This document shows, one piece after another, positions 1-64,000 of a stretch of DNA of 64,000 bases. The notes under the pieces were generated by a model. That model saw nothing but the letters and a program-made list of their open reading frames with translations. It did not search any database and was not told the origin of the DNA. The position numbers and the translations under genes are program-made. Positions within the stretch are counted from its first letter, which is position 1. Each line of letters opens with the position of its first letter. The stretch is from Breoghania sp. (GTDB taxonomy: Bacteria > Pseudomonadota > Alphaproteobacteria > Rhizobiales > Stappiaceae), in NCBI RefSeq assembly GCF_030066895.1, contig NZ_JASJAV010000017.1, positions 74,026 to 138,025 on the forward strand. Direction: 5' to 3'.

Positions 1-2139
1 AGGATCGGCAATCGCGCTGAAGGTCGAGACTGGATGGCCGCAGCCTCAGCTTGCCCTGATGGTCGACGGCAAGGGCCAGTCTGTCACCCCGCAGGCGGCA
101 CGGGCCGCGATCCCGCCCTCCGCCGGGCAGGCATCCGGTGCGGCCGGAACGGGACAGGCGACGGTTGCGCCGCAATCGGCACCGCAACCGGCTGTTCTCC
201 CACCCGTGTTGACATCCGGGGACGTCTTCACCGTGCGGGCGAGGGGGCAAACGGGACGGCCCGGTTCGCACCCGGGCAATCGGAGGTGACGGCCTGCCTT
301 CCCACGCCGCTCGATCTAGGCACACGCGTTCTTGCATTGAAGGTTGAGGCGGGCGGTACCAACACCCCGCGGCTTTCCATCGTGGTCGATGCCGAGGGTC
401 GCCCCGCGACACCCGACACCGTGCGCGCGCAGGTCGCCTCCGGACAGGTGCGCACGGGTTCCAGTTTTCCCGCACAGATAAGCTCCTCGCAAACAGCCGC
501 CTCGACGCAGACTGCACAGTAACCGTCCCTGAATGCCTCGACGGGCGATCTGGTACGCGCCCGCGTCCTCTCCCAGACGAGCGACGGCACGGCCCGGCTG
601 TCGATAGGTCGAGTGCAGGTCGAAGCGCGCCTGCCGGTCGCACTGGAACTGGGAGCTGCCGTGACCCTGAAAGTTGAGGCTGGGAAGGTCGAGGCCGGGA
701 AAATCTCGTTCGGCAATGCCGGAACAGGGGTTGCGACCGCAGGCAGTGTGGGCACCGGGACTGCGACGGCGGGGCAGGCTGCGCCACGTCTCTCCGTTCT
801 CGTCGATCCGCAGAGCCGCCCGCTTTCCGGCGATGTGACGCGCACCGTCAATGCTGTCCGGGTCCAGCCGGGCGTGGAGGCAACCGTCGTTTCTGGATCA
901 CGCACCTTGCCCGCATCCGGTTCGGTCGTGACCGCCCGCTTCCTGTCGCCCGCCGCAGACGGCATGACGCAGCTTTCCATCGGCAAGACGGTCGTCAAGG
1001 TCCCGCTGGCAACGCCGCCGGAACCGGGCTCGACGGTTCTGGTGAAGATCGAAGGGACGGGGACCGCGGCAGCGTCGACGGCAGTTGGCGCCCGGTCCGA
1101 AGCTTCGGCTGCGACAGGGGGGCGCAGGCCGTCCGCAGATCGCTCTTCTCACCGATCATCAGGGCCAACCGATTTCCGATGAGACCGCAAAAGCGATTGC
1201 GCAGTCTCGGGCACGCCTTCGGGGGAGGCGACAATCACCCGCAATGCTGCGTCCACCGAAGGGCGCACTGAGCTGCGTCCCGAAGTCCTGCAAAAGGCGG
1301 TCGATGATGCGCGTCCGCAGGTTGCCGCGCCACAGGATTCGATGGCTCCGCTTTTCGCCAACGCTGCCACCGGGCGCAACAATCCCTTGCCGCCAGTCTT
1401 GCAGCAGGTGGTGCGCGATCTTCTGAGGTTCCGGGTGCCGACGGACGGCCTGAGCGGAGACCAGTTACGCACCGCCGCCGGACAATCTGGGATTTTTAAC
1501 GAGGCCGAAGCCGCCGCCGCCAAGGTGCAGAACAAGGCCGCCGGCGCGCAGGCACGCCGCCGCCGCTGCCGCGCGCCGGAGGCCAGTTGCAGGGACAGCC
1601 GCCTGCCCAGGTGAGTCTCGCCGACGATGCCTCTCCCAAGCAGGCCGCGCGCGCTTCTGTCGGATACGGAGGCCGCGCTGTCGCGCATTGGCCTGTCGCA
1701 ATTTGCCTCGCACGGCTCCGCAACCGGGGCAGATGCCGCCCACGGACGCGCGGTGCAGCCTGCCCAATGGATCTTCGAAATCCCGCTCACCATGGAGACG
1801 GGAACGACGATGGCGCAATTCCAGATCACCCATGAGGATCAGAACGGCGGCGCCTACGATCAGCCTGAGGCGGCTGGGTGATGACTGCATTTCGCGCTCG
1901 ATCTGGAAGATACAGGGCCGGTCGAAAGCCTCGTTGCGCTGGGCGGTGCGGGAACGGCGGTGACGGTGTGGGCGGAGCGGCCCGATGTCGCGGCGACCTT
2001 GCGCGCGGGGGCGGACGAGCTTGCGGGCGTTCTGGAACTCTCCGAGATCGATGTCGCCAGCGTGCGGGTGCGCCAGGGTCTGCCCAAACGCAAGGCGGAG
2101 ACGGCGACCTCTGGTCGCTTTCTGGACCGGCGTACATGA
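1..2139 (+). pseudogene. FliK-like flagellar hook-length-control-family protein with N-terminal repeats; 5' end outside window; disrupted
   Basis: Fragments 34-522, 613-1182, 1342-1614 and 1627-1881 join through stops and frameshifts. Reading through TGA-TGA at 1879-1884 gives QWIFEIPL..AQFQI...G**LHFALDLEDTGPVESLVAL...VTVWAERPDVAATLRAGADELAGVLE...FLDRRT, a typical Flg_hook C-terminal domain. Final stop 2137-2139 overlaps the next ATG. Lesions: TAA 520-522, frameshifts near 1130 and 1570-1620, double TGA. Confidence 0.75.
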
Positions 2140-2420
2140 GCGACGAGATGAAAAAGGGCGATCCGAACTGGGTCGCGGTGGCTCTCAGAGACGACCATGT
2201 CGGCGCCCAGCGCGTGACGACAGCCAAGGGTGCCGGTCATGTAGCGGACAACATCCTGAAGCTTGCGCGCGAGAGCGGCGTGCCGGTGGAGGAGGACGCG
2301 ATCCTTGCCCAGGCACTGGCGCAATTGAACCTCGACGAGGATATCCCGGAGGAGCTCTACAAGGCCGTGGCGGTGATCATCGGCTTCATTCTGCGCAGGG
2401 GCGGCAAACAGCCCAAATAG
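2136..2420 (+). CDS. EscU/YscU/HrcU (FlhB C-terminal-only, FlhX/YlqH-like) export-switch protein
   Basis: MSDEMKK...AVALR....AQRVTTAKGAGHVADNILKLARESGVPVEED..LAQALAQLNLDEDIPEELYKAVAVIIGFI matches the FlhB-C family pattern. ATGA overlap with the upstream FliK-like gene. Confidence 0.85.
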   Translation: MSDEMKKGDPNWVAVALRDDHVGAQRVTTAKGAGHVADNILKLARESGVPVEEDAILAQALAQLNLDEDIPEELYKAVAVIIGFILRRGGKQPK

Positions 2421-2589
2421 GGAATGAATTGCGGGCTTCCACCGTATTTTGGCAACCCGTTGTGGGGCGTGTTTCAAGAACCTCTTGCAGCTTGACGAAA
2501 GACGCACTAGGCAACAGCAAAGCCCGCGCGCGACGAACCCATCGCCGCGCAGGCCCAACGCTTTGCCGCAGACAGGATCCTTTGCAGCC

Positions 2590-4074
2590 ATGACGATAGT
2601 CGATACCCGCACCCCCGACCCGAAGAAGTTCATCAAGGGCGACACGGGCGATTGGGAAATCGTCATCGGCATGGAGGTGCACGCGCAAGTCACCTCCAAG
2701 TCGAAGCTTTTCTCCGGGGCTTCCACCGAGTTCGGTCATGAGCCCAATTCCAACGTCTCGCTGGTCGACGCGGCCATGCCCGGCATGCTGCCCGTGATAA
2801 ACGAGGAATGTGTCAGGCAGGCGATCCGTACCGGTCTCGGCCTGAAGGCGGCGATCAACAACAAGAGCGTGTTCGATCGCAAGAACTACTTCTATCCGGA
2901 TCTGCCGCAGGGCTATCAGATCTCGCAGTTCAAGCAGCCGATCGTCGGCGAGGGTAAGATCCTGCTCGACATGTCGGAAGACGAGCAGGTGGAAATCGGC
3001 GTGGAGCGCCTGCATCTGGAACAGGATGCGGGCAAGTCGCTGCACGACCAGCACCCCTCCATGTCCTTCGTCGACCTGAACCGCTCGGGCGTGGCGCTGA
3101 TGGAGATCGTCTCCAAGCCGGATCTGCGCTCCTCCGACGAGGCCAAGGCCTATCTCACCAAGCTCCGGACCATCCTGCGCTATCTCGGCACCTGCGACGG
3201 CAACATGGAGCAGGGCTCGATGCGCGCCGACGTCAACGTCTCGGTTCGCAAGCCGGGCGGCGAGTTCGGCACGCGCTGCGAGATCAAGAACGTCAACTCC
3301 ATCCGCTTCGCCGGACAAGCGATCGAATACGAGGCGCGTCGCCAGATCGGCATTTTGGAGGACGGCGGCTCCATCGATCAGGAAACCTGCCTGTTCGATC
3401 CGGGCAAGGGCGAGACGCGCTCCATGCGCTCCAAGGAAGAGGCGCACGATTACCGCTACTTCCCCGATCCCGACCTGCTGTCGCTGGAATTCGATGACGC
3501 CTATGTCGATGCGCTGCGCGTTGGGTTGCCGGAGCTGCCGGACGAGAAGAAGAGCCGCTTCATCGCCGATTACGGCCTGTCGGCCTATGATTCCGACATT
3601 ATCGTGCAGGAGAAGGCATCTGCCGACTTCTTCGAGGAAGTCGCGAAGGGCCGTGACGCAAAGCTTGCCGCCAACTGGGTGATCAACGAGCTTTTCGCCT
3701 ATCTGCACAAGGCGGGCCTCGACGTTGCGACAAGTCCGATCTCCGCAGAACAGCTCGGTGGCATCATCGACCTGATCAAGGCTGGCGACATCTCCGGCAA
3801 GATCGCCAAGGATCTCTTCGAGATCGTGTGCGCGGAAGGCGACGATCCGAAGAAGATCGTCGAAGAACGCGGCATGAAGCAGGTCACCGACCTCGGCGCG
3901 ATCGAGGCGATGGTGGACGAGATCATCTCCGCCAATCCCGACAAGGCCGAACAGGTCAAGGAAAAGCCCGGTCTGCTCGGCTGGTTCGTTGGCCAGGTCA
4001 TGAAGGCGTCGAAAGGCAAGGCCAATCCGCAGGCGGTCAACGAGCTGCTGCACAAGAAGATCGGGATCGAATAG
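2590..4074 (+). CDS. gatB: Asp-tRNA(Asn)/Glu-tRNA(Gln) amidotransferase subunit B
   Basis: Motifs [69 protein letters not shown]. Intact. Start taken at the ATG of [10 protein letters not shown]. Confidence 0.98.
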
Positions 4075-4116
4075 GCAACAGGCGCTAGTCGCCCGTCCCT
4101 CCATTCCGCAAGATTA

Positions 4117-4140
4117 CCCCTCCCCCAATTGAGGGGAGGG
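4117..4140. repeat. REP-like purine/pyrimidine hairpin (CCCCTCCCC-loop-GGGGAGGG), possibly the gatB terminator
   Basis: cccctcccccaattgaggggaggg just downstream of gatB; resembles the hairpins at 20086-20200 and 42319-42359. Confidence 0.5.
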
Positions 4141-4391
4141 ACCTTTTGAGAAATGGAAATGAGGCGATCGATTCGCGTCCGGGTTCTGACGCGACCATTT
4201 TCGCATGCCCAGGTGCTGTGCATGCCTCAAATGAGGCAGAATGTCGTCAAACTTGCGCTACGGCAGGGCCGAACGCGCATTGGAATTCCTGAATCTTGCC
4301 ATGCCTTTGCCGTGTTCGTTTCCGATTTTCCTCGTCTAAAGCGAGACATAAGCGGATAAGAGCCTAATCCGACCGTATGTCGGTAACGGGT

Positions 4392-4416
4392 GGAACCAAC
4401 TCGCAATCGCCGCGTT
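4392..4416 (+). promoter_or_regulatory. Putative EcfG/sigmaT (general stress response) promoter upstream of opgG
   Basis: GGAAC (4392-4396) - 16 nt - CGTT (4413-4416) matches the alphaproteobacterial EcfG consensus GGAAC-N16/17-CGTT, about 135 bp before the opgG start. Confidence 0.55.
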
Positions 4417-4552
4417 GGCGTTGCAGGTCAAATGTTCGCTCAAAGAGAAATGAAGGCAACGAAGGGAACGGCAGGCGATCGATGGGACAATGCTTGTGCT
4501 GAAAGGCGCGTTCCCGAAACGTCAATGTTAAGCCCGACGGTCAGGTCTACAC

Positions 4553-6202
4553 GTGCGAGATAAGTCACTACTCAACATTGATCGACGTTTTTGTCTCAAG
4601 GTCGGAGCCGGTTTCATCGCCGCTTTGGTTGGCAGCGGAGCACTTCCCGCTTTCGCGGAGGACGCAACGCAGCCGGACAAGAACTCCGACGCAACCCGTG
4701 ACGTCGTCGGCGACAAGCAGGCCGACGGTGCCGATTCCGCCCCGTTCAACTGGGACTGGCTGGTCGCTCGCATGAAGGCGCGCGCTGATGCGCCCTATCA
4801 GGACGATCAGGGCACGCTGCCGGACATGGTGGCCGCTCTCGATTACGATAAGCATCGCCGGATCCGCTTCAAGCCGGATCATGCGCGCTGGCGCGACAGC
4901 AACCGCAATTTCGAGCTTCAGGCCTTCTATCCCGGGTGGCTGTTCGACAAGCCCGTACACTTGTTCGAGGTCGTGGACGGCAAGCTTCATCCGATGGCGT
5001 TCCAGGCGGACGACTTCGAATATCGCGAGCCGCTGGATGCGGAAGCCTTCGAGAAGGTGGATCTTCCCGGTGTTGCCGGTTTCCGGCTGCATTACCCGCT
5101 CAACCACTCCGACTATCGCGACGAGCTGGTTTCCTTTCTGGGCTCAAGCTATTTCCGGGTGCTCGGGCGCGGCAATGTCTATGGTCTGTCCGCCCGCGGC
5201 TTGGCGGTGGATACCGCGGCCGGTACCGCGGAAGAATTCCCGCGCTTCACCCGCTTCTATATCCAGCGGCCGGAACAGGGAGCGCGCGACATCCGCCTCT
5301 TTGCGGAGTTGGAAAGCGAGCGCGTGGTGGGCGTCTATGCCTTCACCATCACGCCCGGCGTGGAAACGGTTGTCGACGTTCAGGCCGCCATCTTCCTGCG
5401 CGATGCCGTGTCTCGTCTCGGCCTTGCGCCGTTGAGCTCGATGTATCTGTTCGGTGAGAACGATCACACCGGCTTCGACGATTTTCGCCCCGAGGTGCAT
5501 GACAGCGACGGGCTGGTCATCCTGCGCGCCAGCGGCGAACGCGTGTGGCGGCCACTGACCAATCCGGGCGAGCTTCAGCTCTCCGTCTTCAGCGAAGACA
5601 ATCCCGGCGGCTTCGGTCTTCTGCAGCGCGACCGCTCGCCCGACCACTATCTCGATACCGAGGCGTGCTACGAGCGCCGTCCCTCGGTCTGGATCGAGCC
5701 GGTTGGGGCATGGGGCAAGGGATCGGTATTCCTGGCGGAAATCCCCTCCAAGGAAGAAGTGCACGACAATGTCGTCGCCTTCTGGATGCCGGAAGACGGC
5801 CTGGAAGCCGGGTCGGAACACTGGCTGCATTATCGGATGCTGTGGGCGATGGAAGTGGAAGGCGATGTGCCCGTCGCCCGCGTGATCCGAACTCGAACCG
5901 GGCGCGGCGGTACGGGGTCCTCGGACGAGGATCCGGACTTCCGCAAGTTCCTGGTCGACTTTGCCGGTGAGCCGTTCGCCGGTCTTGGGGAGGATGCCGC
6001 CATGGAGGTGAAACTCCATGCGGACAACGGAAAGATAAAACATCAAATCCTGAACAAATTGCCGGGTAAGGACGTTTGGCGATTGATCGTGGACATAAGG
6101 CGCAAAGATACGGATAAGCCCATTGAACTCAATGCAGCGCTGTTCCTCGATGAAAAACGCCTCACGGAAACCTGGACATACCAATGGGGTCAAGCAGTAT
6201 GA
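4553..6202 (+). CDS. opgG: Periplasmic glucan biosynthesis protein OpgG/OpgD (MdoG family) with Tat-like signal
   Basis: GTG start; RRFCLK twin-arginine leader; motifs FLGSSYFR, YGLSARGLA, EEFPRF, FRPEVHDSDGL, GFGLLQRDR, E..DNVVAFW, TETWTYQW. Intact. Confidence 0.95.
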   Translation: MRDKSLLNIDRRFCLKVGAGFIAALVGSGALPAFAEDATQPDKNSDATRDVVGDKQADGADSAPFNWDWLVARMKARADAPYQDDQGTLPDMVAALDYDKHRRIRFKPDHARWRDSNRNFELQAFYPGWLFDKPVHLFEVVDGKLHPMAFQADDFEYREPLDAEAFEKVDLPGVAGFRLHYPLNHSDYRDELVSFLGSSYFRVLGRGNVYGLSARGLAVDTAAGTAEEFPRFTRFYIQRPEQGARDIRLFAELESERVVGVYAFTITPGVETVVDVQAAIFLRDAVSRLGLAPLSSMYLFGENDHTGFDDFRPEVHDSDGLVILRASGERVWRPLTNPGELQLSVFSEDNPGGFGLLQRDRSPDHYLDTEACYERRPSVWIEPVGAWGKGSVFLAEIPSKEEVHDNVVAFWMPEDGLEAGSEHWLHYRMLWAMEVEGDVPVARVIRTRTGRGGTGSSDEDPDFRKFLVDFAGEPFAGLGEDAAMEVKLHADNGKIKHQILNKLPGKDVWRLIVDIRRKDTDKPIELNAALFLDEKRLTETWTYQWGQAV

Positions 6203-6591
6203 GAGCCGAAATGTCTCAGCGCGAACACAGCTTCAACCCGGAAATGAGCGGTGCGGAAAGCATGTCGTGCGACGGTTTGCGCCAGGCGCTCGGGCGTCCG
6301 GATCTCGATGACGAAACGTTGCGCGACGCCGTGCGCGATGTCGTCATGGGATTGACGCGTTTTCGATCGCTGGATGGCAAGGATGATCTGATCGCGCGGG
6401 TTAGCCGCGGCGAGCTCGATGACGATCGCGCGCGCGCCGTCGTCTCCTGCCTGTGCATCCCCGCGTCCAGGGCGCCGCTTCTCATGCCGCTGCAGGTGCT
6501 GGAAGTGCCGCACGTGCCGCTGCTCGCGCGGCTTTTCGCATTCACGCGTAATTCCAGCCGTGTCCGTGTTCGGCAAAGGGTGCGGGGCTGA
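6199..6591 (+). CDS. OpgI-like small protein between opgG and opgH
   Basis: ATGA-coupled to the opgG stop. Contains IPASRAPLLMPLQVL, resembling the P..APL.MP.Q.L motif of OpgI and the MdoH N-terminus. Same position as opgI in Rhodobacter-type opgGIH operons. Confidence 0.55.
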   Translation: MRAEMSQREHSFNPEMSGAESMSCDGLRQALGRPDLDDETLRDAVRDVVMGLTRFRSLDGKDDLIARVSRGELDDDRARAVVSCLCIPASRAPLLMPLQVLEVPHVPLLARLFAFTRNSSRVRVRQRVRG

Positions 6592-6674
6592 TCCCGTCAT
6601 CCCGCCGAACTTGAACGGAGGTCCGCTCATCGCCCGTCCCTGACCGCGATGAGCGCCATTCGGAGTGCCATCCC

Positions 6675-8471
6675 ATGGAGTCTGGTCCCGGTAAGCCCGG
6701 TCTTCTTGAGACGTTGACGGTCGGACTGCGTCGGTCCGGCGCTATGATTCTGACCCTCGTGTTGACGATGGCAGCGGCGGCCATGTTCGTTTCTATCGCG
6801 GTTGCGGATGGCTTCGACTGGATGGACGTGGTGCGGGTGACGCTGGTCGCGTTCTGCGCCCTGTGGCTGTCCTGGGGCGCGTGTATCGCCGTTCTGGGAT
6901 TGTTGTTTGCGTCGGAAAAGGTTCTGCGGATCGAAGGCGCCCCCAGCGGGCGCACGGCGATCGTCGTTCCCATCTACAACGAGGCGGCCGACGCCGTTTT
7001 CGCCCGTATCGATGCGATGTATCGCGGGCTCAAGGACAAGGGCGTGCTCGACACGTTCGATTTCCACGTCTTGTCCGATTCCACCGAGGAAGAAGCGGTC
7101 GCCGACGAAAAGCGGCTCCATCGCCGGGCCGTGGCCGCGCTTGGCGCGGGCGGACGGCTTTTCTATCGCCACCGCTCGCCCAATACCGGGAGCAAAGTCG
7201 GCAATATCGGCGAATTCATCCGCGCCAACGGCGGCGCCTATGACTATATGCTGGTGCTGGACGCCGACAGCCTGATGATGCCGGAGACCATCGTGGAGAT
7301 GGTGTGCCGGATGGAGGCTGTCCCCGATCTCGGTCTGTTGCAGACGGTGCCGCTCATCATTGGTCGTCGCACGCTGTTCGGCCGCATGATCCAGTTCTCC
7401 GCCAACTTCTATTCCCCGTTCTTCTCTCGCGGCGTTACCGCTTTGCAGGGGCGGCAGGGGCCCTTCTGGGGGCATAACGCGCTGATCCGCATGCGGGCCT
7501 TTGCCGAAAGCTGCGGCCTGCCTGCGCTCGTCGGCAAGCCTCCTTTTGGCGGTGATATCCTCAGTCACGACACGGTCGAGGCCGCCATGCTGGCGCGCGC
7601 CGGCTGGCGCGTCCGTCTCGATCCCGATCTTGGTGGCTCCTACGAGGAAGCGCCCGCTAATCTTATCGAATACGCCAAGCGCGACCGCCGCTGGTGCCAG
7701 GGCAACCTGCAGCACGCGCGCGTGCTCGGGGCCCCGAAACTGAAGTTCTGGAGCCGCCTCAGCATCATTCAGGGCATCTTCGGCTATGTCGCCTCGCCGA
7801 TCTGGCTGCTGTTCCTGGTCGCCAGCGTGGCCGCGCCGCTGTTTGCGCCGCCGCCCGTCTACTTCATGTCGGACTCGCTCTTTCCCCGGTTCCCGCATCC
7901 GGAAACCGAAAAGGGACTGGCTCTGCTGTTCGGCGTCGTCGCCCTGCTGATCCTGCCCAAGGCGTTGCTGCTCATCCGGTCCGTTGCGACGGGGGAGGCG
8001 GGCGTCTACGGCGGCAGCATGCGCGCTTCGCTGTCCGCTCTGCTCGAACTGCTGCTCGCCTCGCTGCTGGCGCCGATCCACATGATGTTCCAGAGCCGGT
8101 CTGTCTATCAGGTTCTGTCGGGGGCAGATTTCGGCTGGCCGTCGAGCGACCGTGAGGACGGCTCCCTCGGCTTCCTTACCGCCTGGCAGGCAAGCTGGTG
8201 GATGGTCGCTTTCGGTGTCGGCACGATGGGCTTTGCCTACGAGTTCGCGCCTTCGCTTCTCGTCTGGCTGTGGCCCGTGGCCTTGCCGCTGGTCTTTGCG
8301 CCCGTCGTAATCTGGTGGACGGCCTCGCCCGATGCGGGCGGCAGTGCGCGCCGCCGCGGTGTCTTCCTCACGCCTCAGGAATGGCTCGAGGTCCCGGTGA
8401 TCTCTTCTGTGGCCCGTGCGCTCGACTACTACGCGGCAACGGAAGAAGAGCCCTTTCCGCAGGCGGCCTGA
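6675..8471 (+). CDS. opgH: Glucans biosynthesis glucosyltransferase OpgH/MdoH
   Basis: GT2 motifs VPIYNE, LSDS, KVGNI (consensus KAGNI), LDADSLM, FWGHNA, LSHDTVEA, RDRRWCQGNLQH; multiple TM helices. Intact. Confidence 0.95.
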   Translation: MESGPGKPGLLETLTVGLRRSGAMILTLVLTMAAAAMFVSIAVADGFDWMDVVRVTLVAFCALWLSWGACIAVLGLLFASEKVLRIEGAPSGRTAIVVPIYNEAADAVFARIDAMYRGLKDKGVLDTFDFHVLSDSTEEEAVADEKRLHRRAVAALGAGGRLFYRHRSPNTGSKVGNIGEFIRANGGAYDYMLVLDADSLMMPETIVEMVCRMEAVPDLGLLQTVPLIIGRRTLFGRMIQFSANFYSPFFSRGVTALQGRQGPFWGHNALIRMRAFAESCGLPALVGKPPFGGDILSHDTVEAAMLARAGWRVRLDPDLGGSYEEAPANLIEYAKRDRRWCQGNLQHARVLGAPKLKFWSRLSIIQGIFGYVASPIWLLFLVASVAAPLFAPPPVYFMSDSLFPRFPHPETEKGLALLFGVVALLILPKALLLIRSVATGEAGVYGGSMRASLSALLELLLASLLAPIHMMFQSRSVYQVLSGADFGWPSSDREDGSLGFLTAWQASWWMVAFGVGTMGFAYEFAPSLLVWLWPVALPLVFAPVVIWWTASPDAGGSARRRGVFLTPQEWLEVPVISSVARALDYYAATEEEPFPQAA

Positions 8472-8492
8472 AACCCGTTTTCCATAACAAAA

Positions 8493-8529
8493 GAGGCGGA
8501 GCTGCCCGACCCGGGCACGCTCCCGCCTC
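8493..8529. terminator. Stem-loop between convergent opgH and DUF2147
   Basis: gaggcggagctgccc / gggcacgctcccgcctc inverted repeat preceded by an A-run. Confidence 0.55.
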
Positions 8530-8560
8530 CTTCAATCCGCGTGATCGGCCGGCTGTTGCG

Positions 8561-9023
8561 CTAGCCGGACCCCGTCACTTCACCTGGCGCCCATCGCTGT
8601 ACCCGGCGCCAAGTTTCGCCCTTGCAGATCAATCCGCCCAGAACGCAACCGGACAGCTTGAGCTTGGTGTTCGTCACAAGCTCCATCTTGCCGGTATAGG
8701 TCTTGCCGTCCTCGGCATTGTAGACCTTGCCGCGCCAGGCATCGTCGCCCTTGGGCTTCATGCCGTAGATGGTGAGCACGCCCAGAAGCGGGCGACTGCG
8801 CTTGGCCGCATCCGGGTTGTGAACGCCCTTTTTGCCCTTGTCACGCAGCCAGACGAGCTTTCCGCACAAGGCGGTGCACACAGTCGGTAATGCGGATGCG
8901 GGAGCTTCCCGAAGGGCGTTCCCACGTGCCCTTTGCGTCTCCTGCGGCGGCGGTGCCGATCATCATCATGCCGCTGAGCACGACGGCGGCTGCAAGATGC
9001 AGGGCTTTCTTCGTTGTCTTCAT
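8561..9023 (-). pseudogene. DUF2147 domain exported protein, frameshifted
   Basis: Signal peptide plus GTWERPSGSSRIRI in the 8841-9038 frame switches near 8880 to LCGKLVWL...GKVYNAEDGKTYTGKM...LKLSGCVLGGLICKGETWRR in the 8561-8881 frame. Confidence 0.85.
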
Positions 9024-9465
9024 GATCTTCTCCTCCACGAACTCATTATTCTTTTGCTTGTTGGTTCACGGCCTACGATCCAGGCGATATCGGCATTTCT
9101 TTTGTTCTTCGCCGCGCATGCGGGGGGCGTTGAGGCGGGATCGATACGGGGCGGGAGAGCGATCGGGAGTTTTCCCCGTTGTTATCTGGATCGGAGTTTT
9201 CGACACGATCTGGCGCGATGGTTAGTGAATGGTGTTCGTTAATCAAACGTATTCATCGGTCGAATCCTGATTCAAATGGATAAATCTCCAGTGTTTTTTT
9301 ATAAGAGTCTTACGTTTACACTCTGTTTTTAAATTGTATTCTCTCTGTTAACTGAGAAAATTTACTCAAGCTTGAAGCCATTGGCCGAGACTTTCCCCTG
9401 TCAGAACGCAAACCGCAAAGACGGTTCTGGCAACAGGGACAGGCTTATTGCAAGGGGTGAAGACA

Positions 9466-9735
9466 ATGGCTTGCTTTGAGGTTCTGAGTGAAGACATGGC
9501 CGCGATGGGATCGCAGCAGATGAATGGCGAGATGCTCTATGAACTGGGCGTCAGCTACGCATCGGGCCGCGATGTGCCGGAAGATCTGGTGCTGGCCCAC
9601 AAGTAGTTCAATCTGGCGGCGATGAAGGGCTGTGGCGATGCTGCGCGCTATCGCAAGGAAATCGCGGAAGTGATGAGCTCTGCCGATATCGCCGAGGCCC
9701 AGCGCGCGGCCCGTGAGTGGCTGAGCATGCATTGA
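9466..9735 (+). pseudogene. Small Sel1-repeat protein with internal nonsense codon
   Basis: Not in the ORF track. MACFEVL...LYELGVSYASGRDVPEDLVLAHK*FNLAAMKG..DAARYRKEIAEVMS..DIAEAQRAAREWL. TAG at 9604-9606 replaces the conserved Trp of AHKWFN. Confidence 0.88.
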
Positions 9736-9971
9736 GCCGCGTCGCGCAAATGTACGCCGCCGGGCGGCGTGACTTTTGTCGACGACCCGGTGCCCGCCTC
9801 TGCGAGACGAACGAGCGGGCGCGGCAAGATGCGGTTAGCTTCCGTCAGGACGCGGAAACGCGAATGAATCCGGAGCGCAGTCTCGTCGGCCGTTGAGGCG
9901 GGCGAGGGGACTGCGCTTCGCGAACTGCCGGAAGGTCCGGCCATGCGCCCCGGAGGGGGCGTGCAATCTCC

Positions 9972-10843
9972 CTATTTCAGATATTCGGTTATGAACTGGC
10001 GGAAATGTTGGGCCGCCGGTGAGAGGTATCTGTCCTTCATCCAGGAAAGTAGGATGCTGCGCTTCATCTCGGGCGTGGCGATTCGTAGTCTGGCCAACCG
10101 CTCCGCTCTGCCGCTGCTCCACCAGAAGGCGGGCAACAGGGCAATGCCGACGCCCGCATCCACCAGATTGCCGATAACCTCCACATCCGCGCTTTCAAAC
10201 ACCACATTGGGCGTGAAGCCTGACGTCTCGCACAGATGGTCGAGCATGTTTCTCAGTCCGTCCTCGCGGGTGTAGCTGACGAACTTCTCCGGTGCGAGTT
10301 CGCGAAGGTCGATGATATCCCGCTCCGCCCAGGGGTGGTTTCGTCCGACCGACAGAAAGATCTCCTCCTTCAAAAGTTCCTGTAAGGCGACCTCCTTTCC
10401 CCCGGTGAGATCCGGATGGGCAGGGACGAGATGCAGAAATCGAATTCCCCGTCGCGCAGCTGATGGGCGATCTTGTGCAGGCCGAACACCTGAAACAGCT
10501 TGAACTTGATGTCCCGATACTTCGCCAGATAGTCCTCGAACAGATTGGGCAGGATCTGGGACTTCGTCACGCCCACGGTCACATGGCCGGAATTCTCGTT
10601 GGCCATGTCCTTCAGTTCCTGCCGTGCCTGATCGATCTCACCGAAAACGCTGCGAACCCTGCGCAGGAATGCGTGTCCGAACCGGTTGAGCTTGATCCGT
10701 CTGCCGTTGCGATCGAACAGCGGCACGCCGAGGTTCTGCTCAAGCTCGGCGATCGTCTTGCTCAAGGAAGGCTGGGCGATATGCAGCACTTCCGCAGCCC
10801 GCGTGATGATAACCTGAAACGACTTCAACTGCAACAGCCACAT
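9972..10843 (-). pseudogene. LysR-family regulator, frameshifted, apparent short in-frame deletion in the HTH
   Basis: HTH TRAAEVLHIAQPSLSKTIAELEQNLGVPLFDR (10370-10843) and substrate domain (9972-10373) lie in different frames, with the break near 10400. FQVI|ITRAAE lacks the usual ARxxH segment. Confidence 0.85.
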
Positions 10844-11088
10844 CGTCTGCTCATTCCTTCAAGGCATAAAGAGATTATGAGATATATATTTTATTTCATA
10901 TGATATCAATGATATCTGTTGGCTTTCTCTTCGAGATCTCCACCAGGGATCTCCTTCAACCCACCGATCAAGAATGAACCGTCGCGTCGTCCGCCTCGCG
11001 GTGTGACCGGGGCGCGCTGCCCCGTTCGCGTCCGCGGCGTTCCGGCATCCGTCGCCGCTTTCCTTGCCAGGAATGAAACGGAATATAG

Positions 11089-11505
11089 ATGCTGGGACCC
11101 AATATCCTCGTAGCCTATGACGGCTCTGAACTGGCCGAAAAGACCCTCTCCGAGGCGCTGTCGATGTCGCATTTACTGTCGCAGGCGAAAATCGACGTGC
11201 TCTTCGTCGAAGAGGTCAAGCCGTTGCGCACTGGTGCCGAGGCTGTCGATGCCGACATCCAGTCCAGGAACGATCGGCTGTGTGAAGATCTGAAGAAGCG
11301 ACTGGCGTCCCGCTCGGAGCCGGTCACCTTCCATCGCCTGCGCGGGCAAGGTGCGTCCTATGTGATCCTGCGCTTTGCCGAGGAAGAGCAGAGCGATCTC
11401 ATCATTATCGGAAGCCGCGGACTTACCGGCGTGCGCGAGATGCTCGGAAGCGTCAGCCATGCCGTCATCCAGCACGCACTGGTCCCGGTTCTGGTCATCA
11501 AGTAA
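11089..11505 (+). CDS. Universal stress protein (UspA family)
   Basis: NILVAYDGSELAEK...SDLIIIGSRGLTGVREMLGSVSHAVIQHALVPVLVIK. Intact. Confidence 0.92.
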   Translation: MLGPNILVAYDGSELAEKTLSEALSMSHLLSQAKIDVLFVEEVKPLRTGAEAVDADIQSRNDRLCEDLKKRLASRSEPVTFHRLRGQGASYVILRFAEEEQSDLIIIGSRGLTGVREMLGSVSHAVIQHALVPVLVIK

Positions 11506-11520
11506 ATAAAATTTCCTAAA

Positions 11521-12741
11521 GTGGAAAACGCAAGTCGTCCTCTTTGGACAAAGGATTTTATTGTCGATTGCATAATCTGCTTTCTGATCAACCTGGCCTA
11601 CTACCTGACCATGGTCGTCGTGACGGACTATGCCTTCAAGCGACTGCACGCCTCCCTGAGTTTCGCCGGATTTGCCTGCGGGGTCACCATTCTGGACGTG
11701 CTCGCCGCGCTGCTCTTCATCGGCCATTCGATTGAAAGGATCGATCTGAAGAAGTGCCTTCACGCCGGCAACATCATCTTTCTCGTGGCCTCTGTCGCCA
11801 ATCTCTGGATTTCGGATCTCACCTCGCTGTGTGTGATCTGCTGCATTCAGGGCATCGGGTTTGGCGCCGCTTCGACCGCGACCATCATGGCGCACCTCGT
11901 GCCCGACCAGCGCCGCGGGGAGGGGGCCAATTACTTCGCCATGTTCGTGACCATGGCCACCGCCATCGGGCCGTTTGCGGGCCTGTATCTCTATTCCGAC
12001 GGAGATCTGTTCGCGAACCTGCTGGTCGGCTCGATCATGCTCGCCGTGTAGCTGTGTCCTGACGCCCTTTCTGACGCAACCGGAATTCCGGCATCCGTGA
12101 AGAACGAAGAGCCTGAAAGAAACCGGTTCTCGCCTCTGGCCTATCTGGAGGTGAAAACGCTGCCGATCGCCTTCATCACCTTCTTCGCTGCCGTCGGCTT
12201 TGCATCGCTACTGAGCTTCATCTCGTCCTATACGTCGGGTCGCGGGCTCGCGATCGGCGGGCAGTTCTTCTTCCTGTCCTATGCGGTGTTTACCGTCATC
12301 TCCCGGCCGGTGACCGGAAAGCTGTTCGATCTCAAGGGCGCCAATTTCGTCATGGTGCCGGCGTTCATTTTCTACGCGCTCGGCCTGGTTCTGCTGGCCT
12401 GGGCTCCCAATAGCCTCTGCGTTCTGCTCGCCGGTGCTCTCATCGGGTTGGGCTTCGGAACCTACATGTCCTGCTCGCAGGCCATCGTCATCAAGGTCTC
12501 GCCGGTCAATCACATGGGGCTCGCCAACTCGACGTTCTTCATCTTCATGGATCTCGGCGTCGGCCTCGGTCCGCTGCTGCTCGGCCAGGTTATTCTTTCG
12601 CTTGGCTTCTCCAGCATGTACGCGATGATGGCGATTGTCGTGGTGATCTGCCTGGGCCTCTACTACGTGCTGCACGGGCGCAAGTCCTCGCGCATGCGCC
12701 GCGCCGCCGAGATGGAAAAGCTCAGCCTCGCCAACGAATAG
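11521..12741 (+). pseudogene. MFS transporter split by an in-frame TAG
   Basis: 11521-12051 and 12097-12741 are in the same frame, separated by TAG 12049-12051. Together they give 12-TM MFS features (LWTKDFI, RRGEG..YF, SRPVTGKLFD, GLANSTFF..MDLG.GLGP). Confidence 0.85.
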
Positions 12742-12748
12742 GGGGCGT

Positions 12749-12794
12749 CTCCGTCAATTCCGCGTCTCGTGGACAGACGGGAATTGTCACGGAG
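12749..12794. terminator. Stem-loop downstream of the MFS gene
   Basis: ctccgt-caattcc-g-cgtct ... agacg-ggaattg-tc-acggag interrupted inverted repeat. Confidence 0.5.
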
Positions 12795-12986
12795 AGATTG
12801 ACCCGGATCTTCACCGATCCGGGCCAGTCCATCCCCTTGGCGCCATTATCTTCCTGCCGGAGTCCCCGCGTGTTCCGGCTCGCTGTAGCGAGCGGCGAAA
12901 AGTCCCTTGGATTTCCGTGAGAACATTCGTTTTGTGCGGAGAAAACGCTTGAAACCAAGGGTATTTGCCGATACCAACGCGGGATC

Positions 12987-13076
12987 GGAGAGGTGGCCGA
13001 GCGGTCGAAGGCGCTCCCCTGCTAAGGGAGTAAGCGGGCAACCGCTTCGAGGGTTCGAATCCCTTTCTCTCCGCCA
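12987..13076 (+). tRNA. tRNA-Ser (anticodon GCT)
   Basis: GGAGAGG acceptor stem, TGGCCGAGCGG D-arm, CTCCCC-TGCTAA-GGGAG anticodon arm, long variable arm (AAGCGG-GCAA-CCGCTT), GGTTCGAATCC T-arm, encoded CCA. Confidence 0.97.
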
Positions 13077-13386
13077 TCATTTCTGTTTCCAATTGCAAAT
13101 TCCCGCCTGCTGGGCGTCCTGCGAGGCGTTGCTCGTGAGGGCGAGGGCGGTAGTTCTTTGGTTTCGCTGTGGGCTGTCTGAGTCCCGATTCCTGCGTGCT
13201 TCTTTCGACATTCATCGTCAGTCGGGTCTTTCGTTCCTTTATCACTTTGGCTTCCCTGGGGGGATTGTCTTCTCGGTGCGGATTTCGGATGGCAGCGGCG
13301 CTGGCGGTGTTGCATGCCTCACAGCATTGGCTGTCTTGATCATTTGCAGAGGCGTCGTGCGTGACAAAGGTGGCGGCCCAAAGGCT

Positions 13387-14097
13387 TCACATCTCGACGT
13401 TGGCGCGGACCGCTGCGGCTCGGATGTGGCTTTCCAGCAGGGTGCAGGCTTCTTCCCGTCTGTCGGCTTCCAGCGCCTCGACGATGCGGAAGTGCTCCTG
13501 CGCGGTTTCCTTGACCCAGTCCGGAAGCGTCATCGGCATCCATTGGCTTTCCTGCATCTCCCGGCTCAATTGCTTGCGGACATCCTGATAGATGCGGTTC
13601 GGGCAGCGCAGGAAAATCAGGCCGTGGAAGAGCGTGTCGCATTCTGCCGCCCGCACCGGTTGCCCCTGTCGCGCGCCGGTGAGCATGGTCTCGGTGAGGT
13701 GCTTGAGTTCTCCCATGTCCTCTGCCGCTATTCGCGGCAGTGCCAGCGTCAGGGTGGCGAGCTCCAGCATAAGCCGGAACTGATAGATCTCACGCAGCGA
13801 ATATCCGTCCGGAAAGCGCCGGTGCGAGGCGGCGGGCATCGCGTCGGGGTCGGCGACGAATAGGCCGCAACGGTCCTCCACGCGCAAGTGCCCCAGCGTT
13901 TCCAACATCGATAATCCTTCGCGAACCGACGGCCGGGACGCACCGAGCAGAGAGGTCAGTTCACGCTGCAAGGGCAGGGGATCTTCCGGTCTCAATCCAC
14001 GCTCGCGGATCATCGCCTGAACCGCTTCGGCAACTCTTGCGGGGACTGAGGTAGGAGGCGTTTGGGAGGAGGTGACTTTTGGAAAGTTTTTGGTCAT
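13387..14097 (-). CDS. GntR/FadR-family transcriptional regulator
   Basis: wHTH LPLQRELTSLLGASRPSVREGLSMLETLG; FCD domain YQFRLMLE...DTLFHGLI...NR...EHFRIVEAL...HIR. Intact. Confidence 0.92.
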   Translation of the reverse strand: MTKNFPKVTSSQTPPTSVPARVAEAVQAMIRERGLRPEDPLPLQRELTSLLGASRPSVREGLSMLETLGHLRVEDRCGLFVADPDAMPAASHRRFPDGYSLREIYQFRLMLELATLTLALPRIAAEDMGELKHLTETMLTGARQGQPVRAAECDTLFHGLIFLRCPNRIYQDVRKQLSREMQESQWMPMTLPDWVKETAQEHFRIVEALEADRREEACTLLESHIRAAAVRANVEM

Positions 14098-14145
14098 TTG
14101 CGCACAAATAATGGATTTGCACTATTTTTATTCGACCATACGCTA

Positions 14146-14162
14146 ATCTGGTCAGACCAGAT
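14146..14162. promoter_or_regulatory. FadR-subfamily operator
   Basis: Perfect palindrome ATCTGGTC-A-GACCAGAT, whose core TGGTCAGACCA matches the FadR/PdhR/LldR-type box. It lies between the divergent GntR gene and the ABC operon. Confidence 0.75.
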
Positions 14163-14496
14163 AGCCGATACCCTGCGGCAAGGCTCGCAGTAATAGGCGA
14201 AAAGTGGAGGCGGTTCGGGGGAAGTACCGCGGTAAACGTGCGCCCGAGAGGGATGACTAGCGCACGCAGGTTGCGGATATTGCGTCATCTGCGAGACGGG
14301 ACGACGTCACCCGAATGCCGTGCGGACCATTGACCGGTGCTTCCAATCTCCGGGCTGCAATGAGGACGTTGTTGAAGCAAGAGTCGCCCAAGCGGCCTGG
14401 TTCAGGGAGGCACGCTCTTGATGTCCGGTCGGGGCCCCACCGTGTCGAGCACCGCTCGTCCCCAGCGACACCTTCAATGAGGAAAGGATATCGAGC

Positions 14497-16112
14497 ATGT
14501 CGCTTGGAAGATTGAAGAAAACGGCGCTGGCGACCCTGTCCGTCGCCGTGCTGTGCAGCACCGCGCCGGCAGCATGGGCGGCCGGAACGCTGCGCATCGG
14601 CATGACCGCGGCCGACATTCCGCTCACCACCGGTCAGACGGACCAGGGCGGCGAGGGCATGCGCTTTATGGGCATGACCGTCTATGACACGCTCGTCGAA
14701 TGGGACCTGACCAGCGCAGACAAGCCTTCCACCCTGATCTCGGGTCTTGCAATCGAGTGGAGCGTGGACAGCGCGGACACGACCAAGTGGACCTTCAAGA
14801 TCCGCGAGGGCGTGACCTTCCATGATGGCAGCCCCTTCACCGCGCGTGACGTGGTGTGGAACTTTGACAAGCTCCTGAAAGAGGACAGCGAGCAGTACGA
14901 TCCGCGCCAGGTCGCGCAGGGCAAGTCGTGCATTCCCGCCGTCGCCTCCTACAAGGCGATCCACGACTACACGCTGGAAATCGTCACCAAGGAGCCGGAC
15001 GCGACGCTGCCCTACCAGCTTGCCTGGATCCTGATGTCATCGAAGGCCAACTGGGAAGCGCACGGCAAGAACTGGGAAGAGGTGGCCAAGGAGCTTTCCG
15101 GCACCGGTCCGTGGAAGCTGACCAGCTTCGTGCCGCGCGAACGTGCGGAAATGGTGCCCAACAAGAATTACTGGGACAAGACCCGCATCCCGAAGCTCGA
15201 CAAGCTCGTGCTGATGCCGCTTCCTGAGCCCAATGCCTGTACCGCAGCGCTGATGTCCGGCCAGGTGGACTGGATCGAGGTGCCCGTGCCCGACACCATC
15301 CCCGCGCTGAAGGGCAACGGCTTCAACATCGTCTCCAACGCTTATCCGCATAACTGGACGTGGCATCTCTCGCGGCTCGAAGGTTCGCTGTGGAACGGCA
15401 TCCGCATCCGCAAGGCCGCCAATCTCGCCATCGATCGCGAGGGCCTGAAGGCGCTGCTCGGCGGTCTCGCCATTCCCGCCAAGGGCTTCCTGCCGTCGTC
15501 GATCCAGCGGTTCGGCAAAAGCCGACCTTCGATGTTCACTACGATCCTGAAGCCGCCAAGAAGCTGCTGGCCGGAGCCGGTTACGGTCCGGACAAACCTC
15601 TGCATGTGAAGGCGCTGATCTCGCCCTCGGGCTCCGGCCAGATGCTGCCGCTGCCGATGAACGAATACGTCCAGCAGAACCTCGCCGAGGTCGGCATCGA
15701 TGTGGAGTTCATGGTCGTCGAGTGGAACCAGATGATCAATCTGTGGCGCGCCGACGCCGCCGATACGAGCGTTGAAGGTTCTCAGTCGATCAACTTCAGC
15801 TACTTCATCCAGGATCCGTTCACCGGCCTCATCCGCCACGTCGCCTGCAGCCTGATCGCGCCTAACGGCACAAACTGGGGCCACTATTGCGACGAGGAGA
15901 TGGAAAACCTGATCGCCAAGGCGAAGACCACCTTCGACCCGGAAAAGCAGGACGCCGTCCTCCAGTCGATCCACGAGAAGAACGTTAACGACGCCCTGTT
16001 CCTGATGATCACGCACGACGTGGCGCCGCGCACCATGAGCCCGAAGGTCAAGGGCTTCGTGCAGGCGCAGAACTGGTTCCAGAACTTCTCCGGCATCGAG
16101 ATGGCCGAGTAA
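14497..16112 (+). pseudogene. Family 5 (Dpp/Opp/Nik) ABC substrate-binding protein, frameshifted
   Basis: Signal peptide; YDTLVEW, TFKIREGVTFHDGSPFTA.DV, GTGPWK. Frame switches near 15505-15530 into the 15360-16112 frame (YDPEAAKKLLAGAGY...). Confidence 0.9.
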
Positions 16113-16128
16113 TCGGAACCCCCGACAA

Positions 16129-16158
16129 TCGCCTGCGGGGAAGGCTTTCCGCAGGCGA
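16129..16158. terminator. Intercistronic stem-loop after the substrate-binding protein gene
   Basis: tcgcctgcgg / ccgcaggcga 10-bp arms followed by a T-rich run. Confidence 0.55.
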
Positions 16159-16224
16159 CTTTCTCTTTCGCGTTTTCTTCTCAAGGCGGCCCCGGTGGAG
16201 CTACTGTGGTCAAAGGCACAGCCG

Positions 16225-17193
16225 ATGCTCGTACATCTGGTTCGACGCCTGATCTATGTCTTGCCGGTCTGCTTCGGCGTCAGTCTGTTCTGCTTTCTAC
16301 TGGTCCATATCGCGCCCGGCGATCCGCTGGCCTCGATCATGCCGGTCGATGCTTCCGCCGAGCAGCAGGCGGCGATGCGCACGGCCTACGGGCTCGACAA
16401 GCCGTTGCCCGTCCAATACGCGATCTGGATCGGCAAGGCTCTTCACGGCGATCTCGGCAAGTCCATCGCCACCGGCCGCCCCATGGCCGACGAGGTCTTC
16501 CGGGCGGTCAAGAAGTTGCTGCTTCTGGCCTTCACCGCGAGCGCCATCGCCTTTCCCATCGGGCTCGTGCTCGGCTTCGTCGCAGGCTACTTCCGCGATA
16601 CGATCTTCGACCGGCTGGTGACCGCCATCGCGGTGACGGGCGTCTCCGTGCCAAACTACTGGCTCGGCATCGTGCTGGTGATCATCTTTTCCGTCACGCT
16701 GGGCTGGTTGCCCTCCATGGGCGCGGGGCCGGGTGGCTCGACGCAATGGAGCTGGGATCTCGCCCATCTCCGCTTCCTGATCCTGCCCTCGATCACGCTG
16801 GCAGTGGTGCCGATCGGGCTGGTGGCGCGCACCGTGCGCGCGCTCATTGGAGACATCTATTCGATGAATTTCGTCTCGATGGATTTCGTCCAAGCTCTCT
16901 ACGCCAAGGGCCTGAGACCGCGCGGCGTGCTGCGCCACGCCATCAAGAATGCCGCGCCCACGGCCCTGTCGGTGATGGGTCTTCAGCTCGGCTATCTGCT
17001 TGGCGGCTCGATCCTGATCGAGACCGTGTTCAATTGGCCGGACTCGGGCTTCCTGCTCTCCAACGCGATCTTCCAGCGCGATTTGCCGTTGTTGCAGGAC
17101 ACGATCCTGATCCTGGCGCTGTTTTTCGTGCTCATGAACCTGATCGTCGACGTCGCGCAAGCCGCCATCGATCCGCGTATCAAGAGGAACTGA
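16225..17193 (+). CDS. Peptide ABC permease (DppB/OppB-like); frame intact but carries a 15-bp tandem duplication
   Basis: GLDKPLPVQY, GDLGKSI, SVPNYWLG, LPSITLA, AKGL....LRHAIKNA, ETVFNWP. SMNFV-SMDFV duplication at 16861-16890. Confidence 0.9.
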   Translation: MLVHLVRRLIYVLPVCFGVSLFCFLLVHIAPGDPLASIMPVDASAEQQAAMRTAYGLDKPLPVQYAIWIGKALHGDLGKSIATGRPMADEVFRAVKKLLLLAFTASAIAFPIGLVLGFVAGYFRDTIFDRLVTAIAVTGVSVPNYWLGIVLVIIFSVTLGWLPSMGAGPGGSTQWSWDLAHLRFLILPSITLAVVPIGLVARTVRALIGDIYSMNFVSMDFVQALYAKGLRPRGVLRHAIKNAAPTALSVMGLQLGYLLGGSILIETVFNWPDSGFLLSNAIFQRDLPLLQDTILILALFFVLMNLIVDVAQAAIDPRIKRN

Positions 17194-17196
17194 GCC

Positions 17197-18048
17197 ATGG
17201 TCGCAACCGATCTGGAGGCGGAACTTCCCGCGCCGCGCGAAAAGGCTCCCGGATACTGATCGGGCGTTTTCAAGCGCGTGTCGCGCGATCCGGTCGCGAT
17301 GGCCTGCGCCTCGGTCCTCGTTGTGCTGATCCTCGCGGCGATCCTGGCGCCCTATCTGGGGCTCGCCGATCCCTACAAGGCCAGCATGATCCACCGGCTG
17401 AAGTCGATCGGCCATCCCAGGTACCTGCTGGGTACGGGCGAACAGGGCCGCGACATGCTGGCCCGCCTCGTCTACGGCGGACGGCTGACGCTCTTCGTCA
17501 GATTGCTCCCCATCGTCTTGGCCTTCTTCATCGGCAGCTTGCTGGGGCTGGTCGCGGGCTATGCGGGCGGCTGGCTCAACACCGCGATCATGCGCACGGT
17601 CGACGTGTTCTTCGCCTTTCCCTCCGTGCTGCTTGCGATTGCGATCTCAAGTGCGCTGGGAGCGGGCATGATCAACTCGCTCGTGTCACTGACCATCGTC
17701 TTCATCCCGTCGATCTGCCGGGTGGCGGAGAGTGCCACTGCCAGCGTGCGCTCGCTCGACTATATCGAGGTGGCGCGGGCGTCGGGCGGCAACGTGCTCG
17801 GGCCGATCTTCGTCTATGCGACGAGCCTCACCAGCGTCTGCATGATCCTCGCCGCCGGGCTCTCCTTCCTCGGCATTGGCGTCAAGCCGCCGGAGTCGGA
17901 ATGGGGCTTGATGCTCAATACGCTGAGGACGGCGATCTACATCAATCCGTGGGTGGCGGTGCTGCCCGGCGCGATGATCTTCATCGCCTCGCTCTGCCTC
18001 AATCTTCTCAGCGACGGTCTGCGGAGTGCCATGAATGTCAAGGACTGA
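17197..18048 (+). pseudogene. Peptide ABC permease (DppC/OppC-like)
   Basis: ATG 17197; TGA 17257-17259 at GY(W); the EAA loop appears deleted (EVARASGG|NVLGPI). LGT..QGRD.LARL.YG and PPESEWGLML motifs remain. Confidence 0.88.
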
Positions 18049-19071
18049 TGAAGCCGCAATGGTCGAGGATTGCGGCGACCTGCAACAGCCGCTGATCATC
18101 GCGGACAACCTGAAGAGGCACTTCCCCATCCGCTCCGACTTACTGAACCGGCAGACGGCGACGGTCCATGCCGTCGACGGCGTTTCATTCGAGGTGCGCA
18201 AGGGTAAAACGCTGAGCATCGTAGGCGAAAGCGGATGTGGCAAGTCCACCATCGCGCAGCTTCTCATCGGGCTGATCGAACTCGACGAAGGCGGCATCAT
18301 CTTTGACGGGGACAAGCTCGGCGCGGACATCAAGCTGAAGGAACTGCGCCGCGGCGTGCAGATGGTTTTTCAGGACAGCTACGCCTCGCTCAACCCGCGC
18401 CTCACCATCGTGGAGTCCATCGCCTTCGGTCCGCGCATTCAGGGCATTGCCGATCCGCACGGCAAGGCGCGCGATCTCATGCGCCGCGTGGGGCTGGAGC
18501 CGGAACGCTTCGCCAACCGCTATCCGCATGAGCTCTCCGGCGACCAGCGCCAGCGCGTCAACATCGCCCGCGCGCTCGCCATGTCACCGCGTTTCGTCAT
18601 TCTGGATGAGGCCATCTCCGCCCTCGACAGTCCGTCGAGGCGCAGGTGTTGATCCTCCTGAACGACCTGCGGCGCGAGCTGGGGCTCACCTACGTCTTCA
18701 TCTCCCTGGTGCGCTACATCTCCGACCGGGTGCTGGTGATGTATCTGTGCGAGGTGGTAGAGGTCGGCCCGGCGGAGACGATCTATCACCGTCAGGCCCA
18801 CCCCTATACGGCCTCGCTCTTTGCCGCTATACCGTCCATGGACCCGGATAATCGCACCGAGGAGCCGCCGCTTGCGGGCGATCCGCCGAACCCGGTCGAT
18901 CCGCCCTTGGGTTGCCGCTTCCACACGCGCTGCCGCTTTTCCGAGGGCGTGTGTTCGGCAAAGAAGCTGGCGCTCGCGTTCATAGACGGCGACAAGGACC
19001 ATCTCGCCGCCTGCCACATGCGCGATCCCGCTTCCGGGCATTCTCTCGCCGACGAGGAGGGGGGAGCGTGA
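18035..19071 (+). pseudogene. Peptide ABC ATPase (DppF/OppF-like), frameshifted
   Basis: VDGVSF, GESGCGKST, YPHELSGDQRQR, DEAISALD. Frame switch near 18630-18650 to the 18646-19071 frame (HPYT, GDPPNP, CRFHTRC). FIS|LVRYISD lacks the HDL motif. Confidence 0.88.
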
Positions 19072-20033
19072 ACGCGCTGGTGGAATTTCGCGACCTCGCC
19101 GTCCGCTTCAAGGGCGAGAAGACCGTCCATGCGATCAACGAAATATCGCTGTCGATGCAGCAAGGCGAAATGCTCGAGCTTTTGGGCGAATCTAGATCCG
19201 GCAAGAGCGTGACGTTGAAAACGTTGCTGCGCCTTCTGCCGCCGAAACGTACCGAGATCGACGGCGACGTTCTGGTCGACGGCGTCGACGTGATGCGCCT
19301 GTCGGGCCGGGCCTTGTCGGCGTTTCGAGGCAATGCGGTGTCGATGGTCTTTCAGGAACCGGCACTGGCGCTCGATCCCGTCTACACGATCGGCGATCAG
19401 ATCGCGGAAACGGTAATGAGGCACAAGAAGGTGAGCCGGGAGGCGGCGCGCGACGTGGCGCTCGACATGCTCACGCACGTCCGCATCCCGTCGCCAGAAC
19501 GCCGCATGAAGGCCTATCTGCACGAGCTTTTCCGCGGCATGCGGCAACGCGTGATGATTGCCCTGGCGTTTGCCTGCCGTCCGCGTCTGCTGCTGGCCGA
19601 CGAGCCGACCACGGCGCTCGATGCCACGGTCCAGATCCTGCTGCTCCTGCGCGAGCTGCAACGCGAGTTCGGCATGGGGGTGATTTTCGTCACCCACGAT
19701 ATTGGCGTGGCGGTGGAGGGCTCCGACCGCATCGCGGTCATGTATGTGGGCAATATCGTGGAAACGGGAACCGCGCGCGACGTGATCAAGAACCCGCGTC
19801 ATCCCTATACGCGCGACCTGCTGGCGGCCAATCTGCACGGTGCGGTCAAGGGCGAGCGGTTCGATGCCATTCCCGGAAGTCCGCCCGCACTGCACGAGGC
19901 GCCGACCTCCTGTTCGCTTGCCCCACGTTGCGCCTTTACCCGGTCCGAATGCCGCAAGGCACTGCCGCCGGCTGCGGATCTCGGCGGTGGGCACAAGGTA
20001 GCCTGCGTTCTGGAAGCACCTGAAATGGCATAG
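19068..20033 (+). CDS. Peptide ABC ATPase (DppD/OppD-like); open frame but catalytic motifs mutated, probably non-functional
   Basis: GTG start overlaps the upstream TGA. Walker A reads GESRSGKS (consensus GESGSGKS); signature reads ELFRGMRQR (consensus ELSGGMRQR); TVQILL lacks the usual QI repeat. Confidence 0.85.
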
Positions 20034-20085
20034 GAGGTCGAGGCGTCGTTCGTTGCTCCCCTTCACAAAAGTAGCCGTCTCCGCC

Positions 20086-20200
20086 CCCTCTCCCATGGGG
20101 ATAGGGCAGGGGTGAGGGGATGGGATGTCTCGGGGATACGGATAGCCCGACACCCCTCACCCGGCGCATTCGCGCCGACCTCTCCCCATGGGAGAGGTGA
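20086..20200. repeat. REP-like doublet (CCCTCTCCC..GGGAGAGG / CCCCTCACCC family)
   Basis: cccctctcccatggggatagggcaggggtgagggg ... cccctcacccggcg...acctctccccatgggagaggt between convergent genes. Confidence 0.65.
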
Positions 20201-21126
20201 TCGCCGCGACCATTTCGGAAAAGGTGCAAGCCCTAGGCTGCCGGTTCCTCCACGGGCCGTTCGGCGAGCAGGTCGGCCAGCCTGGAAACCGGCGTTCCCG
20301 GTGGTCGCGGCGGTCGCGGAAACGCAGGCCGAGCGGGAACCGGCGCACGCTGCCCGTGCCAAGATCAAGGCGCACCAGGCGGCGGCCTCCAGATCCTGCT
20401 CGATTATGTGGCTCGGCAGTCAGCTATAGCACAGGGCCCGCCGCACGGCCTCGATGGCCGTTTCCACCATGTTCATGCGCCAGATGCGGCCCTCGCCGCC
20501 GTGCTCCGTCTGCGCGCCTTCCATGCCGCGGATTTCCGCCCGCGTGTGATGGGCCAGCGCCGCATCGCCGGGCGCGCGACCGTCGCACAGCAGTGGGTGT
20601 TCGGTGCTTGCCATCGCAACGAGGCTCATTTCCGCAATCGGCTCGCTCCATTTCGCCCCGGGCTCTGCCATCAGCACCGCCAGGTCGAAATCGTCGGCAC
20701 GAACGTCGACCATGGTCTGCCGGACGGTTTCCAGCAGATGCACCTCCACATACGGGTGCAACTCGGCAAAGCGGGCCAGCGCCGCAAACAACCTATCTTT
20801 CGGAAAGATCGCATCGACGATCAACCGGACCTCTGTATCGTCTCGCCCTCCGTGATGGCGCGGGACCGACGCTCCAGCCGCGCAAACCCGTCGATGAGCG
20901 GCATCGCTTCCGCCAGCAGAGTCGTTCCCGCTTCTGTAAACACCACTCGTCGGCCGCGCTGTTCCAGAAGCTCCACGCCGAGCGTCCCCTTCAGGCGGGC
21001 AACCATGTAGCTGACCGATGACTGGCTGCGGTTGAGCGCTTCGGCTGCTTGCGCAAAGCCGCCTTCCTCCACCACGGCGCGCAACACGCCCCATTACTCG
21101 ACGGTCGACAAGGGCAGGCGGCTCAT
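20157..21126 (-). pseudogene. LysR-family regulator divergent from padC, multiply disrupted
   Basis: ATG 21126: MSRLPLSTVE*WGVLRAVVEEGGFAQAAEALNRSQSSVSY. TAA at codon 11, frameshift near 20835, TGA at CYS*LP (20420) and a further shift. 3' end uncertain. Confidence 0.82.
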
Positions 21127-21255
21127 GTGGGACGGGCTCCGTTGGCGGTCTTGAGAATATATCGAAATATCCGATGAATTAGAATTGATAATAGAACTTT
21201 TAATTCGGATATTTGAATAATAAGGTTTCACCAGATCAATTGAGAAATTATTTCA

Positions 21256-21795
21256 ATGTCTGACGAATTTGAATCCACGAAACCCGAAGAACTGACCGGG
21301 TTTGTATGTAATAATTTCATATATACTTATGACAAGAGTTGGCAGTACGAGCTGTACGTCAAGAACGATCGCATGATCGACTATTGCATCCATACGGGCA
21401 TAGTCGGCGGCCGCTGGGTGCGCGATCAGATCGCCCACATCGTGTGGCTGGGCGACGGCGTCTTCAAGATCTCCTGGGACGAGCCGACCGGCACCACCGT
21501 CTCGGTTGCCTTCGACCTGCGTGAGCGCAAGCTGCACGGCGTGATCTTCTTCCCGCAGTGGATCGCCCAGAATTCGAAGAAGACGGTCTGCTTCCAGAAC
21601 GAGCACATCCTGCTTCCAGAACGAGCACATCGACGAGATGCTGGCGCTGTGCGATGCCGGCCCGACCTATCCCAAGCTGGTGATCGACGAATTCGCACCA
21701 TCACCTTCTGGGAAGATTGTGCCGCCAATGACGAGACCATCGTCGCGGCTGCCCCCTCCGAGCTTCCCGAAGGCTACGCCTCGCGCCGTAACTGA
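21256..21795 (+). pseudogene. padC: Phenolic acid decarboxylase PadC; open frame only because two frameshifts compensate
   Basis: YTYD..WQYELYVKND..IDY(C)IHTG.VGGRWV.DQ, KISWDEPTGT, LHG.IFFP.W, TVCFQNEH. A 22-bp tandem duplication (21588-21631) and a 1-bp deletion near 21698 leave about 29 codons out of frame. Confidence 0.88.
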
Positions 21796-21840
21796 GGCGG
21801 TCGCCCGACCTTCCATGTCGCATGTCGGTGATTGAAAACA

Positions 21841-21872
21841 AAAAGCCCCGGACCAGAAGGCCCGGGGCTTTT
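21841..21872. terminator. Bidirectional intrinsic terminator between padC and the peroxiredoxin gene
   Basis: aaaagccccgg-accagaagg-cccggggctttt. Confidence 0.8.
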
Positions 21873-21933
21873 CTTGTGTCGGTCACGGCGTCGTCGGCCG
21901 GTCAGGAATATGACCGGCCGTGCGTGCGATGGC

Positions 21934-22480
21934 TCACGCAGCTTTCGTCTTGTTGGCAGAGCGCAGCTTCTCGAGGATGTTCTGCGGGGAGGAGACGCCA
22001 TAGGGGTCGGTCTCGCAGTTGTCGGAGAAGCCTTCCTCGACGAACCACTGCTCGACCTTGCCGTCATTGACGATGGCCGCATAGCGCCAGGAGCGCATGC
22101 CGAAGCCGAGATTATCCTTGCACACGAGCATGCCCATCTTGCGGGTGAACTCGCCGGAGCCGTCCGGGATCACCTCGACGTGCTCGATGTTCTTCGCCTT
22201 ACTTCTAGGCGTTCATCACGAAGGTGTCGTTGACGGCGACACAATAGATCTCGTCGATGCCCTCAGCCTTGAATTCGGGATAGAGCTTCTCGAAGTCGGG
22301 AAGCTGGTAGGTGGAGCAGGTCGGCGTGAAAGCGCCGGGCAGGGAGAACAGGACGACGCGCTTGCCGGCGAAAAAGTCGGCAGTGGTCTTGTCTTCCCAA
22401 CGGAACGGGTTCGTGCCGCCGATGGATTCGTCGCGCACGCGGGTGTGGAACGTCACATCGGGAAGAGACTTGTCATACAT
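21934..22480 (-). pseudogene. Peroxiredoxin (Prx5/redoxin family)
   Basis: [22 protein letters not shown] (TAG at the conserved Trp, 22205-22207), then a frameshift into IPDGSGEFTRKMGMLV.K.NLGFGMRSWRYA. Confidence 0.9.
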
Positions 22481-22801
22481 GGGATGGGGCTCTTTGTTTT
22501 TAAGTAGTCTAATTTGAAGTAGCCGTTGGTGCGAATTTCGGACGAGCGGGCGGCCGGATCAAGCACAACTTTTATGCAATGCACTTCAATAATAGTCGTT
22601 ATATTACAATAAATTGAAGTGACGTAACGTCATGAACTGTGCGGCTGCAGCAGGATCCGGGCAGGAACAGTACGAACCTGCGAATTTCGTCAATTTCGCC
22701 GCGGCAATTAAGCTTCGCAAAATGGGCTTCGCTTATTGAAGGGGGACAAGGCAGGCCGTATCGGCGGTGCGAGGCGAATCGGGGTCGCCAGGAGATAAGC
22801 G

Positions 22802-24312
22802 ATGACAGATGTTGAATTCGGCAAGCCGCCCGTGTTGGCCGTGGGCAACGTGCTCGCCGATGGGTCGCGAACGACGGCAATCCGGGATGCCGGGATCGCG
22901 CTGGAGACGGCTTCGGATGGAAACGCCGCGCTTGCCGTTCTGGCCGACAGGCGCCCGCGCATCCTGCTGCTGGGCGAAGAGCTTGCCGACATGAGCGGCG
23001 TCGCCCTGCTGCAGACGCTGGCGGCACGCAAGGTGTCGCGTACGAGCGTCCTGGTGGTGAGCGGTGAGGGCGCGCTCGATGCCAACCGCGTGCGCGGCGC
23101 CTACGATTTCCTGGTCGAACCGGTTGCGGACCTGAAACTGGTCACGGCGCTGCGCAATGCGCGCGAGCGGGCAGTCCTGCATGCCGCGGTGGAGGATCTG
23201 AGCCTCGATATGGGGCCTGCGGGTTATTTCGGCTTGATCGGGTGTTCTGTTGCCATGCGTTCGGTCTACCGGATGGTGGAAAGCGTCGCGCGCTTCGGCG
23301 CGATCGTCTTCATCACCGGAGAAAGCGGAACCAGCAAGGAAGTCTGCGCGGAGGCGATCCACAAGGCCGGTCCGCGTGCCAGCGGCCCGCTTGTCCGCGT
23401 CGATTGTGCGCCTTGCCTTCCGACCGGCTGGACGAGGAGATCTTCGGCTCTGCGGGCGATAGTGGATATGAAGGCTCTTTCGGCCCGCGCGGGACTGCGG
23501 CCAGCGCCAACGGCGGCACGCTCTTTGATTCGCGAGATCAGCGCGCTCTCCATCGATCTGCAGGAGAAATTCCTGAAATTCCTGCAGATCGGCAAGATCT
23601 AGCGTCCCGACGGCAAGGGCGAGGAGGTCGTGAAGGTCCGGGTCATCTGCGCCACCGATCACATCCGATGCAGGAAGTGGCAGCCGGGCGGTTCCGCGAA
23701 GACCTATTCTACCGCCTGCATGTCCTGCCGATCCACCTGCTGCTCTTGCGCGACCGGGAAGGCGATGCCGTCGAGATCGCCGCGCGCATGTTGCGCGAAG
23801 CGGCGGCGGAAGCGGGCAATGGATTTTGTAATCTCTCGCACGAGGTCCACATGCTGATCGCCTCCTACGACTGGCCGGGCAACGTGCGCGAGCTTCAGTT
23901 CGTCATCCATCAGGCCGTCGCAGATCACGAGGGCGAATTGTTGACGTCCGACATGTTGCCCGGAAAGATCTCCGGCGAAAGCGCGGAAGAGACAACGGAT
24001 GGGGAGGGCGCGCGCGAGGAAGACGTCGCCGCCGCAAACTCCGAGGCGGATGTCGCGGATAGCGAAGCCGCGTCCGAAGACAATGCTGATGTGGCCGACG
24101 GCGCGCCGTCCGGCACGACGGCATCGACGGGCGTCGGAGACGACGAAACATTGCGGATAGCCGTCGGCGAGACGCTTGCCGAGATGGAGCGTCGCTTTAT
24201 CGAGGCGACGATTGAGTCCTGCGATGGATCCTTGCCACGTGCGGCACGCATGCTGGAGGTCAACCCGTCCACTTTGTATCGCAAGCGTGAAAGCTGGTCG
24301 GAGGAGGCCTAG
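22802..24312 (+). pseudogene. Sigma54-type enhancer-binding regulator (REC-like + AAA+ + Fis HTH), disrupted and atypical
   Basis: FITGESGTSKE..AEAIH, WPGNVREL, AARMLEVNPSTLYRK. Frameshifts near 23410, 23520 and 23665; TAG 23600-23602; no GAFTGA; degenerate receiver; acidic linker before the HTH. Confidence 0.85.
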
Positions 24313-24500
24313 CCCGCTTTTCCGTGGGTAAGGCGCGCTGCGGCTCGTCCATTTTTCTGCGATCTGGTTTCTGCCCTTGTCTTGCTTTTTCTCCTGTAGG
24401 CGTCTTCACTTCACTCGCATGCTGACGCGGTGGGCGTTTTGGCCTGTCCCTCTGGCGGTTGATCGTGTGAAAATGGCCAAGACTACCGGAAGTAAGCCTT

Positions 24501-27500
24501 ATGCGTGGCTGACTGGTGCGACGGATCGGGGCCGTGGCGACGGTTTCAGCGGCAATTGCGGCCATCTGCGCCGTGTTTGCCGCGCCTGTTTCGGCTGAGG
24601 CGGTGGAGCGGCGGATCGTTACCGTGCCCGATGCGGACTATTTCGGAGCGGATTATTGCACCGTGAAGGATGTTTCGCTGGGAACGTGCAAGGCGGTCTG
24701 TCTCGGCGATCCCCAATGCAAGGCTTCACCTACAATACCAGCGCCCGCTGGTGCTTCATGAAGAGCGATTTCGGCGACCTGCAGAGTTTCGCAGGCGCAG
24801 TCGCGGGCCGCGTGGTGGAGGTGAAGGCGCAGGCCACCGCACATGACACCGAGACGCGACAGAAGGAGCTCGACTATCTGCCGTCCTCGATCCGGCAGGA
24901 GGCCCGGAGTTTCGCCGCAAGTCTCGCCACCCGCTACAATCCCGGATCCGTCGATCTCGACGCCTTGATCGACAATGCGGAGCGCTCCGTGTCCTCCGGT
25001 CGCCCCGTGCAGGCGGTGACCTATTTCGGCCGTGCGCTCATTCTGGCGGGCGAGCACTCCGATCTCTGGCTGGCGGCGGCCAAGACGGTGAATGCCGCGC
25101 GGTTGAAGGATTGGTGAGAGTCGCAGTTGATGCGCGAAAACGCCACCTCGCTCGCCGTCAACGCCTATCTGCGCTCATCCGGCGATGACGCCCGCATTCA
25201 GGCGCTCGAAGCGCTCGCCCTTTCCCTGCAGGCGCGCAGTCTCTGGAAGCCGACGATCCGCAGCTATCGCGCCGCCCTCGCCATCCGCGAGGATGCGCGC
25301 CTCGCGCCGACTACGACCGTCTCGTCAACGAACACGGCTTTCGCATCGTCGAGCATCAGGTCGATTCCGATGCGGCCGAGCCCCGTATCTGCCTGATCTT
25401 CTCCGACAAGCTGCAGACGCTGCGGCCCAATCTCGCCGACTTCGTCACCGTTTCCGGTGCGCCGGGAACATCGGTGAACGTGGAAGAGGCGCAGATCTGC
25501 GTCGACTGCGTCCACCACGGCGCGCGCTATCAGATTGCGGTGCGCCCGGGCGTCCCCGCTGCCGACGGCGAGACGCTGGAAAAGGGTGCGAACCTGACCG
25601 TCTATGTGCGCGACCGCGCCCCCTCGGTGCGCTTCATGGGCCGCGCCTATGTTTTGCCCGGCGGAGATGATCCGACCATTCCCGTCGTGACCGTTAACAC
25701 CAAGGAGCTTTCCGTCGAGATATACCGGGTGAACGACTGGGCTCTGGCCGAACTCGTGCGCGGAGACAACTTCCTCGATCAGCTCAATTCCTGGCGCGTC
25801 GACTAGATGGAAGAAGAGGTCGGATCGAAGGTCTGGGAAGGCACCGTCGAGGTCGGCTCGAAACTCAATCAGGACGTCACCACGGCCATTCCGCTCAAAG
25901 ATATCGGTCTGACGCTGAAGCCCGGCGCCTATGCCATGATCGCCCGGGTGCCCGATGACAAGGAGAACCAGTGGGGCCCCTTTGCGACCCAGTGATTCAT
26001 CGTGTCCGATCTGGGCCTGACCGCTTACACGGGGCGGGCCGGGATGCATGTCTTCGTCCGTTCGCTGACGAGCGCGAAGGCGGTATCGGGCGTCTCCGTG
26101 ACGCCTGTGGCGGCCAATAATGACGTGCTGGGCGAGGCGGTTACCGATGAAGGCGGGCAGGAGACCTTCGATCCCGGCCTCGTGCGCGGCACGGGCGGAG
26201 ATCGGCCCGCGGTTCTGAACGCTAGGCTGAAGGCAAAGGAAACCGGCCGAGACCGGGACCGTGGCGGCCTCAGGAACGAGGATTATGTGTTCCTCGATCT
26301 CACCAAGGCCCCCTTCGATCTGAGCGATGGCGGTGTGGACGGCCGTCTGGCGCCGGGGCCGCTTGATGTCTTCGCCTATACCGAACGCGGCGTCTATCGT
26401 CCCGGCGCGACCGTTCAAGCCGTAGCGCTGGTGTGCGACGGCAAGGCCATGGCGCAGCCCGACGTGCCCATGACCTTCGTCTTCTCGCGTCCTGATGGTG
26501 TCGAACAGCGCCGCTTCGTCGTGGCCGATGGTGGGGTCGGCGGGCACGCGATCGATCTCAGGTTTCCTGATGGCGCCATGCGCGGGACCTGGTCGCTCTC
26601 TGTTTATGCCGATCCCAAGGCCTCCGCACTGGCCAACCTTTCCTTCCTGGTGGAGGATTTCGAGCCGGAGCGGGTCGCCTTCGAGCTTGAGAGCGATGCG
26701 GAGCGCTTCGATCCAGACAATCCGGCCGAGATTTCCCTCAAGGCCGATTATCTTTACGGAGCACCCGCCGCCGACATGAAACTTGAGGGCCAGGTTTCGC
26801 TCATGCCAACGCGCGAATGGTCGGCCTTCAAGGGATATGTGTTCGGTTTGCAGGACGAGGAAGCCTATCCGAATTCTGGTCCGCTACCCTCCGGTCTCAA
26901 GACTGATGCGGAAGGAAAGCTCTCCTTCCAGCTCACGCTGCTCGATAGCCCGGTCGATACCCAACTTGCCAAGGCCGAGGTCGTCGCCCGGCTCGTCGAT
27001 GCGGGCTGGCGCTATGTGGAGCGCACGCTGGAACGCGAGGTCGCGCCGGACGGTGCGCGCATCGGTATCCGTCCGCTCTTCGAGGACGGCGTGGAGGAGG
27101 GCGGCCCGGCCGAGTTCCGAGTCATCCTGGTTGATCGTGCGGGCACGCAGATGGTGGGCAAGGGACTTGCCTGGACGCTGAGCCGGATCCGAGACCCGTT
27201 ACCAGTGGTTCCGCGCGAACGGATCCTGGCAGTTCGATGCGGTCAAGAGCACGCGGCGCGTGTCCAACGGTACACTCGATCTCACCGACAGCCAGGCGGG
27301 TGCGTTGTCGCTGCCTGTCGATTGGGGCCGCTACCGGCTGGAGATCGTCGGCGGACCGAACCAGACGGCGACCAGCGTCGAATTCACCGCAGGCTGGTAT
27401 GTCGCCAAGGCGAGTGCCGATACACCGGACGTGCTGGAGGTTGGCCTCGACAAGGAGCACTATCGCGCCGACGAGACCGCCAAGCTGCGGCTTGAGCCGC

Positions 27501-30060
27501 ACTTTTCCGGAACCGCGCTGATCGCGGTGATGGTCGACGGGCTGATCTACACCAAGGTGGTGCAGGTCGAAGGCGGGCACGAGACGAGCGTCGACCTGCC
27601 GGTTACTGAAGCCTGGGGCCCCGGCGCCTATGTCATCGCCACGCTCTACCGGCCGATGGATATCGCGGCAAAGCGCATGCCTTCGCGTGCGATCGGGCTG
27701 ACCTGGCTCGATGTCGATCCCGGCAACCGGGACATTTCTGTCGAACTGTCGCCGCACGACATGATGCGGCCGAACGGAACGCTGTCGGTGCCGGTCAGGT
27801 TGGCAAACGTCACGGCGGGCGAGGAGGCTATGTGACGGTCGCGGCCGTCGATGTCGGCATCCTCAATCTGACCCGCTACGAACCGCCCGCACCCGACGAC
27901 TGGTACTTCGGCCAGCGCAAGCTCGGCATGGAGATGCGCGATCTCTACGGGCAGCTCATTGACCGGATGGTGGGCACGCGCGGCTCGGTGCGATCCGGTG
28001 GCGACGGCGTGGGACTGCGTGCGGAAGGCTCGCCGCCGACCCAGAAGCCGCTCGCGCTCTTTTCCGGCATCGTGAAGGTCAATGCGGACGGGATCGCGAC
28101 GGTCGATTTCGACATTCCCGACTTCAACGGCACGGTAAAAGTGATGGCGGTCGCATGGAGCACGACCGGTGTCGGCCACGCGAGCGCCGATGTCATCGTC
28201 CGCGATCCGGTGGTGGCGACCGTCAGCCTGCCGCGGTTCCTCAATCCTGGCGACGATTCCCGCATGCTGGTAGAACTCGACAATGTGGAAGGGCCGGCGG
28301 GGCAATACACACTGTCCTTCACGGAGACGCCGGAAATCGCCATCGCGGCCTCCGATTCTGAGCTGACCGTCGATCTGGCTGAAAATGAACGCAAAACGAT
28401 CCGCGTGCCGATCGAGGGCCGCATCGTGCGGGGATGCGGAACTGGCGCTCGTCGTCAACGGTCCGAATAGACCGGTGGCGTCCAAGGCGCTGGCGCTCGG
28501 CGTGCGCGATCTCAGCCCGACCGTGACGCGGCGCTCCAAGGTGTCGCTGGTTTCGGGTCAGTCCATCTATATGGGATCGAGCATGCTGGACGGGCTGCGC
28601 CCGGAGGCTTCGCAGGTCAGCTTCTCTGCCGGTTCTCTGGCCGGGCTCAACGTGGTCGGGCTGCTCTCCTCGCTCAATCACTATCCGTACGGGTGTACCG
28701 AACAGCTCACCAGCGTCGCGCTGTCGCTCGTCTATCTGAACGAGGTGGCGGTTGCCGCGGGGCTTGCGAGCGACGACGCCCTGCGCGGACGGGTGAACAA
28801 GGCGCTCATCGGCATCCTCTCCAACCAGGCGTCGAACGGCGCTTTCGGCGTGTGGCGGCCCAACGACGACGGCCGCAGTCTGTGGCTCGACGCCTATGTC
28901 ACCGATTTCTTGACGCGGGCATGTGAGGCGGATTACGACGTGCCGGATCTTGCCTATACCCAGGCGCTCGACAACCTCGCCAACAGCCTGCCCTACGCAT
29001 CCGACTTCGATGACGGAGGTGAGGACGTGGCCTATGCGCTCTACGTTCTGACGCGGGCCGGGCGCGCTTCCATCGGCGATATCCGCTACTTCATCGATAC
29101 CAAGCTCGGCAATTTCGCAACGCCCTTCGCCAAGACCCAGCTCGGGGCCGCCGCTGCGCTTTACGGCGAACAGCGCGGGGCACGCACGGCCTTCGCCGCC
29201 GCTATCTCCGCACTGGCGACGCAGTCGGGCAAGTCGGTGCTCTACCGCTCCGATTACGGCTCCCACCTGCGCGATGTGGCCGGTGTGTTGGCCCTTGCCA
29301 CCGATTTCGGCAAGGTCGGCGTCGATCTCGATGCGCTGCGAAGCCGCGTTGCGGAGGCAGCTTCATCGCGGGCCCGGCTTTCCACCCAGGACAAGGTCTG
29401 GATGCTGCTGGCCGCCGATGCGCTTCTCAAGGGCGACAAGATCAGCGGGCTGACGCTCGACGGCAATCCTCTCACCACGCCCGCCTCCGCCCTTGTGGAG
29501 GGGACGACGCTAATGAACGCCGTGCTGCAGGTCTCCAACACGGGCAAAGACCCGGTGGAACTGGCCACCACGGTCACCGGGCCTGCGCTTGTCCCCGTGG
29601 TGTCGCGGCGGGCCGGGGCTTCACCCTGACGCGCGAGACCTACGACCTGAACAGCAAGCCGGTCGATGCCGCAGCCGTTGCCTAGAACGAACGGATGGTC
29701 GTGGTGTTGCGCGTTCAGGCGCTTGATGATCAATCCGCCCGTCTGATGCTGGTCGATCCGCTGCCGGCAGGTTTCGAGATCGACAACCTGAACCTGGTCA
29801 AGAGCGGCGATCTGGGTGGGCTCGACTGGCTGGCGCTGAATGACGACGCAACGCATATCGAATTCTGTGATGATCGTTTCGTGGTGACGTTCGATCGCAG
29901 CGGTTCGGGCCCGCGCAACGCCACCTTCGGCTATCTGGTGCGGGCGGTGACGACCGGCAGCTACGCACGTCCTGCCGCGCAGGTAGAGGACATGTACCGC
30001 CCCGGCCGCTTAGCACGCACGGCATCGGAACGTGTCGATGTCATCGGGTCCAACCGGTAG
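24501..30060 (+). pseudogene. Alpha-2-macroglobulin (YfhM-like, N-terminal PAN/apple domain), heavily fragmented
   Basis: PAN Cys pattern; TERGVYRPG, VEDFEPER, WGRYRLE, AVDVGIL.LT, YFGQRKLG, DFNG.VKVMAVAW, thioester YPYGCTEQ, LPAGFEI, EDMYRP. Stops at 24510, 25115, 25804, 25993 and 29683; frameshifts near 24725, 25310, 27195, 27830, 28430 and 29610. Confidence 0.93.
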
Positions 30061-30084
30061 GCGGAAGCGGGAGAGCATCGTGTT

Positions 30085-30205
30085 GCCCATCCTTCTAGAC
30101 GCGGCCTGGGGCCGCTCCTCAGAATGGCGTCATTGTGTTGATGGGTTCGAAAGAGCGCGCAACACCCACCTGAGGAGGCCCGAAGGGCCGTCTCGAAGGA
30201 TGGGC
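30085..30205. repeat. REP/MITE-like inverted doublet, family CATCCTTCGAGACG...CCTCAGGATG (copy A)
   Basis: gcccatccttctagacg...ctcctcagaatg ... cctgaggagg...cgtctcgaaggatgggc; homologous to 56364-56494 and 63635-63794. Confidence 0.8.
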
Positions 30206-30244
30206 CCCACGAAGACCACCTCAGTCGAAACGCGGAAACAGGCG

Positions 30245-32408
30245 ATGGTTGCACAGAGCGGCGAGACGGGACTGAGCGAAACCGGCAACAATCCGGCGCC
30301 TCGCAAGCGGCGTCTGATCTGCCGCGCGGGGGTGGTCGTCGGGTCCATATGCGCGCTCGGGCTCGCTCTCAACGTGTTTGCGCCGACTCTCGTCGATGAC
30401 CCGATTCCCGAGCCTTCCACCATTTCCCGTTCCGTAGAGGTGCTTGATCGCGACGGACGATTGCTGCGTGTCTATGCGGCTGCCGACGAGCTCTGGCGCA
30501 TGGCGGTGGGGCAGGGGGATGTCGACCCGAAATTCGTCCGGATGCTGCTCGCCTATGAGGATCGGCGCTTCTATCGGCACGGAAGCGTCGATCTGCACGC
30601 GCTCCTTCGCGCTGCCTGGCAGGGGCTTTAGGTCGGACGGATCGTGTCCGGCGGCTCGACCCTGACCATGTAGGTCGCCCGGCTGATCGATTGCGGCGGC
30701 GAGCGCTCGCTGATCGGCAAGATCCATCAGATACTGTGCACCTGGAAGATCGAGCGCCGTCTCGACAAGAAGGACATCCTCGCCCTCTACCTGCTGAAGG
30801 CACCCTATGGCGGTAATATAGAAGGTGTGCGCGCCGCCTCGCTTGCCTATTTCGGCAAGGAGCCGAAGTGGCTGACGGCGGCCGAAGCCGCTCTTCTGGT
30901 GGCCTTGCCGCAATCGCCGGAGCGCTGTCGTCCCGACCGTCATCCGCAAACGGCGCGAAAAGCGCGCGATCGCGTTCTGGAGCGCATGGCGAAGGCGCAG
31001 GTGATCACCCCCGGTGACGCGCGCGCCGCCGAGTGCGAACGCATGCTGGGCCGCCGCCGCGCCTTTCCCATGTTCGCCGCCCATGCCGCCGATCGCGCTG
31101 TCGCGGCGAATCCTGCGGCAACGCTCCACCGGTTGACCATCGATCGCCGTCTTCAGGCCCAGCTGGAGGACTTGGCGCGGATAAGGGCGGGGCGGCTTGG
31201 AACCAAACGCTCGGTGGCAATCCTCGCCATCGACCATGCAAGCGGCGAGATTCTCGCCTCTGTCGGATCTCCCGGCTATCTCGATCAGCGTCGGCAGGGC
31301 GCCATCGACATGATCCGCGCCGTGCGCTCGCCCGGTTCCACCCCGAAGCCGCTGATCTAAGGACTTGGATTCGAGGAGGGGCTTGCCGCCCCCCAAAGCC
31401 TGATCGAGGATCGGCCCGCGACCATCTCCGGCTATGCGCCGAAAAACTTCGATCATGAGTTCCACGGCACGGTCACGGTGCGCGAGGCGCTGGAGCTGTC
31501 TCTCAACATGCCCGCAGTGGCGATGCTCGATGCGGTCGGCCCCGCGCGCCTGATGGCGCGGTTGAGGGCGGCGGGTGTGGTCCCGGTCTTGCCGGAGGGC
31601 GAAGCGCCCGGCCTCGCCGGCGGTCTCGGGGGCATGGGCGTCACGCTGAATGATCTGGCGGGTCTTTATTGCGATTGCGCCATTGCCCGCGGCGGCCTGT
31701 CGGTCGCCCTGCGCGAAATGCGCGATGAATCGAAGGGCCCGGCCGCATCCGGCACGTCCAATGGTGCGGGACGGCACGTGTTGAGCAGCCTGGCGGCCTG
31801 GTATGTGAGCGATATCCTGTCCGGCACGCCGGCCCCTGTCGCGGCCGTTGGCGGTCGAATCGCCTTCAAGACCGGCACCTCCTACGGCTATCGCGATGCC
31901 TGGGTGGTCGGATTCGACGGAGATGTCGTGATCGCGGTGTGGACCGGACGGGGCCGCCATTCCCGGTGCAACGGGCTTTCGCGTCGCCGCGCCGATTCTC
32001 TTCGATGCCTTCGCACGCCTCGGGCGCCCGCCCTCCGCCTTGCCGTCACCACCGCCGGGGGTTCTGGCGGTTCCCGCCGCTGATCTGCCCGCGCCCTTGC
32101 GCGCGGTGCGGGTGAGCGGACGGGCCCCGACGCGCGACGGGCTTGCCATCACGTTTCCCCCCGACGGAGCCGTCCTCGACCTTGGGATCCAGGGCGTTTC
32201 AGGCGGCGACGGCGGGACGGCTGGCAAGGTGGTTCTGCGGCTCTCGCAAAGCAGACCGCCGTTCTACTTGTTTTCAAATGGGCATTTCATTGTGGCCTCA
32301 GCACATCGCAGAAGTATTCCATGGAAACCGGATGGAATCGGCTTCGCGACGATCTAGATTATTGATTCCTCAGGAAATTCAGCGCGAGCGCGGATAGAGA
32401 TTCGCTAG
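30245..32408 (+). pseudogene. pbpC: Penicillin-binding protein 1C, fragmented
   Basis: Follows alpha-2-macroglobulin (conserved pairing). EDRRFY.H..VD, SGGSTLTM*VARL, APYGGNIEGVRAAS, RSPGSTPKP, SLNMPAV, KTGTSYGYRDAW. Stops at 30629, 30671, 31358 and 32355; frameshift near 31945-31975. Confidence 0.92.
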
Positions 32409-32773
32409 GGCACGGGGCAAAACTGTCACGGTATTTCGCTCAAATAGGTGTTTTAAAACTACGTATAAGCCCTTGGAATCTTATTAAAAACTTAATATGC
32501 AGATCATCTTTGTGTTGTTCCTGCAACACCGTGGCCCAAAAGCGGCGCTGTTTGGTGTCCTCGCGTTTTTTGTTGGTTGAACCGTAGATCTATCCGGATA
32601 TGGTGATTTTGCGAACGGCGGGAACGTCGTACCTCAGCGTCTTTGGCGTGCGGACTCAGTAGAAGCTGACGTAGCATTTCGATAAAGATGCAAATCGCGG
32701 GGAAATGGAAGCGGTCATGAAATGGGTAGGGCCCAAGACCTCTTCCGTGTAATTTTGATTTGGAGGTCAGGAA

Positions 32774-33979
32774 ATGACTATGAAGACCCTCATCCTCGGC
32801 GCTGCGGCGAGCACGATCGTCGTTGCCGGCGCTCAGGCTGCGGACCTGCCGGTTGCTCCGGAGCCGGTTGATTGCGTCCGTATCTGCGACGCTTACGGCG
32901 CTGGTTACTTCTACATCCCGGGCACCGAGACGTGCCTGCGCATTGGCGGCGGCATGCGTGTCGAGTTCCGCTTCCGTGACTTCGCTGACGACGGCAACAC
33001 GGAGTGGGGCACCCGCGACGGTAATGGCACGACGGCCCGCGCCCGCGCCTACATGAAATTCGACTCCCGCACCCAGACCGAGTACGGCCTGCTGCGCACC
33101 TACGTCGACCTGTGGTTCACCGGTGATTCCGGCGGCGATCTGTCTCCGACCGTGACGCTGTGGGATGGCTTCATCCAGTTCGGTGGCTTCACCTTCGGTC
33201 GTGCCGAGTCGTTCTTCGACTTCTACACCGGCGACAACTGGGGCTCGCTGATCCAGCAGGGCTTCTCCGGTCACGGCACCAATATGTTCGCTTACACCTA
33301 CGGCTTCGGCAACGGCTTCTCGGCCTCGCTGTCCATGGAAGATGCGACCTTCGTGCGTGGCGGCATCATGAACACCGCCCTGACGCCTCTTACGACCACC
33401 GACCTTTACGGCGGTCACAAGTGGTGGCCTGACTTCGTCGCCAATCTGCGCGTTGATCAGGGTTGGGGTTCCGCTCAGGTCATGGGTGCTGTGCACCAGG
33501 TCTGGGGTGGCGATGCTCTCCTCGAGTCTGAACTCGGCTGGGCGATCGGCGCTGGCGTGACCTTCAATGCGCCGATGCTGGCTCCGGGTGACACCGTCAG
33601 CTTCCAGGGTGCTTATGCCGATGGTGCCGTGCGCTACGTGCATGAAGCCGCTGGCCTGCCGGATGCCATGGAAACCGTCGTTGGTACGGACTTCGAGACG
33701 ACGACCGGTTGGGGCATTGGCGGTGGTATCACCCACCACTGGACGCCGACCCTGTCGTCTGCTCTGACGGCCAACTACGCGTCCTTCGAGAATGACCGCG
33801 GCGCTCTGGCTGATGTCGATCTCGACCAGTGGGGCGTTCAGGGTAGCCTGGTCTGGTCGCCGATCTCTGGCTTCCTGATGGGTGTCGAACTCGAATACGA
33901 GAGCCAGGATCTTGCGGTTGGTGGCGTGTCTACCGACGACGATCTGGTCAGCATATTCCGCGTCCAGCGCACGTTCTAA
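32774..33979 (+). CDS. Outer-membrane porin, Omp2/RopA (Porin_2) family
   Basis: Signal peptide, AADLP..PEPVD.VRICDAYGAGYFYIPGTETCLRIGG, SRTQTEYG.LR, C-terminal RVQRTF. Intact. Confidence 0.93.
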   Translation: MTMKTLILGAAASTIVVAGAQAADLPVAPEPVDCVRICDAYGAGYFYIPGTETCLRIGGGMRVEFRFRDFADDGNTEWGTRDGNGTTARARAYMKFDSRTQTEYGLLRTYVDLWFTGDSGGDLSPTVTLWDGFIQFGGFTFGRAESFFDFYTGDNWGSLIQQGFSGHGTNMFAYTYGFGNGFSASLSMEDATFVRGGIMNTALTPLTTTDLYGGHKWWPDFVANLRVDQGWGSAQVMGAVHQVWGGDALLESELGWAIGAGVTFNAPMLAPGDTVSFQGAYADGAVRYVHEAAGLPDAMETVVGTDFETTTGWGIGGGITHHWTPTLSSALTANYASFENDRGALADVDLDQWGVQGSLVWSPISGFLMGVELEYESQDLAVGGVSTDDDLVSIFRVQRTF

Positions 33980-34004
33980 TCTGATCTCATAAGATTGGAT
34001 TGAG

Positions 34005-34037
34005 AGCCTGGCGGAGAAATCCGCCGGGCTTTTTTTT
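34005..34037 (+). terminator. Intrinsic terminator of porin 1
   Basis: agcctggcgga-gaaa-tccgccgggct followed by a T-run. Confidence 0.85.
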
Positions 34038-34241
34038 GTTTTTACGCGCCTGTGATGTGGGATCTGCACTTTTGCCAACGGTGATTGTATCTAGATGGCA
34101 ACAGACGTTTCAAAAGGGAAGCAAACGCTCTGTTTCGGAGCTTTGGAGAATTGCGGAGGCGGCGGAATACGCAGACCGTTGCGAAAAGTTGGGCGAACAT
34201 ACTGAAGCCCGCTGGAATCAGCCATTCAGGATTCGGAACCA

Positions 34242-35447
34242 ATGACGAAGAAGGTTCTCTTGCTCGCCGCCACGGCTGGCTTCGTGACAATTTCCGGCGC
34301 TCAGGCCGCAAACCTGCCGGTCGCTCCGGAACCGGTTGATTACGTCCGTGTCTGCGACGCTTACGGCGCCGGCTACTTCTACATTCGGGGCACCGAGACG
34401 TGCCTGCGTATTGGCGATGGCATGCGTGTCAAGTTCCGTTTCCGCGACTTTGCTGACGACGGCAACGCGACCGCGGATTGGGGCAGCCGTGATGCCGACG
34501 GCACCTCTATCCGTGCACGTGCTTACGTCCGCTTTGACTCCCGCACCCAGACCGAATACGGCGCTGCTGCGCACCTACGTCGACCTGTGGTTCACCGGTG
34601 ATCCCGGCGGTTAGCTGTCCCCGACCGTGACGCTGTGGGATGGCTTCATCCAGTTCGGCGGTTTCACCTTCGGTCGTGCCGAGTCCTTCTTCGATTTCTA
34701 CACCGGCGACAACTGGGGCTCGCTGATCCAGCAGGGCTTCTCCGATCATCGCACCAATCTGTTCGCCTACACCTACGGTTTCGGCAACGGCTTCTCGGCC
34801 TCACTGTCGGTGGAGAGGACGCGACCTTCGTGCGCAACACGAATCTTCACGGCTCGGGTGCTACGGCGACCGTGGACTTTTACGGCGGTCACAAGTTGCC
34901 GGATCTGGTTGCCAAACTGCGTGTTGACCAGGGATGGGGATCCGCTCAGCTCATGGGCACGCTGCACCAGAACTACGGCAATTCCTCCATCCCGGATTCG
35001 GAGATTGGGTGGGACGTCGGTGCCGGAGTGACCTTCAATGCTCCGATGCTGGCTCCCGGTGATACCGTTTCGTTCCAGGTGGCCTATTCGAAAGGCGCAA
35101 TGCGTTATGTCCATGAAAATGCCGCGCTGTCGGACATGATCCCGGCATTGTCCTCCAATGTTAATCCCTCCAATGACTGGGGCGTTGGCGGTGGTATTAC
35201 CCACCATTGGACGCCGACTCTCTCCTCCGCTGTGACGGGAAATTACAGCTACATGGAAAGCGACATTCTCGGCGCGGATTTTGAAGTCAAGCAGTGGGGC
35301 GCCCAGGGTAACCTTGTGTGGTTTCCGGTTGCCGGTTTCCTGATGGGGGTCGAGCTCGAATATGAGGGGCTGAACTGGTCCTCGAATACGCCCTTTGGCA
35401 GCGAGGATAATATGGTCGACGTCTTCCACGCCCAACGCACCTTCTGA
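34242..35447 (+). pseudogene. Second Omp2/RopA-family porin, disrupted
   Basis: Paralogue of 32774-33979. +1 insertion near 34561, TAG 34612-34614, +2 insertion near 34812; ends in HAQRTF. Confidence 0.92.
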
Positions 35448-35475
35448 TCGACAATCGGTCTGAGAAATGAAAAAG

Positions 35476-35506
35476 GCCCGGCGGTTTCATTTCGCTGGGC
35501 TTTTTT
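35476..35506. terminator. Bidirectional terminator between porin 2 and slt
   Basis: aaaag-gcccggcgg...tcgctgggc-tttttt. Confidence 0.75.
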
Positions 35507-35547
35507 GTTTGTGATCATTTCGGCTTTCGAGAACGTGGGCCTTCAGG

Positions 35548-37798
35548 TCAGTTCGGCTTGCCGCGGGGGAGGTCTGCGGCGATGTTCAGGCCCTTGCCGT
35601 CGAGGCGGGCGCGGTAGACCTGCAGGTTCTCGGTGATCCGCTGCACGTAGTTGCGCGTCTAGGTGAAGGGGATCCGTTCCACCCAATCCACCTGATCGAC
35701 CTTGCCCGAGCGCGGATCACCGAAACGATCGATCCATTCGTACACCCGGCTGCGCCCGGCATTGTAGGTGGCGAACGTCATGATGTAGGAGCCGTCGAAT
35801 TCGTCGATCAGTTCCTTCAGGTGTTCCGCGCTCAGTGTGGTGTTGTAGGCCGGGTCGTTGGTCAGCGCGCTCTTGGAGTACCGCATGCCGATCTTGCGCG
35901 CCGTCGCCTTGGCTGTGCCGGGCATGAGTTGCAGAAGTCCCAGCGCGCCCGCACTGCTTTTGGTTTGCGGGTTGAAGGTGCTTTCCTGGCGTGCGATGGC
36001 ATAGACAACCGGCTTCTCGACCCCCGAAATACGGGCCTTCTTCGGAATGGCTGCCGTCGGGAAGGCGAGGGCGGCGGCATCGTTGTTTCGTCCGGCCGCC
36101 AGCTTGCCGACCATCAGCGCCAACTGGTGCGTGCCGTGCTCTTCGGCGAGATCCGCCAGCAGCGCCACCTGGCCCGCATTGGGCAGAGTCAGCGCGAGAG
36201 TGCGGAAGAGCAGGGTGATCTCGTCGAACTGACCGGCCTTCTCCATTCGCCGGATCGCATGCACCAGTTCATTGCGATTGAACGCCAGCCTGTCGACCGT
36301 CGTCGGCTTGGGCGGCTGAGGCATGGCCTCCTGGGCCATGCCGAGCCGTGCACGGGCGAGTTGGTCGTAATAGGTCATGCCGTAAACGGCCGCGAGACCG
36401 TAGGCCTTCCTGGCATCCGTCTTCTTGCCCTGCACCTCGAGCGCGCGGCCGATCCAGTATTGCGCACGCGAGATGGTGATCGGCGTGGTGTCGATGCGCG
36501 CGATATTGCAGAAATGCGGTTCGGCGCGGCGGGCGTCGTCCAGGAAACGCAGCGCGTACCAGCCTGCATGGAACTCGGTCTCCGCATATTTGGCCGGCGA
36601 AACTGCGCTGTGATTGGCGGCGATCGCGTAAGCCGCCCGTGGGTCGCCCAGATCGAGCGCGATGCGCGAGTCCAGACGGCGTTCGATCCACCATTCATCT
36701 GGATTGACCAGCCGGTCCGGCTTGGTCGATGCCTTCAGCATCAGATTGACGGCCCCGCGGCGGTCATTTGCCCGGCGCAGCATCTGAATGCGTGCGAAGG
36801 TGTAGCCCGCACGGGCCTTTTGCGAGCGCGGCACCACATCCATCAGCCGCCGCTGGTTCTTGTCGCGGCGGATGACGGTAACGCGCGCCTTCTTTACATA
36901 GGCCTGGGTCGCGGAGTTCAGCTTCTTGGAAAGCTCCAGCGCGTCGTTCGTGTGCTCCTTGTAGAGCAGCATCTCCACCCGTCGGTCATGGTTGGAGGTG
37001 CGCAGAAGTTGACCGAAATCCCTGAGGATCAGCCGCTCAGACCCCTCATCGAAAGTGTCCGTGTGCCAGACCTTGCGGATGATGTTCGCCGCTTCGCTGG
37101 TTCTGCCCGTATCCATCAGCGCGCGGGCATAGGCGACCTTGCCCGTCAGCGTGATCGGCCCGGCGCTGCGATAGGCGGCGAGGACGGCGGAATCTTCCGG
37201 CTTATCGCGCGAGAAGGCGACTTCCGCGCGCCGCCGCATCAGCTTGGCATTCGGCCAGTGCGGCGCTTCGCGGGTAAACTCCGTGATGAAGGCGGACGGA
37301 ATGACGGGATCGCCGGAAACGATGATCCGCCGGTCGAGCGAAGGCTGCATGCGGTTGCGGATCGCCATTGCGGCAGCGACGTCGCCCTTGTCGATGGCCC
37401 CTCAAGCGCGCTTTTCAGGCTCGCGACCAGTCCCGCGCTGTCGGGGGCGGACAGGCCGACGGCCTCGGCTGCGTCCTCGTCGTCGGAATAAAGCGGCGAG
37501 CGGGTTGGCGTCGGAACCGAATAGGCGGCGCTCGGCGTGGGATCGGCATAGGCGGATCGCTCGGGCCGAAGTGGGCTTGGGCCGGGCATGGGCGCGCTGC
37601 CGGTCACCATCTGGGTGATGGCTTCGCTTGCGGTCTAGGGGCTGGAGCCGGAACGGTATTGGTCTGCGGCTTGGCGCGGGGCAGGGCGGACACCGCCTCG
37701 AAGGCAAGGGCGGACTGAGTCCCCGGTAAGATTGCCAGCGAGGTGGAGATTGCTGCGAGCAGCAGGCCTCGCGCGCGCATTTGCATCCGGTTCGGCAT
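35548..37798 (-). pseudogene. slt: Slt70-like soluble lytic murein transglycosylase
   Basis: YAIARQES.FNP...SSAGALGLLQLMP.TA, YNAGRSRV..W, WVERIPFT*TRNYVQR. TAG 35659-35661 replaces the Glu of ET(R)NY; two N-terminal frameshifts near 37400 and 37610. Divergent from dapA. Confidence 0.9.
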
Positions 37799-38155
37799 CG
37801 CACCCGGTCGCTCAACGGCCGGGCGAACCTCTGCCGTTGTTGAAACGATCGTCGCGCGTGTCATGGAAGTTGCCATTCATGCATCCCGCAATCGGCGTAA
37901 ATCATTGGAAATCGGGCCGGACTGCCGCAATATTCGCCAGACCTGCGACGCTCCGATGCTATCGCGAGAGCAATTAACGGGGCGTTTACCAATCCTGCCG
38001 TCGTTGCGGCTTTTGTGTGGCCGAAGCGAGGTGGCGAAAAGCCTCTGTACGCACTTGAAACCTCGGCTTGCCGAGGCTCCCGCGGACGACTATTGTCCGG
38101 CGCTATTCAACCGCGTGAACGCGGCAGGAAAACGGCAGAATTAGAGGAAGCCAAG

Positions 38156-39037
38156 ATGTTCAAGGGATCTATTACCGCACTCGTTACACCGTTCCTGAAT
38201 GGTTCGGTCGACGAGAAAGGGTTTCAGGATTTCGTGGACTGGCAGATAAAAGAAGGCTCCCATGGGCTTGTACCGGTGGGAACCACCGGCGAATCCCCGA
38301 CCTTGAGCCACGATGAGCACAAGCGCGTCGTGAGGCTCTGCGTGGAAGCCGCCGCAGGCCGTGTTCCGGTTATTGCGGGCGCAGGTTCCAACAACACCGC
38401 GGAAGCGATCGAGCTGGCGCGGTCGGCCGAAGCTTCGGGCGCGGACGCGGTTCTGGTCGTAACCCCTTATTACAACAAGCCGAACCAGGAAGGGCTCTAC
38501 CAGCATTTCAAGGTGGTGAACGACGCCATCTCCATTCCGATCATCATCTACAACATCCCGACTCGCTCGGTGATCGACATGAAGACAGAGACGATGGCGC
38601 GGCTGTTCAAGGACTGCAAGAACATCGACGGCGTGAAGGACGCCACGGCGAACATCACGCGGGTCTGCGAACAGCGTGAGGTGATGGGGCCGGAGTTCAA
38701 CCAGTTGTCGGGCGAAGATGCGACGGCGCTGGGCTTCATGGCACATGGTGGCCACGGCTGCATTTCGGTGACCGCCAACGTGGCGCCGAAGTTGTGTGCA
38801 GAATTCCAGCAGGCGTGCCTGTCGGGCGATTTCGCCAAGGCGCTGGTGGAGTATCAGGACCGTCTGGTTCCGCTTCACCGCGTGATGTTCCTTGAACCGA
38901 ACCCGGGCGGGGCCAAATATGCCCTGTCGCTGCTCGGCAAGATGGAGAACCGGTTGCGCCTGCCGCTGGTGCCCGTGTCCGAGCCGACCCAGGCAAAGAT
39001 CCGCGATGCGATGGTGCATGCGGGTCTGATCAACTGA
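38156..39037 (+). CDS. dapA: 4-hydroxy-tetrahydrodipicolinate synthase
   Basis: [51 protein letters not shown]. Intact. Confidence 0.98.
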
Positions 39038-39149
39038 GACCAGGCGTAAGCCCCAGCGCTTTGCGCCGTCTCGGCAGATATTGCGAACCGAATCTGAGGC
39101 CGGGCGGTCAACCAACGTCTGGCCCTTCTGTCAGGAAGGGCTGATCCAA

Positions 39150-39629
39150 ATGGCTAAGAAGCCGCACGAGCAGACGAACCGCAAGGTCGTCGCCGACAAC
39201 CGGAAGGCCCGGTTCAACTACGAGATCATCGACACCGTTGAAGCGGGGCTGGAACTGACCGGTACCGAGGTCAAGTCGCTGCGCGCCGGCAAGAGCATGA
39301 TCGCGGAATCCTACGCCACCGAGCAGGGCGGCGAGATCTATCTGATCAACAGCTTCATTCCCGAATACCTGCAGGGCAACCGCTTCAACCACGAGCCCAA
39401 GCGCCCGCGCCGACTTCTTCTGCACAAGAAGGAGATCAGCAAGCTGCTCGGCGCCGTCCAGAAGGACGGTATGACACTTGTGCCGCTGAAGCTCTATTTC
39501 AACGATCGCGGGTGGGCGAAGTTGGAACTGGCGGTCGCGCGCGGCAAGAAGCTGCACGACAAGCGCGAGACGGAAAAGAAACGCGACTGGGAGCGCGAAA
39601 AGGGCCGCCTCCTGCGCGAGAAGGGCTGA
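39150..39629 (+). CDS. smpB: SsrA-binding protein
   Basis: [51 protein letters not shown]. Intact. Confidence 0.98.
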
Positions 39630-39633
39630 CGCC

Positions 39634-39861
39634 GTGCCGACGGTCGCCGACATTCGCGCGGAAGGCGTACGGCTCACCATCTGTTGCCCGAACTGCGCGC
39701 GGTTGCGTTATCTCAACATCGACCGGCTGGATCAGTCCGCGACTCTGGAAGAGGTGGCCGCGGGCCTGAAATGCACGCGGTGCCTGGAGCCGGATATCGA
39801 GGTGCGGATCATGCGGTGCGACCCCGAGACGGGCTTCTGGCCTGCGGAGAGTGCGCGCTAG
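39634..39861 (+). CDS. Small putative Zn-ribbon protein (75 aa, CxxC...CxxC)
   Basis: GTG start 4 nt after the smpB stop; CCPNC and KCTRC pairs; exactly fills the gap before convergent parC. Confidence 0.6.
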   Translation: MPTVADIRAEGVRLTICCPNCARLRYLNIDRLDQSATLEEVAAGLKCTRCLEPDIEVRIMRCDPETGFWPAESAR

Positions 39862-39923
39862 GCGAGGGGGAGGAAGGCACGTGCTGTGTGCCTGCGTGCT
39901 TTGCCCCAACCAATCCCTTCCGA

Positions 39924-42203
39924 CTACCCAAGCCCGTTCGAACCGAACTTGTTCGAGCGTGGGAAGCCCGTCGGCGGCAGGCGGCCGGCCTGGGCGCGGT
40001 CACCGCACCAGTCGGAGAGTTCTTCCAGCGTGCGGGTGAAGCTGTGGCCGGCCGAGTTGATCCAGGTCAGCCCCTCTTCTGCCTTGAACACCACCGCGTC
40101 CGAAATGCCGCCGTCGCAATAGCGCTGCAGACGCACGCCGCGCCCGCGTGTCATCTCGCCGACCTGTTCCAGCGGGAACACCAGAAGCTTGCGGTTCGTG
40201 CCGATCACCGCGATGCGGTCGCCGTCGGCGGGAACGCAGAGCTTCGCTTCCGCATCGGCGGAAACGTTCAGCACCTGCTTGCCCTTGCGCGTATTGGCGA
40301 CGATGTCGTCCTCGCTGACGACGAAGCCGCGCGCATCGGTGGCCGCCACCAGCAGCTTGCGGCCCGGCTTGTGCACGAAGACGGCGACGATGTCCTGATC
40401 CTGATCCATGTCGACCATCAGACGGATCGGCTCGCCCTGACTGCGCCCGCCCGGCAGCTTGTCCGGCGTCAGAGTGAAGAAGCGCCCACCGGTGGAGAAG
40501 ACCAGCAGCTTGTCCGTCATCTCCGCCGGGAAGGCAAAGGCGAGGCCGTCGCCCTGCTTGAACGACAGGCCGGAGGTGTCCTGGATGTGGCCCTTCATGA
40601 CCCGGATCCAGCCCTTCTGGGAGACGACAACCGTGATCGGTTCGCGCTCGATCATGGTGTTGTGGATCCCCTCAAGGTCGATGTCTTCTGCCTCGCCGAA
40701 CTGCGTGCGACGCTTGCCCATCTCCGTCTCCGGGCCGTAGCTCTTGCGCACGGTGCGGATTTCGGAGGAGATCGTCTTCCACTGCAGGTCGTCTGAGGCG
40801 AGCAGCGCGTTCAGCTCGTCGCGCTCGGCCGCCAGCTTGTCGTGCTCGCCGCTGATCTCCATCTCTTCCAGCTTGCGCAACGACCGCAGCCGCATGTTGA
40901 GGATCGCCTCGGCCTGGATTTCCGACAGGCTGAAGGTCTTCATCAATTCGCGCTTGGGCTCATCCTCGTGGCGGATGATGCGGATCATCTCATCGAGGTT
41001 GAGATAGGCGATCAGGTAGCCGTCGAGCACTTCCAGTCGGTGCTCGATCTTGTCCAGCCGGTGCTGCGAACGGCGGATGAGCACTTCCTTGCGGTGCTCC
41101 AGCCATTGCGAGAGCACGTTCCGGAGGCCGAGAACGTTCGGCACCTGGCCGCGCGACAGCACGTTCATGTTGAGCGGGAACCGGCTTTCCAGATCCGTCA
41201 GCTTGAACAGCGAGGCCATCAGCAGGTGCTCGTCCACATTGCGCGAGCGCGGCTCAAGCACAATGCGGATGTCTTCGGCGGACTCGTCGCGGATATCGGC
41301 CAGAAATGGCAGCTTGCGGGCCATCAGAAGCTCGGTGATCTTCTCGATCAGCTTCGACTTCTGCACCTGATAGGGGATCTCGGTGATCACCACCACCCAG
41401 GTGCCGCGCCCGGTTTCTTCCTTTTCCCACTTGGCTTGCACGCGGAACCCACCGCGCCCGGTCTTGTAGGCTTCAAGGATGGAGGTCGGATACTCCACCA
41501 GCACACCGCCGGTCGGGAAATCGGGGCCCTTGGTGAATTCCACCAGCTTTTCAGTCGGCGCGTTGGGATGCTTGATCAGATGAAGCGCGGCGTCGCAGAT
41601 CTCTGCCACGTTGTGCGAGGGGATCGACGTCGCCATGCCAACCGCGATGCCGGCGGAACCGTTCGCCAGCAGGTTCGGGAACCCGCCGGGCAACACCACC
41701 GGTTCCTGGTCGAGCCCGTCATAGGTCTCGCGGAAGTCGATCGCGTCCTCGTCGATGCCGTCGAGCAGCAGGCGGGCGGTCTCGGTGAGGCGGGCCTCGG
41801 TGTAACGCATGGCGGCGGCGCTATCGCCGTCGATATTGCCGAAATTGCCCTGGCCCTCGGCCAGCGGATAGCGCTGCGAGAATTCCTGGGCGAGACGCAC
41901 GAGGGCGTCATAGATCGCGCTGTCGCCGTGCGGGTGATATTTACCCATGACGTCGCCGACGATGCGCGCGCACTTCTTGAAGCCCTGACCGGGATCGAGC
42001 TTGAGCAACCGCATGGCATAGAGCAGGCGGCGATGGACCGGCTTCATGCCATCGCGCACGTCGGGTAGCGCGCGGTGCATGATGGTCGACAGCGCATAGG
42101 CGAGATAGCGCTCTTCCAGCGCCTCGCGAAAATCGATCTGCTCGATGCCGTCCGGCCCTTCAGGACCCCCGGCGCCTCCTGGCGGAATCAGCTTGTTTCC
42201 CAT
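39924..42203 (-). CDS. parC: DNA topoisomerase IV subunit A
   Basis: [64 protein letters not shown]; short CTD ending [11 protein letters not shown], as in alphaproteobacterial ParC. Intact. Confidence 0.95.
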
Positions 42204-42318
42204 GTGTTTTGGGTATCGCGCGGGCGCGAATCGCGCAAGGCGGGAAAGCGCGGAATTGGCAGGATTGCGAGGAAAACAGGGGGCTGAGGGAGCGTTTCTT
42301 CGCCGCCTTGAGGCCGTA

Positions 42319-42359
42319 CCTCTCCTTCACCTCTCCCATTGGGAGAGGTGAAGGAGAGG
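42319..42359. repeat. Perfect 19-bp hairpin (REP-like)
   Basis: cctctccttcacctctccc-att-gggagaggtgaaggagagg between recO and parC. Confidence 0.85.
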
Positions 42360-42432
42360 GGAGGAGATATCGCCGTACCCTTGAGAGCTCGGCGTCCCGC
42401 TCCAAAGCCGAAGGGTAAAGGCTCTTGGCCGC

Positions 42433-43173
42433 CTATGCCAATGCCCGCTGCATCGTCGTGACGAATGCCTCGTGCGCCGTCGGCCACGGTAGTTCGCGCG
42501 GGCCATAGATGCGGCGGTCGAGGAAAAAGCCCGTCAGGCGGAAGGCGTCGGTCAGTTCCTGCAAGGTCGCACTCGCGGTCTCGTTGGTGCCTTCCAGCCG
42601 GTGCAGGAAGGCGGGCAGCGGCAACAGCCTGGTCGCATAGGACGCGCCCGCTTCGCGGCTGACCGCGCGGCCCGATTTCGGCGAAACCCAGATGAGATCG
42701 TGTGTCACGCCCGTCGCCGCACAGTGCGAAAGATCGAGCCCGACGCCCAGTTCGTTCAGCATCTCAAGCTCGAAGCGCACCAGCAGGGCGGCGGCAAGGC
42801 CGGCATTGTCCATGTGGTCGAGCACGACCTGCAGCGCGTTGTAGAGCCTGGGATTGGGATCTCGTTCGGGGAGCAGGCGTAAGAGCGCGGCGAGCGTCTG
42901 GACGCCATGAATGCCGATTGGGGTTTCCATCAGGGCGGCGGCGCGGAATTCCAGCCCCTCGACATGAAAATTGCCGAGATGCCCGTCGAGGCGCGCGCGC
43001 CAGGTGAGGCGGACGGAATTTCCTGGTTGTAGGGTCGGCTGCATCTTGCGCGAACGCCCGCCGCGCACCAGCCCCAGATGCCGACCGCGCGTTGCCGTCA
43101 TCGCCTCCAGTATGACGGAGGATTCTCCGTGTTTTTGGGTGCCAAGGACAATGGCGTCGTCGCTCCATTCCAT
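42433..43173 (-). CDS. recO: DNA repair protein RecO
   Basis: MEWSDDAIVLG...HGES, GRHLGLVRGGRS, QPGN, WRARL..HLG, ELG.GLDLS.CAATG, VSPKSGRAVS. Intact. Confidence 0.97.
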   Translation of the reverse strand: MEWSDDAIVLGTQKHGESSVILEAMTATRGRHLGLVRGGRSRKMQPTLQPGNSVRLTWRARLDGHLGNFHVEGLEFRAAALMETPIGIHGVQTLAALLRLLPERDPNPRLYNALQVVLDHMDNAGLAAALLVRFELEMLNELGVGLDLSHCAATGVTHDLIWVSPKSGRAVSREAGASYATRLLPLPAFLHRLEGTNETASATLQELTDAFRLTGFFLDRRIYGPRELPWPTAHEAFVTTMQRALA

Positions 43174-43444
43174 GACGCGAGATTAGACGATTTCGATCGG
43201 CAAATGGGAACATTGAAGCCGGGGCGAACCAATGTTCGCGTCCCGATGCACGTCGTTGTTCGCGGAGGTTCGTCGCTAGGCAATTTAAATAAAATCTCGA
43301 CTGGTGATTAGTATAGATTGAATAAAATAGATGTTAATTTGATATTTTTATATCTAAGATATTGTTATTAATTACTGATAATAATGATAAAATTCGTATA
43401 TATTATAAAATCATATGGAATTCACATAATATTAAGGCGCCATC

Positions 43445-45526
43445 TTGTTTCTGGATGTTAGGATCTATGTTGCGCGGGTGGGAAAGATATATCTCAAGAA
43501 ATTCGCTTATCTTTTGATTGGTGCCATGATTTCCGGTGCGGTGATATCCAGTGCGGATCGAATTGTGGAGATAGAGCGGGACTGGATCGCCTACTCCGAC
43601 CGCAAGTCACAGCGTTACGAAGGATTGGAATATCTCACCGCCGCGCTGGGCTATGGCGGGATGATCCATCAGTTCAAGAATTACGTGTTGCGCGGCGATG
43701 CCGGACGCATCTCGCGTGTCCGCGCCGCGATCGGCGGTGCGGATATGGCGCTTCAGGTGTATTCCGCCGCCGATCTGACGAGCGCGGAAACGTCGGCCGT
43801 ATTCGACATTCGCGGTGTCATCGAGGCTTACGGAGAGGCCTTGAATGTCGCCATCGAAAAGGTCGGCGAGGGTCTGTCGCCTGAGGAAATCGATGCTGAG
43901 GTTAAGGTCGATGACGGTCCGGCGCTGAAGGGGATCGAGACGCTCTTTGCCGCGCTCGGGGCGCACCGGGCGGGGGCGTCCGGACAATTGAAGGGCGATC
44001 TGCTCTTCGCCATGCGTCGGTATATGGGCTATGGCGGCATGATCCATCAGTTCAAGAACTATGTCTTGCGCAAGGATGCGGGCAGGCTCGACAAGATCCG
44101 CGCTGCAGGCGAAGGCGCCTTGGAGGACATCAAGTGGTACCGTGCATTGCCGAATTCAAGCGGGGAGGAGGCAGCTCTCTCTGAGATCGAAAACGTTGTG
44201 ACGGCCTATCTGTCGGCAAGCGATACCGTGCAGGCGATGGCGGGGGACGGCAAGACGACGCGAGAAATCGATCAGGTCGTGAAAATCAACGACGGACCGG
44301 CCGTCAAGGGACTGGCCGACCTGGAGCAGCAGTTGACTCTCAATGCGGATGCCGCCCGCGACGAGCTGATCGGGAGCATTCGTACCGTCTTCGGAGCAGC
44401 CCCCCTATGTGGTCGGCTTTGTCGTCATCTCGCTGGTCATCGTGGCGGTTCTCATCGGATATATGCTTTTCGGCCGAATCCTGTCGCCCATGTCCCATAT
44501 GTCGGAGGTCATGAACCGTCTTGCGGAAGGGCATGCGGAGGTCGACATCTGTTGTCTCGAGCGCCGCGACGAACTGGGCGACATGGCGCGCACCGTCGAG
44601 GTGTTCCGCGGAAATCTCGTCAAGAACCGCGAGTTGGAACAGGAAAATCGCAACACTTCGGTATTGGCCGAGCAACGCCGCAAGGAGGATCTGGGCCGGG
44701 TGCTGGACGACTTCCAGCACACTGTCGGCACGATTGTGGAGGGCGTTTTCAACGCCGCCGAAACCCTGTCTCGCAACGCCAACGGCATGTCGGATGTCGC
44801 GGATCGAACCAACGGTGAAATGTCGTCGGTCTCCGACTCGGCTCAGGAAGCGAGCGAGAACGTTCACGCGGTTGCAGCGGCCGCGGAAGAACTGGCGGCG
44901 AGCATCAACGAAGTCGCCGAACAGATTTCCAACACGTCGGAGCTGACCATATCCACCGCGAGCGAAGTTGGCAGGACAACGGATTCCGTGCGCCAGCTGG
45001 GGAACATGGTTTCCAAGGTCGCCGAGGTCACCAACCTCATTCAGGACATTGCGGAGCAGACGAACCTGCTGGCACTGAATGCGACCATCGAGGCGGCGCG
45101 GGCCGGTGACGCCGGACGGGGCTTTGCGGTGGTCGCGTCAGAAGTCAAGGATCTCGCGACGCAGACCTCCAAGGCGACCGAGGAGATCAAGAGCCAGGTG
45201 GAGGAAATTCAGAACGCGTCGTCGAAGTCCGTGGGCGCGGTGGAGCACATGGCCACGATGGTGTAGAAGATCTCCGAAAGCGCGAGCGTGATCGCGGAGG
45301 CTGCAACCGAGCAGGGGGCTGCGACCGGCGAGATCGCACAGAACGCGTCAAGGGCATCGACGGCACGCTGCGGGTCAGCAAGGGCGTCGCCGGCGTGTCC
45401 TCCGCCACGCGTGAAACGGGTACGGTGAGTTCGGAGGTCGCCAGTGCCGCCACCGAACTCAACGCTCAGGCGACGGAACTACGTGATCAGATTTCGGCAT
45501 TCGTCTCCCGCGTCAGGGCCGCCTGA
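43445..45526 (+). pseudogene. Methyl-accepting chemotaxis protein with duplicated sensor module, disrupted
   Basis: TM - 2x sensor - TM - HAMP ([15 protein letters not shown]) - MA ([34 protein letters not shown]). +1 in a C-run near 44403, TAG 45264-45266, frameshift near 45355. Start uncertain. Confidence 0.92.
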
Positions 45527-45538
45527 GCGAAAAGCCTT

Positions 45539-46492
45539 CTAGCGCGGGAACTCCAGCCCCATCTCGCGGTAGCGCTCGGGGTCGTTGCCCCAGTTCTCGC
45601 GCACCTTCACGAACAGGAACAGGTGCACCGGGCGTTCCACCATCGTGGCGAGGTCCTGGCGCGCGGCTTGGGAGATCGCCTTGATCGTCTGTCCGCCCTT
45701 GCCAAGCACGATCTTCTTCTGGCTGTCGCGCTCCACGTAGACCGTCTGTTCCACGCGCGCCGAACCGTCCTTCAGCTCCTTCCACTGGGTCGTCTCGACC
45801 GTGGAGGCGTAGGGAAGCTCCTGGTGCAGGCGCAGGAACAGTTTTTCGCGGGTGATTTCGGCCGCGATCATGCGCAGCGGCAGATCGGAGATCTGGTCTT
45901 CCGGATAGAGCCACGGGCCCTTCGGTAACTTTTCCGCGAAATAGTCCAACAGATCGTCCGCCCCGTCGCCGTTGAGCGCGGAGATCATGAAGGTTTGATC
46001 GAACCCGACCTCCGCATTGGCGCGGCTCGCCAAGGTCAGCAGGTCCTCGCGCTTGGTGACGTCGATCTTGTTGAGGATCAGCACCTTCGGTCGCTTGAGC
46101 TCCGCCAACCGCTTGAGGATCGGAGCGATCTTGTCGTCGATGTCCTTGCGCGCGTCGATCAGCAGGGCAACGATATCGGCCCCTTCCGCACCCGACCACG
46201 CCGTATCGACCATCGCCCGGTCGAGCCGGCGCTTGGGCGCGAAAATGCCGGGCGTGTCCACGAACACGATCTGCGCCGTGTCGTGGATCGCAACGCCGCG
46301 CATGATGGCCCGCGTCGTCTGCACCTTGTGGGTGACGATGGAGAGCTTCGCCCCGACCAGACGGTTTAAAAGCGTCGACTTGCCCGCATTCGGCGCCCCG
46401 ATCAGCGCGACGAACCCGGCGCGGGTCTCCTCGGGAGCTCCGCTTTCGGCGGTCTCGGATGCCACGGGCGTCTTGTTTTCGTTGTCTGTCAC
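45539..46492 (-). CDS. era: GTPase Era
   Basis: GAPNAGKSTL, KVQTTR, DTPG, NKID, EITREK, LHQELPY, KH domain. Intact. Confidence 0.98.
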   Translation of the reverse strand: MTDNENKTPVASETAESGAPEETRAGFVALIGAPNAGKSTLLNRLVGAKLSIVTHKVQTTRAIMRGVAIHDTAQIVFVDTPGIFAPKRRLDRAMVDTAWSGAEGADIVALLIDARKDIDDKIAPILKRLAELKRPKVLILNKIDVTKREDLLTLASRANAEVGFDQTFMISALNGDGADDLLDYFAEKLPKGPWLYPEDQISDLPLRMIAAEITREKLFLRLHQELPYASTVETTQWKELKDGSARVEQTVYVERDSQKKIVLGKGGQTIKAISQAARQDLATMVERPVHLFLFVKVRENWGNDPERYREMGLEFPR

Positions 46493-47202
46493 TTGCCGCT
46501 CTCTGACCAGATGCCTTCTTGGCGCAGGACGGTTTCGGCCGCCGCCTGTTCCGCCAGTCGCTTGGACGGTCCCTTGCCCGATCCCGTATCCATGCCGTCA
46601 ACCGCCACCGTGACGGTGAAGACGGGCACATGATCGGGGCCGGAGCGATCCGATATCTTGTAGTTCGGCGTTGCAAGGCCCTTGCCCTGCACCCATTCCT
46701 GCAAGGTGGTCTTGGCGTCGCGCTGGTTGCCCGACCACGACAGCATGCGTCCGCGCCAGTGCCTTTCGATGAAGAACCGCGCGGTCTTCCACCCGGCGTC
46801 GCGATAAAGCGCGCCCAGCACGGATTCGCATATGTCGGCCAACAGCGCCACCTTCGCGCGTCCGCCGGAATGGGCCTCGCTCTCGCCGATCACCATCAAC
46901 TCGCCGATGCCCAGTTCCGCCGCCACTTTGGCACAGGTCTCGCGCTTGACCAGATGGTTCAGCCTGCACGCCAGTTCGCCTTCCTCGGCCTTGGGATAGG
47001 TCTGGAAGACCATTTCCGCGACAGCCAGTCCCAGAACGCGATCGCCCAGGAATTCTAGTCGCTCGTAGTTCTCGGTCGCGCTGCGGGCCGAGGGCAGGGC
47101 GCTGGCGTGCGTCAGCGCACGGATAATCAACGAACGGTCGGAAAATTCATGCCCGAGTTCGTCCTCGAGCCGTTTCAGACCAGCGACGTTTTCGCGTGCC
47201 AT
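46489..47202 (-). CDS. rnc: Ribonuclease III
   Basis: NYERLEFLGDRVLGL, ADICES.LGALY, dsRBD DAKTTLQEW...SKRLAEQAAA. Start at MARENV. Confidence 0.97.
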   Translation of the reverse strand: MARENVAGLKRLEDELGHEFSDRSLIIRALTHASALPSARSATENYERLEFLGDRVLGLAVAEMVFQTYPKAEEGELACRLNHLVKRETCAKVAAELGIGELMVIGESEAHSGGRAKVALLADICESVLGALYRDAGWKTARFFIERHWRGRMLSWSGNQRDAKTTLQEWVQGKGLATPNYKISDRSGPDHVPVFTVTVAVDGMDTGSGKGPSKRLAEQAAAETVLRQEGIWSESGK

Positions 47203-47209
47203 TCCATCC

Positions 47210-47983
47210 TCAAAGTGTCTTGAAGGGCCGGTTCCAGCGTACTGTCCACGGCCACTTCCAGAACATCCAGGCCGGTTCGCCGTCCTCCACGGAGAAGAAC
47301 AGGATCTCGGCCTTGCCGACGAAGTTTTCCAGCGGCACATAGCCCACGCCGGACCCGGGAACGCGACTGTCGGCGGAATTGTCCCGGTTGTCTCCCATCA
47401 TGAAATAGTGGCCCTGCGGCACCTTGAAGACCTGGGTATTGTCGGCCGCCCCGTTGGGGGTCAGGTCGAGGGTCTCGTAAGACACACCGTTGGGCAGCGT
47501 CTCGCAGTAGCGCGCCACGCGCTCGGTGCGGCCATAGCGGTCGGTCTCGATATAGTCGTCCAGCCGCTCGCGCTTCACCGCCTTGCCGTTGATGTAGAGC
47601 CGGTCGTCGATCATCTGGATCGTGTCGCCCGGCAGGCCGATCACGCGCTTGATGTAGTCAGTCGAGTTGTCGCGCGGCAGCTTGAAGACGGCCACGTCGC
47701 CGCGCTGCGGCTTGCCTTCCCAGATGCGGCCGGAAAAGGGCGCCAGGCCGAAGGGGAAGGAATACCGGCTGTACCCGTAGCTGAACTTGGAGACGAACAG
47801 ATAGTCTCCGATCAGCAGCGTGTCCTTCATCGAGCCGGAAGGAATGTTGAAGGGTTGGAACAGGAAGGTCCTGAGAACCATGGCCAGCAAAAGCGCCTGG
47901 ATGACGACCTTTACCGTTTCGCCCCAACCGCCCTTCTGTCCGTTCTTGTCGCTCGCCTCGCTCATCGGGTCCTTCGTGCTCAT
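47210..47983 (-). CDS. lepB: Signal peptidase I
   Basis: FNIPSGSM..TLLIGD, DYIKRVIGLPGD, MGDNRDNSADSR, VP.EN.VGKA. Start at MSTKDP (or MSEASD). Confidence 0.97.
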   Translation of the reverse strand: MSTKDPMSEASDKNGQKGGWGETVKVVIQALLLAMVLRTFLFQPFNIPSGSMKDTLLIGDYLFVSKFSYGYSRYSFPFGLAPFSGRIWEGKPQRGDVAVFKLPRDNSTDYIKRVIGLPGDTIQMIDDRLYINGKAVKRERLDDYIETDRYGRTERVARYCETLPNGVSYETLDLTPNGAADNTQVFKVPQGHYFMMGDNRDNSADSRVPGSGVGYVPLENFVGKAEILFFSVEDGEPAWMFWKWPWTVRWNRPFKTL

Positions 47984-48339
47984 ACTGTTTCGCGCGGATT
48001 CCGCGCGTCCACCGTTTGGCCCGGCTGATGCGGGCGGCTTTATACTCCAGTCCGAGTCCACCCGAAGGGGAGCTCGGCTATTTGAGAGCAGGGCCGGGCC
48101 GCTGTCGCCCGATGCTTTCCGGTCCTGGTGTCCGGCATAAGAGGGGGCCGGAAATGCGACGCGCTCATGACGAATGGCGCTTCGAGAGCTGTCAATCACT
48201 CCCCGACCGTGATTCCCCGACAATCATGCGGGAACGAGCGCCTTGATACCGGGTTCGCCCGTGCCGCGCAACGCAGGCTCTACGGATGGCCGGTCATTTG
48301 CCCCGGCTTCGCAAGTATCTCGCCGATCCGCAAGGCGCG

Positions 48340-49095
48340 CTATCGCGCCGGGACGATTGCCGTGCGGGCCTTGTCCATGCGACGGCGCATTTCCGAAAGC
48401 GCGGGCTCCAGCCCTACGAAGATCGCCTCGCCGATCAGGAAATGGCCGATATTGAGCTCCCGGATTTCCGGCATGCAGGCGATGTCGTCGACGGTGTCGT
48501 AGGTCAGACCGTGTCCAGCATGGGCTTCCAGTCCGATCTGGGTTGCGTGACGGGCCGCTTCACGCACGCGCTCAAGCTGGACCGCGCGGGCTTTCGCGTC
48601 GCCCGCCAGGGCCGCCTCGCAATAGGCGCCCGTGTGAAGCTCCACCACCGGCGCGCCGACGGCGCGCGCGGCGTCGATCTGGCGCATATCCGGTTCGATG
48701 AACAGCGACACCCGGATATCGACGTCATAAAGCGATTCAACAAACGGCTGCAAAACCTTGAAATATCTCTCTAAGTCGAGACCTCCCTCGGTAGTGCGTT
48801 CCTCGCGCCGTTCGGGCACCAGGCAGGCGGCGTGCGGGCGCATCTTCACCGCGATGTCGCGCATTTCCGGCGTCGCCGCCATTTCCAGGTTGAGCGGGAT
48901 CTTCAGGTGCTTGCGCAAGGCGGCGATGTCCGCGTCGCGGATATGGCGACGGTCTTCGCGCAGATGCGCGGTAATTCCGTCGGCACCGGCTGCCTCTGCG
49001 GCCAGCGCCGCGCGCAGGGGATCAGGATGCGGCCCGCCGCGCGCGTTGCGCACCGTGGCCACGTGATCGATGTTCACGCCCAGGCGTAGGGTCAT
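48340..49095 (-). CDS. pdxJ: Pyridoxine 5'-phosphate synthase
   Basis: LGVNIDHVATVRNARG, HLREDRRHI, LNLEMA, CLVPE.REE.TTEGG, ELHTG, HAGHGL, ELNIGH. Intact. Confidence 0.98.
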   Translation of the reverse strand: MTLRLGVNIDHVATVRNARGGPHPDPLRAALAAEAAGADGITAHLREDRRHIRDADIAALRKHLKIPLNLEMAATPEMRDIAVKMRPHAACLVPERREERTTEGGLDLERYFKVLQPFVESLYDVDIRVSLFIEPDMRQIDAARAVGAPVVELHTGAYCEAALAGDAKARAVQLERVREAARHATQIGLEAHAGHGLTYDTVDDIACMPEIRELNIGHFLIGEAIFVGLEPALSEMRRRMDKARTAIVPAR

Positions 49096-49122
49096 GAGAT
49101 TTTCTCCGGTGGCCCGTTCCAA

Positions 49123-49688
49123 CTAGTTCCGGTCGATGGCCTGCGGCTGCGCGCCCTGCGTTGCCGTGCGGCGTGCGCACAGCTTCTCCCGGCGCGTTAT
49201 CATCCCGTAGATGATGAAATAGGCAATGGCGCCCGCCGTCAATCCGAGCGGCAGGGACCCGATGAGCATCGGCTTGAAAATCGGCCAGATGGCATCGCGC
49301 GACTGGCTCAGCAGGTTGAGCTTGAGCGGGTGGTGGGCCTGAAGGGCGGGGTCGTGGCCGAGCAGGATGTGGCCCAGCCGGTAGGTGGACGTCCAGATGA
49401 AGGGGAACATCAACGGGTTGCCGACGGCGGTTCCCAAGGCGGGTGCCAGCATGTTGCCTCCGATCAGGAAGGCGAAGAAGAAGGTCAGCATGAAGTGTAA
49501 GCGACGAAGGGCGTGAAGGAGGCGAAAGTGCCGGCCGCAAAGCCCAGCGCAACGGCGTGCGGGCTTGCGGTCAGCCGGAGGACGCGCTTGCCGAAATACT
49601 TGGCCGAACGGGCAAAGCTGTGCCGGGGCCAGAGGGCGACCCGGATCTGTTCAAGCCAATGAGGGGGCGTGCGACGCTGAAACAGTAT
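49123..49688 (-). pseudogene. DUF2062 membrane protein
   Basis: Reads (ATA)LFQRRTP...LWPRHSF.RS..YF.KRVLRL.ASPHAVALGFAAG.FASFTPF, shifts near 49505, then GNPL.FPFIW. Start codon appears mutated ATG->ATA (49686-49688). Confidence 0.82.
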
Positions 49689-49767
49689 TTTCTACTCGGC
49701 CGATAACGGCATTTTACTCATGACGGCCCTTAGCGGGGCCGCCATTGATGTGAGAACCCGAACCACC

Positions 49768-50349
49768 TCAGGCAAGCCCCCGGCTGCCCGGCTTGACGGC
49801 GGGCAGGGCGGCAAACTCCGGCGGAAGGGCATCTGCCGGATAGGCGGGAACCTTGTACTGCGCCAGTGCGATCAAGGGAACACCGCAATCTGCCTCGCCC
49901 GCGGAGCGGTCGATCAGGCAGGCGCAACCGACGACATTCGCGCCCATGGTCTTCAATGCGTTCACCGTTTCGCGCGATGACAATCCGGTGGAGACGATGT
50001 CTTCCACCACGATCACCCGTGCGCCTTTTTCCAGCTCGAACCGCCTGAGCCGCAATTCACCGTTTTCGCGCTCCACCCACATGGCGGGCACGCCCAGGTG
50101 GCGGGCAGTTTCATAACCGGGAATGATGCCGCCCAAAGCAGGCGAAACGATGTAATTGATCTGCCCGAGATCGGCCTCGCGGATCTTTTCTGCCAGGGCC
50201 CGGCACAGGATTTCCGTGCGCTCGGGATCTTGGAAGACACGCGCCTTTTGCAGAAAGACCGGACTGCGCAGGCCGGACGACAGAATGAAATGGCCCTCCA
50301 GAATTGCACCCGATTCCCGGAAAATGGCCAGAACTTCGTCCCTCGTCAT
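49768..50349 (-). CDS. pyrE: Orotate phosphoribosyltransferase
   Basis: [40 protein letters not shown]. Intact; start at MTRDEVL. Confidence 0.96.
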
Positions 50350-50396
50350 ATCGTCCTTTCCTTGACAGCGTCCCTTCGGGACGTCGCCTTTTTTCT

Positions 50397-52628
50397 TCAG
50401 TGGTTCAGCCGCTGCGCGGACGAGACCACGGAGGCGCCGCGCAACTGGTTGATGATACGATTGAGATGTTTCAGATCCCATACTTCTAGATCGATTGTCA
50501 TCTCGTGAAAATCGGCCGCGCGGCTCATCATTTTTATGTTGTCGATGTTTCCGTCGTTCTGACTGATGATTCGCGCGATTTCGGCCAGCGTGCCGGGCTC
50601 GTTGATCGCCGCGACCGACACGCGCGCGGGAAAGCGCTCCGGGTGTTCGGTATCGACGTCCCAGCGCACGTCCAGCCATTGATCGTCGTCGTCGAAATCC
50701 TTCAGGGCCTCGGAATGGATCGGATAAACCGTGATTCCTTCGCCGGGCGTCAGGATGCCGACAATACGATCTCCGGGCACCGCCCCGCCATCGGGAGCGA
50801 AGCGGATGGGAAGATTGCTGTGGAGGCCGCGGATCGGCAGCGAGGCGGTCTCCTCCGTCGCCCCTGTGGGCACGCGGAATTTCAGCCCGGATCCGCCCTC
50901 CAGATCGAACCAGCCCTCTTCGCGCGCCTTGTCGGCGGACGCCGCGCGCTCCGTGCTGATCACCTCGTGCGGGGTGTCGTCGTGGGAGGGATCGACCGTG
51001 TTGAGAATGTCGGCGGCATGGATCTCGCTGCGCCCCACCGCAGCCATCAGATCGATCACCGAGGCCTGCGAGAAGCGCAGCAGGACGGGGACGAGCACCT
51101 TGTCGTTCAGCTCCAGCCCGCGCCGCTCGAAACCGCGCTTCAGGATATGACGGCCGAGAGCAGCGTACCGTTCGCGCTGGGCATCGCGGATCGAACGGCG
51201 GATGGCCGCGCGCGCCTTGCCGGTTACGGCGATGTTGAGCCAGTCGTCGGTCGGCGTCTGGGCGCCGGAGCGGATGATCTCGACCTCGTCGCCGTTTCTC
51301 AGTTCGGTGACCAGCGGCACGATCTGGCCGTTGATCTTGCAGCCGACCGTGGTGTTACCGATGTCGGTGTGAACCGCATAGGCGAAGTCGATCGGGGGCG
51401 CGCCGCGCGGCATGGCGATGAGCCGCCCCTTCGGCGTGAAGCAGAAAACCTGGTCGTGGAAGAGCTCCAGCTTGGTGTTTTCCAGGAATTCTTCCGGCGT
51501 ATCGCCCTGCGAGAGCATGTCGATGGTCTGGCGCAGCCATTCATAGGCGCGGGACTCGTCGGCAAGATGCGAGATGTTGCGGCCGCCCTTGACCTCGTCC
51601 TTGTAAAGCGCGTGGGCGGCGATGCCGTATTCCGCCACGCGGTCCATCTCGCGGGTGCGGATCTGCAGCTCGACGCGTTGGCGCGAGGGGCCGACGACCG
51701 TGGTGTGAATGGAACGGTAGTCGTTCTGCTTCGGCGTTGAGATGTAGTCCTTGAAGCGGCCCGGCACGCTCGGCCAGGCGGTGTGAACGACGCCCAGAAC
51801 CGCATAACAGGTCTCAAGGTCGTCCACCACGACGCGGAAGCCGTAGATGTCGGAGAGCTGCTCGAAGCCGATCGATTTCTGCTCCATTTTGCGGAATATG
51901 GAGTAGGGCCGCTTCATGCGGCCACGCACGGTCGCCTGGATCTGGCGTTCGGCAAGGCGTTCGGTCAGGTCGCGCTCGATGTCGCCGATCAGCGCGGAGT
52001 TCTTTTCACGCAGCGCATCGAGGCGCGCGGTGATGGTCTGATAGGCCTCCGGATTGACCGTTCGGAAGGCCAGATCCTCCAATTCGTTGCGCAGGTCCTG
52101 CATACCCATGCGCCCGGCCAGCGGCGCATAGATTTCCATCGTCTCTTCCGCGATCCGCTTGCGACGCTCGTCTTCCTTGACGAAATGCAGCGTGCGCATG
52201 TTGTGCAAACGGTCGGCCAGCTTGACCAGCAGCACCCGCACGTCGTCCGCGATCGCCAGCAGCAGCTTGCGGAAGTTTTCGGCCTGCTTGGCGCGCCGTG
52301 AGATCAGGTCGAGACGGCTGATCTTGGTCAGCCCGTCGACGAGCTTGCCGATCTCTTCGCCGAAGATCGTGTCGATCTCGGCGCGCGTGGCGTCCGTGTC
52401 CTCGATCGTGTCGTGCAGCAGGGCGACGGCGATGGTGGCGTCGTCGAGCCGCAGATCGGTCATGATGGCGGCGACTTCGAGAGGATGGGAGAAATAGGGG
52501 TCGCCGGAGGCGCGCATCTGCGTGCCATGCTTCTGCATGGCATAGACATAGGCTTTGTTGAGCAGCGCTTCGTCGGTGGTCGGGTTGTAGCGATTGACCC
52601 GCTCAACGAGCTCATATTGACGCATCAT
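50397..52628 (-). CDS. spoT: Bifunctional (p)ppGpp synthetase/hydrolase (Rel/SpoT homologue)
   Basis: [55 protein letters not shown] domain DFAYAVHT, C-terminal ACT. Intact. Confidence 0.98.
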
Positions 52629-53008
52629 GGCGGTGGCGACGCATTCCCGCAGCGGGGGCTCGAGTCCTGCCGGTCTTTGGCTGGCTTCGGGCTGGTTAAG
52701 GGCGATTGAGAAGACTTAACTCAGATAGGTTACCCGTCTACGAAGTGCCAGACTTTCCGTCTCCCGCCATTTTTAGCGCCTGACGGCTTCGACAGGGGTC
52801 CTGACGCTGCGTCTGAGAGGCCTTGCAAGGGCAGGGAGATGCGGGCCGGCGGTTCGCTGACACACCCCGTGCGGACCGCGGCCATTCCTGGGGGCAGCGC
52901 GTCCCTTTCGGGAAGAAAAAGGCGGCGCACCGGAAGCGCGCCACCTCATGTTTCAAGCCATCCGTCGGGAAAGACGCGGGAAACGCGACCCGGCGCGGGA
53001 TGGCCTTA

Positions 53009-53407
53009 TCAGTAGTCGTCGCTGCGATCGGGCGGGACGAGGCCTTCCAGGCCCTTCAGCAGGTCCTCTTCCGACATGCGGTCGAATTCCACCGGGGGCT
53101 CGCTGGGGTCGGTCGGACCGGCAGCAGCGCTTGCCGCGCTCGGCACCATCGGAACGGCTTCCGGTTCCGGCTCGTCGACCTCAACGTATTTCTGCAGCGA
53201 GTGGATCAGATCTTCCTTCAGATCTTCCGGGCTGACGGTCTGTTCCGCGATCTCACGCAGAGCAACGACCGGGTTCTTGTCGTTGTCACGATCGATGGTT
53301 AGCGGGGAGCCGGAAGCAATCATCCGCGCCCGATGGCTGGCCAAAAGCACCAGGTCGAAGCGGTTGTCGACTTTACCGATGCAGTCTTCGACGGTCACAC
53401 GCGCCAT
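53009..53407 (-). CDS. rpoZ: RNA polymerase omega subunit
   Basis: MARVTVEDC...[26 protein letters not shown]. Intact. Confidence 0.98.
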
Positions 53408-54179
53408 GGCAGATCTCCAGTCGCGGGCCGGAGGCGGCGCCAATACGCCGGTCGGCCCAAGTCTCGTTGGCATGCGACGGCTCCGGGCCTAACCGGGCTT
53501 GACCTTGAGGTCTCGTTCTTGGATCTCCGGCGAAGCCTCGCCTTATAGATCCATGATCGGCCTCAGAGGGCCGCCCCACCAGGGTCGGACACTCGGTCGC
53601 GCGCATGGGAATGAACTCGCTTTATTAGGGTTTTTGCACCGCAAATGCAAGGGTGCACTTGACATGAAAGTCGAATGTTTTACAGGGCCTCAAAGGGACG
53701 CGGTGAACGTGGGATGAGGCCCAAACCGCATCATGGCTCGACCCGTTGTCCGGTTTCAGGAAAGCTCTCAGAGCATCGGCGCGATGCAACCTTTGGTGGT
53801 CTCTGATATTTCACATGTTAGTCAAAGCGGCAAAAGAGCTGTGCGTATCGTATGCGGCAGATCGTGGCATTAGGGACGCGAAACGCTTGCGGTAACCTTC
53901 CGATCCTCTTGAAGATTGGCTTTATGATCAAAGTTTCTAGAAAAAATTCGAGGTGATCCCCATATTTTGAGAAATCTGTAGTCGTACTGTGTTCTTGCGT
54001 CAGGATTTAATTTATATCAAACAGGCAAAAATGACGAAGTTGGTCGTATTGGCTCGGGCTCATTGTCCTAATTTTTTAGTGCTCATTACGCTCAAGGGTC
54101 GCGGTTCCGTAGCTGATCAGCCTCATTCTTATCTGTGCACATGGCAATTCCAAACCCATAGAAGATAAAGAGAATAAAG

Positions 54180-54737
54180 ATGTTTGACCCGCGCGAGAAA
54201 GTTGCGCTGTTCATTGACGGCGCAAATCTCTATGCGACCGCGAAATCTCTTGGTTTCGATATTGACTACAAGCGGTTGCTGAAAGAGTTTCAAGGAAAAC
54301 CTTATCTGTTGAGGGCCTATTATTACACGGCTCTTGTGGAGGATCAGGAGTATTCGTCAATTCGCCCGCTGATCGATTGGCTTGATTATAACGGTTACAA
54401 GGTCGTTACAAAGCCGGTCAAAGAATTCATCGACTCCTCCGGCCGCCGTAAAATCAAGGGCAGCATGGACATCGAACTGGCCGTCGATGCGATGGAAATG
54501 GCCGAATATGTCGATCATCTGGTGCTTTTTTCCGGCGATGGCGATTTCCGCTCGCTGGTCGAAGCCGTCCAGCGTCGCGGCCGCAAGGTCTCCGTGGTCT
54601 CCACCCTGCAGACCCAGCCGCCGATGATTGCCGACGACCTGCGTCGTCAGGCCGATCACTTCATCGACCTGAGCACGCTGGCCAACAAGATCGGTCGCGA
54701 TCCGGCCGAGCGCGAGGAAGTCTACGACGATCTTTGA
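54180..54737 (+). CDS. NYN-domain (LabA/DUF88) protein
   Basis: FIDGANLY, DIDYK, KG.MDIELAVD, LFSGDGDF, GRKV, L..QAD.FIDL. Conserved neighbour of rpoZ. Confidence 0.93.
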   Translation: MFDPREKVALFIDGANLYATAKSLGFDIDYKRLLKEFQGKPYLLRAYYYTALVEDQEYSSIRPLIDWLDYNGYKVVTKPVKEFIDSSGRRKIKGSMDIELAVDAMEMAEYVDHLVLFSGDGDFRSLVEAVQRRGRKVSVVSTLQTQPPMIADDLRRQADHFIDLSTLANKIGRDPAEREEVYDDL

Positions 54738-55634
54738 GGCGCGCACCCGCAAAGGGTGAGCGTCCTGGCGGCCATGCTGAGCTCGGTGGAAGCCGGATCG
54801 GTAAGATAAGATCGTTGTAAATCATTGGGTTAGGAGATGGGGCCAGGGCCTTGGAACCGACCTGGTCGACACGAGCCCGCCGATCCCGGCGGGCAGGGGG
54901 GCAGACGGCGATGACGCGCGAGGTGGCGGGATGCACCTTGCGTAACGAGCCAACGGCCCACGTTTTCGTGCGGCCGTGCGCGGACCGGGCAGGGTGCACG
55001 TACGGGCCGGTGTCGGCAGCCGAAATGGCTCAGGCAGTCTTCCGTCGCTCTTGGCGGACGCCGTATTGAGGCGTCCAGCGTTTTGGCGAACTGGTTCGGG
55101 CCTTCTTTCCTGCAAGGCTCGCGGACTGCGACATTCAATTTTTCGGAGAATGCATCGCTCCTGTTTGACCGGGAGTGGGGATCGTCTGTGCTCTTGTGGG
55201 AGGATGGGTGCGGACCGGGAATATCTTTTCGTATTGGCGGTGATATCTTGGTGCCAGCTCGCTGCGCGCGAGGGCGGCAGGACAGGAGTCGGCCGGATAT
55301 CGGGCTAATACGGAACTGCGGCCTCAGAACCGAAAAAAGTATAAGAAAACAAAGAACTGACGGTGTTTCTGAACACCGATTAATTTTCGTTTCGAATTCT
55401 CTCGAATTCCATTGAATTTCGGTGTTGGTCGCCAAAATCATCGAAAGGCCGATGCAATCGCGCCGACATTGCTCTGAGAACCTGGTCCGGATCACTTATC
55501 CCCACTCTGCGTTGGACTTCGGGGCGGTCCGGCATTCCGGTCGTCGCTTGGGGGAGGGATCTGGTTTAATGAGGCATGTCGGCCCGTCGCGATTCGGGGC
55601 CGTTTTCCTGTGTTTCGGAGCATCCCGACCTCCC

Positions 55635-56318
55635 ATGAGCGCTTCTTTTGAAACCTCCTTCGCCGCCGTTCCCGCGACCGTCACCGATCCCGATCGCGAC
55701 TGCCCGCGCTGTCCGCGGCTGGTGGAGTTTCGCCAGCTGCATCGCGGCCGCGAGCCGGAGTGGTTCAACGCTCCGGTGCCGAGCTTCCTGCCGTGCGGCG
55801 GAGCGAAGGAGGCGCGGCTGCTGATCGTCGGTTTGGCGCCGGGCTTGCGCGGTGCCAACAAGTCCGGGCGGCCCTTCACGGGCGATTATGCGGGCGATCT
55901 TCTGTACGAGACGCTGGATGCCTACGGCTTCTCGCGCGGCACCTTCAAGGCGCGGCCCGATGATGGGCTGGAGCTGGTCGGGGCCGCGATCACCAACGCG
56001 GTGCGTTGCGTGCCGCCGGAAAACAAGCCGACGGGTCCTGAAGTCAAGGCGTGCTGTCCGTTCCTGATCAACACGCTTGCGTCGATGACGAACTTGACCG
56101 CGATCCTGGTGCTCGGTCGGGTGGCGCACGAGACGGTGCTGACGACGCTGGAAAAGCGCCGCGCCTCCTATCCCTTCAGCCACGGCAGAGTGCACGATCT
56201 TGGCCATTACACGCTTTTCAACAGCTATCATTGCTCCCGTTACAACACCAATACCGGCCGCCTGACGCCGCAGATGTTCCGGGACGTGTTCGACAAGATC
56301 GCCGCGCATCTGGGGTGA
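55635..56318 (+). CDS. Uracil-DNA glycosylase, family 4/5 (UdgB-like, Fe-S)
   Basis: CPRCPRL, GLAPG..GAN..GRPFTGD, NAVRCVPPENKP, HCSRYNTNTGRLT. Intact; start at MSASFE. Confidence 0.92.
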   Translation: MSASFETSFAAVPATVTDPDRDCPRCPRLVEFRQLHRGREPEWFNAPVPSFLPCGGAKEARLLIVGLAPGLRGANKSGRPFTGDYAGDLLYETLDAYGFSRGTFKARPDDGLELVGAAITNAVRCVPPENKPTGPEVKACCPFLINTLASMTNLTAILVLGRVAHETVLTTLEKRRASYPFSHGRVHDLGHYTLFNSYHCSRYNTNTGRLTPQMFRDVFDKIAAHLG

Positions 56319-56363
56319 GGGGCGTTCGCGGGGGTTGAGTTGAACGTTGGGCGTTCTTTGCGG

Positions 56364-56494
56364 GGCCCATCCTTCGAGACGGGCCTGTCGGCCCTCCTCA
56401 GGATGACGTTATCGTATTGATGTCTTTGAAGAAGGCCGCGCCAAACACAACCTCATCCTGAGGAGGCGCGACGCGCCGTCTCGAAGGATGGGCC
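56364..56494. repeat. REP/MITE-like inverted doublet (copy B)
   Basis: ggcccatccttcgagacg...cctcctcaggatga ... tcatcctgaggagg...cgtctcgaaggatgggcc. Confidence 0.85.
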
Positions 56495-56532
56495 ACACGA
56501 TAATGGCCGTCCGGGAGCTCTCGCCCCACAGC

Positions 56533-57294
56533 TCACTTCCCGTCGGCACGGATCCAGCCCTGCGGACCCAGATGCTCCTGCGGCTGAAAGCGGGTCTTGT
56601 ATTCCATCTTCTTGGAGCCCGGCACCCAATAGCCGAGATAGACGTAAGGCAGCCCCATCTTCCGCGCGCGCTCGATGTGATCGAGGATCAGGTAGGTGCC
56701 GAAGGAGACGTGGCGGATGTCCGGGTCGAAGAACGAATAGACCATCGACAACCCGTCCGAGAGCACGTCCGTAAATGCGGCGGCCACGAGCGGGCCTTCG
56801 CCGCGATCCTCCTCGCTGAGGTCGGGACGGTTGTCGGCGCGATGGCGGTATTCGACCACGATCGTGTCGACATGGGTGTCTTCGATCATCAGGGCATAGT
56901 CGAGAAGCCGCATGTCGGCCATGCCGTCTTCGCCGTGACGGGCCGCCAGGTAGCGGCGAAAAAGCTCGTACCGTTCGGTCGAGGGAGTGGGTGGCTCCTC
57001 GCGCCCGACAAAGGCGCGTGCCGCATTGCGGGCGCGGCGCAGCGAGCGCGTGTAGTCGAACTCGTCGACCAGAATGCGCACCGATGTGCAGGAGCGGCAG
57101 GTATCGCAGGCCGGACGGTAGGCGATGTTCTGCGAGCGACGGAATCCGCCATGGGTCAGAACGTCGTTGAGAAACGTCGCGCGCTCCCCCACCAGATGCG
57201 TGAAGACCTTGCGTTCCTCTTGATCCGGCAGGTACGGACATGGTGCCGGTGCCGTCAGATGGAATTGCGGATTATCTGTAATGGGCTTTGTCAT
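56533..57294 (-). CDS. bpt: Bacterial arginyltransferase-like Asp/Glu leucyltransferase (N-degron pathway)
   Basis: [62 protein letters not shown]. Intact. Confidence 0.92.
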
Positions 57295-57451
57295 TGCCCG
57301 CGTCTCGCACCGAAATCAACATGTCAAAATTGTCAAATTATCATCCGAATTATACCGTAAGGTTATGAAACAGAACGGAAAAACAAAATACGAGGAAAAC
57401 GCGCAGGTCAAAATGTCTGACCCCGACGCCGCAATCTGCGCTCCCTTGTAT

Positions 57452-59281
57452 TCAGAAGCTATAATACCACGGCGCGAGTAATGAGAAAGACAGCCAAATG
57501 ACCAACACGAGCGGTGTTCCGGCGCGCAGGAAATCGGAAAACCGGTAGTGGCCCGGGCCCATCACGATCAGGTTCGTCTGATAGCCGATGGGGGTGGCGA
57601 AGGAGCAGTTGGCCGCAAAGATCAGGCACGTGGCGAAGGCGTTGACGTCGACGCCCGTGCGCGCCGCCATGTTGACGGCGATGGGCGCGAAAAGGACGGC
57701 GGTCGCGTTGTTCGACAGCACGTTCGTGAGCGCCGCGATCAGCAGGAACATCATGGACAGGATGACGGCCGGCGACTGGCCGGACATGGCGTCCATTAGC
57801 CCTTCGGCGACGAACTGTGCACCGCCGGTGCGTTCCAGCGCGGTGGCGGCGGCCAGCGAGGCGCCGATCAGCATGAAAATGCGGCTGTCGAGTGCGCGCA
57901 TCGCCTGACGCACGTTCAGGCAGCCGAACATCATCATCGCCAACGCGCCAGTAATCGCGGCCGTGACGATGGGCACCGCGCCGCTTGCCGCGGCCGCCAC
58001 CACGGCAACGAAGATCGCCAGTGCGCGCGGGGCGTAGCGGCGCTTGGGCACCTCGGCGGTGGACCAGTCCATCAGCAGCACATCGCGATTGCCGCGCAAC
58101 GACTGGATGTCTTCGTGCTCGCCCGCCAGCAGCAGCACGTCGCCGGCTTCCAGACGGATATCGGTCATCGCCATGCGCGGCATGCGGCTGCGGCGCTGCA
58201 GGCCCATGACAACGCAGTTCGATTCCGCCTTGAGGCTCGATTGCGCCGTGGTGCGCCCGATCATGCGCGAGCCGGGCGCCACCACCGCTTCGGCCAATGA
58301 GACGGCGCCGTCGGGCAGGGCGTGTTCGTCATCGGAGACTTCGCCGTTGTGGCCGGAGCGCACGATCGGCTTGCGCAACGACAGCGCCTTGGTCAGCGTC
58401 TGACGGGTGGCTGCGACGATGATCGTATCGCCCGGCTGCAGCTCCACCCCCTCGAAGGGCGGCAGGAACGGTTTTTCGCCGCGCTGGACGAGGCGCACCG
58501 TCATGTCGTGCAAGGACGGGAACATGCCTTTGACGGGCTTTGCGCCGACCAGCGGGTGATTGTAGGTGATCGGGATTTGGGCGATGAACTGCTTGCCGTC
58601 GGCCGGGGCCTGGATTTCGTCGGCCATGGTCTTTCGCGGCGTCAGCAGGTAGGGCATCATGAAGATGATGTAGAACGAGCCGATGAAGGCCAGCATCACG
58701 CCGAGCGGCGTGAACGAGAAGAAGCCGATGGTGATGCCGCTGGTCCGTCCCGCGACATCTGCCGCCAGCAGGTTGGTGGACGAACCGATCAACGTCGTCA
58801 TGCCGCCCAGGATGGCGATGGAGGACAGCGGCATCAGCACCCGCGAGGCCGAGGTCCCCGCAGCCGCGGCCACGGCCGCCAGAACCGGCAGGAACATCAC
58901 CACAACCGGCGTGTTGTTCAAAAAGGCGGAGATGACGGCGACGCCGATCAGGATGGGCGTGACCGGTCGAAGCCTGATCCGGCGAAAGCCGCCCAGCACG
59001 ACCTGGGTCGGCTTTTCTAGCGCATCGGTCTGAAACAGCGCCTGACCGACGACGAGCAGCGCCATGATGGTGATGAGCGCGGGATTGGCGAAGCCCATCA
59101 GCAATTCGCGTGGGCCGAGCGGGGTCGGACCCTGATAGGGAAAAACGGTGAAGATGAGCACGAAGGCAACGACAGAGCCCAACGCCGTGAACTCGATCGG
59201 AAACCGTTCCCAGGCATAGAGCAGAATCGTTCCGGCGATCACCACGAAGGTGAGTGTCATCTGGATATCGGCAACCGTCAT
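57452..59281 (-). CDS. SLC13/CitT-like permease with TrkA-C domains
   Basis: SAFLNNTPVV, LGG.TTLIGSSTNL, central TrkA-C repeats (L.PGD), LTNVLSNNATAVL, FATPIGYQTNL..MGPG.YRF.DF. Intact. Confidence 0.92.
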   Translation of the reverse strand: MTVADIQMTLTFVVIAGTILLYAWERFPIEFTALGSVVAFVLIFTVFPYQGPTPLGPRELLMGFANPALITIMALLVVGQALFQTDALEKPTQVVLGGFRRIRLRPVTPILIGVAVISAFLNNTPVVVMFLPVLAAVAAAAGTSASRVLMPLSSIAILGGMTTLIGSSTNLLAADVAGRTSGITIGFFSFTPLGVMLAFIGSFYIIFMMPYLLTPRKTMADEIQAPADGKQFIAQIPITYNHPLVGAKPVKGMFPSLHDMTVRLVQRGEKPFLPPFEGVELQPGDTIIVAATRQTLTKALSLRKPIVRSGHNGEVSDDEHALPDGAVSLAEAVVAPGSRMIGRTTAQSSLKAESNCVVMGLQRRSRMPRMAMTDIRLEAGDVLLLAGEHEDIQSLRGNRDVLLMDWSTAEVPKRRYAPRALAIFVAVVAAAASGAVPIVTAAITGALAMMMFGCLNVRQAMRALDSRIFMLIGASLAAATALERTGGAQFVAEGLMDAMSGQSPAVILSMMFLLIAALTNVLSNNATAVLFAPIAVNMAARTGVDVNAFATCLIFAANCSFATPIGYQTNLIVMGPGHYRFSDFLRAGTPLVLVIWLSFSLLAPWYYSF

Positions 59282-59545
59282 TCGTCGCCCGCCTGCACTC
59301 GCTTCCCCTGAGCGTTGAACGCATCGAGCCCTTCAGCCCCCTTCGTCGGGAACGAAGGCGGTTCCCCGTTGCGTCTCATCTCGTTCAAAAACCTCCATTC
59401 AACCCTTGCCGGGTCGATGATGCCATCCGTTACGCTGCCCGCGAACGGCCGTGTGAAATCCGCTCCTCCGATTTCGCGATTCCCCGGATCGGCATGAGCC
59501 TGACCCAAACGGGTAGCCGCTTCAATCGACAGGTGCAAGCGCCGT

Positions 59546-60031
59546 TCAGAAGCTCCGCGACAGTGCCGCTGAGTTAACGATGATGCTGCCCAGAATGATA
59601 TCGTGAAGAAGCCGCTTCTTATTGGAAAACAGCGAAACCAGCAGCACGAGCGGCGTGATCATGGTGACGGAAACCCAGAACAGCACCACGTGGACACCAG
59701 CCAGAAGTGGGCTCGACCTGCTGCCGTCGTGAAGACGCATCTCGACGCCGAAGGCGCGCATGCCGGGGGTGGCTGCTTCCGGTCCACCCAGCGTGAAGGC
59801 GGTGTAGAGAATGGCGACGCCCTGCCACAGGAAGGCATAGACGAGCCAGCCGAGGCCGAGGGTAAAGATGTCGACAAAGAAGACGATCACACCGGCGACG
59901 GAGGTGAGGATCGCGATGGCGATCGCGTCGATCAGGAAGGCGAAGATGCGCTTGGTGCGCACGCCCTCATACAGCGCCATGTATTCCAGCGGATCGGGGG
60001 CGGAAAGCGCGTCCGGTTCGACGGTGCTCAT
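59546..60031 (-). CDS. RDD-family membrane protein
   Basis: Y.GVRTKRIFAFLID, ATPGMR, KRLLHDI. Usual neighbour of bpt and hemB. Intact. Confidence 0.9.
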   Translation of the reverse strand: MSTVEPDALSAPDPLEYMALYEGVRTKRIFAFLIDAIAIAILTSVAGVIVFFVDIFTLGLGWLVYAFLWQGVAILYTAFTLGGPEAATPGMRAFGVEMRLHDGSRSSPLLAGVHVVLFWVSVTMITPLVLLVSLFSNKKRLLHDIILGSIIVNSAALSRSF

Positions 60032-60223
60032 GATCTGACGTCCTTGCGGATCAGGGGCCGGGTTCAGGGTCTCGTTAGGAAACTGGGGCTTGCGGGCCGG
60101 TTTTTCAATCGTTTGACGCGTTTGAAATCACGCCACGGGAATGACAGTCAGGAACGAAACGCGCCTGATCTGGACGCCTCGCCTCGGCCGAACTCCGCCT
60201 CGGTTCCGCTCACCCTCACATTC

Positions 60224-60312
60224 CGTCATTGCCCGGCTTTAGTCTGGGTAATCCAGCAGTCTCAGCGTGTATTGAGGGTGCTGGATCCCCCGGACTACGC
60301 CGGGGGATGATG
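60224..60312. repeat. REP-like doublet, family GTCATTGCCCGG...CTGGATCCCCCGG...GGGATGA
   Basis: cgtcattgcccggc...gggtaatccagca ... tgctggatcccccgg...ccgggggatgatgg nested palindromes. Confidence 0.7.
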
Positions 60313-60362
60313 GTGAGAGGGCGTCAAAGAGCCGAAAATGCGTTCGGAACCAACGGTTCGTC

Positions 60363-61612
60363 TCAGCCCGCCGTCTCGGCCGCATCGACGCGCTTCACCG
60401 TGTAGCCGCGCTTCTCGATGGCGCCGATGATCTCTTCGGCGTGCTCGTTGTCGCGCGTTTCCATGGTGATATCGAGGATCGCGCCCTTGGCGGGCACATC
60501 GAGGAAGCGGCGGTGGTGGGCGACTTCCACCACGTTGCCGTCCATCTCGCCGACGAGCGAGGTGATTTCGCCCAAAACACCCGGACGATCCGGAATGGCG
60601 ATGCGGATCGCCACCATCCGGCCCTCGCGGGCAAGCTCGCGTACGATGATGGAGGCGAGAAGCTGTGGATCGATGTTGCCGCCCCACAGAACAAGCCCGA
60701 CACGCTTGCCCCAGAATTCCTCCGGCTCCTGCAACAGGGCGGCAAGCCCGGCCGCGCCCGCGCCTTCGGCAACCGTCTTCTGTAGCGCCAGGAAGGCGTT
60801 GACGGCCCGCTCGATGGCCGCTTCCTCCACCAGCACGATATCGTCGACGAGTGCGCCTGCGATCTGTCCCGTCAGCGCTCCGACATTCTTGACCGCGATG
60901 CCCTCGGCCAGCGTGTTGCCACCGCAGCGCGGCTCGGTGCCGTGAAGCGTGGCGTACATGGAGGGGTAGAGCGCGGCCTCCACGCCGATGATCTTGATTT
61001 CGGGCGCCAGCGCCTTGGCGGTAATTGCGATGCCGGAAATCAGCCCGCCGCCGCCGATCGGCACGACGAGGGCATCGAGATCCTTGTTCTTCTCCAGCAT
61101 CTCCAGCGCGATGGTGCCCTGACCGGCAATGACGCGCTTGTCGTCATAGGGATGGACGAGGGTGAGGTTGCGCTCCTTGATTAGGCGTTCCACCTCGATC
61201 TGGGAATCGGCAATCGTCTCGCCCGCCAGCACAACTTCCGCCTCGTGCGAGCGGGTGGCGGCGACTTTCACATGCGGGGTCGTCTTCGGCATAACGATGA
61301 CGGTCGGAATGCCGAGCCGTGCGGCGTGATAGGCAACCGCCTGGGCGTGTTTTCCCGCCGACATGGCGATGATGCCGCGCGCGCGTTCCTCCTCTGTGAG
61401 CGAAAGCATCTTCAAGGAGCGCGTCGCGCTCCTTGAAGATGACGTATTGCTGGTTCGCGAACTTCACCCAGACGTCCGCGCCGGTCAGTCGCGAGAGGCT
61501 GGGGGCGGGAAAGAAGGGCGTGTGCACCCACCTGCCCCTCGATAAGCCGTGCCGCCTCGCGAATGTCTTCAAGCGTGACGGGAAGGGGAGCGGAGGCAGG
61601 ATCTGAAGACAC
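60363..61612 (-). pseudogene. Threonine/serine ammonia-lyase with C-terminal ACT domain, 5' frameshifts
   Basis: SAGKHAQ (consensus SAGNHAQ), GQGT, PIGGGGLISG, EGAGAAGLAA, GGNID, ACT IPDRPGVL. The N-terminus (VTLEDIREAARLI; TPFFPAP; FKER) is spread over three frames, with shifts near 61530 and 61420-61445. Confidence 0.85.
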
Positions 61613-61741
61613 GGCGGCACCGAGGGAGGGAAAAAGGTTGTCGATACCGCGATGTGCCACCAAAGGATGGCCGTGGCAAGGCCGGGTTACTGCGCCCGTA
61701 GCCTCCCTAAAGAATGCCGATACGGAACCTCGTGGCGACGC

Positions 61742-62409
61742 TCAACTGGCGGCAAGGCTCGCAAGCGTGCTGGCGAGCATCAGCAGCGCGAAGGCGACGT
61801 TGATCAGGCGGTAATGCGCGGGGTGCGCACGACATAGGAAAGCAGCCGCCCGCCCGCGACCCAGCAGAAGTTCATAGCGCCGCCCAGAAAGAAGAACGTC
61901 AGCCCGATCACCGTCGCATCCGCGCCGTAGTGTTGCGGTGAGGTGAATTGCGAGATCGCTGCGATCTGCATGGCGTAGGTCTTGGGATTGAGCGGATGGA
62001 TCCAGAACCCGTGCAGGAAACCGGGCGCCGCCGCCTGTCGTTCGGTCGTTCCTTCGCCGGGGTCCTTGTCGGCGCCGGGTGAGGGAGAGGGCGCTGCTGC
62101 GGGAACGGGCGCCGTGGCGATGAGCCAGGCGAGATAGGTGATGTAGGCGATCTTCAACCCCTGCCACAGGAGCGGAACGCCGGAAAGCATGGCAAGCAGC
62201 CCGGCGGCCGCGAGGCAGAAGGTAAGCGTGAAGCCGAAAAGCGAGCCCGCAAGGAAGGGCAGGGTGTGCGCGATGCTGTGCGAGCCGCTGACGGCGACGA
62301 ACGCCATGTTCGCCGGACCCGGCGTTTCCGTCAGCGCCATGACGTAAAAGGCAAGGAGCAGAAAGCGGTCCGCAGGCATCAGCGCGGAGAGAAACGTGTC
62401 GGCGAACAT
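61742..62409 (-). pseudogene. LysE-family exporter with 3' frameshift
   Basis: TPGPANM, G.L.GF, LKIAYI.YL.WL, NPKT. The last TM helix (LINVAFALLML) is in another frame after a shift near 61830. Confidence 0.75.
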
Positions 62410-62483
62410 GGCAAAACGCCTCGTCGGCAAGGTCCTCGCCCGGCAATGGCCTGCGTGACGCGCTTGAGGAGCGGGATCTCTCC

Positions 62484-63524
<1,041 letters not shown>

Positions 63525-63634
63525 GGTCAGGCTCCGATAGCGGCATGTTTCTCCCAGTGAGGCATGGTGTAGCACCATGCAGCAGGTGGGGAAACCGGAT
63601 TGGAGGTAGATCTGTCGGATTTCCGGGAGGGAGG

Positions 63635-63794
63635 GGATTGGAATGTGGGGCCCATCCTTCGAGACGGCGCTTTGCGCCTCTTCAGGATGACGTTATCGTG
63701 TTGCTCGCTTCTGCAGAGCCATCAACACGATAACGTCATCCTGAGGAGCGCTCGCAAGAGCGCGTATCGAAGGATAGGCCACACATTCCAATCC
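63635..63794. repeat. REP/MITE-like inverted doublet (copy C, most complete palindrome)
   Basis: ggattggaatgtg-gggcccatccttcgagacg...caggatgacgttatcgtgttg / caacacgataacgtcatcctg...tcgaaggat-aggcc-acacattccaatcc. Confidence 0.88.
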
Positions 63795-63892
63795 AACTCC
63801 CCACACCTCATGTTTGATTGACGCTTTCCGCATCGGCAGATATCTCCGGGGCCGACAAGAGGACCCATCGATCCGGCAGTGAGGAGACGGGG

Positions 63893-64000
63893 ATGGACTT
63901 TGCTCTGAGCGAAGAGCAGCGCGCCTTTCAGGAAATGGCGGGCGATTTCGCGCGTGAGGAAATGGAACCCCATGCGCACGAATGGGACGAGACCTCGACC
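63893..64000 (+). CDS. Acyl-CoA dehydrogenase, 5' fragment (runs off the window)
   Basis: MDFALSEEQRAFQEMAGDFAREEMEPHAHEWDE, a typical ACAD N-terminus. Confidence 0.85.
   Translation, partial: MDFALSEEQRAFQEMAGDFAREEMEPHAHEWDETST

What the first reader, a model, noticed from the sequence alone, without database searches (positions are those of the whole stretch)
1..64000. Selective, ongoing genome erosion: core genes pristine, about 40% of genes broken
Seen: about 20 accessory genes carry ORF-breaking lesions (alpha-2-macroglobulin alone has at least 11), whereas about 20.6 kb of core genes (gatB, opgG/H, dapA, smpB, parC, recO, era, rnc, lepB, pdxJ, pyrE, spoT, rpoZ, NYN, UDG, bpt, SLC13, hemB) have none. 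Random read error would hit both sets. Established: this asymmetry, with full-length pseudogenes and still-high GC, marks early reductive evolution after host restriction. Inference: this is a recently captured symbiont or otherwise bottlenecked Hyphomicrobiales lineage, possibly an undescribed symbiosis.
Basis: partly seen in the sequence, partly recalled or inferred. Interest (0 to 1): 0.82.

Follow-up and report, generated by a model that had tools for sequence, protein, structure and literature searches.

The report
Genome-wide selective gene decay, real
This 4.65-Mb marine alphaproteobacterial genome really has about 40% of its genes freshly broken while housekeeping genes stay perfect, the known signature of a bacterium that recently became dependent on a sheltered (probably animal-host) niche.

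Summary
Observation confirmed. Against intact orthologues from four species of the same genus, 18 of about 47 genes in the window are broken (about 26 kb) and 29 are intact (about 27 kb). The alpha-2-macroglobulin gene carries 6 frameshifts and 5 nonsense codons.

The window is typical of the genome:
- In 18 random 20-kb samples of a sister species, 76 of 180 shared genes are broken here. Controls between relatives give 5.7%.
- A reference-free scan finds 1,049 frameshift-like switches (232 per Mb), against 1 in 720 kb of relatives.

Decay is selective. A ribosomal/rpoBC/EF block of 33 genes (26 kb) has no lesion. A two-class model fits: 42% of genes protected, 58% hit at 1.6 lesions per kb.

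Sequencing error is very unlikely:
- Nonsense codons are as common as frameshifts.
- Indels are not in homopolymers.
- Broken genes show relaxed codon-position patterns.
- Functions split cleanly. Transporters, sensors, regulators and flagellar genes are broken; translation, replication and envelope genes are intact.

Early reductive evolution is well supported. Host restriction is inferred only. The assembly also holds animal-type retrotransposon contigs, which hints at a marine-animal sample. This is a new member of a known kind (Sodalis-like or M. leprae-like).

The parts
1..2136 (+). FliK (flagellar hook-length control) pseudogene; runs off the left edge of the window
   Evidence: Orthologues are single ORFs of 804-820 aa in G003, G005 and G006, with an Flg_hook domain. 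The window copy has 5 in-frame stops and 1 frameshift.
2139..8468 (+). Intact block: FlhB-C-like, gatB, opgG, small ORF (opgI-like), opgH
   Evidence: Full-length Pfam matches and intact against orthologues.
8597..9732 (.). DUF2147 gene remnant (minus strand; only the C-terminal 92 aa remain) and an 89-aa gene with an in-frame stop (plus strand)
   Evidence: tblastn against G006:C11 and G003 orthologues.
9975..10843 (-). LysR regulator split by a frameshift near 10412
   Evidence: HTH_1 and LysR_substrate (profile positions 77-208) lie on two abutting ORFs in different frames.
11521..12738 (+). MFS transporter split by in-frame stop(s) between 12049 and 12096
   Evidence: The two MFS_1 halves are in the same frame.
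14497..20030 (+). Opp/Dpp-type peptide ABC operon with 3 of 5 genes broken: SBP (FS at 15517), permease C (TGG>TGA at 17257, plus a 36-nt deletion) and ATPase D (FS at 18629). Permease B and ATPase F are intact.
   Evidence: Comparison with the intact G004 operon, 81% nt identity.
20423..21094 (-). Truncated LysR-type regulator: no HTH domain and an incomplete substrate domain
   Evidence: Pfam LysR_substrate positions 4-150 of 209 only; frame switch in the Viterbi path.
21937..22519 (-). Redoxin/AhpC-TSA pseudogene: 1-nt insertion at 22201 and TGG>TAG at 22207
22718..24306 (+). Sigma-54 activator (NtrC-like) pseudogene with at least 3 frameshifts and at least 1 stop
24495..30057 (+). Bacterial alpha-2-macroglobulin pseudogene. 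Six frameshifts at 24724, 25303, 27189, 27829, 28428 and 29603. Five nonsense codons at 24510, 25115, 25804, 25993 and 29683. Full length is kept.
   Evidence: Alignment to the 1846-aa G006 orthologue. Homopolymer run length at the indels is 1-2.
30245..32405 (+). PBP1C (pbpC) pseudogene with frameshifts and 4 nonsense codons (30629, 30671, 31358, 32355)
32774..33976 (+). Intact Porin_2 porin, the single survivor of a tandem family that has 3-5 copies in relatives
34242..35430 (+). Second Porin_2 paralogue, frameshifted at about 34562 and about 34814
35551..37679 (-). SLT lytic transglycosylase pseudogene: 2 stops, frameshifts, and a decayed N-terminal part
38057..43173 (.). Intact dapA, smpB, parC and recO
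   Evidence: 80-94% aa identity to orthologues with full cover and no lesion.
43445..45476 (+). MCP chemoreceptor pseudogene. The frame switches at about 44392. The MCPsignal domain is cut at profile position 114 of 172.
45542..49086 (-). Intact era, rnc, lepB and pdxJ
49108..49691 (-). DUF2062 pseudogene (frameshift at about 49500)
49771..60031 (.). Intact pyrE, spoT, rpoZ, NYN, UDG, bpt, CitMHS/SLC13-type transporter and RDD
60369..61593 (-). IlvA-like threonine dehydratase (PALP+ACT) pseudogene, frameshift at about 61415
61813..63539 (-). Intact LysE-type exporter and hemB

Best explanation
**What it is.** The lesions are real mutations. The lineage is in the first stage of reductive genome evolution. 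This is an evolutionary process, not a molecular device.

**Shown here.**
- More than half of the ancestral gene set (about 58% of genes shared with the sister species) no longer has its reading frame protected.
- These genes collect small indels and single-base nonsense changes at a near-uniform rate of about 1.6 per kb.
- The other 42% or so stay free of lesions. These include translation, transcription, replication and repair, the cell envelope, cofactor and nucleotide synthesis, spoT and opgGH.
- One rate fits all unprotected genes, so release from selection was roughly synchronous and recent.
- Pseudogenes are still full length, and genome size is 4.65 Mb against 5.3 Mb in the sister species.
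- GC has dropped by only about 3 points.
- Retained genes also show somewhat relaxed purifying selection, which fits a smaller effective population.

**Inferred, not shown.** The trigger was a switch to a sheltered, nutrient-rich, probably animal-host-restricted life. In such a niche, motility, chemotaxis, many uptake systems, regulators, periplasmic defence (alpha-2-macroglobulin with PBP1C) and some biosynthesis (ilvA) are dispensable.
For: **Window.** 18 genes are broken and 29 intact, interleaved at kb scale.

**Genome-wide, by orthologues.**
- Of 273 genes in 18 random 20-kb samples of G005, 95 are intact, 76 broken, 9 partial and 93 absent in this genome.
- Pooled controls between relatives give 381 intact and 24 broken.
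- The broken genes carry 151 lesions: 70 frameshifts and 81 stops.

**Genome-wide, reference-free.**
- There are 1,049 frame switches without a stop (232 per Mb), against 1 in 720 kb of relatives.
- Same-frame stop splits run at 120 per Mb, against about 26 per Mb in relatives.
- Every contig over 20 kb is affected.

**Selectivity.**
- The ribosomal/EF/rpoBC block of 33 genes (26 kb) has 0 lesions.
- The mixture model gives a protected fraction of 0.42 and a rate of 1.59 per kb. The likelihood-ratio chi-square against one Poisson rate is 52. Observed lesion counts match the expected ones.
- Pfam functions of broken genes: ABC permeases and SBPs, histidine kinases, LacI, PhnJ, HgmA, TRAP.
- Pfam functions of intact genes: HisRS, DXS, MurJ, S1, EPSPS, MutS, YidC.
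- All FlhA-family genes are inactivated: one has 4 TAG stops, one is in 5 pieces, and the third is absent.

**Against technical error.**
- Indels sit in runs of 1-4 nt, mostly 1-2.
- All three stop codons occur (TAG 39, TGA 33, TAA 13), derived from Trp, Gln, Arg, Glu and Tyr codons.
- Contig ends overlap, and no repeat of 400 bp or more is assembled, so this looks like a short-read assembly.

**Relaxed selection.**
- Among lineage-specific changes, the codon position 2 to position 3 ratio is 0.63 in broken genes and 0.31 in intact genes. In relatives it is 0.23-0.375 and 0.12-0.22.
- Branch dN/dS is about 0.22 in broken genes against 0.156 in the sister pair.

**Host hint.** The bin holds a Gypsy/Gmr1-type LTR element (best named hits are sea-cucumber proteins at 50-55%), an RTE-type LINE (amphioxus, 65-67%) and another reverse-transcriptase element.
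Against: - Fixation and base-level accuracy are therefore untested.
- No host, sample or microscopy data are available, and close relatives and this genome's own records are masked.
- The animal retroelement contigs may have been binned by chance. They show only that animal DNA was in the sample.
- There is no IS expansion, which many young symbionts show. The assembly has no repeat of 400 bp or more, only about 45 main contigs, and an N50 of 174 kb. A short-read assembly could hide some copies.
- Acceleration in retained genes is modest: dN/dS is about 0.147 against 0.119.
- The GC-to-AT bias of new changes is no stronger than in the relatives.
Confidence: 0.78

Rival explanations
1. The erosion is real, but animal-host restriction is not the cause. 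Possible alternatives are a free-living or alga- or protist-associated specialist, an obligate pathogen, or a lineage that passed through a severe bottleneck or mutator episode.
For: Nothing in the sequence itself names a host. There is no IS bloom. The GC shift is small. MutS, RecO, UDG and ExoVII are intact, so genome maintenance is still good. Relatives in the Stappiaceae include many free-living marine bacteria.
Against: No well-documented free-living bacterium, to my knowledge, has lost frame protection on about 58% of its genes at once. The flagellar export gates, a chemoreceptor and many uptake systems and regulators are lost, which is the classic host-restriction set. Animal retroelements are in the same bin. 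A mutator alone would not spare core genes.
Confidence: 0.17
2. The lesions are technical. They could be sequencing or assembly errors, for example in a poorly polished long-read MAG, or one in which homology-guided frame correction repaired only conserved genes.
For: A rate of 232 frameshift-like events per Mb lies within the range seen in unpolished long-read assemblies (my own knowledge). The reads could not be inspected.
Against: - Nonsense substitutions (81) outnumber frameshifts (70).
- The indels are not in homopolymers.
- There are no lesions in 26 kb of ribosomal/rpoBC genes or in about 23 kb of core genes in the window, yet neighbours a few hundred bp away carry up to 11.
- The broken genes have orthologues at about 80% identity in relatives, so a homology-based polisher would have repaired them too.
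- Broken genes also show excess first- and second-position substitutions.
- The assembly has short-read hallmarks.
Confidence: 0.04
3. The genes are not dead. They are read through recoding: a reassigned stop codon, or programmed frameshifting on a large scale.
For: TAG is the commonest internal stop (39 of 85), and one FlhA copy has four TAG stops and no other kind.
Against: All three stop codons occur inside broken genes. Frameshifts are of +1, -1, +2, -2 and larger sizes, with no shared motif. The same genes also carry deletions and truncations. The excess of TAG follows from the abundance of CAG, GAG, TGG and TCG codons in a genome with 82% GC3. Core genes contain no internal stops at all.
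Confidence: 0.01

Closest known systems
Sodalis glossinidius and Sodalis pierantonius (SOPE), young insect symbionts (PMC7067036, PMC3914690)
   Same: The genome is of free-living size (about 4-4.5 Mb). Close to half of the genes are pseudogenes caused by frameshifts and nonsense codons. Housekeeping genes are intact and coding density is low.
   Different: These are Gammaproteobacteria in insects. SOPE has a massive IS expansion, whereas no repeat of 400 bp or more is assembled here and the assembly is fairly contiguous. For the present genome the host is unknown.
Serratia symbiotica, 'massive genomic decay' in a recent aphid symbiont (PMC3056288)
   Same: Decay is recent and genome-wide compared with free-living congeners, and many pseudogenes are still recognisable.
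   Different: Its genome has already shrunk and its mobile DNA is abundant. It belongs to a different class and has an insect host.
Mycobacterium leprae
   Same: About 40% of genes are pseudogenes that keep their length. The core metabolism is retained. The inactivation appears to have occurred as one burst.
   Different: It is an actinobacterial obligate pathogen. Its genome has already shrunk by about 1 Mb compared with M. tuberculosis, and its decay is older.
'Streptomyces philanthi', incipient genome erosion in a beewolf defensive symbiont (PMC8092579); 'Candidatus Erwinia dacicola' (bioRxiv 10.1101/2025.08.03.667778); Nostoc azollae (PMC2900214)
   Same: Each is a high-GC or large genome caught early in erosion. 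Each has many frameshifted genes, and each has an extracellular or facultatively intracellular host-bound life.
   Different: The phyla and hosts differ. Their symbiosis is documented experimentally, whereas here it is only inferred.

Membership tests
Early-stage reductive genome evolution (recently host-restricted bacterium) | A large fraction of genes is inactivated by frameshifts or nonsense codons, compared with close free-living relatives | tested here: met
   38% of genes in the window are broken. In the random sample 42% of shared genes are broken and a further 5% partial. Controls between relatives give 5.7%.
Early-stage reductive genome evolution (recently host-restricted bacterium) | The decay is genome-wide, not local | tested here: met
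   There are 1,049 frameshift-like events, at 8-45 per 100 kb on every contig over 20 kb. Relatives show 1 in 720 kb.
Early-stage reductive genome evolution (recently host-restricted bacterium) | Essential and housekeeping genes are spared | tested here: met
   The ribosomal/EF/rpoBC block has 33 of 33 genes intact. The window's core genes are intact. The two-class model beats a single rate, with chi-square 52.
Early-stage reductive genome evolution (recently host-restricted bacterium) | Pseudogenes are still near full length and genome size is close to that of relatives | tested here: met
   Pseudogene length is 11,002 nt against 11,040-11,238 nt in the sister species. The genome is 4.65 Mb against 4.4-5.3 Mb in relatives.
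Early-stage reductive genome evolution (recently host-restricted bacterium) | Purifying selection is relaxed in retained genes too (small effective population) | tested here: met
   The codon position 2 to position 3 ratio of lineage-specific changes is 0.31, against 0.12-0.22 in relatives. Branch dN/dS is about 0.147 against 0.119. The effect is modest.
Early-stage reductive genome evolution (recently host-restricted bacterium) | Proliferation of IS or other mobile elements | tested here: not met
   Self-megablast finds no repeat of 400 bp or more. The assembly has 52 contigs and an N50 of 174 kb. A short-read assembly can collapse repeats, so a few copies cannot be excluded. This feature is frequent in such lineages but not universal.
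Early-stage reductive genome evolution (recently host-restricted bacterium) | Shift of base composition towards A+T | tested here: inconclusive
   GC is 61.6% against 64.6% in sister species G005. GC3 is 0.82 against 0.84-0.87 in the sister species. Both values lie inside the range of the genus.
Early-stage reductive genome evolution (recently host-restricted bacterium) | Demonstrated restriction to a host (localisation, transmission, failure to grow alone) | not testable with these tools
   Only indirect evidence exists: animal retrotransposon contigs in the same bin. Records of this genome are masked.
Early-stage reductive genome evolution (recently host-restricted bacterium) | Lesions are supported by the raw reads | not testable with these tools
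   The best named ParC hits are Stappiaceae, Stappia, Roseibium, Polymorphum and Rhodobium at 73-75% identity; closer relatives are masked. A Porin_2 family is present.

The most novel reading that the evidence does not exclude
This may be an as yet undescribed, host-restricted Stappiaceae-like symbiont of a marine deuterostome invertebrate (echinoderm- or amphioxus-like, judging from the co-binned retroelements). It would have been caught within roughly 3% neutral divergence of a single, synchronous release from selection on about 58% of its genes. It has not yet undergone IS expansion, large deletions or an AT shift. That would make it an unusually clean 'time zero' model of symbiont genome erosion outside insects.
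Probability: 0.3. Interest if true: 0.72.

Novelty: new member of a known kind. Interest (0 to 1): 0.58.

Why it matters
Genomes at the very start of reductive evolution are rare, and most known ones come from insect-associated Gammaproteobacteria. This one is a marine alphaproteobacterium with close, intact, apparently free-living congeners. Its pseudogenes are still full length, it shows no IS bloom, and its lesion distribution fits a simple two-class model.

Three things would become measurable:
- which genes are released first;
- the neutral indel and nonsense spectrum of a high-GC bacterium;
- how fast deletion follows inactivation.

The finding also has a practical side. About 1,000 or more gene calls in this public genome are fragments of pseudogenes. 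Functional or metabolic inferences made from it will therefore overestimate its capabilities, for example for motility, peptide uptake or isoleucine synthesis.

Tried and rejected
- **Own records.** The look-up of encoding contigs with the window's ParC found nothing, because records of this genome are withheld.
- **Named relatives.** The search for related loci in genome contigs returned only distant relatives (72% or less), because near ones are masked. It did not name the genus.
- **IS elements.** Self-megablast found no repeat of 400 bp or more.
- **rRNA on the odd small contigs.** None was found there. One rRNA operon lies inside C6.
- **Uniform-error model.** A single Poisson rate was rejected.
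- **Stop-codon reassignment.** Considered and rejected.
- **GC-to-AT bias as a mark of this lineage.** Rejected, because the relatives show the same bias among their own new changes.
- **Host identification.** The retroelements gave only weak family-level hints. The nearest LINE copy (89%) lies in an unnamed ENA assembly, ERZ25070786.
- **Literature.** Four searches found the general framework but no description of this organism.

Full report
**Setting.** The window is C4:74026-138025 of a 4.65-Mb assembly of 52 contigs, with completeness 94.9% and contamination 0.4%. Main contigs have 61.6% GC and the N50 is 174 kb. Six other species of the same genus are held. G003-G006 have parC 85-87% identical at nt level, genomes of 4.4-5.3 Mb, and 99-100% completeness. 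On 14 kb of intact genes the tree is ((G005,G006),this genome),(G003,G004). The nearest named ParC proteins are from Stappiaceae (Stappia, Roseibium, Polymorphum; 73-75%). Closer relatives are masked.

I called ORFs in syntenic 80-kb stretches of G003-G006 and in two further loci. I searched them against the window with tblastn and aligned the broken ones at nucleotide level. Genes without an orthologue were judged by Pfam domain architecture across abutting ORFs and by a codon-usage Viterbi path.
- Eighteen genes are broken (about 26 kb) and 29 are intact (about 27 kb); both are listed under parts.
- The alpha-2-macroglobulin gene (1846 aa in G006) has six frameshifting indels of 1-2 nt and five nonsense codons. 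Three of the five are single-base changes (CAG>TAG twice, TGG>TGA).
- Broken and intact genes alternate at kb scale. In the Opp-type operon the SBP, one permease and one ATPase are broken, while the other permease and ATPase are intact.
- In controls between relatives run through the same pipeline, 5.7% of genes score as broken. Most of those are N-terminal artefacts of ORF over-extension.

**2. The window is typical of the genome.**
- Crude cover by intact high-GC3 ORFs is 64% genome-wide and 66.5% in the window, against 83% in G006.
- Eighteen evenly spaced 20-kb samples of G005 contig 1 gave 273 reference genes. In this genome 95 are intact, 76 broken, 9 partial and 93 absent or below 60% identity.
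- The broken genes carry 70 frameshifts and 81 nonsense codons.
- A reference-free scan looked for frame switches in the Viterbi path with no stop in the old frame. It gives 1,049 events (232 per Mb) on contigs over 20 kb, against 1 in 720 kb of four relatives.
- Same-frame stop splits run at 120 per Mb, against about 26 per Mb of background. Every contig is affected.

**3. The decay is selective.**
- The S10-spc-alpha ribosomal block with EF-Tu, EF-G and rpoBC has 33 genes over 26 kb, at 82-99% identity. It has no lesion, while the two non-ribosomal genes beside it are broken, one by five stops and a frameshift.
- A mixture model fits the lesion counts closely. It has a protected fraction of 0.42 and an unprotected class hit at 1.59 lesions per kb. 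It beats a single Poisson rate by chi-square 52.
- About 26 of the 95 intact genes are expected to be unprotected genes that have simply not yet been hit.
- Pfam families of broken genes: ABC permeases and binding proteins, histidine kinases, LacI, FIST, PhnJ, homogentisate dioxygenase, TRAP, EAL.
- Pfam families of intact genes: HisRS, DXS, MurJ, S1, EPSP synthase, MutS, ExoVII, YidC, glycine cleavage.
- Relatives have three intact FlhA-family export gates. Here one has four TAG stops, one is in five pieces, and one is gone. FliK and an MCP are dead in the window, so motility is lost.

**4. It is not a technical artefact.** Reads could not be examined. The indirect evidence is nevertheless strong:
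- Nonsense substitutions are as common as indels.
- The indels lie in runs of 1-4 nt, mostly 1-2.
- All three stop codons occur, arising from Trp, Gln, Arg, Glu and Tyr codons.
- About 49 kb of checked core genes have no lesion, where 40-80 would be expected.
- Changes specific to this lineage approach a flat codon-position distribution in broken genes. The position 2 to position 3 ratio is 0.63, against 0.23-0.375 for the same genes in relatives.
- The assembly has overlapping contig ends and no repeat of 400 bp or more, as short-read assemblies do.
- The broken genes have orthologues about 80% identical in relatives, so homology-guided polishing would have mended them as well.

**5. Timing and population genetics.**
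- Pseudogenes keep their length.
- The window's 42-kb syntenic part matches 43.6 kb in G006.
- Branch dN/dS in broken genes (about 0.22, against 0.156 in the sister pair) implies that roughly 7% of the branch was neutral. That is about 0.03 substitutions per site (my arithmetic). This matches the roughly 0.85 nonsense codons per kb seen in the unprotected class.
- Intact genes show a modest rise in nonsynonymous change.
- The GC-to-AT bias of new changes is not stronger than in the relatives.

**6. Cause.** Host restriction is inferred from three things: the set of functions lost, the scale and synchrony of the release, and the contents of the bin.
- C20 is a Gypsy/Gmr1-type LTR retrotransposon with a SCAN-like gag. 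Its best named hits are Holothuria leucospilota proteins at 50-55%.
- C16 is an RTE-type LINE. Its best named hit is Branchiostoma belcheri at 65-67%, and an 89% copy lies in ENA assembly ERZ25070786.
- C19 is another reverse-transcriptase element.
- C44 and C14 look like Bacteroidota.

This shows that animal DNA was in the sample. It does not show symbiosis.

**7. Comparison.** The pattern matches Sodalis glossinidius, SOPE, Serratia symbiotica, M. leprae and 'Streptomyces philanthi' (PMC7067036, PMC3914690, PMC3056288, PMC8092579). The unusual points are the lineage (a marine Stappiaceae-like alphaproteobacterium), the lack of an assembled IS expansion, and the clean two-class lesion distribution. 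Four literature searches found no description of this organism. The absence of a hit proves little, because the organism's name is masked.

**Verdict.** The symbiosis itself remains an inference. This is a new member of a known kind.

Noticed in passing
genome contigs C20, C16, C19 (loci L129, L128, L132): Eukaryotic retroelements sit in the bacterial bin. C20 is a Gypsy/Gmr1-type LTR element with integrase upstream of RT and a SCAN-like gag; its best named hits are sea-cucumber proteins at 50-55%. C16 holds RTE-type LINE copies; the best named hit is amphioxus at 65-67%. C19 is a 61%-GC element with an RT domain and matching ends. Together they hint that the sample came from a marine animal.
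   Followed up: partly
genome contigs C21 and C45 (L133, L134): These are two contigs of about 6 kb and about 60% GC with the same layout: two large ORFs of about 995 aa and 750-794 aa. Neither ORF has any Pfam match, and the ends of C21 share sequence. The element is unidentified.
   Followed up: no
genome contigs C44, C14, C9 (L131, L127, L125): These low-GC contigs look like contaminants from other bacteria. They carry an SprB-repeat/T9SS-tail protein, GH16+PKD and LRR/DUF5018 proteins, and a 2801-aa ORF with a GEVED domain.
   Followed up: partly
window 20083-20201 and 12986-13083: Short intergenic repeats of about 95-120 bp recur in dozens of copies at 80-92% identity throughout the genomes of G001-G006, G009 and G012. 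This looks like a genus- or family-wide REP/MITE-like family.
   Followed up: no
window 1-2136: The 'FliK-like multi-repeat protein' described in another first-stage note is not an open gene. Compared with the 804-820-aa orthologues it has five in-frame stops and a frameshift. The FlhB-C-like ORF after it (2139-2414) is intact.
   Followed up: yes
window 43445-45476: The MCP, whose sensor region another note discusses, is a pseudogene. The sensor and the HAMP/signalling parts are in different frames, and the MCPsignal domain stops at profile position 114 of 172.
   Followed up: partly
G000:C1:10216-12192 and G000:C47:155592-157208: Both remaining FlhA-family (FHIPEP) genes are dead. One has four TAG stops and the other is split into five pieces. 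The relatives have three intact copies.
   Followed up: partly
window 32774-35430: The tandem Porin_2 family has 3-5 intact copies in G003-G006. Here it is reduced to one intact copy and one frameshifted copy, so whole-gene deletion has also begun.
   Followed up: partly
G000:C6, about 69.5-73 kb: A single rRNA operon is assembled inside a 229-kb contig (primer-site matches). It could supply a FISH probe and a phylogenetic placement.
   Followed up: no
window 39930-43173 against G006 (L009): The parC-recO block is inverted in G006 relative to the window, G003, G004 and G005. This is a rearrangement in G006, not in this genome.
   Followed up: partly
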